Positions 1-64,000 of a stretch of DNA of 64,000 nucleotides are shown here, piece after piece; the first letter of the stretch is position 1; each line of letters opens with the position of its first letter. The position numbers were made by a program, and so were the translations under genes. The stretch comes from Mytilus californianus (lineage: Eukaryota), in assembly GCF_021869535.1 (NCBI RefSeq), contig NW_026262723.1, positions 40,424,001 to 40,488,000 of the forward strand, in the 5' to 3' direction. The notes under the pieces were generated by a model. The model ran no database searches and was not told the origin of the DNA. It saw nothing but the letters and a program-made list of their open reading frames with translations.

Positions 1-3000
1 TCAGGTCTATGTTCCAACAGACAGAACACAAAGCTAACATAGTTATACATGGGGGGTAAGTCCTGATATACTATGACTATTAACTGTTAAAATTTTTAAG
101 CATGATGAAAGTTAACATTCCAAACATATTTCAAGGAACGCATTGCTACATATATGTTTATGCTAAGTTTATAATCCAATAGGCTTTATGAACACATTGG
201 CAACATACTACTGTAAATTCAGAAATTATTGCGTGCATTTATTATTGCGATTTTGTCATTTTAGACGAAAATGCGATTTTAATTTTTGCGATATTGAGAA
301 AAATCCTGTTTAATTCATATAAAAAATTTCAAAATGCGAGTTTAAATTAATGCGATTATAACCCTGTCGCATTTTTCGCAATAATAAAAACATCGCAATA
401 ATTTCTGAATTTACAGTACATATGAAATATATTTTTCCAGCAGACTTTGATTGCAAAGCTTTCAATCTTACACATGTATACAATATATTCATCACATTGT
501 TACACTGTGGTAATTCTAATTCATGCTATGGGTACCATATTTTTTTCTTTGGATATTAGCGCTAGCATTTCATTACAGATCTCAAGAAAGTCTACCAAAG
601 TTTCCATCTTTTGTATGTATCTTACATCAAGCTATGCTTTATTTTTCAGCTGATGATTGTGCCCAGTATTATTGGCACTTGGTGGATGGTAGGTTTAGCC
701 AAGACAAAGCTACAGACATTTATAGCATGGATTTTTGGATTTGCCTTGATATCATTATTTACTACATCTAGTCTGTTTCATCTTTTTGCATTTATGGGAC
801 AGTTCAAGTAAGTAGGATAGAGAATCAAGTGACTCTTTTCACCATAACAATTATGATTGAAATAGATTGTAAATAATACTGAAATGTTCATACTTTACAA
901 TATGAAAATAAGGAGATGAGGTATGATTGCCAATGAGACATATATCCACCAAAGTTCAAATAAAGTGGGTGTAAGCAATTATAGGCAACCGTACTGCCTT
1001 CAAGTATTTTTCCAAAGATCTTTTACGAATTTAAAAGGTCCATCGGGTTAAAAGCAAATCTCTCAGCGCTCCTGTTTTCTTCATACCTCCCTCGCACGAC
1101 ATATTATAAATAAACAATAGCAAGTGAGAGGTATGGTTTGAATCAGACTGTCAAAAGGTGGATTTGTAAATGATGGTTTTAACAACAAGATGGAATTTTT
1201 TTAGTAACCTCTCTGTGTTAGGCTAAGCCATGAGATGATAGATGATTTGAGAAATTAATTTTCTGCAGTATTGAAAAGTACCATTCATTTATTTATCATA
1301 TACATTTGTATTTGGTTCTTAAAAGATGACTTGATGAAGAACAAAAAAAAAACCTGTGGTACAAATGTCTTATATAGCCAATAACAAGAGTGAATTCACC
1401 ATACCTCTGCACTATACATTGCTAAAGCCTTCAGTATATATTTAAAACAATTGCAAGAAGTCTTGGTATTAAAAGACTTTGAGGCATCTACATGACTTTT
1501 TTGTTAGCTAGGAAAGTGTTGCTAGTTTATTATATAGAAGAAAAAAGTCTGAATAAGGACCCATCGGTAGCAATAAAAATGTATTGTCTTGATTGAACAC
1601 TGTTTCAGCACTGCACATGCATGTTTTAAAAAAAGGTCTTTTTTTCACTTTTTATCTTTTCAGAACACTTAAATATATATTTCACATAGGAGATAGAGCA
1701 GTTATTTATTTGTTTATTGCCTCATCATATACTCCATGGTAAGTTTACAAAAGTACACTTGAACTGTAACAAAAAAAATAATTCTGCCCATTAATTTTTT
1801 GCCTGTGAAAAAAAGAAGACATGAAAGGTATGTATTACTTTTGGAAGTATTGTTACTGAATTTTCTTACACAGATATATCTAATAGCTGTTATCCAATGC
1901 AGTAGATTTGCAAGACTGGGATCCAGTAGCAATATATGGTACACTAAAGGAATCATGTGGTACAGGAAATTGCACTCATGACCTTTTATTCTTCTTTATT
2001 GTTTACTTAGTAGTAAATACAGATAAATTGTATGTGTAGTACAATCATTGGCAAGCATGCTGTATCAGCCATCCGTGATGATATCGATATCAGCACGGTT
2101 GCAAAGGCTTTATCACACCTTTAATCTGTATGACGACATGTCATTGATTGCAGTCACTGTTGCAAAGGCTTTATCAAACCCTAATCTGTATGACGTCATG
2201 TCAAACCTCTAACTGTATGACGTCATTTCAAATCCCCTTATATGTATGACATCATGTCACATAAAAAACATCTACTTGAGGTATATGTATATAATAAAGT
2301 GTATATGATATGTCTTTTTCAATATCGCACACCGTATCTACCCTCAACCAATATAATCCCTCGAGCAGAGTTCCTCGGATTATATTGGTGTGTCGAGTTG
2401 ATACGGATGTGATATTGAAAAAGCCGTATAATATTCTCTATATATGGAAGTGGTTCCAAGATAAGAGCAGTATTGGGTGTATGGGGAAATTCTGTGATTG
2501 TTTGAGGTGTAAATAGTTGCAAACACATGTACTTTTACATTTTGGTTAATCTTTTAATGAATTTCTGGTAGAGGGTGGAATCACACAGAAGACTTTGATT
2601 TAATATACTTGTTTTATGATGATCAGTACCTCTTGAGAGGGTCTTAATAACAAAATGACTATTGTATTACAAAAAAAAAAAAAATTGGCAGTTTTGTCTG
2701 ATATTAGGTTAAGGAAGTGCTGGTATTAAAAGTGTATATTTTATTTATATTTAGGTTAACATTAAGAGAATTTAACGGTATTGGAGATGAAGTGTTAAGT
2801 ATTGTGTGGACAATGGCGGTAGTTGGAATACTCTATCAATATATATTTCATGAAAAGTAAGTCATGTATTATTTTTAGACCCCTGCTTTAATTATTGCAA
2901 ACATGAATTTTTTTTATCACACATCACAAATTTTGTTTAGATGCCCATGTTGTATTTTTTACACATAACGTCTAGCTATCAGTGTTCCAGCTTGATCGTT

Positions 3001-6000
3001 TTTACAGGGCGGTCTCACCCACCCTTTCCCAACTTATGCCCTTTTTAAGACAGCCCACCCTTTTTGGAAGTCCATGCATTTATTGTATTATTTTGATGAA
3101 AATACTATAATTCTTCCTGTCTTCATGTTTCTGACAAGTTTATGACCCTCAGCTAATTAACATTTACAGCAGGTGTTATAAGTTGTGATTACAGGTTATT
3201 TGCTTATCTCCATCGGATGGGTCACTAATCCGTTAATTAGTAAATCTCTGACTGTTAATGACGTCTTTACACTAAATCCATTGGATGTTGGATGTGTACT
3301 GATTGATATTTTAGTCTTAGATACATGATTTTTTTATCAGTTGTTATTGGCTTTGAACTTGTTGTGAGTAACTGCCGTACTCTCAGATCTGTACTTAGTG
3401 TCGTTTTTGTTGTTAGGGATGAGGGATGGATAAATACCCTGCCAAGGCTGGTCTATGTTTGTGTTTGATGTTTTTCTGCTTTGTATCCATCTGATGAGTT
3501 AAGCCTTTTTCAAATGATTTTTATGGTTTGTTCTTATGTTGTGCTGTAACACCACTGTCCCAGGTTAGGGGGCGGGCTGAGCGCTCACAAACATGTTTAA
3601 CCCGCAACATTCTTTATGTGCCTGTCCCAAGTCAGGAGACTGACTTTATTTGAACTTTGGCGGATAGTTGTCTCATTGGCAACTTTGGTGGATAGTTGTT
3701 TCATTGGCTATGGTACCTCATCTCCTCATTTTTATACTCATAATTGACCACCATAATTATTTTTCCAAGTAAAACCAGTCGGCATTTCAATTTCAATATT
3801 TCTCAAATGACCACAATTTGCAGTTCCTTGACCCATTCATGTTTTCGTAGTTTTGTCAATTGAACAAAACTGTTTTTCCCTGGACAGTTCGCATTTCAAT
3901 TTCAAAATTTCTCAAACGATCACTATTTGCAGCTTGTTTGACGAAGTTTCCTGATATGAACGTCTTTTTGTCACATTTTATATAATCTTTCGACAATTTT
4001 GATTAAAAAGATAAAACTTTATTCAAAACGTTAAAAAATATTTTCATGAGTCAAACAGGTGCTTTCTTTATCACGTACTGTGCATGCGTGGAAGTATTCT
4101 TATAAATTTAATAGACACTAAAATGTAAAATACGAAATCATTTAGTATCAAATTAATTGAGAGAGACAAATATATTTCTTACTGAGCAACTTAAAGTAAA
4201 AAAAGGATAATTTCCTGCCTTTTTGTTAAACAGGAACCAATCAAAGATGAATCCGGATTCATTCTGAATTTATTATCCTCTTGTCACTTCCCGTTTTCAT
4301 TTCGTTTAAAAATCGAAAGTAAAAGTGATCTATTCTTGATAAATTTGAAATATACTGTCATTATGATCATTCCATGTTGATAAAAATGAATTCCAAATAT
4401 CGATTTAAACGTTTTTACAGGGATAATGATTATGCAGTGAATTTCATTTATGCTGTGATTCCTGGTTTTAAAAAAGAGGAAATCAACTTTTGTTGATCAG
4501 GAATGTCCCCTGAAAATAACTGAATTTTGAAATAAATTTCCGGATCCTTGTTCTAATCTTCATATTTTAGCATCACACCAGTCAAATCATGCAATAACTG
4601 CCTACATTTGTAGCTTCCTAAGGCCTTCAAAGACCCTGTAAGGCATATGTATAGCTAGTAATATAAGTCCTTGGTCCTTGCTGTTACCCAAAATAAGGTT
4701 GATTTTAAAAGTGACTAAAGCCCTCAAAGTCCTAGCTGAAACCCTGCTGTTTACATAATAAAAGACAATGTTTGACATGCACTTTTTGAATTATCAATCA
4801 GCATGCTAAGTGCCCTTTTCATGATTGGCTCCCTGTCCTTTTGAAATCCTAGCTGGAACACTGGCTATATATGATTGAGAAATCATAAATTGTCTTTGTA
4901 AACCCAAAGTATTTGTTTATTTGGGAGTGTGAAAAAGTTAACATACTATTTTTCTAAAAATAGCAAAAAATGAAAATAGTACAATGTACTTTAAATGAAA
5001 TGAAAAATGAATTAATTGTCAGCAATTAAATTGTTCCTTTTTTCTGATAAGGAACACACTGTTTAATTTCTTTTCTCTTTTTCATTTTCAGGTATAAGAT
5101 ACTTGAATTATTGCTGTATTTAATAATTGGTGTCTGTCCTGCTATTGTTGTCTGTTTACAAGTAAGTAATGTATGAATTGTACATTTTCATATCTTTTTA
5201 TTAAGAACATAGATGAAACAGCTAAAACTCTATAAGGAAGGATCTTATTCATATTCATGTGACAAAGAAGTCCATTTATCAAGCTTTTTAAAGGCACAAA
5301 AATCAAGTGTGACTTGTGCACATATGGGTCAATATCCCAATGCGTCTAAAAACTCAAAAATATTGCGTTAACAAAAAATCTCTCTGCAGTGATATTGGAC
5401 AATTTTCAATTTTTAACAAGTGACTGAGCTTTAACCATTTGTGCTGTTTTGGAGAGCATAAGACCATAGAATAAAGGTGTAAAAATATGGAGTTATTATT
5501 AAATGTATGCAAAGAACTAAATTTTCAAAGGACTTATTGAGTGAAAAAAGGGATTTTTTACCTCAAGAAGGCACATCACAAAAGGCTTTTCAGGGTATCC
5601 TAAATTACAGAAAACTTTATCTCACTTCATACCCCAAATTTAACCACATATGAAAAAATGTCTCAGCTTTGAAACGAGCCATCATACATGTCCGAAGTTT
5701 ACAATATGGGCAGAGGAATTTAGGAAAAGGCTACCATTACCGCCTACTGAAATGAATTGCACATCTTTACTCATATGTCAAAGTATTTAAGTTTTTGAAT
5801 TAGGTTGGATTTTGTTTGTCTTTTGTCATTTTAGTGTGCCAATGATTTTTAAGAAAATTATGTCATTGTTATCTCTCTCTCTAAATGAAATGTAATGATT
5901 CCTTGACATGTATTTTAAAAGAACTGAAGTAGAACAAAGTTATATAGAAAGATCAAAAAGATTAGAACTCATTGTATTTAAAAAAGTTGAAGAACTTGAA

Positions 6001-6867
6001 AAGAGGCTTTGAAAAACTATTAACTCAAAGAAAGACAAACCATTGCTAAAAGAAAAAAAAGTTGAGCATCACTAACCACACAAGATAAATATGGAATATA
6101 CTGTAAATTCAGAAGTTATTGCGAGGTTTTTATTATTGCGAATAATGCGACTGGGTGATAATCGCAATAGTAAGAACTCGCATTCTGATATCTGATACAT
6201 ATAAGTGTATGTAGATTTTCCCGAAATTGCTATAATAAATCTCAAATTTTTGTCATTTCTTAAAAAATCGCAATAATAAATGCATGCAATAATTTCTGAA
6301 TTTACAGTAATGTATGCATATTTTGCATCATGGGAAATAGTAGCTTATCTATAAGCATATTCCACATAAATGTGACACAGTATTTAATCCATCAGAATTT
6401 ACTATTAATGATTAATTATTGGTTGCTTAATGTCTATTGTCAAATAATTCATGCAAATTCTTGACAAGAACAAGCTAAAAACTTATGCATAATCAAGACC
6501 TGAAAAGTTTGTACACGACGATAAATGTTGGAATAATTTTAAATGAGCCATTTGAAACCTCTCTTTCTTAGTGTTTTTTTCATGAATAGTTCAAACTTTC
6601 TGAATAAAAATTATATATAATCTTAAAAAATCATATATATATATATCCATATTTCTTTTACAGAGACAAGCAGCTGGAATGTTTGAATTAGCCTTAGGTG
6701 GAGCTACTTATATATTAGGTGTTGTTTTCTTCAAAATGGATGGCCGGATGCCATTTGCACATGCCATTTGGCATTGTTTTGTTGCTGGTGGTGCCCTCTG
6801 GCATTACTATGCTATCTGTACTCACCTGTTAGGCCATGACCATGATGAACTTGCTATGCATTTATGA
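1..6867 (+). CDS. MMD: Monocyte-to-macrophage differentiation factor (MMD/MMD2, PAQR/hemolysin-III family) membrane protein, 5'-partial, exons 2-7
   Basis: Exons with GT-AG boundaries and compatible phases: <1-55 ([14 protein letters not shown], frame-disrupted, see findings), 650-807 (LMIVPSIIG...[10 protein letters not shown]), 1664-1738 ([25 protein letters not shown]), 2755-2856 (LTLREF...YQYIFHEK), 5092-5161 ([23 protein letters not shown]), 6664-6867 ([51 protein letters not shown]...HL*). The motifs DRxxIYxFIAxSYxPW and [22 protein letters not shown] are diagnostic of MMD/PAQR10-11. MMD versus MMD2 cannot be resolved by eye. Confidence 0.93.
209..418. mobile_element. MITE with ~25-bp terminal inverted repeats and TA ends
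   Basis: TACTGTAAATTCAGAAATTATTGCG ... CGCAATAATTTCTGAATTTACAGTA. A related copy lies at 6099-6309. Confidence 0.85.
2070..2260. repeat. Short imperfect tandem repeats in MMD intron 4
   Basis: ttgcaaaggctttatca..cc..taatctgtatgacg twice, plus tgtatgac(g/a)tcat units. Confidence 0.6.
3180..3735 (+). repeat. High-copy interspersed repeat, partial copy (family also at 38860-39680, 48710-49035, 52898-53890)
   Basis: Shared blocks atccattggatgttggatgtgtactgattgatattttagtc, ctgatgagttaagcc, ccactgtcccaggttagggg and the terminal gtctcattggcaatcataccacatct motif. Confidence 0.8.
6099..6309. mobile_element. MITE, same TIR family as 209-418, opposite orientation, diverged interior
   Basis: TACTGTAAATTCAGAAGTTATTGCG ... 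GCAATAATTTCTGAATTTACAGTA, in MMD intron 6. Confidence 0.85.
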
Positions 6868-9800
6868 TGAAGGTTTCTTTTAGATACAGATTTATTTAAT
6901 GTTATGTTGGTTTGTACATTGTATCTCTCAATCATAAGGGTGATTTTTTGTTTTAGTATCTTTTCAACATTGTTGCAATGCTATTTTTTTCCCAACATTT
7001 ACGTGTTTGTATATTGTCTTTAGCACTTTGTATTGTTATAGTAATCTAAACTGTTATGAAAGTCTGATATTGACCTAACAGAAGAATTTTTTTTGAATGT
7101 CAGTAAAAAGGTCTTTCAAGTACAATCATGAGTGGAGAATGCTTTCCTGATTAGTTTATTTGGGGCTTCAGTAGGGTGATCCCCTTAGGTCACAAGGTCA
7201 TGTCTAAAAATTGTTACATGTCACCAGGTCACTTTTAAGCATATAAAACCATAAAATATAAGGGTTTTGAACATTTCAAAGGTCACAGGTCCTTTTAAAT
7301 GAGACACCAGGTAGCAAGGTTGGTAACAAACCACCCCAAGATCATAGGTTGGATTTGACCTTGTTTGAGCCACCTTTATGTTCTGTCATACAGGTTAGCA
7401 TAAATCCACTCATGATCCTGTTAACGTTTTTTAACAATTATATTACATGGCAAGTACAGCAAGACTATGTCACAGATGAAGCATGAATTTGCCATAATGA
7501 TTTTATTGATCTATTAGTTTATTTGTTAATTGTTTGTGAGGTTTTTTTTTCATGACTAGAATATTTTTAGATAGGAAAAGGATTGTTGAAGCAGGTCTTT
7601 GTACTTTTTCCTTTATTGTGATATTTTTGTTGCCAGTATTAGTTTATTTGCTTACCTGGTCCAAAGGATCATTAGAGCAAGTGATTAGTTTTTGTTACAT
7701 TACATGTCATTGAATATAACTGTAAAGTTGTATACTTATACTCTTTCACACTATGATGTTTAATCCGGGTCGACCCCAATTACTTTATTCCTGTTAAATA
7801 TAAGTAGTGGTAACCTTGGGCAAAATTGGATTAAAAATGGGGCGAACATGGATTAATTGCCTTGCCTAAATGGAGTTAATGTGAGGTGAAACACCAGAAT
7901 CAGTTACAAGCCCCCAAAAATGCAGTCTTATGAGAATGAGGAGGACAAGAGCAAGAAACTAGCTATCTCTATATTGGGAGATAGCAAGATACAGGATGCT
8001 ATGTATTCACAATTATGGAAAGGATATGAATGATGACTAGGATGATTCAGGTTTTGTCTTAACTACTAAGGAGTCCACAAAAGAATTTCAGACTATGAAC
8101 TAATGCAACTGTTGTTCAAAGAATATAACAACTTCAGTGGACAGATGTGTGTAACAATTTAGCACATGTATACATATATTTTGTTGAGAGGGGGAAAATT
8201 CCACATAGCAGTAATTTACAAGTGTGAACCCTTGCAATTAATTCGGGTAAACTATTTTGTATTTGACCCGGAGCATGTTTCATAGTGTGAACAGGGTATT
8301 TGCCTTCCTTCCTAAACATTCTAAGAAATTGTTGATTTTATTTTTAAAATCACATTATGAAAGTCATCTGTCAGTGATAGTTATTATTATTTAAAGCTTG
8401 ATCTCCATACAGTTATTTAGAATTTGATCTCCAATTTTTCATACAATTAGTTAAAGTTTGATCTCCATACAGTCTACATTAATACTAGGTAAGCAAATAC
8501 AGATTCAAATGAGCCTCTGATATCAAATGTCCAGAGAAAATGACCACATTTTATATGTTTTACTGTGATAATTTTTTTGAGCGTTCTCTCTGTTTATTTT
8601 GATAAATATATTATCTGTACCATGACTGTGGGATGATTTTAGTGCAAGTTTAAATTATTGACAGTTGCAGATGACAAAGCAAAAGAGATTTTGCATGGAC
8701 CAATTGAATTACAAGTATTTGAAATTAACAAAAAAGTATTTGAAGATATGACATCACTTTTGGACTGCTTATTTTGCATTCTTTTTGAAAACAAATTCTC
8801 CCATGACAGGGCAACTGTCCAAAAACAATCTGAATTAATACACGTTTAGCATGTAACAAATAACCTTCAAGACTGGTGTAGTTTACCATACTTAGAATCA
8901 TTGGCTTTGCTATTCTAGGGTACTGTTAGTTGATTATAATGATCATTAAACAATGATCATAAAACATTTTAGATCTACTGATTTGTTGGACTTCTGTCTT
9001 TTCTTTTATGATAATGTAATGCTAACATTTATTTGGTTATAAAAATCCATCATAGTCAAAATATATTTTTTAATTTTCTTTGATAAATATTCCAACATCT
9101 GGTGTCATTAGATGTAGCAAGAGAGTTTGTGCCATGAGAATGCCATAATATCGATAGTTATGCCATTAAAAGTTTTTGACCAAAGGCAAAAGATGAAAAT
9201 TCCGATTTTTTTTTGGAATTTCCTTAAAATACATTTTATTGATATTGATAATGATGGGAATTATAATTTACCCATACAAATCTTGTTTAATTTTTTTTAG
9301 TTACATCATTTATATGACCATCAAAGTTGTATGTAATTTTTGCAATAGTTTTTGTCAGTCAGACATATATACTATATATTTCTAAACTTTAATAACATGA
9401 CATAGTTTTACCTTTTGTAAACAAATTATTAGAGATGAATTGAAACCTTTTCCCCAAAAAACATGTTCTGTGAATCATATCTGGATTGATTTTAATAACA
9501 TTTGTATTATTTTGCTATCTGAAGATTGAAAACTGCAATGATTTATAAAAGTTTTTGTCATGATAAAGGCATAATAATAAGGTAAGTCCTGTGCAATTAA
9601 AAACCTGAAAAGTTTAAAGTGTTCAAGTTATAAAGCCAATTTTTTTTCACTGATTGTATTTTGTTTTAGAATTATAATTTATAAAAGTTGGCCATGGTGT
9701 TTATTCTCTGCTGTTCTTAATCATATACATTTTACAGTTCATATTGTTTTTTTCCTCTTTTTTTTGAACATTATATTTATGACAATCAAATGACAGTTTT

Positions 9801-12800
9801 CCTGTGTGTTCGTCTTTTGTTTTTGTAACTTCAAAGTACATTTTTGTAATTATGCATCGAACAAATAATCTTCAAAAATGATTTTTAGTTTCTGATTAGA
9901 AGAGTAGCCATGACAAAATGAACAAAATGTATGTGAAAAAAGAAAAAAAACTACTGAAAATTATTCTATATGAGTTTCGTTGTAAACCTCTGTGTTATTT
10001 TTAATTTTCAATTCCTTTTTTTATGATACTGAGTCTTTCTTAAAGTCCATAAAGTTCTTTATATTTTGTTCATTTGATGAAGAATCCATCAATAAAATAA
10101 TCAATATGCTGACAGCTATATCTGTTTGTGGATTCCCTCATTTTTGTTACTGAAAATCAAGCATTTTTGAAATTTTATTAAGAAAAGAGACTGGCACAAG
10201 GATTTCGTTCTGAAATCTGTAAATATTCAGATATTCATTCAAAATTTAAAGATAAAAGAAATGATTTTAATTGCTGAATTTTACATAGTAAAAAAAAATC
10301 ATGAAGCAAACTTTATATTTTAGATAGATTCCAGTTATACTGCATTCTGCAACTGGTTCCACATTCATCTCTTACAACTCTGTACAAATCTTAAGCTAGT
10401 AAATTTGAGATTGAGGGAGAAGAAAGGTTCTAAATCTTAATCCAACTCTTCATTCTTTCTCCTCCATTATATAAAATATGGTTCAATCAAACATTATCTA
10501 TTTCTATCATTAAAACAATTTTTCGTCATTGCAAATAACACCTATTGATGAATTTCTGCTAAATGGCTCAAGTTTTTTTAGGAGGTTATGTATACGTATT
10601 TCTCTGAATATTGAAATACTCATATTAAGTTAACAGACAATATTGTAGTCATGTTTTTTTTTTAGATTGAAAGCAATTGAAAAATTAATAAAGTTAGCAT
10701 ATAGTTTTTTTTAGGTTTCTTAATAGTGCTTTTTTACTCATCATAGATTTTTGTTGTGATTGTATAGTATATACAATGTTACTTAAGGTGTTGTTTTTTT
10801 AGGACCATGTAGATTATTTATTCCAATGCAACATAGATCAAGATAACTGTTGTAAACTAGTAATTTTGATGCATGTCAAAAGGAGAATATACAATTATCT
10901 TAAAGGGGTTAAGGGAGAAAACTCTTTAATTAGTAACTAGTGATGTGTTTTGTCATAGGTCATATTCACCATGTTTTTTAATCATTCATGTGAAACAGAA
11001 TTATTAATCAATCAGCGTTACTTAGAAGCTTAGAACATGTTTTTTTTTGGAAAATCTAGGTCTACCTCCTTATTTCAGTTGTCATTAAATAGTATCTTAT
11101 TTGCTGATTATAAAAAAAAATATACAAAAACTAATATTTGACAGACACTTAGTTTGTCCTTACAGAATACCTCTGTCACAAAAGACCACAGATATGTTCC
11201 ATTTATTGCAGTCACAATCCAATCCTCTTCTCTTTGTTCATGACTAATCACTAGATTTTTTATTGTCATGAGGTAATATTTGAGGGCACTAGTGGCTCAG
11301 GAAATGCTGACCATTTTGAGAACTCAGTTCCCCCTGGCATTTGTATGGTTTGTGGTGGTTAATTTTAAATTTTCTGTATATTGTTTTATTGTTTTTGTAT
11401 TTTATAGTGACCATGGTGTATTTACAAAAAAATGTATACCAAATATTTAGAATAATTTCATTGATATAGATATAATGTAAGTGTACCTAGAATGCATATG
11501 TTAACCAAACTACTTATAGAAGAAATTGTCACATGGATGAGATTGTGTACACATATTCATTGCTGGTAATTTCCTGAAAATGATCCAGTTTACAGAATAG
11601 GATATCTCATTACCAGAATGTGTAAATTTTTGGACTGGCTTTTTTTGAACATTGACCTCATAACTTTATTCTGAAACTGTTACTTAAGTTGTTTTTGGTG
11701 GCACTGAGTTTATGCATAAACTGTAAGGTCTTAATAAGTTTTTTTAGTACACATTGTGTTTTTGTTTCAGTTATTTCATATTGTTTTTCAGTAATTAATG
11801 ACCTTGGGGTCTTTTCAATTATTTTGATAGAGTGTATTTGATATACATGTACAGACCTGATATAATATTTGAAATTTTGCCTTAAACAGCCTTTTATACA
11901 AGTGCTTACATTCTTTTGCCAATTGCTTGTAAAAAAGTCTAGCAAGTAGAAAATGTTTTATGAAAAATATTTGTATGGATTCAATTTATTTACATTATAT
12001 ATTCAATTATTTGAATATAATTTTTATAAAAATAAAAAAATCACCTATAGTGAAAAGTATTACATGTTGTACATGTATTTACTTAACATGCTTAAAATTT
12101 GAAATTGCCCAAATATATTTTGTAGTCAAAAACTTATGTTTATTTTCAATTACTACAATGATTAATAGTAAATGATAAAATTTTTAAGTCATTTCAATAT
12201 TATAATATTGGTGCTTACTTAATGATTTTTGTAAAACTACCTTCATTAAATGGATAGTATGAATCTGTAAAAGGAGCAGGGCCATGAAGGCCTCAATTTG
12301 GCCCTAAAAATGTACCTCACAAGATATTATCTATAAATCAATGTTTACAATCTAATATATGCATATTTAGATCAACTAGATGTTTTTCTCTCTACTGTTT
12401 GTTTTTGACAAGTTTCGCAATTTCAAAGGTATGATATTTTACAAGTTTTGAACCATTTTTTCAGTTTTACTGCAATTTTAAGGTCTATTTCCCTTTTAAA
12501 ACACATTGGCCACACCCTTCTACCAAATTTGTTATAAACCAATGTATATGGGTGAGAAACCCTTCCAAACAAAAAAAATATGGTGGATCCATGAATATGG
12601 TCAATGTTGTCCGAAGCAAAAACTCAAAATTTAGTAAAAAAAATAGGCAAAATTATGATTTTCATTGTTAGAGTTCACAATTATGACATCATGTATGACA
12701 TCATTACTGTTGTAATATGTCAGAGCTAATTTAATTTGCAATTGTCAGATGTTTACTTTAACTGCTGATATAAAATTTCATGGGCCAGTATTGAACCTAC

Positions 12801-15300
12801 TCCTTTGAATTTCATATTAAAATTTAAGGATAATGGTCAAATGTGATCAAATGTGTGCAGAGTAATAAGTGATCTTGTTTCATCTTTGGATGTTGAATGC
12901 CCTACCTCAGCATCATTGATAAAATAATATATATAATGGCCAGTAACTGTATATCAATTAACTGTAATCCCACAAGGTAGCAGTCACTTCTCTCATGTTG
13001 GTAGAATGTAGCTTTGAAGGTTAGCAGATCTAGATATTCATATGTTATGTTTCTTTTTTATGAAAAGGTGACAGTTTTTGGCTCATATTTAGCACTGTAT
13101 ATTACAGTGGACCAATCTGATTAAAATCTGATCTTCCACTCTACTCAGTTAGATTTTTCTGTCTCTCGTGTAAGATCTGTAGACATCCAATAAGGGGTCA
13201 TGTTCAGTAACCTTTTAAGACAATACACTTAGGTAATGTACATGTTTTCATGATTTAGTAAAAAAAAATATTCTATTACCTGCCATTCATTAAAATGAAA
13301 TGAAAAATATCGAAGTTTTCTCTAGAACTACTGTTTCATAAATTAATGAACATGTCTTTTCTTAACTATTGATTGGTTCAAATATTGTTTTCCTGATTAT
13401 GATTTTTAGATGTAGATTTCGTCATACATGTTATAACTGCAATTTTTATAACTGTTATTTATTTATAAACTTGTCTCAGTGCTCTTTTTTTACAATGTAG
13501 ATTTCCATATATATTTGTCAATAAAAATTCTTGTATGTTTTAAAGAATATTCTTATTTTAATACTTATTTTCCTTGACACACAATTTCTGAATAACAAAG
13601 TTATGGCCCAATATCAAAGGTCATGATTACCTTCATTTAGAGCCCTACAATAATTTATGCTGTTTGTGATTCTAATACCAACTTAGTATGAAAAGGATTG
13701 ATTGATGATTTCTGTATTATTGTTCACAGTTAATAGAAAATTGTGTCTGCATGGAGTTAATTGAAGGGGTTGAAATGAACAGATTGAATCTCTTTTTTTT
13801 TTTTTCTTTTTTTTTTTTCTTTTTTTGGAAAATTGAATCTCTACATTAAAGATCTAGGACATTCACTAACAAAATCTATTTTTTTTTTATTGTTTTGTGA
13901 TTCTGCTACAATGTAGTAATTCGATGAAATTAGCAACAACTATGCCACACACAAAGGGCTTTGCTTCAAGTCAAAAGACATATATGCATAAGAGAGCAAA
14001 ATAGATTTAGGTGAAACTGCAATTTTAATCTAAACTAGACTGACCAAGAATTTATTCAGTCATGAATAGTTTTTCAATACAAATTAAGACATGTTTAATG
14101 CATCAAACTGAATAAGTATGTTCAGATATTTTGTTTGCAGTCAACTAAGTTTTGTTCAGTTTATTTTCAGAGCATAAGTTGCAATAACCTAACTTTGATT
14201 AACCATACATGCTACATCTTCTTGAAAAGTGACAAAACTGCAGTGGATTGACTGCAAGCAAAATCTATGAACAGTACTGAATTTACTGCAAGAATATACC
14301 TGACAATTCTACTTAAGATGTTCAGATGTTTCTGATCTCGATGAGATAACATATGGGTTGATCTATTCATAAATAAATAAAACGGGGTATTTCTGTCTTA
14401 AATATAATAAATGATGTAAATGTGACGCTATAAACATGTTAGATTGACACACTTGACCTAGATGAATATAGACCTAAAAATAGAATATGAGCAGCAGTCT
14501 TTAGTAAATGGATTTCATACTGAAACGACCAATTTGAAATGAACATGTGGATGTCAAAATTCAACTAAGATCCTTAACTTATAATTTAGTATACCAGACA
14601 TGCGTTTCGTCTACTTAGGAGGCAATGGTGGCGCTTCGATAAAAACAATTGCAAGGTCATATCTTAGACTATTATCCAGTTTAACAGTTTAACCGTTCCA
14701 GGTCATAGCAAAAATGAAATTGAACATAAAATACCAAAAATTCCGAAAAAGATTTGCCAAATCTGGCTGAAAGGTAATTTATTCCAGTGCGTAGAAAATT
14801 AAGTATTTGAAGTGAGTTACGTTTTATGAGCAGTGAATTAACAGTGAACGACCAAATGAATGATATTTTCTGTCACATCAGAACTCTGACTACTTGGCTC
14901 GGGGACGAACGTCTGCCAGCAGTGGCACCGACTCATTAGCCGTAAAATCTTCAAAAATTATCCAGCCTATAAAAAAACCTCATCTAAGATACCAGCCTTA
15001 TAATAATGTACGCTAAACGCGGGTTTCATCCATATAAAACTTATCAGTAGCGATGGGATCATTGCAGTTGCCAATTGAAAATTACCAAAACGAAAACACT
15101 GTGCTGAATCTAAATATGGCCATCTATATCTGTTGGTTGAAAAAGTTTAGTGATATTAAAATATGTTATTTTAACACCTTAAACCTGTGTTGTTTATATT
15201 GAAGGTATATTAATTGGCATAGAATTAAAAATCATGGCAATTTTACGAAACCTTGGAAGAGGATTAACTAATTATTTATTAGTATACCACTTTTAGCTTT

Positions 15301-15970
15301 TAAAGGGACATTAGCTGTCAAATTCATGTTCACCGATTAGACTCAAATTCTCATATTTGATTTATAACACACTAAAACGTATATCAAAATTATAAAAAGT
15401 CTAAAATAAACAATTTACACTGCATGGGCTCGATAATATGTGTCAGCATTTCGTGTGTATTTTAGTCTAGACACCATCTAACTATCGAGGTGACATCCGA
15501 AGACTGCCGACGGTGATATAACCCGATATAAATATAGATATAGATAGATAGCGAACTCGTGCAATTGGATTTTTCTAGGTCTGTTTGATTTATAATATAG
15601 GTTAACAATATACGTTAATCATCGTTTTTACCTGTATAAGAATGCGTTTTTGTGGATCGAATCATTCAATCAAATGGTTTACCCTTGTTTCACTTCAATG
15701 TTGACATTCTCCTTTTAATAACTAAACACGCCTAGTTCATGCGTAACCCATCTCTAGCTAAGAGGTTAAATTGAAGGTCACATGAATACGGATTCAATGA
15801 GGTCGAATTATTCAGAAGTGAATAATTCAGCAGCGATGTTTCTTAGCTTATTTTGACAACATTGAACCAAACTGACTACTAAAAGCGAATTATTATTTCA
15901 CCATTTCTCTTTCATTAATGATCGACCCAAAAAATTTTAATTTGTTTTATATCTCGTAGCTAACCTTCCC
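15301..15970. mobile_element. Degenerate MITE-like element (aaagggacattagct ... agctaaccttccc)
   Basis: Imperfect terminal inverted repeats; boundaries approximate. Confidence 0.45.
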
Positions 15971-16775
15971 GATGACGATTAGCTTAAATAGTGCTCCGAA
16001 ACTGATTTCTTATTAGGAAACATCTTTATATTTTTTTTCGAGATTTTAAACATAAACCAATCATTTTTCCCTGTTAGTAGACGATCCTTTTTGGTTTGGA
16101 AGACCAGATCTGTGTTGAATGATTGCTGTCTTATTGGAGTATACCTCATATCTTTTATTTTTCTTAGGGAAAATGACACACATTTATCGAATGGGATTAT
16201 ACTAGGACTTACTTAAGGTAGGTCAAAAAGTTGAAACCACAGTTAAATATGGTAAAATGGTAATTATTTTTTATTTTTGCATTCTATTGGAAGAAACCGT
16301 TTTTAATTTTGCACTATCTGAGTATATTCTTCAATTAATTGATTGCTTGTTGTTTGCTTTACGTTTAGAGGCAAATATTTCATGTGATTGCCTGAAACTT
16401 ATATAAAGAGAAGACATTGTGTTGATCTACATGTACATATACAAGTAAAATTCAAATGATCAAAAGTACTCAGTTCCGTTGTATCCGGGTGATTTTTAAA
16501 CTAATCGGAATGTAAAATGATTAAGATGTATTTGTTTGATGAGTCCACACACACCTTTCAAGTGATAAAAAAAAAACAAAAACCTAAATGAGTAGATGCA
16601 TTAAAATAATTGTTAATAAAAGCATTTTTTTGATAATAATGATAAAACAAGTATTTAAGACATTATAAGTGATAACAATGAACGGACCATCGTACATATT
16701 TGAACCCTCGTCTTACAATAATTATCGTCATTGACGGGCTGACCCAATATCTTATCAGTTGTTTGTAATTGTGTT

Positions 16776-19700
16776 ATGGGTTTCATTAATTTTGGGATCT
16801 TTCTTTGTTGTATCTTCTCTATCAATTGTAAGTTGCCTTAAACACGTTTTGATTTACATCATGAAACTTATAAGTTACATATCATATTATTGTGGTATGA
16901 ATATGAATTATGTTTTGTACTAGACCAGGACACTAATCTGATTTTTGCACATGTTCATAAGGTAACAGTCCGCAGGAAGACAAAACCTTCAAGAGCACAT
17001 TCTCATCTTCCCCTTTCTAAGCCACAACATGACTTCTGTCCCATCGTATGGCGGTTACATATCTCAATTGATATGTTGCGCTCGTACATGTGGACACTGT
17101 ATAGACTTCATTTGCTCTAACAGAGTAATGAGGAAGAATTACAGAAATCGACACTACTTTTAGCTTTACGGTCATCATCACGAACTCTCTAGCAACATGT
17201 TTTCACGAATTTAGATCTTTAAATGCCAGAAAAGTCGTCTTATTTGTAATTTTACCGATAGTTTCCTATTCCGATTGTGACATTTTGACTGAGTGTGGAT
17301 TCGCATGGCGGTTGGTACATGTAAAACAGGAGACGCTAACCCTGTGGAAACACCCAGTCTCTCGCTCCTGTTAGAGTTCATGTTTCATCAGATATTGTTT
17401 TTTTTCTTCGGCATGTATCTTTCTAATCGATTTATGAGATTTGAACATCGGTAGAATACTGTTTCTAGATAGACAACAATCAGCTCAAAATCTTACCCTT
17501 TGAAAGTGTGTCTCTGTGTGTTTTTGTTATTCATTTTTCCTGTATAATACATTAAAATACAAGTAATGTTCATGTGAAGTTTAGCAGTTGTTTGCAATTT
17601 GTTTTAAATAATTTTGTCAGATGGAGGACTTAAAGTAAAAAATCAAATACGTTTTTCAGTTTCTTAATAAAACTTCATTATTAAATTCAATTCTGTAATT
17701 TTTGTTGTTATTATCGACAACCATTTTATGTCTTTGCAATCCAGCTATAATTAAAAACAAATTATGATGGTGATGGAAAGCAAAATGTTTGTCAGCAGTA
17801 CAAAATAAAGAATTGTTATTTTGATTGTAAAACACCGCATTTAGCATGTGACATGTTGTAAATCACAAACATGTCTATTCATTTAAACCGTTGTATTACC
17901 ACGAAATAAAGCAATTAATCAAAAATAAACTTAACTAAAGATCAAGTATACATGCTATGATTTCAAGAGATAGCAACTGTATCGGCACACTGAATTACTC
18001 AATGTAGTACAGTTGTGTACCATAAACCTTTTTCTAAACTGATTGTCTTCAGAATAAGTTAAATCGGGCTCAAAAAAGAGTAGTGACGCAGTCTTTTCCA
18101 GTGTAAACAAGACTCTAAATAAATCGTCTTGTTATAGTATTTTCTGAATACATTTATTAAAACTTTTGACTTGTCAACACTTAACAAGTCCCTTCATCAT
18201 GTTTAATTGAAAAGCAGTGCTATTTCATGTCTTCACAGAAGTGCTGATAACTGTGTTGGAGGTAACGAAACGTCTTCTGCATCATCGGCATCAACCCAGT
18301 TGTTTTAAAATATGATTAATTGATCAATTGAAGGAAAAATATGGTTCAATAATTCTCATATATTTTGTTTTCTATTTAGGGTTCCTAGACGATGCTTATG
18401 CATAGATTAAATAATAAACAAATAATTATAGAATAACTAATCGAAGAATTCAAACAGAGAAAAATATTCAACGAGTGACCAAACAACATATTAATTCACG
18501 AATGCGCGTACCGCATGAGTTAATTATCAGTGTTGTCTTTTTCTACGCATTCACAATTTGTTTTGATCTGACGTTATCGACGTTTATTTCACATGTGAAA
18601 TTATCGGTTCTTATTTCACTGGGAAATCAATGTAATTCATTGCAACCAATGTAATAATAAAGGATAATGAAAAATAATTTATATATAATCACATTTTATC
18701 ATTGGCCATGTCATTTTTGGTACATGAAGATTTCATTGCAATGAAATTAACTTAAATGATGCAAATCCCTTAGTGAGATGAATTTTTAGTTTTGGCTGCT
18801 CTAGTTCTCCTCAATTCTTTATGTATAAAGTATCCCCAAATTTTGTTTCCCTTATTTGTTCCCATTGAGATTTAATTGATTTATGATCCCAACTTATTCG
18901 CACGTGAAATGTTTTTCTTGTTGTGTTTTTGACGCGTAGATTGTTCAAATATTAGAGATGGGCATATTATCACTATCTATCACGAAATTGAACAAAGTTT
19001 GAAGATTTCAGGCGGCTGTTTCAAATTTCTATGTAGTTTGTGATCACATCTTTTCATGCTTTTTGCAACCTAGAACTTTTTTGTATTTCAGATTATTTGT
19101 ACACAAATCAAAGAGTTGTATATCATATCTGTTTTGTTGTCGTCGTTATGACAATTTGTATGCTTTTCACAGAAGTACACATGGTTGAAATTGGTTAAAG
19201 AAATAAAAATCGAACAAAATATTTATCAAATATGATAAAAGAGGGACGAAAGATACCAGAGGGACAGTCAAACTCATAGATCGAAAACAAACTGACAACG
19301 CCATGGCCAAAAATAAAAAGACAAACAGACAAATAATAGTACAGATGACACAACATAGATAAATGATATTCATATATCAAAATTGATTCCAAAAGAAACA
19401 TCTTGAATATAAAACAGTCCAAAACAGCCAAGTCCTTTATCATATGTCATAACGCGAATAAAAGTTTCTGTGAGTTTTAACCCTGAATGATAATCTTTTA
19501 ATAGAAATAAGATTCAATCTTAAACAGGTTCCAAATATAAAATTAAGAACATGAGTTATGATTGCCAACCCTCCATCATTTACCAAATCAAGTAGAAGTT
19601 AGCATCTATAGGTCACCGTACTTAAGTTCAAAGAAATCTTATTATCTTACCTCCTATACATTTCTAGGAATATCATTAGTTAAAAGCGACCGCGTTGAGA

Positions 19701-22700
19701 CCCTGTATATTTGATATGGGGTTAGTAGGCGTGGTTTGTTTTAATATACGGTTAGCAGTGATGTTACGTCCCTTTATAAAAACAACACGGCGTGGATGAA
19801 AAATCTGAAACGTTTCACCCGGACAACAGATGAAGAAATTGATGATGAACGATTGAAATAAATACAGAAAACACATTAAAAGCTAACACATTGTTATTGA
19901 TGGCATTTGTTTTTGTGTAGAACAATGGAATTAGGTTATTTATATTAAAGACTTGATCCCTTTGATAGGCCACTAGTCTAAATGCCACATGTTAAGATAG
20001 TCGGTAAAAATAAATTCGTTACACAGTGTACTAGTGACCTAATACGGTATATATGGTATATGGTATCATCGACAACTGCGGTCAATACTGAATTCTCCAT
20101 ATAACAAACATAAAACCCATTAAGATATGACATACGACAACTATTGGCGTCGTTTCTGAAATTGGACAGCCACACGCATATGTGGTGAGGCAAAGTTCAA
20201 AACCATCCCCTTTTAATCTAGTTCAGTGGACTACAAGCATAAGCAAACAAAAGCATAGCAAAACACGAAAAAGGACCAAAAGACAAACCAGTCGTCCAAA
20301 GGACATCATATAGAAAACGAAAGAATGAGCAACACGAAACCCACCAAAACAAGGAGTTATCTTAGGTTCACAAAGAAAAATAAGCATATCCTGCTCCATA
20401 ATGTGGCACTTGTCTTGTAGTACATATTAAGTACAAATTTAGTGATAAATCTCAATCGGTCATTTAAGCTTTATTAGCGAAATTTAAAACATCTTACAGT
20501 CTTAAACGTTTTCATTATTTCTTTTATTTAGGCTGTAAAGATGGATGGACACAATTTGGAAATAAGTGTTACTTCTTTAGTCGACAAGCTGAATCATGGA
20601 TTGACGCAATTGTAAGTAGTACTGTTCTGACCAGATTTCCCAATTATTTTTGTATTTAGTAATCCAAAACTTTTTGAATAAAGTATATCCTTAAAGTGGG
20701 TTGAAATTAAACACATTATTTCATATAAAAAGCAGCCAACTAGAATTTGGATAATTCAGAATTAATTAGAATTTTTATCGTCTGTAATATTTGTAACGAT
20801 CTCCGATTTTTTACTCTTCATTCAATGTATGAAAGTGATTTGTACGTCTACAAGAAGTTTGTTACATTTTCAATAATTAAAATAATCACCAAAAATAACG
20901 TGTACTTTCACTTTGTACGTGAGGGAGTTGATATTTACAGAAGAGACTAGAAGAGTCCTATCCAATGTGAAATGAAATAAATGAAAAAAGTTTAAAATCC
21001 AGTTGACAATACATGATACTCAACACCTAACGGGCACCCTACTCCATGAAAACATGATTCATGTTCATTTCTAACGATATTCCAGGATCTCGCAGGTGAA
21101 AAGAACCAAACTTGAATATATGAAGAATATAAGGAGGGGATCCCTATTGTTGTTTAGATTTAAGAATCCAAACAGACCAAACTACAAATTGAATGACATT
21201 ATAGTATCTACCACAGGAATAAAGATATTTCATTTTATTATAAGACAATATTACTGTCTGAAATTTTAACAGAAAAAAATCAAACCTAACAGTAAAGAGA
21301 AAAAAAAAGCTAGTACATGACTCTAAGCTGTACACATGCTTAGGGGAGGCATAGAGTACACGAGCTTTCTCCCTATAGGTTCTTCAGTTTTAATAAGAAT
21401 TTCACTCTGTAGGAGACCAAGAATACGCCAAAAGTTATATGTAATAGAAAAACTAAGGATATGGGGTATCCATCCGTGACACAAAATCAGTACATGCACA
21501 GAAAAAACACACAAAAAGCAAAGGAACAGAAAGCAGAAGTGTAAGACGGCCCCTAGCACCTTGTGCATTCCTTAAATCAATTATATCGATTTTTTTCAGT
21601 CCTTTTGTCGTGTGTTTGATTCAAAACTAGCTGAGCCATTGACTTCAGAGGAATCACATTATTTAATAAGTCACAGCCAGCATATTGGTATGTATTTTCT
21701 AAGATTACACTCAACAAATAATGTATCCCATCTTCGATGAATGCCTGCATGATATAATTATTATTGAATGAACAAATAAGATTATAGTATATATATATAA
21801 AGAATAAGGCGTCTGCGCAATGCTAGATGTTGTTGCCATAGAAGTTTAAAGAAAAACACAGGTTTCAGCCGGGGTTGGGGAGGAAGTAAGGAATCAGATC
21901 CACTGTTATATTGATAGGTTGATTTTCTAGGCACTTTATTTTATATACTAATACATTATATGTTAAACTTTGTCATCTGGTATTATTTTCTTACAATGCC
22001 TTTGTTATTTTAATTTCTGATAGAAAGATATTGAAAGTACTTGTTCATGATAACAGTCTTTTTACTGACGCAAAATTCAACCATATAGATGATAGAAAAT
22101 AGTATGCTGTCTAATCCCGGTATCTTAAGTCCATTGTTTAATTTCTTTAATTTTCAATTTGCAATTAGCCACGATTCCAATATAAAAAAATCCCATCATG
22201 CCAACCAGTTTATTCTAACGAAGGGTTTTTTTTATTGAAAGAGGCTCATTTATGTGCTTGTCTATTGATTCACTTTCTATTGTTTTTATTTTCATAAATA
22301 TATAATTCTGTGCATGTGAACTTTTTTGTTACATAAAAATTGGAGGATCCAGGTAAAATTAGTTAAAAGTAGTTTTAGAAAATATCAAAATACATCTTTG
22401 CAGGAGGAAATTTTTGGATTGGCATATCAGACGTAATCGTTGAAGACAGATGGATATACTCAACCGGACAAACACCGATTACAGTTAATAATTTTCAACC
22501 GGGACAACCTAATGGACATACTTCCCAAAACTGTGTGGCATTGTGGGCTTCTTTCCATGGATACTGGGCAGATGAGAACTGTCTTACCAGATATCCGTTT
22601 ATTTGTGAGACAGATATTGAGTATGGTTCTTTAAAAAAGAAAACTAATTGTCAAAAAGAATTCAAACAAAGCGTGGAGGTTTTTTATTTCCACACAGCAA

Positions 22701-25358
22701 AATAAATTAAGACTCCATTCTACGTTTGATATGGTTCGTTCGTTGTTGAGGACCCTGCGTCGGCTGTCAAGATGGGGAACGGGAGGGAAGGCCCTATTCA
22801 TTGGCAGTTTTCTATGTTTTCTGTGTGTTGTGTGCGATTTTGTCCCATGTGCATTTGCTCCATATCCTTTCATTTTCTACTAACTGATAAACATGGATGA
22901 CCTGTAGAAAAGGTGAATATCCAAAATTGTCAACCCGTTTAAAAAAGTATTCCCTAAGAAATGTCAAAACGCTGATGTCAAAGACTTGTAACTTTGTTCA
23001 TAGGAGGCAGACTTTATATTGGCGCTCCAGAGGAAGATTAAAATAAATTCGCATTATCCTTTATATTCTCAATCCGCTATACAGATAATGTCCTCTCACT
23101 AGACGATTCAACGTTTGTTGACTATGATGAACTTGAAATACAGGATACAATAGATACAGTTAAGTCTGCCTCATATCTTGACTTCCATCTAGAAATTGAC
23201 AATAACGGTCGGTTAAGAACTAAACTTTACGACAAAAGAGATTATTTCAGTGCCTGCATATGGAGTCAAAAATGTAAACAACACGTTATTAATTTCATGC
23301 GTCCGAGAGTAAATATCACCCAGTTAAAACGATATTCCAGAGCTTGCATTTACTACCATGCTTTCATTAACAGAGGATAACTACTAACAAGGAAGCTATT
23401 AAACCAAAGGTTTCAAGTGGTGAGGTTGAAGTCACTCCTTCGAAAATTTTACGAACACCATAACGAGTTGGTTGACCGTTGTAAAAAAAATGTTTTACAG
23501 ATGACGAAGAATATGTTTAAATTGTCGCAACCACAATCCCGTCCTCTCTTCAACAAATATGAGATCCCCAAATAAGATACCTAATCAATTAATAAAACTT
23601 GTCAACATATTTTATAGGAGTAAAACGACGGGTGTCACATATGGAGCAGGATCTGATTACCCTTCCGCAGCGTAGCACTTGAGATCAACCTCGTTTTTTG
23701 ATGGGATTTGTGTTGCTCAGTCTTTTGTTTTCTGTGTTGTGTTATGTACATTGTTGTCTTTTCGTCGTTTGGTATCTTCCGCCACTCTTCTTTTAATTCA
23801 AGATATGATTGGCCCTTTTCCTGATTACTATCTTCTGATTGATTTTAATTCTGAATAAGCAATCTAAAATTATTGATGAAATTTAATTGTCTCTACATCC
23901 TTGATTGGCAATTTCCACAAAATCATCCATACATATTGTAGCGTGTTTTTTATATTTAAAAAACGTAATTTTTGAGAAACAAAAATGGGTTGTTTTTTTG
24001 TTTCTTCATCATATATCAGAAGTATTGAAGTAAAGCGTTATATATATATATATATATGTTCCGGACCATATGAATATTTGGACCATACGCGTATGGTCCG
24101 GGTAATTAATACGATGAACGTTGAACAGTAATTGATTAAGGCATATGATAACTCTTCAAGGTGTCATCAATTTAGAGTTTCTAAAAATGAAATTTTAAAT
24201 TAGAAAATAATTTGGTAATTATTGTAACGTGATGAATGAAATAAGATAAAATTTAGTCACAAGTAAAAAATTTTGCATGATCATTATTAATTTTTCTTTA
24301 CGAAACACAATATGTCGAATCCGAAAATAACTAAATGGACTGTTTTAAAAGCAAGAAATCAACTGTTTTACTCATTACCAATTGGAGCATTCAAGCCTCC
24401 TTTTTCTCTATTTTGGTGTTTCAATTTGTTTTTTGTAAATTAAAATTTCTTAAACATTTCAAATTATTTTTAGTTATTTTAAACTTTGTTCATGCTCCTC
24501 TTTATACGATTTACAATTACAGTAATTTATACGTGCAGACCTCTATTCTTATCAACGTTTTCGGTCCTTATACATCCTTTGCTTTCAAATATTCGGCTTT
24601 GAGCGTTCCTGATGAAGGTAAATCCAGAAAAGCGCTCGGTCGCAAGAAATTTATAACGTGTTGTTTTCATATTTTATATAGAAACCACAGTTATTGTTAG
24701 ATCGTATGAATACGAGTACGAACACATCAGTTAAATGAAAATAAGTGGAAATTAGAAGAAATCAAAGAAAATCTAATCTAAACGCGAAGGGAAAAAGAAA
24801 AAAATTGTCCATGCCCCAAACACCTGTGATTTCAAGTACCGAAGAAACTGTCGACAGGATAAAGGTGCTTAAAATTGACTAGATAGCGAAGGCAAGACAA
24901 CAAATATACCAAGATTCAGACAATATGTAACAAAGATAAAGGATTTCAGTTAATAAATTTTGCCGATTTTAGTTCAGAGAACGAGCTATGTCTGTTTTGG
25001 AAGTTTGAATTTATTCGAAAAATATCTATATGGTCTAAATACTCATATGGTCCGGCCCGTTAATAACCAAACGAGTATATACTCATATGGTCATGACCAT
25101 ACACGTACGGTTCATATACTCATATGGTCCGGAACATATATATATAATGCGACACATAAGTTCTGCATTTCCAAACCAAATTTTAATCACGTTACTAATT
25201 TTTTCAAATCTATGATATCAAGCACACAACTTTAATGTACTTTCATTGACAATACTGCTGCAGTCTACGACTAATCAAGTTATCAAATTGAATGAGCATA
25301 CCTAAATGAAGATTTTTTTTCTTTTTATAGGTCTACAGAGTCACAGATTGTTGGTTGA
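16776..25358 (+). CDS. C-type lectin 1 (perlucin-like, secreted, single long-form CTLD, subtype I, QPN/WAD), predicted 154 aa
   Basis: Exons 16776-16827 (signal peptide MGFINFGIFLCCIFSIN), 20532-20611 (CKDGWTQFGNKCYFFSRQAESWIDAI), 21600-21687 (SFCRVFDSKLAEPLTSEESHYLISHSQHI), 22404-22620 (GNFWIGISD...QPGQPN...NCVALW...WADENC...FICETDI), 25331-25358 (STESQIVG*). All GT-AG with phases 1,0,1,2 and an open frame. WIG motif and six canonical Cys are present. Assignment of exon 1 is less sure than the rest. Confidence 0.82.
17500..18420 (+). pseudogene. Orphan remnant of a subtype II lectin intron 4 plus terminal exon, lying inside CTL1 intron 1
   Basis: 17500-18200 aligns by eye with 30480-31100 and 54330-54640. 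18330-18420 aligns with 55490-55600, including the acceptor tttctatttag|ggtt at 18380. Confidence 0.65.
23081..23770 (+). mobile_element. Penelope-like retroelement, degraded RT fragment plus 3' region
   Basis: Translates to DDSTFVDYDELEIQDTIDTVKSASYLDFHLEIDNNGRLRTKLYDKRDYF, followed by ...RKLLNQRFQVVRLKSLLRKFYE and the same 3' tail as 37431-37890. Confidence 0.8.
24057..25136. mobile_element. ~1.08-kb non-autonomous TIR element (TGT...ACA ends) inserted in a (TA)n tract
   Basis: TGTTCCGGACCATATGA ... TCATATGGTCCGGAACA. Multiple subterminal ggaccata/tatggtcc motifs at both ends, with (TA)n on both flanks. Confidence 0.8.
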
Positions 25359-25639
25359 ACACTGCTGTAATATGAAAAAGCAGATATATAAATCAAACTA
25401 TGTCTGTACTTTCGCAGTATTCATTGTTTTTTTTTATCTCTCAATTTAATATCTTACTTTTACTAAAGATAAATTCACTATTTTAAGAGGCCCAAAACAC
25501 TTCCGTTATCGACACAAATTCTGCAGACTGGTGGCAATAATTAAAGACATTGCTGATCACAGCATATTCAAAACCGTTATAACTACATCCGAAGATGACA
25601 AAAAAGTATGTTGTTTCAAAGAAGAATTGGTTAATAAGG

Positions 25640-25960
25640 TTTTGGATGCAAGCAATACATTCATCAGGAACGCTCAAAGCGGAAGTTTTGAAAGCCAAGG
25701 ATGAAGAAAATCGAAACAGTTGAAGAGCTATATAACTAAAAAGGACCTAAACATAGCCAAATTCATCTAAGGCCAACTTTATCTGAGGGAGTTGAAACCT
25801 TAGTTTCTTTATAATTTCAAAATTTATAAACGAACAATTTTAGAAAGGTTTGTTATAAATCATGTCAGTACCGAAGTAGACGACTAAGCTGATGATACCC
25901 TCGTGGACTGATAGTCCACCAGCAGAGGTATCGACCCAGTGATGTTAAAAATGAAAACAA
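25640..25960 (-). mobile_element. Retrozyme-type repeat monomer with truncated hammerhead
   Basis: Reverse complement of tcatcaggaacgctc is GAGCGTTCCTGATGA. The downstream block gataccctcgtggactgatagtccaccagcagaggtatcgacccagtg recurs in degenerate form at 14880-14940, 54820-54880 and 55260-55330. Confidence 0.6.
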
Positions 25961-27019
25961 CACGTCAAATGTATATTACGGCTAGTCGTACACTTATATA
26001 TTACAAGTTATTAGTTTGAAACATTTACCAAATTCGTATACTCAAAGGGAAATAAATCTAATTCCATTATTTAACAATTGGTCAAAATAGAGGATTACAG
26101 CACCCTTATTTCTGAGAGAAGGATGAGAATGTCATGAGGCAAGTATATACGTAGGACTTTTATTGAGGAACACATTGCTTCATACGCCTTAATCAGAAAG
26201 TGATTACATTTGAAACTTGCACAAACAGTTTTTAGAATAATTTCCGTTCAGTGTCATGATAACTTTAGAAGACTCGCTAAGCCGTAGAGCTTGATGTATT
26301 GCATCAACACTTGTATATTGTTGACTGTGTGTTGACCTCAAAATAATTCCTACAGATTTCTTTCAAATGTCCCTCCAACTCCTGTTTAAAGTATAAGTTA
26401 ACGTACACGAACTAAATGTTTTTATTACAAGAATCATTGTGGAGAAATGGAAAAATTGAAAGACCGACCTTTTTTTGTATAAAAATGGTAACCAGGTATA
26501 ATTCAAAATATTCTTTAGAAAACATGAAAATGTCTGTAACAAATAGTCCCTTACGCCCTCATACATATCTCTTCCGTTTTTGTATTTCGAACTGTTTTAG
26601 TCAGCGATCTTCATATTAATTAATTTTAGTGGAAACCTGATGAAATTAAGTGCACAAATGACTGACATACTTGATATTTTACATACTTTTTGGTTGATCG
26701 TTAAGGAATATAGGTATAACATATAACGTTACTAGGGATATGTTCTAACTGTCTTCTCCGTCATCTTTTGAACGGCTGTGACATTGCCAATGAGACTCAT
26801 CAGCGATTTCATACTAACCATGAGCAACATGACGTCCAGTCAAAACATGTTATGTTTTACATAATTATCAACTCTGCTTTGTTCTAATGGATACGCTTAG
26901 ATGTGCCTTTTTACGTATTCAAAAGGTTACATTCCTCAGGAAGACATGTCAACTATATAAACAATTTGTTGTGACTCCGATACTTATAGTTATCAAAGGT
27001 ACCAGGATTATAATTTAAT

Positions 27020-27063
27020 GCGCCAGACGCGCGTTTCGTCTACATAAGACTCATCAGTGACGC
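27020..27063 (-). ncRNA. Minimal type I hammerhead ribozyme within a truncated retrozyme/PLE-type repeat (~26986-27170)
   Basis: Minus strand reads GCGUCA CUGAUGA GUC-UUAUGUA-GAC GAAA C-GCGC-G UC^UGGCGC. The core is complete, stem II has 3 bp, stem I has 6 bp (one G-U), and stem III is short with a palindromic loop. Confidence 0.88.
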
Positions 27064-27580
27064 TCAGATCAAAAAAGTTATACAGCCAAACAAGTACAAA
27101 GTTGAAGAGCATTGAGGACCCAAAATTTCAATTTAAACATAGCGGAGAAGCAGCAAATACATGTACCAATTTTCAATTCCTTGGTTTTCTCAAGCCATGG
27201 GTCGAATCACAATCTCTAGAACTCGAGGTAAACACGAGACAAGCGATGCAGTTTGTGCAGGATACAAAAAATACAGTTACACGTTATATATATATTAAAA
27301 TATTGGTGTAATCACTGACTCATTAAAATATTAAAAATAATGTATAATAGACCATTTAGGTAGACATGGAAATTTTGACATGTTATGACGTCTAATGTGG
27401 CATTTGTCACTAAATTAAGAGAAGAACTATGAATGAATGAAACTAAAAGGAGTTGTCGTACATAAAGTTGCTTATTTATATATGTTGGTTGTGGATTTTG
27501 TATGCTTTACGCCATAACAATAACTGCTGTAACATAAGTATCATCAAATTTGTCGATTGATTTGTTTTCTTCTTCTCTAG

Positions 27581-29850
27581 GTTGAATGAATGGATGGACA
27601 CAATTTGAAAACAAATGCTATGCTATTTGTTCAGTCGGCAGGTGGAATCATGGATTGAAGCATCGGTTAGTGGATTGCAGGATTGTTTGCTGCTTATATA
27701 ATTTCAATTATTTATCTTTTTATTCAATTATTGTTCATCTTCATTTCAAATCTCGTGTTTTTAGCCTAACTTGGCGATAACGAATGGTACAATTATTTAC
27801 TTAATAACCAATACAAAACTGATATTATGGGGGTGAAAAGGTAACTTCTGCTGACTGCTATTCGCCATTTATTCAATTATTTAAAAAAAAAATCCAATAT
27901 AATCATTGAACAAACTGTCTTAAGATCATGGCAATTCTTACACATATAACAACAATGAAGTTACCATTGTTCAGAATGTCTAAAACGACCCAGAATTCTT
28001 TAAGCAATTGATTTTAAACAAAGCGTTATGCTCGTAACTACTGAATCAAGGCATTTATTTTCCTATGGAATAAGACTTTTACAATATGACCCTATTTATC
28101 TGTTTATAAACCTAATCCCTTATCTAACGGACTATATGATTTATCAACTATAAATGCACTACAAATACCCTGACATTGAATCTTTTAAAGATAGATATAT
28201 GGATTCGAGGGTCACAAAAATAAACCCCGAAAAAATCACTTAACTATCTTATGATATAAAATTTTACAGGAGTATATTATAAGTTTTAAGCATTCCTTAT
28301 GATATAACTTAAAGTATTTCATTTTTTTCATACAGGTAGTTCTTAAGCTTAATTTTTTTTCAAATGTTTTTCTATCTGTAAGACTCGAATTGTCCACCGG
28401 TCAGTTTGACATGTTCTCTTTAAAAGACAGTTTGTGGTGGATTTCGTTCTAAAGTTGCTGAGCCTATAAATACCAACACATCTCATTTCCTGATAAGTCA
28501 CAGTCAGATCATAGGTAATTTTTAATAGAATTATAAGCATAAAAAGAAACGAAAACAACACCGGAAAAACGACAAAACACAACAAAAAACAAATGATATT
28601 ACATGCAGAATGATTTTATGATTATCCTTATAACGAAGGAAACACATATTTTTTAATTTTCGTTATCCTAACAACTACTGCATGGACTAAAGTTCTCACA
28701 CCTTAAAACAAGATAAACCTAACCTTCGATTTGTAAAATCTTTAAATTTCAATGCTAAAAAAGAGACTGAAGACACGAAAAGGTCAATTAAAATTAAAAG
28801 TTGAAGAAAGTCGACCGCTCCATGGCAAAAACTAAAACCAACGAAAAATACAAACAACAGTATACAAAACACCACTCAAAAACTTAACACTAAGCAACAC
28901 GAATCCCATCAAATACCTGATATGATATCAGGTGCACCGGAAGGGTTAATATATCCTGCTCTCCTTGTGGTACCCATCGTGTTGCTCAAGTACATATTCG
29001 CTGATTAATCTCCTCCTCTCTATAAAAAGGCATAAAACTAAACAATAATGTCCACCATCACAACAGCTTTCATGGATCATGCTTAACGACTTCAAAACGG
29101 AGACATTTTTGTCAGCAGAAAATTGCTACCAGAACAAACTAAAGGCTGTGGGCTTGTGTACAACAAGGCGAATCAACATTATGTATACAATTAACTAAGA
29201 AGATTGTTTAAACATGTTCAAATCTAAATGTACGTAAAATGAATACGCAGTATAAAATTATTACTTATATCACAGATGTATTGAAAAAAGTGGGAATGGG
29301 TGGACGGAAATTAAACATTACATTCTGCAAGTGTGCATGACTGATATAGAATTTAAAAAAAAACGATGATAAATGAGGATTTACTTAATGTTTGCAACGA
29401 TATAAATTTCAACAAATATGAAGGAAAACCAATTTGAAAAATTTATAAAAATCTTTGAATAAACAAGGAAGAGTACACTATTACAACAAAGATATAAAAA
29501 AAGATGAAAAAAAAAGCAATAAACAGCTAAATCCCTCCTTTTTTGCTTTAAGAAAATAAAGCCATTTTCCGCTACTTTTGACAGATTCAAGTATTGTGCA
29601 TTTCATTTAAATGTTTTTTACTTCGAAGCGGTCACTTCTGGATAGGCATATCGGATAAAGTTCAAGAGAGAAAGTGAATATACTCAAAAGGACAGATTCC
29701 GATAAAAGTCAACATTTTTTTAACCAGGGAAACCAAATTCTATGACATCCGCAACTTGTGTCGCTTTGTTAGCTGGCTACTTTGGATACTGGGGCACATG
29801 GGATATGTCTTGCAAGTTACTAGTTCATTTGTGAAGCAGATAATAAGTTA
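27581..29850 (+). pseudogene. C-type lectin 2 pseudogene (subtype II, paralog of CTL4)
   Basis: Exon 2 at 27581-27665 has TGC>TGA and a 5-bp TGCTA duplication (85 vs 80 bp). Exon 3 at 28427-28514 is open (TVCGGFRSKVAEPINTNTSHFLISHSQII). Exon 4 at ~29629-29850 has a Trp TGG>TGA and several indels relative to 52551-52767. The signal-peptide exon is absent. Confidence 0.9.
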
Positions 29851-31451
29851 GATTAAAGTGACAAATACAATAAAGCAAAATACAATGCAAAACTTCAGTT
29901 AAAACAAAGAAAAGAACCAGTATACTTATTTAAGATAAAATTCATGATCTAGTTTTGAAAAAAAATGTTTCAGGGAAAATCTTCATCAGGTTCAATCGGG
30001 ATCGAAAGTTTGGAAAGGCTAAAACATAAATAGAACGTTCAGGAGATTAATAACGAATGAGAGACACACCAGGATACCAAAACCGTCTAAGGTTAAACTT
30101 GCCTTATAGAGTTGTAACTTAGTTTTAATGTATTCATTAAACTGTTCAGTGGTTGTCGTTTGTTGAAGTGGTTTATATGTGTTTCACGTTTCTCATTTTT
30201 ATATACAGATTAGACTGTTGGTTTTCCTGTTTGAATGGTTTTACGCTAGTCATTTTTGAGGCCCTTTATAGCTTACTGTTCGGTGTGAGCCAAGGGTCCG
30301 TGTTGAAGGCCGTACTTTGACCTATAATGGTTTACTTTTACAAATTGTGACTTGGATTGAGAATTGTCTCATTGGCACTCATACCATATCTTCTTATATC
30401 TATATATAATATCAATGGAAAATTCATAATCACAATGAATCATTTAAGTCATGCCAGTATAGACTCAAATTATCGTTTGTGTTTGCAGTTTTGATTTTTC
30501 TGTATTATACATTGAATTACTAGCATTTGAATGATTTTGGAGGAAAACGTTGTATTACTGTTAAGTTTAACAATCGTTTGCAATTTGTATTCAATAATTT
30601 TGTCGAATGGAAGACTATAAAGAAAAAAGTCAAATACGTTCTTATGCTTGTTGTGATAGTGATGAAAATCAAACTATTTGTCAGCAGTATAAAATGACGA
30701 ATTTAATTTTGATTTAAGATAAACTACATTTAGCACGCGACGGGTTTGATATATTTGTAAATGACAAAACTTTCTTTTCATGGCGACCGTAGTATTACCA
30801 CATCTCAATGCAACACATTTTTAGATTAAATAAATAAACTAAATATCAAAAATGCATGCTTAGGTATCAAGAGGTAGTAACTGTATTGGCACACTGAATT
30901 ACTCAATATTATATAAACCTTTTTAAAACTAATTGTATTCTGAATTAAGATAAATAGGGCTCAGAAAGAACAATGACAAAGTCTGCTCCAGAGTAAACGT
31001 AACTCTAAAAACTAAAATCGTCTTGTTAAAAAAAATTCTAAATTTATCCAAACATTTGACTTGTCAACACTTAAAATGTTCCTTTTATATCATGATTAAA
31101 TGAAAGTTCTTCTGAAAATCTAATAAATCAATAGTATATCAGAGTGGCAAAGATGGTATACATATTTGGTTCTAGGTATAAATCAGAGTAAAACGTACAA
31201 TTAAAAAGAACCCAGTATATAGCATACTGCGTTTAACTAACAAACGATACCATTCTTAGAATTTAGTACGCTAGACGCGTTTCTCGTGTATATAAGACTA
31301 ATCTGTAGCCTTCTGATAAAAACAGTTAGAAAATCAAATCAATATCAATAACAAAGTTGAAGATTATTTAAAACCGAAAATTCCAAAAAGAAGTTGGCTG
31401 AGGCCAGCTGTGCCATGGTTAAAAAAAACTTTAGTGTTTCTAATAATATTT

Positions 31452-31610
31452 AAAGAATGACTGTAATATTTTTTCTGTCTATGAAGAAATAACATAAAAA
31501 ATGTGGTGCACACTGAATAACCCGCGTAGCGGATTATTCAAAAGTGTGCACCACTTTTTTTTTTAGCTTATTTCGAATAGACAGAAAAAATATTACAGTC
31601 ATTCCTTATA
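31452..31610. mobile_element. Palindromic MITE (~160 bp)
   Basis: aagaatgactgtaatattttttctgtctat ... atagacagaaaaaatattacagtcattcctt, with an inner palindrome ggtgcacactgaataa ... ttattcaaaagtgtgcacc. Confidence 0.8.
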
Positions 31611-33020
31611 ATTTAATTCTAAATTCCATTTTTAAGGAACAAATCATGAAAAAACGTTGAAGATGACAAAATTATGTCTATGAGCTGATAGACAAATACT
31701 TTCAGCCAATCAGAAGACGTGCTACATCCAAAATTAAATTATTAACATTTAATGAACAGTAAGTTCACAGAAAATTACTGTAGACATGCTACTTCATGTC
31801 TGCACAGAAATGCTGATTACTGGGTCGTTGATACATGTATAAATAATCTCATTTTATCATTTGCAATATTGGTTTACCCTATTACAAATCGGTTTAAAAG
31901 ACAAATCAAGGTTACAAACACAATCTGAATTAATCGCATGAACTCCAAAGGGAGCATGACCAGATGTGTCAACAGGATAAACGTTTCTTGCAATGCAGGC
32001 ACCAGCCGCACTTTGAATCCACACTCAACAAAATGTCATAATCGGGAATGGGATACGATCGGTAAAGTTACAAATTATACGACTTTTCTTTTATCTAAAG
32101 ATCTAAGAGTGCGAAAACATATTGCTTGTGAGTTAAGACACAGACGTATTGTTTCGAAGTCGTGATGGAGACCGTAAAAACGTTATTTTGTCGATTTTGG
32201 TCGTTCTTCCACATAACTCTGTTTGAGCAGTTTTGGTATTTGATAGACATAGATCAGTCAGCGACAAGTACTTTTAATACCGTACACAATTCAGAATTCC
32301 ATGACTTCGTGTATTGTAACATTTGGTGGTCAAATTACTTTTAAAACGGGTATCAGTAATGAATATACCACAGACTTTATAGTTTTTACGATCTACAAAT
32401 GCCGTTTGTGTTTCAAAGAAATCTTGCTATGATACATAAGTTGAAAATAATACCATAATTTTTTACTATTTTGTATTTAAATGTAGCGTAGAATACATAA
32501 AAGAATTGCGGAAGATACCAAAGGGATATTCAAACTCATAGGATAAAGACATACTGACAACATCATGGCAAAAAACGTAAAACGACCAAAAATACAAACA
32601 GTTTACGAAGCACAACATAGAAAAATAAAAACTGAGCAACACGAAAGCCACCAAAAATTGAGGTGGATCTCAGATACCACAGAAGGGATAGCAGATCCTG
32701 CTCCACCTATGACACTCGTCGTTTTACTTCCATAAAATACGCTGAAAAGTTATATCAAGTGATTAGGCATCATGGCATCATGGGATAGCGGACTGGTAAT
32801 TGGCTCTTATATTAGACAAAGACATAACCAAATTCGTAAATCATTGGTCTTGTAAGTTTTTTTACACTAAAACTTGACCGAATGTGAAATTTTGAAGTTG
32901 AAACACGTTTTTCATAACAAAAGATAGTTGATAAACTTTGACAACTTGGTAATATGAATTCAAATCTGTAGAATGCTTGACTTTTCTACCTATATATAGC
33001 TACTATCAGTTTTATTACAA

Positions 33021-36000
33021 ATGGGAATACAGGTCATTAATTTCGTGGTGTTTCTGTGTTGTTTTTCGTCTATAAGTTGTAAGTAACTATTCAATTTAGC
33101 TTCAGCAAATAGGCGATGACATAGATTTTTATATAAAAAATCCAAATTTTGGCATATTAGAAAATAGAAAAAAGTATTCCACGGTGTCTTCTTCCTTTTC
33201 CTCTAATATAATTGTAGGAATTTTCATATTCAAATAAAATGCCCGTAAAATCGGAAAAACACAGTTTGAAGTTTGTCTGAAAGGGCTCATTTTTCAAAAA
33301 CCAAACCAATAAAATGTTGTTGCTAGATACATATTAATTTATATACGTCTATGTCAGATAGACTTAATCCAACGACAAACACATTTAACCAAAAGACCTT
33401 TAGCGGGAAACATTCAGTGTTCAACATTAGACAAGTGTCTTTATACGTCTATGTCAGACAGACTTAATCCAACGCCAAACACATTTAACCAAAAGACCTT
33501 TAGCGGGAAACATACAGTCTTCAACATTAGACAGTTGTCTATATACGTCTATGTCAGATAGACTTAATCCAACGACAATCACATTTAACCAAAAGACCTT
33601 TAGCGGGAAACATACAGTCTTCAACATTAGACAGGTGTCTACATACGTCTATGTCAGACAGACTTAATCCAACGACAAACACATTTAACCAAAAGACCTT
33701 TAGCGGGAAACATAAAGTCTTCAACATTAGACAGGTGTCTATATACGTCTATGTCAGATAGACTTATTCCAACGACAAACACATTTAACCAAAAGACCTT
33801 TAGCGGGAAACATACAGTCTTCAATATTAGACAGGTGTCTATATACGTCTATGTCAGATAGATTTAATCCAACGACAAACATGTTTAACCAAAAGACCTT
33901 TAGCGGGAAACATACAGTCTTCAACATTAGACAGGTGTCTATATACGTCTATGTCAGATAGACTTAATCCAACGCCAAACACATTTAACCAAAAGACCTT
34001 TAGCGGGAAACATTCAGTATTCAACATTAGACAGGTGTCTTTATACGTCTATGTCAGACAGACTTAATCCAACGACAAACATGTTTAACCAAAAGACCTT
34101 TATCGGGAAACATACAGTCTTCAACATTAGACAGGTGTCTATATACGTCTATGTCAGATAGACTTAATCCAACGCCAAACACATTTAACCAAAAGACCTT
34201 TAGCGGGAAACATTCAGTGTTCAACATTAGACAAGTGTCTTTATACGTCTATGTCAGACAGACTTAATCCAACGACAAACACATTTAACCAAAAGACCTT
34301 TAGCGGGAAACATACAGTCTTCACATTAGACAGGTGTCTAGATACGTCTATGTCAGATAGACTTAATCCAACGACAAACACATTTAACCTAAAGACCTTT
34401 AGTGGGAAACATACAGTCTTCAACATTAGACAGGTGTCTATATACGTCTATGTCAGATAGACTTAATCCAATGACAAACACATTTAACCAAAAGACCTTT
34501 AGCAGGAAACATACAGTCTTCAACATTAGACAGGTGTCTATATACGTCTATGTCAGATAGACTTAATCCAACGACAAACACATTTAACCAAAAGACCTTT
34601 AGCGGGAAACATACAGTCTTCAACATTAGACAGGTGTCTATATACGTCTATGTCAGATAGACTTAATCCAACGACAAACACATTTAACCAAAAGACCTTT
34701 AGCGGAAAACATACAGTCTTCAACATTAGACAGGTGTCTATATACGTCTATATCAGATAGACTTAATCCAACGCCAAACACATTTAACCAAAAGACCTTT
34801 AGCGGGAAACATACAGTCTTCAACATTAGACAGGTGTCTATATACGTCTATATCAGATAGACTTAATCCAACGCCAAACACATTTAACCAAAAGACCTTT
34901 AGCGGGAAACATACAGTCTTCAACATTAGACAGGTGTCTATATACGTCTATGTCAGATAGACTTAATCCGACGACAAACACTTTTAACCAAAAGACCTTT
35001 AGCGGGAAACATACAGTCTTCAACATTAGACAGGTGTCTATATAATAAGACAAGCTCTAAATCGTTCCGAGTATATAAACGTTGTAAACAAATTAAATAG
35101 AAACGAGTATTAGCTTTCAGTCAATGCCAAATTCTCAAAAAAAAATAAATACGATAAGACTACATGCAAGGATCCTGACTATATTTGGGGAAGTAAAATT
35201 ATTTTTTTGAAACTTTTAATATAGACCAGTGGATTAAAAAACGAAAATAAAAGAACATACAACAAAATGAAGTACATGACATACACTTAAATTAAAATAC
35301 CGGTATAATATCTTTGCAGTTTATCAGAGCAAGATCAACGTATTAACCTGCTGATAAGAAATCATGCCGTCCCCACTATTCAATAATGTTCTTGGTGGAG
35401 AAAACGTATTTATTTCTTTTCACCCCAAAACGCCACATTAAATGACGTATGATACAACAAAATTAATTTGGTGAAACATTCAACATCATTAAAGACCACT
35501 TATCCATTTCTGATAAAAGAAAAGAAAACATCGATGAGCCAGTTTTGGAAGGATGGGGATTTGTAAAGATACTATTCAGAGGGTTTTCATTTTAAGCGTT
35601 TGTACACAATTAAAACAGTTAACATTTACCTTTCGAACTTTTTATAAAAATTGAAAACTGCCTAAATTTTATACAATATCTGTTGACATGTAGCGTTCCT
35701 TTACAATGAAGATAAATCCTGCCATGAAACTATGAAAGCACGAATAAAAATCAACTCGAATAAAAAACAACACGAATTGCAAAACAGGAAGAAACGGGTT
35801 CATGGATTAATCGTTTTCTTTGAAAGAAATGTAGTCCTTTCGTATCCTGAATAAACATGAAATATTGGCCACTGAACATTAAGTAAACATGGTCATTCGG
35901 GGCCATTTATAGCTTTCTATATGAAATTGGTTTTCTCATTATAGATGAAATGGCCATACGGTTAACTCTGATTGTAACATATCAATTAAAAATATAACAG

Positions 36001-39000
36001 AGTCTCGGATACGATTTTGAAAAATACAAACTTTATTAAAAAACATTGATGCGAATTTCACTGCGCACAGCATGGATGTCTCTTTAATACGCATCAACAG
36101 ATAAACATGACATCAAAATGTATGAAAGCCAAAGACAATTGATTGCATTATTCTCTGTAATATTAATACCTTATTAATAATCTTTTCTTGGGGTAGAAAC
36201 CCCTTATTATTTAACCGCATAGCACCGCTGTTTCATTAATTCAGTCTTTAATCAATCCTTTGACAAGGTATCAGACGCGTAAAGTATACCCTTGAAAATC
36301 CCTTTGGTATCTTTGGCCTCTCTTTTTAATTGGGATTAAAAAGAAGAACAGGAAATTTACCAACAATGGTATCGAATGAATAGAACTTTCCTTTATTGAA
36401 CGACAGTTTTTTTCAGCTTTTGTTGTAGAAACAATATCATTACTCATATTATTTTTTATCATATGCATACAATGCGTCTTATAAATTGATTTCGGGGTTA
36501 CATTATTGCCGAGAAATATAAGGATGAATTAAATTTTCGTTGAATTAACCTGCGTCTTATGTGTAATAATTAAAAAATACGGCATTAATTGGCTATTTTG
36601 TCACAGTTATAACTTCCTCATACAGAAATGTTGTTATATTTTTGAGCTTTTAAAGTTTTTGGTATAAATATGTTTGTGGCTTTGAGTGCGTACCTGAAAA
36701 AAAAAACCCAGTGTAAATCTCTAAAATCACTTTTAAAGCAGTAAAATAACTACTTGTTGGTTTTTTTTTAGAAAAAGAATAATAACGATTAAATATGCCC
36801 TGCTAAATCAAGGTACTAAAAGGATTGAATAATGATACGTTTTGTACAAAATTTCAAACAACTACTCGAAAGCAAAATTTCAAAATAGAGTTCATATTTA
36901 TTCATTAGCATAAAAATATGAAAACATTATTACATGTAACTTCGATTGTTGTTTGAACTCCAACACTGTCTTGTGATATTATGACATATCTATGACTGAG
37001 GACTCCTGGAGGCAAACTGAGTTGATTTTAACAAAAAAGCATACAGCCAGTAGAATGTATGTTCTATACCTTACTCCATTGGTTGTACAATATATTAAGA
37101 ATTACATCTCTCAGTTTTTATTCTGATGAATCAGAGAGAAAAGAGAATATTGTTTGAATAATTTGCAAATAGTAGTGAACACTGGACAACAGCATGGCAA
37201 AAACGACAAAAAAGAGAAGAACAAAAAAAGAGAACAACAACCGAATAACAGTCCACAGGACACACACAGAAAACTAAAGACTGATCATAACGAACATAAT
37301 CAAAAAAGGGAATTATTTCAGGTGCTCAAAAAGGTTAAGCATATCCTGCATCAAATATGGTACACGTTGTGTTTAATTTTGGTGATAAGTTTCATTTGAT
37401 CCTTGAAGTTTTATGAGCAAAATTAAGAACTTATAACACTTTTAAGGAAGCTATCAAACCAAGAGTTCCAAGTGGTGAAGTTGAAATCATCCCTTCGAAA
37501 ATTTTAAGGACGCCATCACGAGTTGGTTGACCGTTATGGAATATCCGTTTCACAGATGATAGCGGATATGTTTCAAATGTCGTAACTACAATCCCGTCCC
37601 CTTTTTCTCGAATGTGACCTACCGAATTAGACTTTTTACCGGGTTTGTATAAACATGAGCAACACGACGGGTGCCACATGTGGAACAGGATCAACTTACC
37701 CTTCCGGAGCACCTGAGATCACCCTCATTTTTTAATGGGGTTCGTGTTGCTCAGTCTTTAGTTTTCTATGTTGTTTTTTTAGTACTGTTGTTTGTCTGTT
37801 GATCTTTTTTCTTTTTTAGCCATGGCGTTGTCAGTTTATTTTCGACTTATGAGTTTGAATGTCCCTTTGGTATCTTTCGCCTCTCTTTTACTTTTTGCAT
37901 TATAACTCCTCTTTAGGCTGTAAAAATGGATGGACACAATTTGGAAATAAGTGTTACTTCTTCAGTCACCAAGTCGAACCATGGACTGATGCAATGGTAA
38001 GTAATACTGTTCTGACCAAATTTCTTAAGTCCCAGTTAGTTGTGTGTTTAGAATTCCAAAATTTTCAATACACACATCAAATAAAATATATCCTTAAAGT
38101 GAGATGACATTAAACAAATAGTTTCTTTTTTAAAGCACCTACTTAACATTTGACTATTTATATTGCATTCGAATTTTTATTGTCTGTTCTATCTTTCTGC
38201 CCGGTTGTCAAAATAGAAGGTGCAATTTCCGTCAAGTCAAGATAAAAAGTCAAGGACGGACATTATCTTATCCTACAGGGCTGTATGGATATAAAAAGCC
38301 TTTTCCGGTAACTCTAGTGGAAATGGTAAAACTGAATGAAAGCCAAAATATTTCTTTGAGGCTCAATTGTTAATCACTTACAACCATATAAAAATTTTAA
38401 TTTAATGAAAATGCATTTTTGACTTCAATAATTAACTACAATCAAGCTCATTGTTAATATATTTGCCAAACATGACTTCTCATACAGTTGACCGAAAACC
38501 AAAATACCACTATCTGCTAAACATGACTATCATATCCCTGTTTGAACATGTTGAATATCGAGAAAGATACAAAGGGGCAGTTAAAAACCATCGTAGAAGG
38601 GAAACAGACGACGCCTTGATAAAAAAAGGCGAACTGACAAACATCTACACCGACCAAATGGGTCCAGTTTAGAATTAAGTGTACCCGTGACATTTTGTTT
38701 GATACACTATTGATTTAAGTTTAATGTAACGACTCATTAAGGCGTCATAGAAAAGAGCTTTAACCAACAGTTTAACAAAATGTATAAAAATAAGAAGATG
38801 CGTGTAGTTAATTCACAAATTTGCAAACAAATTTCCTAACAGACACATATGTTTCTCAATTGAATTGTTTCATATTTTCATGTCGGGGCCTTTTATAGCC
38901 AACTATACGGTATTGCTTTTTCTTATTGTTGAAACCGTACGGTTGCTTACAATTGCTTAAATTCACTTTATTTGAACTTTGGTGGATAGTTGTCTCATTG

Positions 39001-42000
39001 GCAATCATACCTCATCTCCTTATTTTATATAAATAATATTAATGATCTTAATATTGGTATAAATATTGATTTTGATATCAGTAAATTAAAAATCAAACTA
39101 TATATATTGTTTGTTTATATACATATTCACATTAATGGCTCTACAATCTGTCGATACCCGTTTCTTGGCATTGCACAAGGTCATGTTTTTCTGTGACTGT
39201 TAATGTTAAATCCATTGGATGTTGAATGTGTACTGATTGATATTTTAGTCTCAGATGCATGATTTTTTTTTATTAATTGTTATTTGTGTTCAACTAGCTG
39301 ACAGTAACTGAAAGAACTCTCAGATCTGTAATTAATGTTCTTTTTTGTTGTTGTGGGGATGTATAAATACCCTGCAACGTCCGGTCATTGTTTTTGTTAG
39401 ATGTCTTTCTGCTTTGTATCGATCTGATGAGTTAAGCCCTTTTCAATATTTATAGTCTGTTCTTAGGTTGCACTGTTACACCACTGTCCCAGGTTAGGCC
39501 TACAAACTAGTTAAACCCCACTACACTCTATATGTGCCTGTCCCAAGTCAGGATCCTGTAATTTGGTGGTTGTCGTTTGTTGCTGTATATCATATTTGCT
39601 TTTCGTTCATTGTTTTGTACCTAAATCAGGCCGTTAGTTTTCTCGTTTGAATTGTTTTACATTTGTCATTTCGTCGCACACCACATTTTCACATTTTTAT
39701 TTTTGTGACGTCAACTGATTCTAGTCATTACCGATGCATGCTCAAAGTTTGAAGACAATTTAAGCGTTTAAATATACAATATTCAAATAAAACAATTTTG
39801 AAAGAGCGCGTCATTAAGGTTCATGTGGGCCCTTTTGCTAAAATGACTGCGTTTTCACCTCCAAATTTAAGTACAGACAAACCTGTGCATCTGGAAAAGT
39901 TTTAAGGCATAGCATGCCCTAGATAAATAAAATTCAAATGCATTGTATGTTTTAGAAAATTGAAAACTTAACTGGATTTTGCAGTGCACTTTTTTTCGTC
40001 CCTGCAGAAGATGATAAAATTAACAAACAGTTGAGTTTCACTTGATATGGTCCACTCATGTACACAGTTTAAATCACCAATTATTGTCAGGTTTCTATTG
40101 TCCATATATTGTCCATGTCAATCGATACAGTTCACTTTAATTATTACATGTGGGGAAGTTCTCAAACCTCTTTCACAACTTAGTTTATTTTGGCACCTTT
40201 TGGAGAAATGAAAAAAAGTGAACTGCAAAATCCTGTTAAGTTTTTAATTTTCTAAAACATAACATATATTTGAATTTTATTTATCTAGGGCATGCTATGC
40301 CTTAAAACTTTTCAAGATACACAGGTTTGTCTGTTCTCAGAGTAAAATTTGAGGTGAAAATGCAGCCATTTTAGTCGAAGGGTCCACATGAACCTTAATG
40401 CCATAATGCTCTCCTGGAATATGTCTTATTTCTGAATTTTTGGTAATAGTAAACTATCGTAATGCCTCGCTATTTCTTGTTCTCCATTCAATATAAGAAA
40501 GGAAGTTTGTTACATTTTTATTTACTATAAAAGTAATCACTTGCCCAAATGTCGATCACGTCATTGTATTCAATGTTACGGAGGATAACATGTACTTTCA
40601 CTTAAGCTTTGAGCGTGAGAGATTTTATATTTACAGAAGAGACTAGAGAAGTACCATCCCATGTGAAATGAAATAGATGAAAATGTTGAAAACTCAAAAC
40701 ATAAAAAACACAAAACTTAAAACCAGAAACGGATACCCTCTCCATGAAAACATGATGCATGTTAATTTCTAATGATATTCCAGGATCTCGCAGAGGCGTA
40801 GAACCAACATATGATAAAATATAAAGGAGAAGGGATCCCTCTCGTTGTTTAACTCTATACATCTAAACAGATCACAGTTCCTACAAATTGATTTGTATCA
40901 TAGTTTCTATCACCGGAATAAACGTTTTTCACTTTATTGCAAGTCAATACTACTGTTTAAAATCATAACAGAAAAGAATCAAACAGAAAAGTAAACAGAA
41001 AATATGCCAGTACGTGATTCTAATCTCTTCACATGTTTCGGAGAGGCATTGGGTACACAAGCTTGCTCCTTATCGGTGCTTCAATTCCAAAAAGAATTTC
41101 CTTCTGTTGGAGAACCGGAATACGCTGCAAGTAATATGTGCATTCTTAAAATTTTATAACGATTTTTTTCAGTCCGTTTGTCGTGTGTTTGATTCAAAAT
41201 TAGCTGAGCCGATGACCTCAGCGGAATCTCATTATTTAATAAGTCACAGTCAGCATGTTGGTATGTATTTTTTTAAGACTACATTCAACAAATAATGTAT
41301 CCAATCTTTCGTGCACGCCTGCATGATATGTGTATGAAAGGGGCTTGGAAATAAGATTATAAAAGTATACACAAGAAGCATATATATATTATATGTTAAA
41401 CTATGAAGCCTTACATTGTCTAAATACTCTTATTTATTTTCTATAAATGTCTCTGTAGAATGCACTTTTATATCAATTTCTGATAAAAAAAGATGTTGAA
41501 AATACATGTTAATGATACCAATCTTTATTTTGTGATGCAAAATTTAAACCAATAATTGAAGATATAATAAGTAATATTTCTTTATGTATTTAAAAATTTG
41601 AATTCCAATAAAAAAAGGATGATTGAAAACACTAAGTTATTTAATTGTTCAACTTGTAAACAGCTACTATTATATGATGAAAAAAAATAAATTCATCATG
41701 GTAATCGGTTTGTTTTTATGAAGCGTTGTTTTATTTTGAAAAAAAAGAGATTCAAATATACTCATGCATATTGATTCAGCTGCTGAAATATTTTAAGTAT
41801 ATTACTCAAAAATTGACTTGTTCATAAATTCCATATAAGAAGTGCACACAACACAATTAGCAATAAAATTTGGAAATCAATATTATGTTTTTGGCGTTTT
41901 CTGATGAAGGTAAATTAAAAGGGCGCTTCGCTTATAAAGTGTTATTCTTATATGGTTATGTAGCTTTTCAAGTAATTTTGCATCCTCTTGGCATACATTT

Positions 42001-44268
42001 TTTCAGCAATCCCAATGAAGGTAAATAAAAAAGGTGCTTCAAATGTATAAAGTTCTATTCTAATTAACATATTACTTTATTTCTTTCACCTTAAAATTAA
42101 TGATATGCAGACAGATGTATAAATTGATACCTTTAAAGACTATCATCTTCCGAGGATATCCTCCATCCAATAACCAGTGCTCCGATATTTGCATGATATG
42201 AAGGACGCATTAAGCATTGGTACCGAAGATTTGATTCTCAATAGCATTGTGCAACACCATCAGACAAAGTTGTCCGCAAATAATTTTTAGGTGTTATGGC
42301 TATTTCAATTTATTTCCTATATTTACACACATTTTATGTCATTTATATTCTAACAAGTCTTGAGTCTTTATGTATACACTTATAATGCAATGTAAAATCG
42401 AGAATGGAAATGGGGAATATGTCAAAGAGACAACATACCGACCAAAGAGCAGACAACAGCCGAAGGCCAGCAATGGGTCTTCAACGCAGCGAGAAAATCC
42501 CGCACCCGGAGGTGTTCCTCAGCTGTCCCCTAAATAAAATTGTGTACTAGTTCAGTGAAAATGGACGTCACACTAAACTCCAAAACATATAAATGAACTA
42601 AAATTAAAAAATCATACAAGACTAACAAAGGCCAGAGGCTCCTGACTTGGGACAGGCGCAAAAATGCGACGGGGTAAAACATGTTTTGTGAGATCTCAAC
42701 CCTCCCCCTATACCTCTTGCCAATATAGAATAAACAAACACATAGCAATACGCGCAGTAAAACTCAGTTTAAAAGAAGTCCGAGTCCGATGTTAGAATAG
42801 GTAACAAAAGAAACTAAGCAAAATGACAATGCTATATAAACGAACAAAGGACTACTAGCAGTTATTGACATGCCAGCTCCAGACCTTAATTAAACTGATT
42901 GAAAGATTATGTCTTCATCATATGAAAATCTAGTACAATCCCTCCCGTTCGGGGTTTAGTATCATACCATCATAAAATATATGAAAAGAACATAACCCGT
43001 ATCATGCCAACAACTGGTTTTAGAATAAATGTGTTTATTTCCGACTCAAAGACCCTATGAGTGAATCAATATTAATACCAAAATATGCAATCTTTAATGA
43101 CTTGACAACAGTATCGTAACTATATCCTTTCCGAATAAGTCTGTTTAAAGGTTTGGTTAGCTTTTGAGGTGAATGCCGACATTTTTGTGCTTTGTAAAGA
43201 ATATTACCATAAAATATTGGATGTGAAATACCTGAACGTATAAGATGTCTGCATGTTGATTTATATTTACGAATGATGTCCTTGTACCGATGATAACATT
43301 TAGTAAAATAAGCAATCAAGGTTTGAAGAAGTAGGTTCCATACTACAGAAAATGTCAGATATTTCAAAGAACGTGTTCTTATATATATATATATATATCT
43401 TTACTAGATCCAGGCCTAAGATTAGATAAAACCCCTTCTTGAAAATATCAAAATAGTTTTTCAAACTTTGCAGGAGGAAACTTTTGGATTGGCATATCAG
43501 ATATAATTGATGAAGATAGATGGGTATACTCAACCGGACAAATACCGATAAAAGTTAATGATTTTCAACCGGGAGAACCTAATGCACATACTTCTGCAAA
43601 TTGTGTGGCATTATGGGCTGGTCACCATGGATACTGGGCAGATGAGGACTGTCTTGCAAGACGGCAATTCATTTGTGAGACAGATAATGAGTAAGGTTAT
43701 TTAAGAATAAGAACCCCCTCCCCAATAAAAGTAAAAAAGCAAACTCAATCAAATCTTGGAAGTGTGTTTTTTTTTTAATTACACACAGCAAACTTTATTC
43801 ACACCGTATTTTATGTTGGCACTGGCCTAAATATTTAAAATCATGACAGGAAAAGTTCAATATCAAATATTGCCAACCCTTACACAGTTTGTGATAGCAA
43901 CTTTTCCTACAATTTCAATTTACCTACAGCATGTGCATATTAAGTTCGCCTGAATTTTATAGACAGCGCATTTCAAATATAATCATCTTATGACGATGAA
44001 GTCTGACACAATATTCGGGATACGAAGCGTTTCATAATTGTACAAAATCCTTTTTTACTTCAAGACTGATACATACACTATTCATGAAATGTAAAAATTC
44101 AAAAAGGTTAACATTTTAGCTGATAAATGTTTGATATCAGATAGGAATAACATCTATCCGTCCACACCGGAATGCACGGTAGTATTACTAATTATTGACC
44201 TTAATGGGCATTCTCAAATGTAGCTTTTTTTTCTTTGTAGATCTACAGGGTCACAAATTGTTGGTTGA
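33021..44268 (+). CDS. C-type lectin 3 (perlucin-like, secreted, subtype I, EPN/WAD), predicted 156 aa
   Basis: Exons 33021-33078 (MGIQVINFVVFLCCFSSIS), 37917-37996 (CKNGWTQFGNKCYFFSHQVEPWTDAM), 41173-41260 (SVCRVFDSKLAEPMTSAESHYLISHSQHV), 43474-43690 (GNFWIGISDIIDEDRW...PGEPN...NCVALW...WADEDC...FICETDN), 44241-44268 (STGSQIVG*). AATAAA at 44304-44309. Open frame with canonical splice sites. Confidence 0.88.
33341..35043. repeat. Minisatellite/satellite array, 17 copies of a 100-bp unit, in CTL3 intron 1
   Basis: Unit atatacgtctatgtcagatagacttaatccaacgacaaacacatttaaccaaaagacctttagcgggaaacatacagtcttcaacattagacaggtgtct starts at 33341, 33441 ... 34241, then 34340 ... 34940 after a 1-bp deletion in unit 10. 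Confidence 0.97.
37431..37890 (+). mobile_element. 5'-truncated Penelope-like element 3' end (other partial copies at 19240-19370-, 20260-20460-, 28770-29000-, 32490-32730-, 37160-37370-, 44390-44760+, 50570-50930+, 60655-60830+)
   Basis: Encodes the RT C-terminus remnant RKLSNQEFQVVKLKSSLRKF*GRHHELVDRYGISVSQM, then the conserved tail ...ggagcacctgagatcacc...ggggttcgtgttgctcagtc...ggtatctttcgcctctcttt. Confidence 0.8.
39814..40398. mobile_element. Foldback MITE with ~175-bp inverted arms and TTAA target site (Kolobok-like GG...CC termini)
   Basis: TTAA|GGTTCATGTGGGCCC ... GGGTCCACATGAACC|TTAA. The arms include acagacaaacctgtg/cacaggtttgtctgt and aaggcatagcatgccctagataaataaaattcaaat with its complement. 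Confidence 0.85.
42393..43308 (-). mobile_element. Penelope-like element, RT C-terminus plus 3' UTR, 5'-truncated (same family as 57210-58965)
   Basis: ORF 43035-43367(-) contains FTKCYHRYKDIIRKYKSTCRHLIRSGISHPIFYGNILYKAQK...SLKIAYFG, nearly identical to the + copy at 58050-58320. The 3' UTRs also match. Confidence 0.9.
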
Positions 44269-45129
44269 CAATTTGATGTAATATATGATGATGCAGATAT
44301 ATCAATAAAACTATGTCCGCACTTTCGCACTATATTTTGGTTTTTTATCTATCCATTTCCTGAAAATCTCGGGTTGATTCCCTTTGTAAATTTTACCGAC
44401 GCAATCACGAGTTGGTTGACCGTTATGGAATATCTGTTTCACAGATGACGACGGATATGTTCCAATTGTAGTAACTACAACCCTGTCCTCTTGTCCCCGA
44501 ATGTAACCTACCGATCTAGGCTTATCATCGGGTTTGAACTTGCATGGGCAACGTTAATATGACGGGTGCCACATAATGATCAGGATCTGCTTACCTGTCT
44601 GGAGCACTGATATCACCTCATGTTTTTGATGGGATTTGTGATGCTCAGTCTTTACTTTTCTATGTTTTGCTTTGTGTACTGTTGTTTGACTTTTGGTCTT
44701 TTTCAGTTTTGCCATGGTGTTGTAAGTTTATTTTCGACTTTACGTTTGAATGTACCTTTGGTACAAGTGAGAGGTTAAGCTAGCTATAAAACCAGGTTTA
44801 ATCAACCATTTTCTATATAAAGAAATGCCTGTACCAAGTCTGGAATATGACAGTTGTTTACCATTCGTTAAATGTGTTTGAGCTTTTGATTTTGCCATTT
44901 TATAAAGGACTTTCCTTGGAGTTCTGTATTTTTGTTATTTTACCTTTTAGTATATTTCGCTTTTCTTTTGCTGGGTACATAAACTTAACAAGAACCTATA
45001 CAAACAACGATATATAGTCTGGTCATCTTTATGTTTCACAAAACATCATTCTTATGTTTGTACTACAATGTTTTCTACAATAAAAGATGGCATCAAGAAT
45101 AGTGGTGTTCGAATTTACGAACATATATT

Positions 45130-45770
45130 TTGGTTTTCTATCTTTCCATTTCGTATCGTTCCATTATTCGTGATCAATTCACCACTTCAAAATGTCCAAA
45201 AAATACTTCCATTATCGTTACAAATCTTACAGACTGCTGGAAGTACTTATGGACATTGCTAATTACAGACCATCAACACCGTGTAACTTCTTTCAAAGAT
45301 GATGTTAAAAGTTTTTGAAAGTAAAATTTGCTGATAAGATTTTGGATGCTATGAATAGTAGCAATATTGTCCACCACAAATCTGTACAGAAAGTAATACC
45401 CGATTACTTAAAAGATAAATCTACGGAATATCCGTTTCACAGATGACAACGGATATGTTCCAATTGTCGTAACTACAATCCCGTTCCCCTTTATTCCTGA
45501 TTGTGACCTACCGAATTAGACCTATCACCGGGTTTGTACTAACATGAGCAACACGACAGGTGCCACATGTGGAGCAGGATCTGCTTACCCCTCCAGAGCA
45601 CCTGAGATCACCCCGAATTTTTTATGGGGTTCGTGTTGCTCAGTCTCATGTTATCTATGTTGTATTTTGTGTACTGTTGCTTGTTTGTCTTTGTCTTTTT
45701 TAGCATTGCTTTGTCAGTTTATTTTCGACTTATGAGTTTGAATGACCCTTATGTATCCTTCGCCTCTCTT
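45130..45770 (+). mobile_element. Internally deleted Penelope-like element (upstream ORF remnant fused to the 3' tail)
   Basis: 45320-45425 translates KFADKILDAMNSSNIVHHKSVQKVIPDYLKDKS, which resembles from memory the pre-RT region of these PLEs. It is joined directly to ggaatatccgtttcacagatg and the 3' tail. Confidence 0.55.
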
Positions 45771-46892
45771 CTACACCTATCATTTCTTTTACCTTCAACA
45801 CACCATAGCATCCAAAATGATAATCACAAGAGGACATTAGAGACCTTTGTCCATATGGATCCAAACCTCCAGACTGCTGGCGTCAATGGTTCGCATATAA
45901 ATATGGTTCTGCTTATCAAAAATGAACTAGGGACATATGCATGTTCCCTACAGGAGGTCTTGGCGTGGTATGGCGCCCTCCCTTTTTCTTGACGCCCTTC
46001 CTTTTAAAACAAATTGTCGCCATGTCCCTTTTCCATCGTATTTTATAACGCCCTGTCGTTATTTAAGATTGGTTCTGCGATTCATCTTTTAATAAGACAA
46101 TTTTGAGTCATTTTCCTTTGGACGAAATTAAAGTTATAATGGCTAACATTTTATTGAACTTCTTGAAGCGACCGAGTACAATTATGGTTTCATGATTGAA
46201 TCTGATAAGGACAACATCGACTTTGCGGCTTTTATTTTAGGCAATTAAAAAGGGAATCAGGCAATTGTTTGGGTTATAATTTTACGATTCAATGGATGAA
46301 CATTACGTACTAAACAATCAGCTGTTTGTATATTTTCTGATTCTGATTTCTTTAACTATTTGATCGTTCGAGACGTCGGATTTGGTTTGAATTTACGACA
46401 GCTTTCTTACTGTTATAAATTAAAGTTAAGAGAATATATGATATAGTTCTGATTAGTTCCAAAAATCAACACCGTTAAAAAAAAAACAAAAAAAAACCCA
46501 CAAAATTAGAAGGAAAAAAAAGAAGATTAATGGCCTAAAGTTTTGTACATTTATGAGTCAAGATAATGTAAGAGTTTATTAGTATAAACATGTCAGATCC
46601 AAACTAATTCTTTTGTGCAGCTAAAAAATCAATGCATATGCTCTTGGGCATGCAAGTCTTAACACTTTCAACACTTTCACAACACATTCTTAGACAATCA
46701 GGGACCCAGTTTTAAAATTTATAACTGAACTTATTGTTTAAAATAAGGCAGTTGTATTGTCAAATTCTATTAGCTGAGTCTAAAAATGAAAATCCTATTG
46801 CAAAAAGAAATTGAAATATTGTCTCAATATACGTATACATATCTTTATTTCTTACCATTAAATATTAAACAATTGTTTATTTCTATTAATTA

Positions 46893-47260
46893 GATATGAG
46901 AAGATGTGGTATAAGTGCCAATGAGACAACTCTCCATCCAAGTCACAATTTGTAAAAGTAAACCGTTATACGTCAAAGTACGGCCTTCAACACGGAGCCT
47001 TGGTTCACACCAAACAGCATGCTATAAAGGGCCCCAAAAAATGACTAGTGTAAAACCATTTAAACAGGAAAACCAACGGCCTAATCTATATAAAAAACGA
47101 AAAACGAGAAACATTTATGAACCACATCAACACACGACAACCACTGAACATCAGGTTCCTGACTTAGGACAGGTACAAACAAATGCAGCGGGTTTAAACG
47201 TTTTAATAGGCGCCAACATTCACCCTACCTGAAACAATAGTGTAACATCACAACATATTA
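46893..47260 (-). repeat. High-copy interspersed repeat (solo copy of the segment that begins each 61.7-64 kb array unit)
   Basis: gaagatgtggtataagtgccaatgagacaactctccatccaagtcacaatttgtaaaag...ggcgccaacattcaccctacctgaaacaatagtgtaacatcacaac matches 61690-62030. Confidence 0.85.
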
Positions 47261-49939
47261 AACCTCTATCCATAACAGTGTCTTTATATCTACGTTTAGG
47301 ATGCCCTAAAAGGGTTGTCCACCATGTATACGATGACCTTAAAGTGGCGTGCTAAGAGTGCCCTCTTAGAACAATTACTATGCCGTTTTAAAAAGGGGCG
47401 GCCATCGTAAACAATAATCAACTTAATGAGTTATTAGCCAAATGCCCGAAACATCAAATTTCCAAACCAATACAGTGGAATACGAAATTCAGGATACTAA
47501 TTGAAACAGCTAGTGATTATCACGAAAAATGGGTCACGGGAGATCCAGATGAACCAAAACTGGACATTTTATCAAATGATCAATGCTGTTCGAGCATGAA
47601 TTCAGAAGCGAATGAAAAAAATATGATGCATCATGATCACATTGGTTTCTAACCCATGAAAAACTGATGTATGCTTTATCCTTTTTAATGACAAAAATGT
47701 TGTTTCAGCAGACATAACCTCAAGCAGTATTATGAAAAAATCTTTATTTTGGAATGCTTAACGGTAGAGGGAATTTTAAAAACAAAATTATGTGTTCTAT
47801 TCTTTAGAAACTTTTTTCTTAATACATACACATTAAAGAATCTTTACAAATAACGATATGTAGACGCATTATCTGGATGTTTCCCAAAATACCTTACTAC
47901 AGTTCATACTACCATTACTTCTACAGTAAAAGTTGACATTCAAATATAGTGTGATGAGGTCACCAATCAGATGAAAATTGTAAAACAATTCTGAAGATCT
48001 ATTCAGCGATCTTCAATCACAACCACTGCAACTTTGCATGAACACCCCCATTTTTTTTATTTCAATGCGCTCTGCACTTCTTTTCCCCGCGCTTAACTGA
48101 ATGATCGACTACATCTTCTCATTATACAGTGCTTTCTGTACAAAAATATGAATAGTCGTCTAATCTATAAATTTACCGATTGTGTCCTCATTTGACTTAG
48201 TGAAATCGCACAGCGGGTGCTGATTGCAAAGCAGGAGACGCTTGCCCTGTCGACACACCCGGTCTCGCTTTTAGAGTTCATTTGATTCCCGCAGGTTTTG
48301 CTATTATATATCGATTTTTTAATGGATTTATGACATTTGAACATCGGTAATCTACAGTAATCTCTTATTAAAATGTATGGCCTATTTTAAACTCGTCTAT
48401 ATTATCAATGTGAAATAAGGATTTGCATCTATCCTACAGAATATGAAGAACATTTCAATCATGAATTCTATATCTTATGGGACGAGATTCCTATTCTAAC
48501 CACACAAGTTGTCTTTCTTTGTTTGAAATCCGGGGGATTCCTCTTGTTTAATTCTGATGTTTGTGCTTACACTAGGGCGTATTTAGGTAAACAACCTTCA
48601 TATCGACTGCATGATTTCCTCAGGTGTAACGAAATGGAATAACGCAGGTTTCGGTGTCGCAATCGTAAGCTATGAAACTTTCTGCATTGTAGAAAAAGGC
48701 AGTGAGAGCTGGGGCCAACAAACTAGTTTAACCCCGCCACAGTTTGTATCTACCTGTCCTAAGTCAGGAGCCTGTAATTCAGTGGTTGTAGTTTGTTGCT
48801 GTATATCATATTTGTTCTTCGTTCATTGTTTTGTACATAAATCAGGCCGTTAGTTTTCTCGTTTGAATTGTTTTACATTTGTCATTTCGGGGCCTTTAAT
48901 AGCAGACTATGCGTATGGTTTTGCTGATTGTTGTAGGCCGTACGGTGACCTATAGTTGTAAACTTCTATGTTGATTGGTCTCTGGTGGAGAGATGTCTCA
49001 TTGGCAATCATACCACATCTTCATACTTTTATATTAAGGCATTACAAGAAACTGTCAACGTCATGTTGAGAGGGAAATATACTGTGAGACCTATTGTATT
49101 AGCACTTGTATACTGTAGACTTGTGTGTTGACCTTCAAATAATTGCGACAGACTTCTTTCAAATTTTCTCCTAACTCCTGCATAAAGTTAAGGTTAACGT
49201 ACATGAACTATTTTATTACAGAAATCATTGTGGAGCAATATATTGATTATATCAAGTGGCCGATCTTTTTTTGTATAAAAACCGATAACCAGGTATAACT
49301 CAACATTTTCTTTGGAAAAGAGGGATATACCTGTACCTAGTCAGAGATATATATATAACAGTTTTTGTGCATTCTTTCCATTGGTTGTAATAGTCGAGAG
49401 TTTGAAGTTGTCAGGTTTTATGGGCATGTCAGAAGAATTTGAGCTAGCAGTATATGGATCTAAATTCAACATACAATGAACAATTTGTTGTTAATACACT
49501 AATTATTACATGATTGACAAAGTTTTAAGTAAACACATTGCAGATTGTATGAATGACATGACATTAACTTCTATCAATAGGAAAATATTGAATACTAAAT
49601 AGTCTTATCAGCCTATTCCTTCGTAAGGAGACACAACACAAACAAATTTCAATTGACTGCATGGTATACCACAGAATAATTTGTTTAATAAAAATAAGAT
49701 TTGCAGCTCTATACACAAAATTTTGGTGTTTCAAAGAACACGTAGTATCGTTTCTTAAGTAGAGAATAAAATATCCTTATTTCTAATTCTTATGATTTCA
49801 AAAGTCACAGAGAATGTATAAGCATGAAGATAAGACATCTAGATAATAATGAACTATGCATGTTGAATCAATAAATTTGTGACGTAGAAGACAACCTTTA
49901 AACTAAGCTAGTATCTTATTACTTTACAAACAACTTGAG

Positions 49940-52900
49940 ATGAACGTGATTGTTTTTGTGGTGTTTCTATGTTGTGTGTCTTCTATCAGTTGTGAGTTAC
50001 CGTACAATTAAGTTGCAGTCACAGATTTTTAAAAGCAATTCCAACAAGGCATATTAACTAAATATGAATAAGGAAAATTAAATGCATGTTATTTTCTAAA
50101 ATATAATTGAATTATTTAAATGTCACGTATATTCATATTTGTATCAAATGCACGTAAAATCGATATAAAACATTCTTAAATTTATATGAAAATTATGAAT
50201 TTTAATAGACTAATCCATTCGAAGCTTTACAAAAATGGCATCTTGAAGCTTGGTTTGAAAAAGGTGGAATGAAATTCAATATCATTTGACACCGATTAAA
50301 CGGAGTTCGCTCAATTTCTGTTTAGTAAACTCATACATCTATATATCATATAATTTTAATTTAAGCATGTTACAAAAGTCTTGTGTGGTATATGAAAAAT
50401 CAAATGGTAATAGTCCCAGCTTCATCTAAAATATCTCTTCTGTTTATGTATTTTGAGCTGTTTTAGTTAGGGATCTTAATATTTATGTTGTTTGAGTGCA
50501 AACCTGATGAAGGTTAGTACACAAAATCTTTTTTAAAGCGGTGACATATTTTATTGTTTTACTTTACATGCTTTTTGGTTGACCGTTAAGGAACATCAGC
50601 GTCACAAATAACAATACCACGGCTATGTTCGATTTGTCGTAACAATTATCCCGTCATCTGTTCAACGATTGTGACATCACCAAATGAGAATAATCACCGA
50701 TTTCATACATACCATGAGCAACATGACGGGTGCCACTAGTAAAACAGGATCCGTTTACCATTCCAGAGCAGCTGGGATCACTCTAGGTTTTTTATTGGGG
50801 CTCGTGATACTTAGTCTTTAAGTTTTCTATGTAGTGTTTTGGACTTCTTTGTCTTTTCGTCGTCTTTCGATTGTTGGGCATTGTTAGTTTTCATTCGACT
50901 TATGAGTTTAGAGTGCCCCTTTGTATCTTTAGTCTTTTTATCATAATCTAGTTATCAATCATTGTAAAATAAGTCTTTAGAAACAATGTATCCATGTGCG
51001 ACGTGCTACGTAGAGAAATCTCATAATATTTTCATAACGTTTAATATTATAGGATTTATCAATATGTATTTGTATATTTAATACTGAGTAATAGAAAATA
51101 GTATAATAACCGACGGCCACGATCTTCAACAATCGAGGCGAACACGAGACAAGCGATGCAGGTTATGCAGGATAAAAAATAACAGTTGCACGTTTCATTT
51201 GTACTTAAATGTTGGTGAACATGCTTTACTCCATAACAATATGACTTTAAGTATCATAAAATCTGTCTATTGTTTTTTTTTCTATTCTATAGGTTGCATG
51301 AATGGATGGACACAATTTGAAAACAGGTGCTATTTGTTCAGTCGGCAGGTGGAATCGTGGATTGAAGCATCGGTTAGTGGATTGCAGGATTGTTTGCTGC
51401 TTACAGAATTTCAAATGTTTATCTCTTTTTATTCAATTATTGTTCATCGTGATTTTAAATCTCATGTTCATAGACTAACTTTGAAATAACGAATAGTACA
51501 TGCTTGTAACTACCGAATCAAGGCAATTTGTCCTATAGAATAAGACTTTAGAATGTGTTTTTATACAGGAAGTTCTCTTGCATAAATCTTTTATAATTAT
51601 TGGTCTATCTGTAACACTCGAGTTGTCCACCCAGTCAGTTTGATATGTTTTTTTAAAGACAGTTTGTGGTGGATTTCATTCTAAACTTGCTGAGCCAATG
51701 AATACCAACACATCTCATTTCTTGATAAGTCACAGTCAGATCATAGGTATGTTTTAATAGAATAAGGAGCATGAAAAGAGACGATAACAACACACAAAAA
51801 AAAACACAAAAAACAACAAAAAACAACATTACACAATGAAATGATTTGATGACCATATAACAAGGGAACAAATATGTTTTACTTTACTTTATCCTAACAA
51901 CTTCTGCATGGCCATGAACAAATCCCCTCTTCTCTATTAAAGCCTAATAATTAAAAAATTGCCACATCACTCCAGCTTTCATGGATCTTACTTAACTGCT
52001 AAAATATTCTTAAAGAGACATTTTTGTCAGCTGAAAATTGCTAACAGAACAAACTTATAGCCGTGGGCTTGTATACAACAAGGTGAATCAACATTATATT
52101 TACAATTAACTTAGAAGATTATTTAAGTATGTTCAAATTCAAATGCACGTAAAATGAATACACAATTTAAAATTATTACATATATCACAGATATATTGAA
52201 AATAGTGGGAATGGGTGGACGGAAATCAAACATTACATTCTGCAAGTCTGCATAACTGAAATTGAAATTCATGAAACGCTGATAAATGTGGATTTTCTTA
52301 TTGTTTCAACGATGTAGATGTCAACAGATGTGAAGGAGAAGACATTCAAAATAACCCTGAAAAACCGTTACAACAAAGATATAAAACATAGAATAATAGT
52401 TGACAGTTTTACAGATAAAAAAATTAAAAGCATGCGCATCGCAAAATTTTTACTTTAGGAAAAAAAAGAAAAACATATACCATGTTATCTTGCCTCTACC
52501 TTAGACACATAAAAGTAATACGCATTTTATTGAATTGATTTACTTCGAAGGCGGTACCTTCTGGATAGGCATATCAGATATAATTCAAGAGGGAAAATGG
52601 ATATACTCAACCAGACAGATTCCGATAAAAGTCAACAATTTTCAACCAGGGGAACCAAATGCTGGGACGGCTGCCAATTGTGTCGCTTTGTGGGCTGGCT
52701 TCTATGGGTATTGGGCAGATGAGAACTGTCTTGTAAGATACCAGTTCATTTGTGAAGCAGATAATAAGTAAGATTATTGGGGGAATACAATAATGCAAAC
52801 ACTATACGAAACATAAGTTAAAACAAAAAATGAACCAGATAAAAATAAATATCGATCCTTTAAAGAAAATTATTCTAAAAGGTTATCAATTCAACACTGT

Positions 52901-55564
52901 AATTAGATCTTGAACATTGTTTTATATTGATTTTGCTATCAGTAAATTAAAATCAAACTAAATATTATTTTTATATACATATGCACATTCATGGCTCTAC
53001 AATCTGTCGATACCTGTATCTTGGCATTGCACAAGGTCGTGTTTTTCTCTGACTGTTAGTGACGTCTTTACACTAAATCCATTGGATGTTGGATGTGTAC
53101 TGATTGATATTTTAGTCTTTGATGCATAATTGAATTTTTTTTTTATTAGTTGTTATTGGCTTTGAACTAGCTGTCAGTAACTGCGAGTACTCTCAGATCT
53201 GTACTTAGTGTTTTGTTTGTTGTTGTGGGATGTATAAGTACCCTGCTACGTCCACTCTGTGTTTTTGTTAGATGTATTTCTATTTGTTTCCATCTGATGA
53301 GTTAAGCCTTTTTCAACTGATTTTTTATAGATTGTTCTTATGTTGTACTGTTAAACCACTGTCCCAGGTTAGGGGGAGGATTGGTGCCTTCAAACTAGTT
53401 TAACCCCGTCACTTTCTATATGTGCCTGTCCCAAGTCAGGAGCCCGTAATTGAGTGGTGGTTGTTGTTTTTTGCTGTTTATCATATTAGTTTTTCGATTA
53501 TTGTTTGTATAGAGTGTTCTTGTGTTGTACTGTTGCACCACTGTCCCAGGTTAGGGAGAGGGTTTGGTGCCATCTAACTAGTTTAACCCCGCCACATTCT
53601 TTATGTGCATATCCCAAGTCAGGAGCCTGTAATTCAGTGGTTGTCGTTTGTTGCTGTGTATTATATTTGTATTTCGTTCATTATTTTGTACATAAATTAG
53701 GCCCTTAGTTTTATTGTTTGAATTGTTTAACATTTGTCATTTCGGTGCCTCTTATAGCTGACTATGCAGTATGGATTTTGCTCATTGTTGAAGGCCGTAC
53801 GGTGACCTATAGTTGTTAATTTCTGTGTCATTTGGTCTCTTGCGGAGAGTTGTCTCATTGGCAATCAAACCACATCTTCTTATTTTTATATGATATGAAA
53901 GAAAAAAAAAAGATTGGAGAAAGATATTCATTGGGTACAATTAAGAATTTTTTTAAGGCCAAATAAAGTACGAAGTTGAAGAGATTTGAGTATCAACATT
54001 CCGATAAGTTTTGCAAAAATAAATATAAGGTAATCTATTCCTGGGGTAGAAAATCCTTAGTATTTCGAACAATTTAAAGTTTTGTAAACAGATAATTCAG
54101 TGATGAACTCAGTTTTAATACATTAATTTAATGTATAAACGTCACAACGTATGATCATTAGGCCATGCAGGACCAACGCATTAGCTAATGAAGACAGGTA
54201 TCCCCGGGGACTGTTAAACCAAAATCGGCCGAAATTCGTAATTTTTGTTAACGTTGCTTTGTTTCTTTGTTTTCGTTTGAATTCTTTTTTTCTGTATACC
54301 AAGTTAAACGTTTTAAAACTATTTGAAAATTTCTTAGACGAACGTTGTATTCCTGTTATTTTAGCAATTGTTTGTAATCTATATTGAAGAATTTGTCAAA
54401 TTTAAAAAGAAAAGTCAAACAATTTTTTCTGATTTCCAAATAAAAAAAATCATTATCAGAAGCAATGATATGTCTTTTATCAACAACTTTTGTGTCTTTG
54501 CAATCCAACACGACAAGTACAAATTGTGATGGTGATGAAATGTAAAATGTTTGTCAGCACTACAAAATATGAAATGTAACTTTGATTTCAAAAGAAACTA
54601 CATTTAGCACGTGGAGGGTTTGACAAGTTTGTAAATATACAATTTACGTGTTTTTCTTTAAGTTTGGTACTTTTTTGTTTGATCAGCTTTTCAATGCTTG
54701 TATTACTTTTTTTGATTTTCAAATATGTCGGCCTTGAGCATAACTGAAGATACATTAATTGTTGAAATGCACATCTGGTGCAGGAATATTGATACCATAA
54801 ATGTTATTACTACCACAGGGTCGATACCTCTGCTGTTGGACTTTTAGTCCTCGACGGTATTATTAATCCAGTAGCCAGTACTGGCATGAAAATACTAATA
54901 CTGTTGTAAAGCTGTTTCAAAATTTCAAAACCATTTTAAGTTATGGAATGTATCTCCCTCATGCATAGCTCGGCCTGCTGGTCCAGGTTTCGCTTTACTC
55001 TTGGTACCTTTGTATTCGTCTGTTCTTTAGTGTTTGTATTATGTTTTGGATTTTTATAAATAAGACTTATCAGTGGTGCTCTAATAAAAACAGTTGTTAA
55101 ACCTAATCAATAACAAACCGAAAATATCAAAAAGAGTTGTGCCAAATCTGGTTTAGGCCATCTATTCCAATGGTAGAAAAACTTCAGTGTCTCGAATAAT
55201 TTTATAAATTTAATGAACAGTAAATTTACAGAAATTGATCGTATCAATTAATCAATGAAAAAGGAGTGCTGACTTCTGGGTAGGTAATACCCTCGGGGCA
55301 ATGAACTTTAAACCAGCATCGTCATTGACTATGTGGTTATAAAAAACTCATCAATGATACCAGTCAAACAATATTTTATATAAGGTATATCTTATTAGAT
55401 TATATAAATTATAAATACGATTAATTTGCATTAAGATATGCAGTATGCTAAAAAACAAATCCACAAACACTATTGTTTAGAGAAAAAATGAACAATTGAT
55501 GGAGAAAGGTATTTTGTATATTTCATAATGTATTTTTTTCTTTCTATTTAGGGTTGCTGGATGA
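49940..55564 (+). CDS. C-type lectin 4 (perlucin-like, secreted, subtype II, EPN/WAD), predicted 149 aa
   Basis: Exons 49940-49991 (MNVIVFVVFLCCVSSIS), 51293-51372 (CMNGWTQFENRCYLFSRQVESWIEAS), 51659-51746 (TVCGGFHSKLAEPMNTNTSHFLISHSQII), 52551-52767 (GTFWIGISD...PGEPN...NCVALW...WADENC...FICEADN), and putative terminal exon 55552-55564 (VAG*) with AATAAA at 55592-55597. Without the last splice the frame stops at 52769-52771. Confidence 0.85.
52898..53890 (+). repeat. Near full-length copy of the high-copy ~1-kb element, with an internal ~180-bp duplication
   Basis: Starts tgtaattagatcttgaa and ends gtctcattggcaatcaaaccacatcttc. The block tgttgtactgtt..ccactgtcccaggttaggg..gtcccaagtcaggagcc occurs twice (53340-53480, 53520-53660). 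Confidence 0.8.
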
Positions 55565-55800
55565 TGCTTTTACATGGATAAAGTGATAAAGAATAAATAA
55601 GGATAATCACAATTTATTATTTGTCATATTGTTTGCCACTTCAGGGATCGTTGCCCTTATATATATTGTGATCTATTCACGAAGACAAGCGTATAGACTA
55701 CAGAATTTTAAGTCTAAAGTTTTATGAAATAACAAAAAGTCATCATCAATTTTTCAATCAAACAATTAGTTATCTTTCAATTCAAATTGAAAAAAAAATC

Positions 55801-55990
55801 AAGCCTGTCAACACTGAGGTTGTGAGTTCGAATCCCGTACGTGGCAGGTGCGTTAGACTCCAATCTTAATTGACTAGGAGTTTTCTTACCGAAAGTTGGT
55901 AGTTCTCTCCTGGCACTTCGGCTACTAATAAAACTGACCACCACAACATAGCCAATAGTGCTGAAAGTGGTGTTAAACACCAATCAATCA
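55801..55990 (+). mobile_element. tRNA-derived SINE, 5'-truncated, with (ATCA)n tail
   Basis: B-box GTTCGAATCC at 55826-55835. The body ends ctgaaagtggtgttaaacacc, followed by (aatc)n. Confidence 0.7.
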
Positions 55991-57209
55991 ATCAATCAAT
56001 CAATTCAATTCAAATAGTTGCTCTGTTAGAGCCCTTTTGGTATTAATGCTTTTCAATATGCAATGTATTTAGTTTCCTCAACCTTTGTTTTCGAGCATAC
56101 CTGATTAGGGTTTTTCCAGAAACGCGTGTGTCATGAAATCGGGTAGACCGTAATAGAACATACGATTTCTCGCAAATTAGTATATATGATAAGCAAAATG
56201 CATCATGAAAATAGTACGGACTTTGCCCTCTTCCTGCCTCATATTATATAAGTTTGTTAGTTAACTTAAACTAAGGTTAGAACTACTACAGGAAGGGTAA
56301 ATCTTGTACATTCTCTTTGAGTCCTGATTCATTTAAGCGTTTAAATGAAAATGGACAAGGTGCGTGACTTATGAACCAAAACTGAACACTGTATCTAAAA
56401 GGATCAACGCATTCCGGTCATGCATTCAGATGCTAAATCAACATCTACTACGTACAATGAGCATACTGGTGTTTAACCCTTTTAAGAAAAAAATGTATAG
56501 CAAATATACCGAACCCCAAGGTAATTCAAAACGGGGAACGCCATAAAAAATGACAAAATCAAATGTTATCAACCAACAGAACGATTGAGAAACAACTGTT
56601 ATATTTCTGACATGTAACAGGCGATTTCAGAAGAAAACGGTGGGTCAAACCTGGTTTTATAGCTAGCTAAACCTCCCACTTGTATGAAAGTGGTTTATAG
56701 TTCCATTCTATTGACATAATTGGGTGAGAAACCAGGTTAATTTGACAACAATGGGGATACAGCAACCAAAACTGGGTGAACATATACACCACAGACATAC
56801 AACACAACTGACTAAAAATCAAACAAACATACAAACAAATCTAACAAAGACGCAAACAAAAAAGTTTTTGTCGTTGATAGTAAATTGATAAAGACGCCGA
56901 TTAAATTTAATTTTGTAGTTGATAGTTCATTCCGTATATAGTAAACAATTTCTTGATAGAGTACGAATTAAGTAAAATATAAATACAAGGAAGACTAAAC
57001 TGGATGTTTTTTTTCTCTTTTTACAAGAATTAAATTAATGTTATATCAGACAGAGCCTATAACAATATTGAACTTGTAATTCACGGCAAAGCTAGGAATC
57101 CCACATATGTTCCTACATCTTTGACGAAAGAGGAAATTTTAGAAAATACAAATCCTTCCTTTTCCTTTATGATATCAACATTATAAAAGTAATATAGATA
57201 TCTCCCGTA

Positions 57210-58965
57210 TGAAGAACAGTATGTAGCTAGGTCTTCAAGATGTTCAACGAAATCTTTTTAAATTTCTTACTACCATTCTTTCGACAATAAAAATTGACCT
57301 TAAGAAGTATTGTGATGAGGTATATTCAACCAGTGGTGTCAATCAAATGAAAATTCTTTAAAATTCTTAAGATCTGCAAAATCTTCAATTATAGTTTTTA
57401 CAGTTTTGCAGTAATAGCAAAACTTGATTTCACTACACTTAATGCTTCTATTACCATGCTTTGATACTATAACTGCTCATGAATTTTTACTAGATAACAT
57501 TTTTGTTCTCTATGGAGATTCCGTATATCGTCAGGTTATCGGAATTCCCATGAGGATTAACTGTGCATCACTTATTGCGGACCTGTTTCTGTATTGTTAT
57601 GAGTTACAATTTATGACTAAAATCAGCAAAGACACATCGAAACAACATCTGATTCAAAAATTTAATAACACTTTTAAAAATTGAGATGATATATTGGCTC
57701 TCAATGATGACGACTTCAGTATGTACACTAAAGAGATTTATCCTGCCGAACTAATTCTAAATAAAGCTAATACTAACAATGAACACTGCCCTTTCCTGGA
57801 TCTCTTTATCTTTAATGGGAAACTTCATACCAAAATTTATGATAAAAAAGATGATTTTTCATTTCCTATTGTTAATTATCCAGTTTTAGATGGTGACGTT
57901 CCCTTGTCGCCATCTTATGGTGTTTATATATCTCAACTTGTTCGATTCGCTCGTGTATGTAACAACGTATTTGATTTCAACGAAAGAAATCTCTGCATTA
58001 CTGAAAAATTATTACACCAGGGTTTTCGATATCACAAACTAGTCAAAACATTTACTAAATTTTATCATCGGTACAAGGACATCATTCGTAAATATAAATC
58101 AACATGCAGACATCTTATAAGTTCAGGTATTTCACATCCAATATTTTATGGTAATATTCTTTACAAAGCACAAAAAGTCGGCATTCACCTCAAAAGCTAA
58201 CCAAACCTTTAAAAAGACTATTTCGGAAAGGATATAGTTACGATATTGTTGTCAAGTCATTAAGGATTGCATATTTTGGTATTAATATTGTTTCATTCAT
58301 AGGGTCTTTGCATCGGAAATAAACACATTTATACTAAAACCAGTTGTTGGCATGATACGGGTTATATTCTTCTCGTATATTTTAAGATGGTATGATACTA
58401 AACCCCTAACGGGAGGGATTATACTTGATTTTCATATGATGAAGACATAATCTTTCAATCAGTTTAATTGAGGTTCGGAGCTGGTATGTCAGTAACTTCT
58501 AGTAGTCCTTTGTTCATTTATGTATCATTGTCATGTTGCTTAGTTTCTTTTGTTACCTATTCTAACATCGGACTCGGACTTCTTTTAAACTGAGTTTTAC
58601 TGTGCGTATTGCTATGTGTTTCTTTTTTCTACATTGACTAGAGGTATAGGGGGAGGGTTGAGATCTCACAAAACATGTTTAACCCCGTCGCATTTTTGCG
58701 CCTGTCTCAAGTCAGGAGCCTCTGGCCTTTGTTAGTCTTGTATGTGTTTTAATTTAAGTTCATTTATATGTTTTGGAGTTTAGTGTGACGGCCCTTTTCA
58801 CTGAAATAGCACACAATTTCATTTAGGGGCCAGCTGAGGACCACCTCCGGGTGCGGGATTTTCTCGCTGCATTGAAGACCCATTGGTGGCCTTCGGCTGT
58901 TGTCTGCTCTTTGGTCGGGTTGTTGTTTCTTTGACATATTCCCCACTTCCATTCTCAATTTTATC
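57210..58965 (+). mobile_element. Penelope-like retroelement (possibly Naiad clade), degraded reverse transcriptase plus 3' UTR
   Basis: Frameshifted RT: YCDEVYSTSGVNQM, QVIGIPMRINCASLIADLFLYCYE, then after a stop DDILAL, CPFLDL, KIYDKKDDFSFPIVNYP, DGDVPLSPSYGVYISQLVRFARVC. This is the PLE RT palm/thumb signature. No endonuclease is visible. Confidence 0.9.
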
Positions 58966-60003
58966 ATTTGAAAGATCGAATACATCGTCTATTAAAACAA
59001 AGCTTTTTTTTGACACAAATGAAAATCGTAGATTAAGGTCATAAGAAATCTGACTTTTGTGTAGAACTGCACTGATTCCAAAACATAATTACGCAGAAGA
59101 TGATGATATCATTAAAATGTTGGACTTTTTGATAGACAACATATTTGTTGAGTTTGGTGGATTGATATTGAAAATTTCTAAACTTAATAATCAAATCCTT
59201 CTCTGGTCATCTCAATGAGTAAAAACGTGATATGGTTGTCAGCGGCTATCTACCAAAAAGTCAAAGGACAAAGATGTAAGGACTATGATAAGAAAATTAT
59301 ACCGTATTGTAAGCTATGAAATGCTCCGGAAATCAATTATATGAAAAATTCAACAGAGAAACTTTCGACCTGATTTAAAATCATTACAAAAAACAGTTGT
59401 GACAGACGGCAACCAACTTAAATCACTCGACTACGGGCTCCTGGATTGGGACAGGCACATTAAAGTGGTTTGGGTTAAACATGTTTGTGAGCGCTCAACC
59501 ATCCTCCTTACCTAGGAAAAATTTGTACCAGCAAAACATCATAACAAACTGTTGAAGTAACTTGAAAGAACTGGAGTCAACAGATCGATTCTAGATTTAA
59601 AAAAAGATCACCAAATGAGATTGATCACCGAATGGGATTGATCACCGAATGAGATTTATCATCGCATCTTTTATTAAAGTGTGTGTGGTTAGTTTGTGTT
59701 GTAAATAGATTTGCCTGTATCCTAATATGATTTTTTTTGGACATGAGTTCGTAAGTGTTCTCGTTTCATTCTGTAGAAAATGTAAAGCAGGTTTATACAC
59801 TATTCTTTGGTGTTTCAAAGTATCGTTTCTTGAGTAGAGAATAACATACCTCAATATCTTACTCTTATGTATTCGAAAGTCACAGACAATGTATAAGTCT
59901 TGAGATAAGACATCTAGATGATAATAAACTATATTGAATTAATGTGTGTGTGTGTGTGTGTAAGACGAAGTTGATAACCTTTAAATTAAGCTAGTAACTT
60001 GAG

Positions 60004-61416
60004 ATGAACGTGATTGATTTCGTGGTGGTTCTATGTTGTGTCTCTTCCATCAGTTGTGAGTTACTGTAAGATTAAGTTGCAGTCACATATTGTTTATTTA
60101 TTTTTCATACAGCATGGCATATTAACTTTACATGAAAAAGGAAAAATTAAACCCATCTGTCTTCTTTATTTTCTCAGATATCATTGAATCATTTAAAGTA
60201 TATTCATTTTTGTACCAAATGCAAGTAAAATCAGAATAAAATATTCTTAAGTTTGTCTGAAAATTATGATTTTTCAGAGACATTCATAGCTTTAAAAAAA
60301 TATCTTGAAGCCTAGTTCTCAAAAAGTAAAAATGAAATTCTAATTGGCGTCCATTTATATCAATAGACGCCAATTAGAATAAAGTAGTTAGCTCAACTGG
60401 ACTTAAAATTTTCTGTTTAATTTACTTGTCAAGGCAGTCTCATACATATGTATATATATATTAAACATCAATTTCTAAGTGAGGCATAAGTGCCTATAAT
60501 GTTGTTTTTTTTTATTGGGACTATGCAAGTGTCTTTTGTGATATTTGAAAAATCAAGGGCAATTTTGTTAATTAACAATAGCATATGTAAAGTAAAAGGT
60601 CATAACCCCAACTTCCTTATCCATATATCTTTTATTTCTGTATTTTGAGCTGTTTATCCTTCTGAAGCACCTGAGATCACTGCTAGTTTTTGATGGGGTT
60701 CGTGTTGCTAAGTCTAAAGTTTTCTATATAGTGATTTGGACTTGTTTGTCTTTTCGCTATCTTTTGTTTGCTGACAGAAAGTTGCAAGTTTTTGTTCGGC
60801 TTATAAGTTTTGATTGTCCCTTTATATCTTCAATCTTTTTTGTTATAATAAAGATATCAATCATGGTAAAAAAGACTTAAAAAAAGATGTTATATTCAAA
60901 TTTTATGAAACAAGCCACGTAGCTAAATCTCAAAATAAATTTAGTTTTTCGCTAGTTTTTAAATTTTGACAATGCCATTACAAATAACTTCTCTTATTGT
61001 TTGAACTCTGCTAATGATAAATATGACTGTAGGCTCCGGTGCAAACACGGATAGTTTTACACAAGGTATACTGCAACCCAATATATCTTCTATGTAACTT
61101 ACTTCTTCAGTTAATATATTCAGAGTAACTTTTTCGGATTGATCAGATTCATAAGATCAGTTTTTAAACTTTAATTTCCTTTATGAGTTGGTTGAATAAT
61201 TTACAAATCGTTTGAGTACTTTCTGGTTTATTTTTTATCATTTTAAAAGTTACCTCAGTATAAATCTATATTCTCAAAATTTACAATTATCTTTAAACAA
61301 TTATCTCATACTTTCTATATTAATACTCCTCTTAAGGCTGTAAAAATGGATGGACACAGTTTGGAAATAAATGCTACTTCTTCAGTCACCAAGTTGAACC
61401 GTGGAGTGAGGCAATG
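60004..61416 (+). CDS. C-type lectin 5, exons 1-2 only (gene continues past the window end)
   Basis: Exon 1 at 60004-60055 (MNVIDFVVVLCCVSSIS, donor gtgagt) and exon 2 at 61337-61416 (CKNGWTQFGNKCYFFSHQVEPWSEAM, donor gtgagt). No exon 3 before 64000. Confidence 0.8.
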
Positions 61417-61419
61417 GTG

Positions 61420-61680
61420 AGTAGTACTGTTCTTGCCTGTTTTACATTTCTTTGATAATATTGTTCGTGCCTATTTTAGATTTTTTGACAGTACTGTTCT
61501 CGCTTTTTTTAGATTCTTTGATAGTGCTGTTCCAACCTATGTTAAATTTCTCTGATAGACCTGTTCTAGCTTATTTTTGATTTTTTTGTTTCTACTGATC
61601 TTGTCTGTTGTAGATTTCTTTGATAGTACTAGTACTGTTCTTGTATATTTTAGATTTATTTGATAAAACTGGTACTTTTC
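61420..61680 (+). repeat. Degenerate ~34-bp tandem repeat, about 7 units
   Basis: Recurrent (a)gtactgttct...ttttagatttctttgata units starting right after the CTL5 exon 2 donor. Confidence 0.7.
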
Positions 61681-61697
61681 TTAGATAAAGGAAGATG

Positions 61698-64000
61698 TGG
61701 TATGAGTGCCAATGAGATAACTCTCCATCAAAGTCACAATTTGTAACAGTAAACTATTATAGGTCAAAGTACGGCCTTCAACACGGAGCCTTGGCTCACA
61801 CCGAACAGCAAGCTATAAAGGTCCTAAAAAATTACTAGTGTAGAACCATTCAAACAGGAAAACCAACGGTCTAATCTATATAAAAAATGAGAAACGAGAA
61901 ACACTTATGAACCACATCAACAAACGACAACCACTGAACATCAGGTGCAAACAAATGCAGCGGGTTTAAACGTTTTAATAGGCGCCAACCTTCACCCTAC
62001 CTGAAACAATAGTGTAACATCACAACATAAAAAGACACACTATAAAATATCAATTGAAATGGCTTAACTCAATCAAAAAACATATTAACAAAAACAAGTG
62101 AACATACACTGAACGAATAAATTTGATCTATGCCACAATTTAAATACAAAATTAATAAAAAACAAGGGGGTTAGATGTAAAACAGTATCATAAAGACAAC
62201 CATAATCTTGGACAAAATGTCGCCAAATAAAATAACGTACACAGGTAAATAAAAATAATTTTGTTGTAAGGTATACATGGAGTACGTAGTACGAGAACAA
62301 AAGTGAAAATTTATCGTCATACTAAACACTTATCAAAGGTGGTATATATTAAAAATAGTAAGACTAGATATAACACTAAATAAGTAAACATTAAATAACA
62401 AAAATACATTACAAATTGTATTAACAGGTCAAATTAACACGAAAGTACGATTTGAAAGTATTCGCAGTTACTGAAAGCTGGTTAAAAGCCAAAAACAATT
62501 AATAATAAAACATCATGCATCAGAGACTAAACTCAACTAAAACACATCCCAGGGATTTAGTGTTTAAACGTCATGGACAGTCAAAGAAGACATGACTTGT
62601 GCAATGCCAAAATAAAAGTATAGACAGGCAGTAAGATAGTAAGGAGCTAACCTGTTAATAAATTTGTATAATGTAATATATAGATAGAGTAATCTATATA
62701 GAAAATGAACGTGGATGTGTATTTATACATCCCAAAAAACCGTTTGAAAAGAATACAAATTTAGTTATGTTTTAATTTGCTGATGACAACATCGATATTT
62801 GTGTCAATGTTAACTATATTCAAAGATCTAATTACAACATTGGTATGAGTGCCAATGAGACAACTCTCCATCCAAGTCACAATTTGTAACAGTAAACTAT
62901 TATAGGTCAAAGTACGGCCTTCAACACGGAGCCTTGGCTCACACCGAACAGCAAGCTATAAAGGTCCTAAAAAATTACTAGTGTAGAATCATTCAAACAG
63001 GAAAACCAACGGTCTAATCTATATAAAAAATGAGAAACGAGAAACACTTATGAACCACATCAACAAACGACAACCACTGAACATCAGGTGCAAACAAATG
63101 CAGCGGGTTTAAACGTTTTAATAGGCGCCAACCTTCACCCTACCTGAAACAATAGTGTAACATCACAACATAAAAAGACACACTATAAAATATCAATTGA
63201 AATGGCTTAACTCAATCAAAAAACATATTAACAAAAACAAGTGAACATACACTGAACGAATAAATTTGATCTATGCCACAATTTAAATACAAAATTAATA
63301 AAAAACAAGGGGGTTAGATGTAAAACAGTATCATAAAGACAACCATAATCTTGGACAAAATGTCGCCAAATAAAATAACGTACACAGGTAAATGAAAATA
63401 ATTTTGTTGTAAGGTATACATGGAGTACTTAGTACGAGAACAAAAGTGAAAATTTATCGTCATACTAAACACTTATCAAAGGTGGTATATATTAAAAATA
63501 GTAAGACTAGATATAACACTAAATAAGTAAACATTAAATAACAAAAATACATTACAAATTGTATCAACAGGTCAAATTAACACGAAAGTACGATTTGAGA
63601 GTATTCGCAGTTACTGAAAGCTAGTTAAAAGCCAAAAACAATTAATAATAAAACATCATGCATCAGAGACTAAAATCAACTAAAACACATCCCAGGGATT
63701 TAGTGTTTAAACGTCATGGACAGTCAAAGAAGACATGACTTGTGCAATGCCAAAATAAAAGTATAGACAGGCAGTAAGATAGTAAGGAGCTAACCTGTTA
63801 ATAAATTTGTATAATGTAATATATAGATAGAGTAATCTCTATATAGAAAATGAACGTGGATGTGTATTTATACATCCCAAAAAACCGTTTGAAAAGAATA
63901 CAAATTTAGTTATGTTTTAATTTGCTGATGACAACATCGATATTTGTGTCAATGTTAACTATATTCAAAGATCTAATTACAACATTGGTATGAGTGCCAA
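61698..64000 (-). repeat. Head-to-tail tandem array of a ~1.14-kb element (2 full units plus start of a third, continues off window)
   Basis: tggtatgagtgccaa at 61698, 62841 and 63986 (periods 1143 and 1145). The units differ at only a few positions. Confidence 0.95.

Follow-up and report, generated by a model that had tools for sequence, protein, structure and literature searches.

Terminal micro-exons encoding a conserved glycine-ended C-terminus in a perlucin-like lectin array of Mytilus californianus

The C-type lectins of bivalves have been studied for their roles in immunity, mucosal particle sorting and the shell matrix, and have mostly been treated as bare domains. RefSeq names such proteins perlucin-like, tetranectin-like or asialoglycoprotein receptor-like. 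The perlucin-like, single-CRD lectins (PF00059) comprise a signal peptide and one domain of ~130 residues bearing WIGxxD, EPN or QPN and four cysteines, and their genes occupy tandem birth-and-death arrays; the genes described here share these features, with a putative signal peptide. What distinguishes the CTL subfamily is an added terminal micro-exon specifying a conserved hydrophobic-hydrophobic-Gly C-terminus. In a paralog census of the M. californianus genome, 20 loci with another lectin-domain last exon were sampled, and in 15 of them an ordinary stop follows the domain directly, as in CEKH-stop. A review published in 2025 on the C-type lectins of bivalves (PMC12842671) is silent on such a tail, on amidation and on exon structure.

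The window, the whole 64,000-nucleotide stretch of M. californianus DNA that was analysed, holds a tandem array of perlucin-like single-domain genes, three of which (CTL1, CTL3 and CTL4) have an intact exon 4 there (Table 1). These three exons score 35-42 bits against PF00059 (cut-off 22.6), matching profile positions 41-107, and the domain is present in full-length relatives; the CTL1 exon matches Pfam Lectin_C with E 2e-10 and is the same as that in RefSeq XP_052069243.1 (P0012). In an alignment of 19 relatives, the four cysteines are invariant, as is the Gly alone of the WIGxxD core, whose Trp and Asp occur in 17 of 19 rows. The putative sugar-site motifs read EPN or QPN, with WAD replacing WND in most copies. 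In the AlphaFold2 model, strands and two helices form a core predicted with confidence, and the long-loop region is poorly modelled (pLDDT < 50). A hydrophobic 20-residue first exon resembling the signal peptides of orthologs may serve as such in CTL3, CTL4 and CTL5; no recognisable signal-peptide exon was found for CTL1, and therefore this copy may not be secreted. The CTL5 gene extends just past the window, where its exon 4 and micro-exon (L007 2374-2579 and 7719-7746) read (E)SGEIPIVG-stop behind a GA/gtaaga donor, and the CTL5 ortholog (P0182) terminates in ...ESASGQIPVVG. No tail exon was found downstream of the CTL2 pseudogene. Elsewhere in the window lies a degenerate copy of the terminal-exon region of CTL4, with no lectin exon 4 attached.

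Table 1. Features of the lectin array, in window coordinates (a slash marks the splice boundary)
Feature	Position	Strand	Remarks
Decayed orphan copy of CTL4 terminal-exon region	18318..18436	+	reads VPRRCLCID-stop; 75% identity over 124 nt
CTL1 exon 4	22404..22620	+	C-terminal half of C-type lectin domain; phase-2 donor ...ATT GA/gtatgg at 22620
CTL1 micro-exon, coding	25331..25358	+	acceptor ttttatag/G; (E)STESQIVG + TGA; in RefSeq model P0012
CTL2 pseudogene exon 4	29630..29847	+	in-frame stops; tblastn + blastn
CTL3 exon 4	43474..43690	+	donor AAT GA/gtaagg at 43690; unspliced GAG TAA
CTL3 intronic AATAAA	43724..43729	+	34 nt past donor; judged chance
CTL3 micro-exon, coding	44241..44268	+	acceptor tttgtag/A; (E)STGSQIVG + TGA
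AATAAA	44304..44309	+	36 nt past CTL3 tail stop
CTL4 exon 4	52551..52767	+	donor AAT AA/gtaaga at 52767; unspliced AAG TAA
Start of CTL4 intron 4, unspliced in X1 cDNA contig	52768..52955	+	tail-less reading ...EADNK-stop
CTL4 micro-exon, coding	55552..55564	+	acceptor ctatttag/G; (K)VAG + TGA; cDNA junction
AATAAA	55592..55597	+	28 nt past CTL4 tail stop
CTL5 exons 1-2	59998..61416	+	exon 4 + micro-exon past window end

The sequence-only reading that preceded this analysis had proposed that each intact exon 4 is continued by a hidden terminal micro-exon, and re-reading of the sequence located the donors, acceptors and tails of CTL1, CTL3 and CTL4, and the AATAAA signals of CTL3 and CTL4, exactly as proposed. 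Between the micro-exons of CTL1 and CTL3 there are three differences, of which two are synonymous and one replaces a residue (E/G). These micro-exons lie within terminal-exon islands (25291-25447 and 44203-44358) that are 79% identical, and the remainder of the two introns yields no alignment. The CTL1 island is 83% identical to an M. trossulus island, two M. galloprovincialis genes carry A[AT]TAAA at +36 to +38, nearly the offset of CTL3 (+36), and a near-identical-DNA search of the M. californianus genome with the CTL3 tail island returned that island only.

Could such short readings be fortuitous, each an open frame that happens to follow a spurious acceptor? DNA of 32% G+C is rich in short open frames, and ~3-4% of the candidate short readings in control scans end hydrophobic-hydrophobic-Gly. 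When the whole window was scanned for strong acceptors followed by a phase-2 reading of 2-14 codons, the + strand gave 59 candidates, of which the Gly-ended ones numbered three, exactly the CTL1, CTL3 and CTL4 sites. All three end hydrophobic-hydrophobic-Gly, as none of 46 on the - strand does, and sit behind the three intact exon 4s. These placements, together with a CTL4 cDNA junction, RefSeq models and cross-order conservation, make a chance origin exceedingly improbable, and it is refuted for CTL4 and CTL1.

Run X2 yields a spliced cDNA contig with the very junction that had been predicted for CTL4, from 52767 to 55552; this contig skips 2784 nt with GT..AG borders at a depth of 154 and aligns for 27 nt beyond the joint. 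The preceding CTL4 joint, between exons 3 and 4 at 52551, occurs in cDNA of both X1 and X2, and depth over the CTL4 exons is zero in the raw-read RNA run X21. For this genome, RNA proof of splicing covers CTL4, in one contig of one public run, and the CTL1 and CTL3 tails are based on annotation and conservation; X1 also has a paralog contig, which shows CTL3 to be expressed. RefSeq already gives CTL1 its STESQIVG tail in XP_052069243.1, and the models of CTL3 (XP_052069244.1, P0007) and CTL4 (P0013) end tail-less at the exon 4 donor. The description of these exons as hidden thus holds for the M. californianus CTL3 and CTL4 models and fails elsewhere, because models from sister species carry the tail.

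The same design, a phase-2 GA/GTAAG donor and a micro-exon ending hydrophobic-hydrophobic-Gly-stop, was found in M. galloprovincialis, M. edulis and M. trossulus, with annotated tails and the same gene structure, and in five oyster species. For one oyster, cDNA could be set against genomic DNA: the intron-containing contig reads GA/gtaaga, and the matching cDNA is spliced to SGGDVLG-stop. Two remote paralogs in the M. californianus genome end AADIGNLLG-stop and DIDGGIVG-stop, and two M. trossulus genes annotated as tail-less hold intact micro-exons (SSQSEIVG-stop and STQSQMVG-stop). Tabulation of C-termini, suggested with the original proposal, revealed the ending in 32 of the 65 short relatives fetched from mussels and oysters; a search of a representative library was dominated by giant multi-domain lectins and left ~12 short relatives usable. 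Among the 19 aligned relatives, which were chosen for having a tail, the terminal Gly is invariant. The N-E-S sequon that had been noticed across the CTL3 junction recurs in the CTL3 orthologs.

Comparison of CTL3 with its annotated orthologs in M. galloprovincialis and M. trossulus gives 86% identity in the micro-exon versus 47% in the intron. Conservation of this kind might act on nucleotides, through recognition of a short last exon or 3′-end formation, with the peptide irrelevant: CTL1, CTL3 and CTL5 share the sequence ATTGTTGGTTGA without a difference, and the 40 nt before the acceptor are conserved too (0.71-0.74). Other genes and species, however, encode the same peptide ending with different codons: ATT GTC GGA TGA, GTT ATT GGT TGA, GTT GCT GGA TGA, CTT CTC GGA TAG and GTC CTT GGT TAA. 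Since the codons vary and all three stop codons are used, the constraint is on the peptide, and we regard the nucleotide-level explanation, already disfavoured, as very unlikely. Selection on the Gly terminus, by contrast, is well supported, because the design recurs widely in mussels, oysters and remote paralogs. The sequence-only reading had drawn this conclusion from two dissimilar Gly-ended tails; the selection is backed by the relatives, but the tails are not independent inventions. A separate origin of the Gly in VAG was considered and rejected, since K-VAG-stop and Q-IVG-stop can be aligned in the same frame (10/13 nt, an alignment that is short and, taken alone, weak), and the CTL4 exon is therefore best read as 15 nt shorter.

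Taken together, these observations favour genuine, conserved terminal coding exons whose tail is ancestral in a mussel and oyster lectin subfamily and selected on the protein, with the tailed form as the default, a reading to which we assign a probability of about 0.8. Exon 4 would close the lectin domain and end in phase 2, and splicing to a last exon of 12-27 coding nt plus ~50-90 nt of 3′UTR with a poly(A) signal would add a short acidic or Ser-rich linker and place hydrophobic-hydrophobic-Gly at the free C-terminus. Exon and ending would both be ancestral to the subfamily and maintained because selection acts on the protein, the default product would carry the tail, and unspliced RNA from genes with a TAA donor would merely encode a tail-less protein.

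The overlap of the donor with a stop codon had been taken as a sign of such a second product. An in-frame TAA is indeed present in CTL3 and CTL4, because phase 2 combined with a consensus GTAAG yields one, but it is not special, 9 of 10 related donors having an immediate stop. Wherever an intron lies in phase 2 and its donor reads GTAA or GTGA, the unspliced RNA has an in-frame stop. The intronic AATAAA pointed out in CTL3 likewise exists but is at chance level: such hexamers occur once per 627 nt, giving a probability of 0.06 per gene of one within 40 nt, and in orthologs there is none within 200 nt (M. galloprovincialis) or it is displaced to +131 (M. trossulus).

We consider it unlikely that the exon-4 donor competes with intronic cleavage and polyadenylation in a regulated manner, such that each gene yields tailed and tail-less lectins and the donor stop is kept for that purpose. 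Consistent with such regulation, a 610-nt CTL4 contig from X1 (depth 178) joins exons 2, 3 and 4, being spliced at introns 2 and 3, and then reads through the exon-4 donor for at least 140 clean nt; several RefSeq models across four species end at the donor codon, and immediate stops are the rule at the donors, as noted above. That TAA follows automatically from phase 2 plus GTAAG, however, and CTL1 (GTATGG) has no donor stop, with no obvious consequence. Among the nine genes compared, no conserved functional poly(A) signal was found in the intron, AATAAA lying 10, 34, 77, 81, 82, 131 or 153 nt past the donor or being absent, as expected at chance density. The X1 contig itself resembles intron retention or pre-mRNA, because it runs well beyond the first intronic AATAAA (52843). 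Logan contigs may clip the short terminal-exon branch, and the dominant form therefore cannot be read from them; the tail-less RefSeq models also lack a signal exon, which suggests that they are poorly supported. A tail-less product is thus possible, given one read-through cDNA contig, and the tailed protein remains our preferred default.

As to what the tail might do, the leading reading, which we advance tentatively and at less than even odds, is that an exposed, flexible ...Ile/Val-Val/Ile-Gly end would be a substrate for peptidylglycine alpha-amidating monooxygenase (PAM), leaving a hydrophobic amide terminus. The classic substrate in tests of PAM is Val-Gly. The predicted proteins of CTL1, CTL3, CTL4, CTL5 and 32 relatives have Gly as the last codon before the stop, and in AlphaFold2 models the tail (pLDDT < 50) is predicted to be flexible and exposed, with no packed position. 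The copper monooxygenase C-terminal domain is matched 27 times in the genome, but it does not separate PAM from DBH-like genes. A literature search on lectin amidation and on C-terminal Gly in perlucin found no C-terminally amidated lectin; among bivalve immune polypeptides, the big defensins of oysters (86-93 residues) are considered to become amidated when a terminal Gly is removed (PMC9786018), and myticalins are likewise taken as amidated through theirs (PMC12294457). Alternatively, the tail might work as a free carboxylate, docking to a partner in oligomerisation or to a sorting receptor, mucus or shell matrix. This, too, is a candidate at less than even odds: both hydrophobic residues are conserved along with the Gly, the tail is predicted not to pack on its own domain, and the related bivalve lectin GYL is reported to be dimeric (PMC9965136), yet a strictly invariant terminal Gly fits an enzyme recognition signal better than a hydrophobic docking strand. 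The fuller version of the amidation reading, in which a secreted, folded ~15 kDa lectin subfamily of mussels and oysters is alpha-amidated by way of its micro-exon and the efficiency of last-intron splicing tunes the amidatable and tail-less shares, is speculative, and we give it little credence.

The tail in RefSeq CTL1 and those annotated in sister Mytilus species were already known. A strictly conserved hydrophobic-hydrophobic-Gly end, carried by its own micro-exon in mussels and oysters alike, speaks for a step of maturation or interaction that has gone unrecognised, for which amidation would be the simplest candidate. The RefSeq models of CTL3, CTL4 and two M. trossulus genes are truncated at the donor codon, and recombinant work based on them would consequently miss the conserved end.

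Two described systems offer further comparison. As in the 3′-end choices of immunoglobulin mu and calcitonin/CGRP, use or non-use of a donor sets the C-terminus, and CTL4 has both spliced (X2) and read-through (X1) contigs, although contigs give neither proportions nor 3′ ends. The CTL genes differ from these switches in having no conserved intronic poly(A) signal or defined intronic 3′ end, and in a read-through product that is shorter by just 3-8 residues. With PAM precursors, namely neuropeptides and the bivalve myticalins and big defensins, the CTL proteins, themselves putatively secreted, share a C-terminal Gly after a hydrophobic residue. They differ in that the carrier, known here from predicted proteins, is a folded lectin of ~15 kDa, and in that the last codon in the gene already encodes the Gly, which would make trimming of basic residues unnecessary.

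Exon 4 of CTL1, CTL3 and CTL4 encodes the C-terminal half of the C-type lectin domain (Pfam Lectin_C, E 2e-10 to 2e-8), and in each gene its donor is followed by a downstream acceptor, preceded by a good pyrimidine tract, from which a short peptide is read in frame. When the whole window was scanned for a strong acceptor followed by a phase-2 reading of 2-14 codons, 59 candidates were recovered on the + strand; the only three ending in glycine are the CTL1, CTL3 and CTL4 tails, all of the form hydrophobic-hydrophobic-Gly, and none of the 46 candidates on the - strand is Gly-ended. Chance can thus be set aside and the observation stands; inspection of the sequence also located every donor, acceptor, in-frame tail and AATAAA site that a sequence-only reading had proposed. 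A decayed orphan copy of the CTL4-tail region, reading VPRRCLCID-stop, lies at 18318-18436.

Exon 4 donors, tail micro-exons and associated features in window coordinates
Feature	Position	Strand	Detail
CTL1 exon 4 donor	22620	+	GA/gtatgg, phase 2
CTL3 exon 4 donor	43690	+	GA/gtaagg, phase 2
CTL4 exon 4 donor	52767	+	AA/gtaaga, phase 2
CTL1 tail micro-exon, acceptor	25331	+	(E)STESQIVG-stop, in frame
CTL3 tail micro-exon, acceptor	44241	+	(E)STGSQIVG-stop, in frame
CTL4 tail micro-exon, acceptor	55552	+	(K)VAG-stop, in frame
AATAAA	43724		inside CTL3 intron
AATAAA	44304		downstream of CTL3 tail
AATAAA	55592		downstream of CTL4 tail
CTL5 exons 1-2	59998-61416	+	

The array in this Mytilus californianus window consists of CTL1, the pseudogene CTL2 (with in-frame stops), CTL3, CTL4 and CTL5. 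Exon 4 of CTL5, just past the window end, has the donor GA/gtaaga (GAG TAA when unspliced), and its micro-exon, (E)SGEIPIVG-stop, lies 5.1 kb beyond, with an AATAAA 48 nt after it. The tails had been called hidden, which holds for only some of the genes: CTL1 is identical at every residue, tail included (...ETDIESTESQIVG), to RefSeq XP_052069243.1 (P0012), whereas the models for CTL3 (XP_052069244.1, or P0007; 37907-43691) and CTL4 (the 'tetranectin-like' P0013; 51199-52768) stop without a tail at ...ETDNE and ...EADNK. Both of the latter also omit the signal-peptide exons that tblastn places at 33021-33080 (CTL3) and 49934-49993 (CTL4), and they appear to be truncated at both ends; lacking the signal exon as well, these tail-less models look weakly supported rather than indicative of a short isoform. 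CTL1 showed no counterpart to the signal-peptide exons seen in CTL3, CTL4 and CTL5, so that the proposal that every intact lectin has a tail is borne out for the tails of CTL1, CTL3 and CTL4, with the intactness of the CTL1 copy in doubt. The first exon of the RefSeq CTL1 model (17305-17370, MAVGTCKTGDANPVETPSLSLL) is not a signal peptide, and it may be repeat-derived, because a loosely similar ORF occurs on the opposite strand at 31857-32024. Elsewhere in the array, intron 1 of CTL3 contains a 100-bp satellite (33340-35044; 17 copies, 95% identity), and upstream of exon 2 of the CTL2 pseudogene (27580-27662) there is a - strand match at 27020-27063 to Rfam Hammerhead_1, the type I hammerhead ribozyme, scoring 34.4 bits against a gathering score of 34.

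For RNA evidence, the region 49900-55899 was compared with one raw-read RNA run, which gave zero coverage of CTL4, and with three sets of contigs assembled from public sequencing runs. Contigs from runs X1 and X2 carry GT..AG joints at CTL4 intron 2 (51372/51659) and intron 3 (51746/52551), and hence represent cDNA. A single junction-bearing X2 contig (299 nt, depth 154, also spliced upstream) joins 52767 to 55552 across a GT..AG intron, skipping 2784 nt, with 27 nt aligned past the joint. The joint matches the prediction to the base, and thus the VAG exon is used: the CTL4 micro-exon exists and is spliced. An X1 contig (610 nt, depth 178) in which introns 2 and 3 are spliced instead carries on past the exon-4 donor with intron sequence, clean for ~140 nt and then ragged to 52955, beyond an intronic AATAAA at 52843; unspliced CTL4 RNA is present alongside the spliced form. 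X1 also holds a CTL3-type contig, whose loose end encodes KLAEPMTSAE. Spliced and read-through contigs would allow the suggested tailed and tail-less products in CTL4, but contigs give neither isoform proportions nor 3′ ends, and a short terminal branch may be lost in assembly; we regard a regulated tail-less isoform as improbable. Repeat elements in and after CTL4 intron 4 (~52850-54050 and 55700-55900) are very abundant in RNA-type runs, their contig depths adding up to as much as ~1.5 million in X4 and raw RNA reads falling on both strands; they probably belong to a transposon family that is active or transcribed at a high level.

The stop codon overlapping the donor had been taken as a special feature. 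It recurs in 9 of 10 related donors (the exception being CTL1, GTATGG), and since a GTAA or GTGA donor in a phase-2 intron always reads xxG TAA or xxG TGA, the stop is a by-product and not a device. Nor does the AATAAA in the CTL3 intron retain the meaning given to it: the hexamer occurs once per 627 nt in the window, giving a probability of 0.06 that a 40-nt stretch contains one, and the intronic site is not common to CTL3 orthologs. In the nine genes compared, the first hexamer of the intron, where there is one, comes 10, 34, 77, 81, 82, 131 or 153 nt past the donor. Downstream of the tail stop, A[AT]TAAA is found at 28-57 nt in 6 of 9 genes; in CTL3, as in two M. galloprovincialis genes, its offset is nearly constant at +36 to +38.

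The micro-exons of CTL1, CTL3 and CTL5 are established by annotation or conservation. Annotated tails (SSESQVIG, SSGSQVIG, STQSPIVG, SASGQIPVVG) occur in orthologs and paralogs from three further species, M. galloprovincialis, M. edulis and M. trossulus, whose genes have the same GA/gtaag donor, strong acceptors and introns of 354-2521 nt. Between CTL3 and two orthologs, identity is 0.92-0.94 in exon 4, 0.47 in the intron, 0.71-0.74 in the 40 nt preceding the acceptor and 0.86 in the micro-exon, then 0.58 over the next 70 nt and about 0.42 farther downstream. Two M. trossulus genes that end at ...ETDAE in RefSeq have intact micro-exons downstream (SSQSEIVG-stop and STQSQMVG-stop). In an oyster, an intron-containing, genomic-type contig shows the donor GA/gtaaga (GAG TAA unspliced), and a cDNA contig from a different run is spliced over a 275-nt intron to SGGDVLG-stop. 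A neighboring second lectin gene on the oyster contig (L013, 4707-4914) has a CTL4-like donor, AA/gtaat (AAG TAA), so K-type and E-type junction codons coexist in oysters too.

Terminal glycine was expected to recur among homologs. Of the 65 short lectin relatives compared, which come from four Mytilus species, Magallana gigas, Crassostrea virginica, two Saccostrea species and Ostrea edulis, 32 end hydrophobic-hydrophobic-Gly, 20 break off at the E or K codon of the donor and 13 end otherwise, several of these resembling translated intron. Aligning 19 relatives picked for having the tail, down to 31% identity, leaves the terminal Gly as invariant as the domain Cys residues. Two remote paralogs in the M. 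californianus genome share this design, one having the donor GT/gtaagt (GTG TAA) with a 31-nt exon, AADIGNLLG-stop, and the other, on a different chromosome, the tail DIDGGIVG-stop. Sampling 20 other last exons of lectin domains in this genome gave 15 in which an ordinary stop directly follows the domain, which indicates that the tail marks one subfamily. Tail ends are spelled ATT GTT GGT TGA, GTT GCT GGA TGA, CTT CTC GGA TAG, GTC CTT GGT TAA and ATT GTC GGA TGA; such varied codons, with all three stop codons, argue that constraint acts on the peptide. The proposed selection on the terminus is thus upheld by cross-species comparison, which shows purifying selection on the C-terminal hydrophobic-hydrophobic-Gly. 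The two tails had been treated as dissimilar, yet K-VAG-stop aligns in frame with Q-IVG-stop (10/13 nt, the exon being 15 nt shorter), a match weak alone, and they are probably not independent in origin. Many giant multi-domain lectins of our representative library (P0024-P0172; 1,000-3,000 residues) end ...[ST/G]-D-A, with Ala the commonest last residue (33/179), which might represent a different kind of conserved C-terminal motif.

Because the micro-exon is already in RefSeq models of CTL1 and many orthologs, the gene structure is not new. What appears undescribed is that a hydrophobic tail ending in Gly, supplied by its own exon, is conserved throughout the family and across orders, and that several reference models are cut short at the donor codon: neither amidation, exons, alternative splicing nor such a terminus is mentioned in a 2025 review of bivalve C-type lectins (PMC12842671), and targeted literature searches (lectin amidation, C-terminal Gly in perlucin) found nothing relevant.

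AlphaFold2 assigns high confidence to most of the domain core and models the tail as disordered (pLDDT below 50), which would make the tail an exposed peptide. The N-E-S sequon noted across the CTL3 junction is real and recurs in CTL3 orthologs, the CTL5 ortholog P0182 and the relative P0194, with N-E-T at this position in P0154; sequons near a C-terminus are often poorly used. A free C-terminal Gly following Val or Ile is the preferred substrate for the enzyme peptidylglycine alpha-amidating monooxygenase (PAM), and the M. californianus genome has copper monooxygenase domains, among which PAM was not singled out. A role for the terminus is inferred, with amidation of the tail Gly a putative outcome at a probability of roughly 0.3-0.35; we give about the same likelihood to a tail that keeps its free carboxylate and serves in docking or sorting. 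Amidation would have parallels among bivalve secreted immune polypeptides, since myticalins (PMC12294457) and the big defensins of 86-93 residues (PMC9786018) are treated as amidated via a C-terminal Gly.
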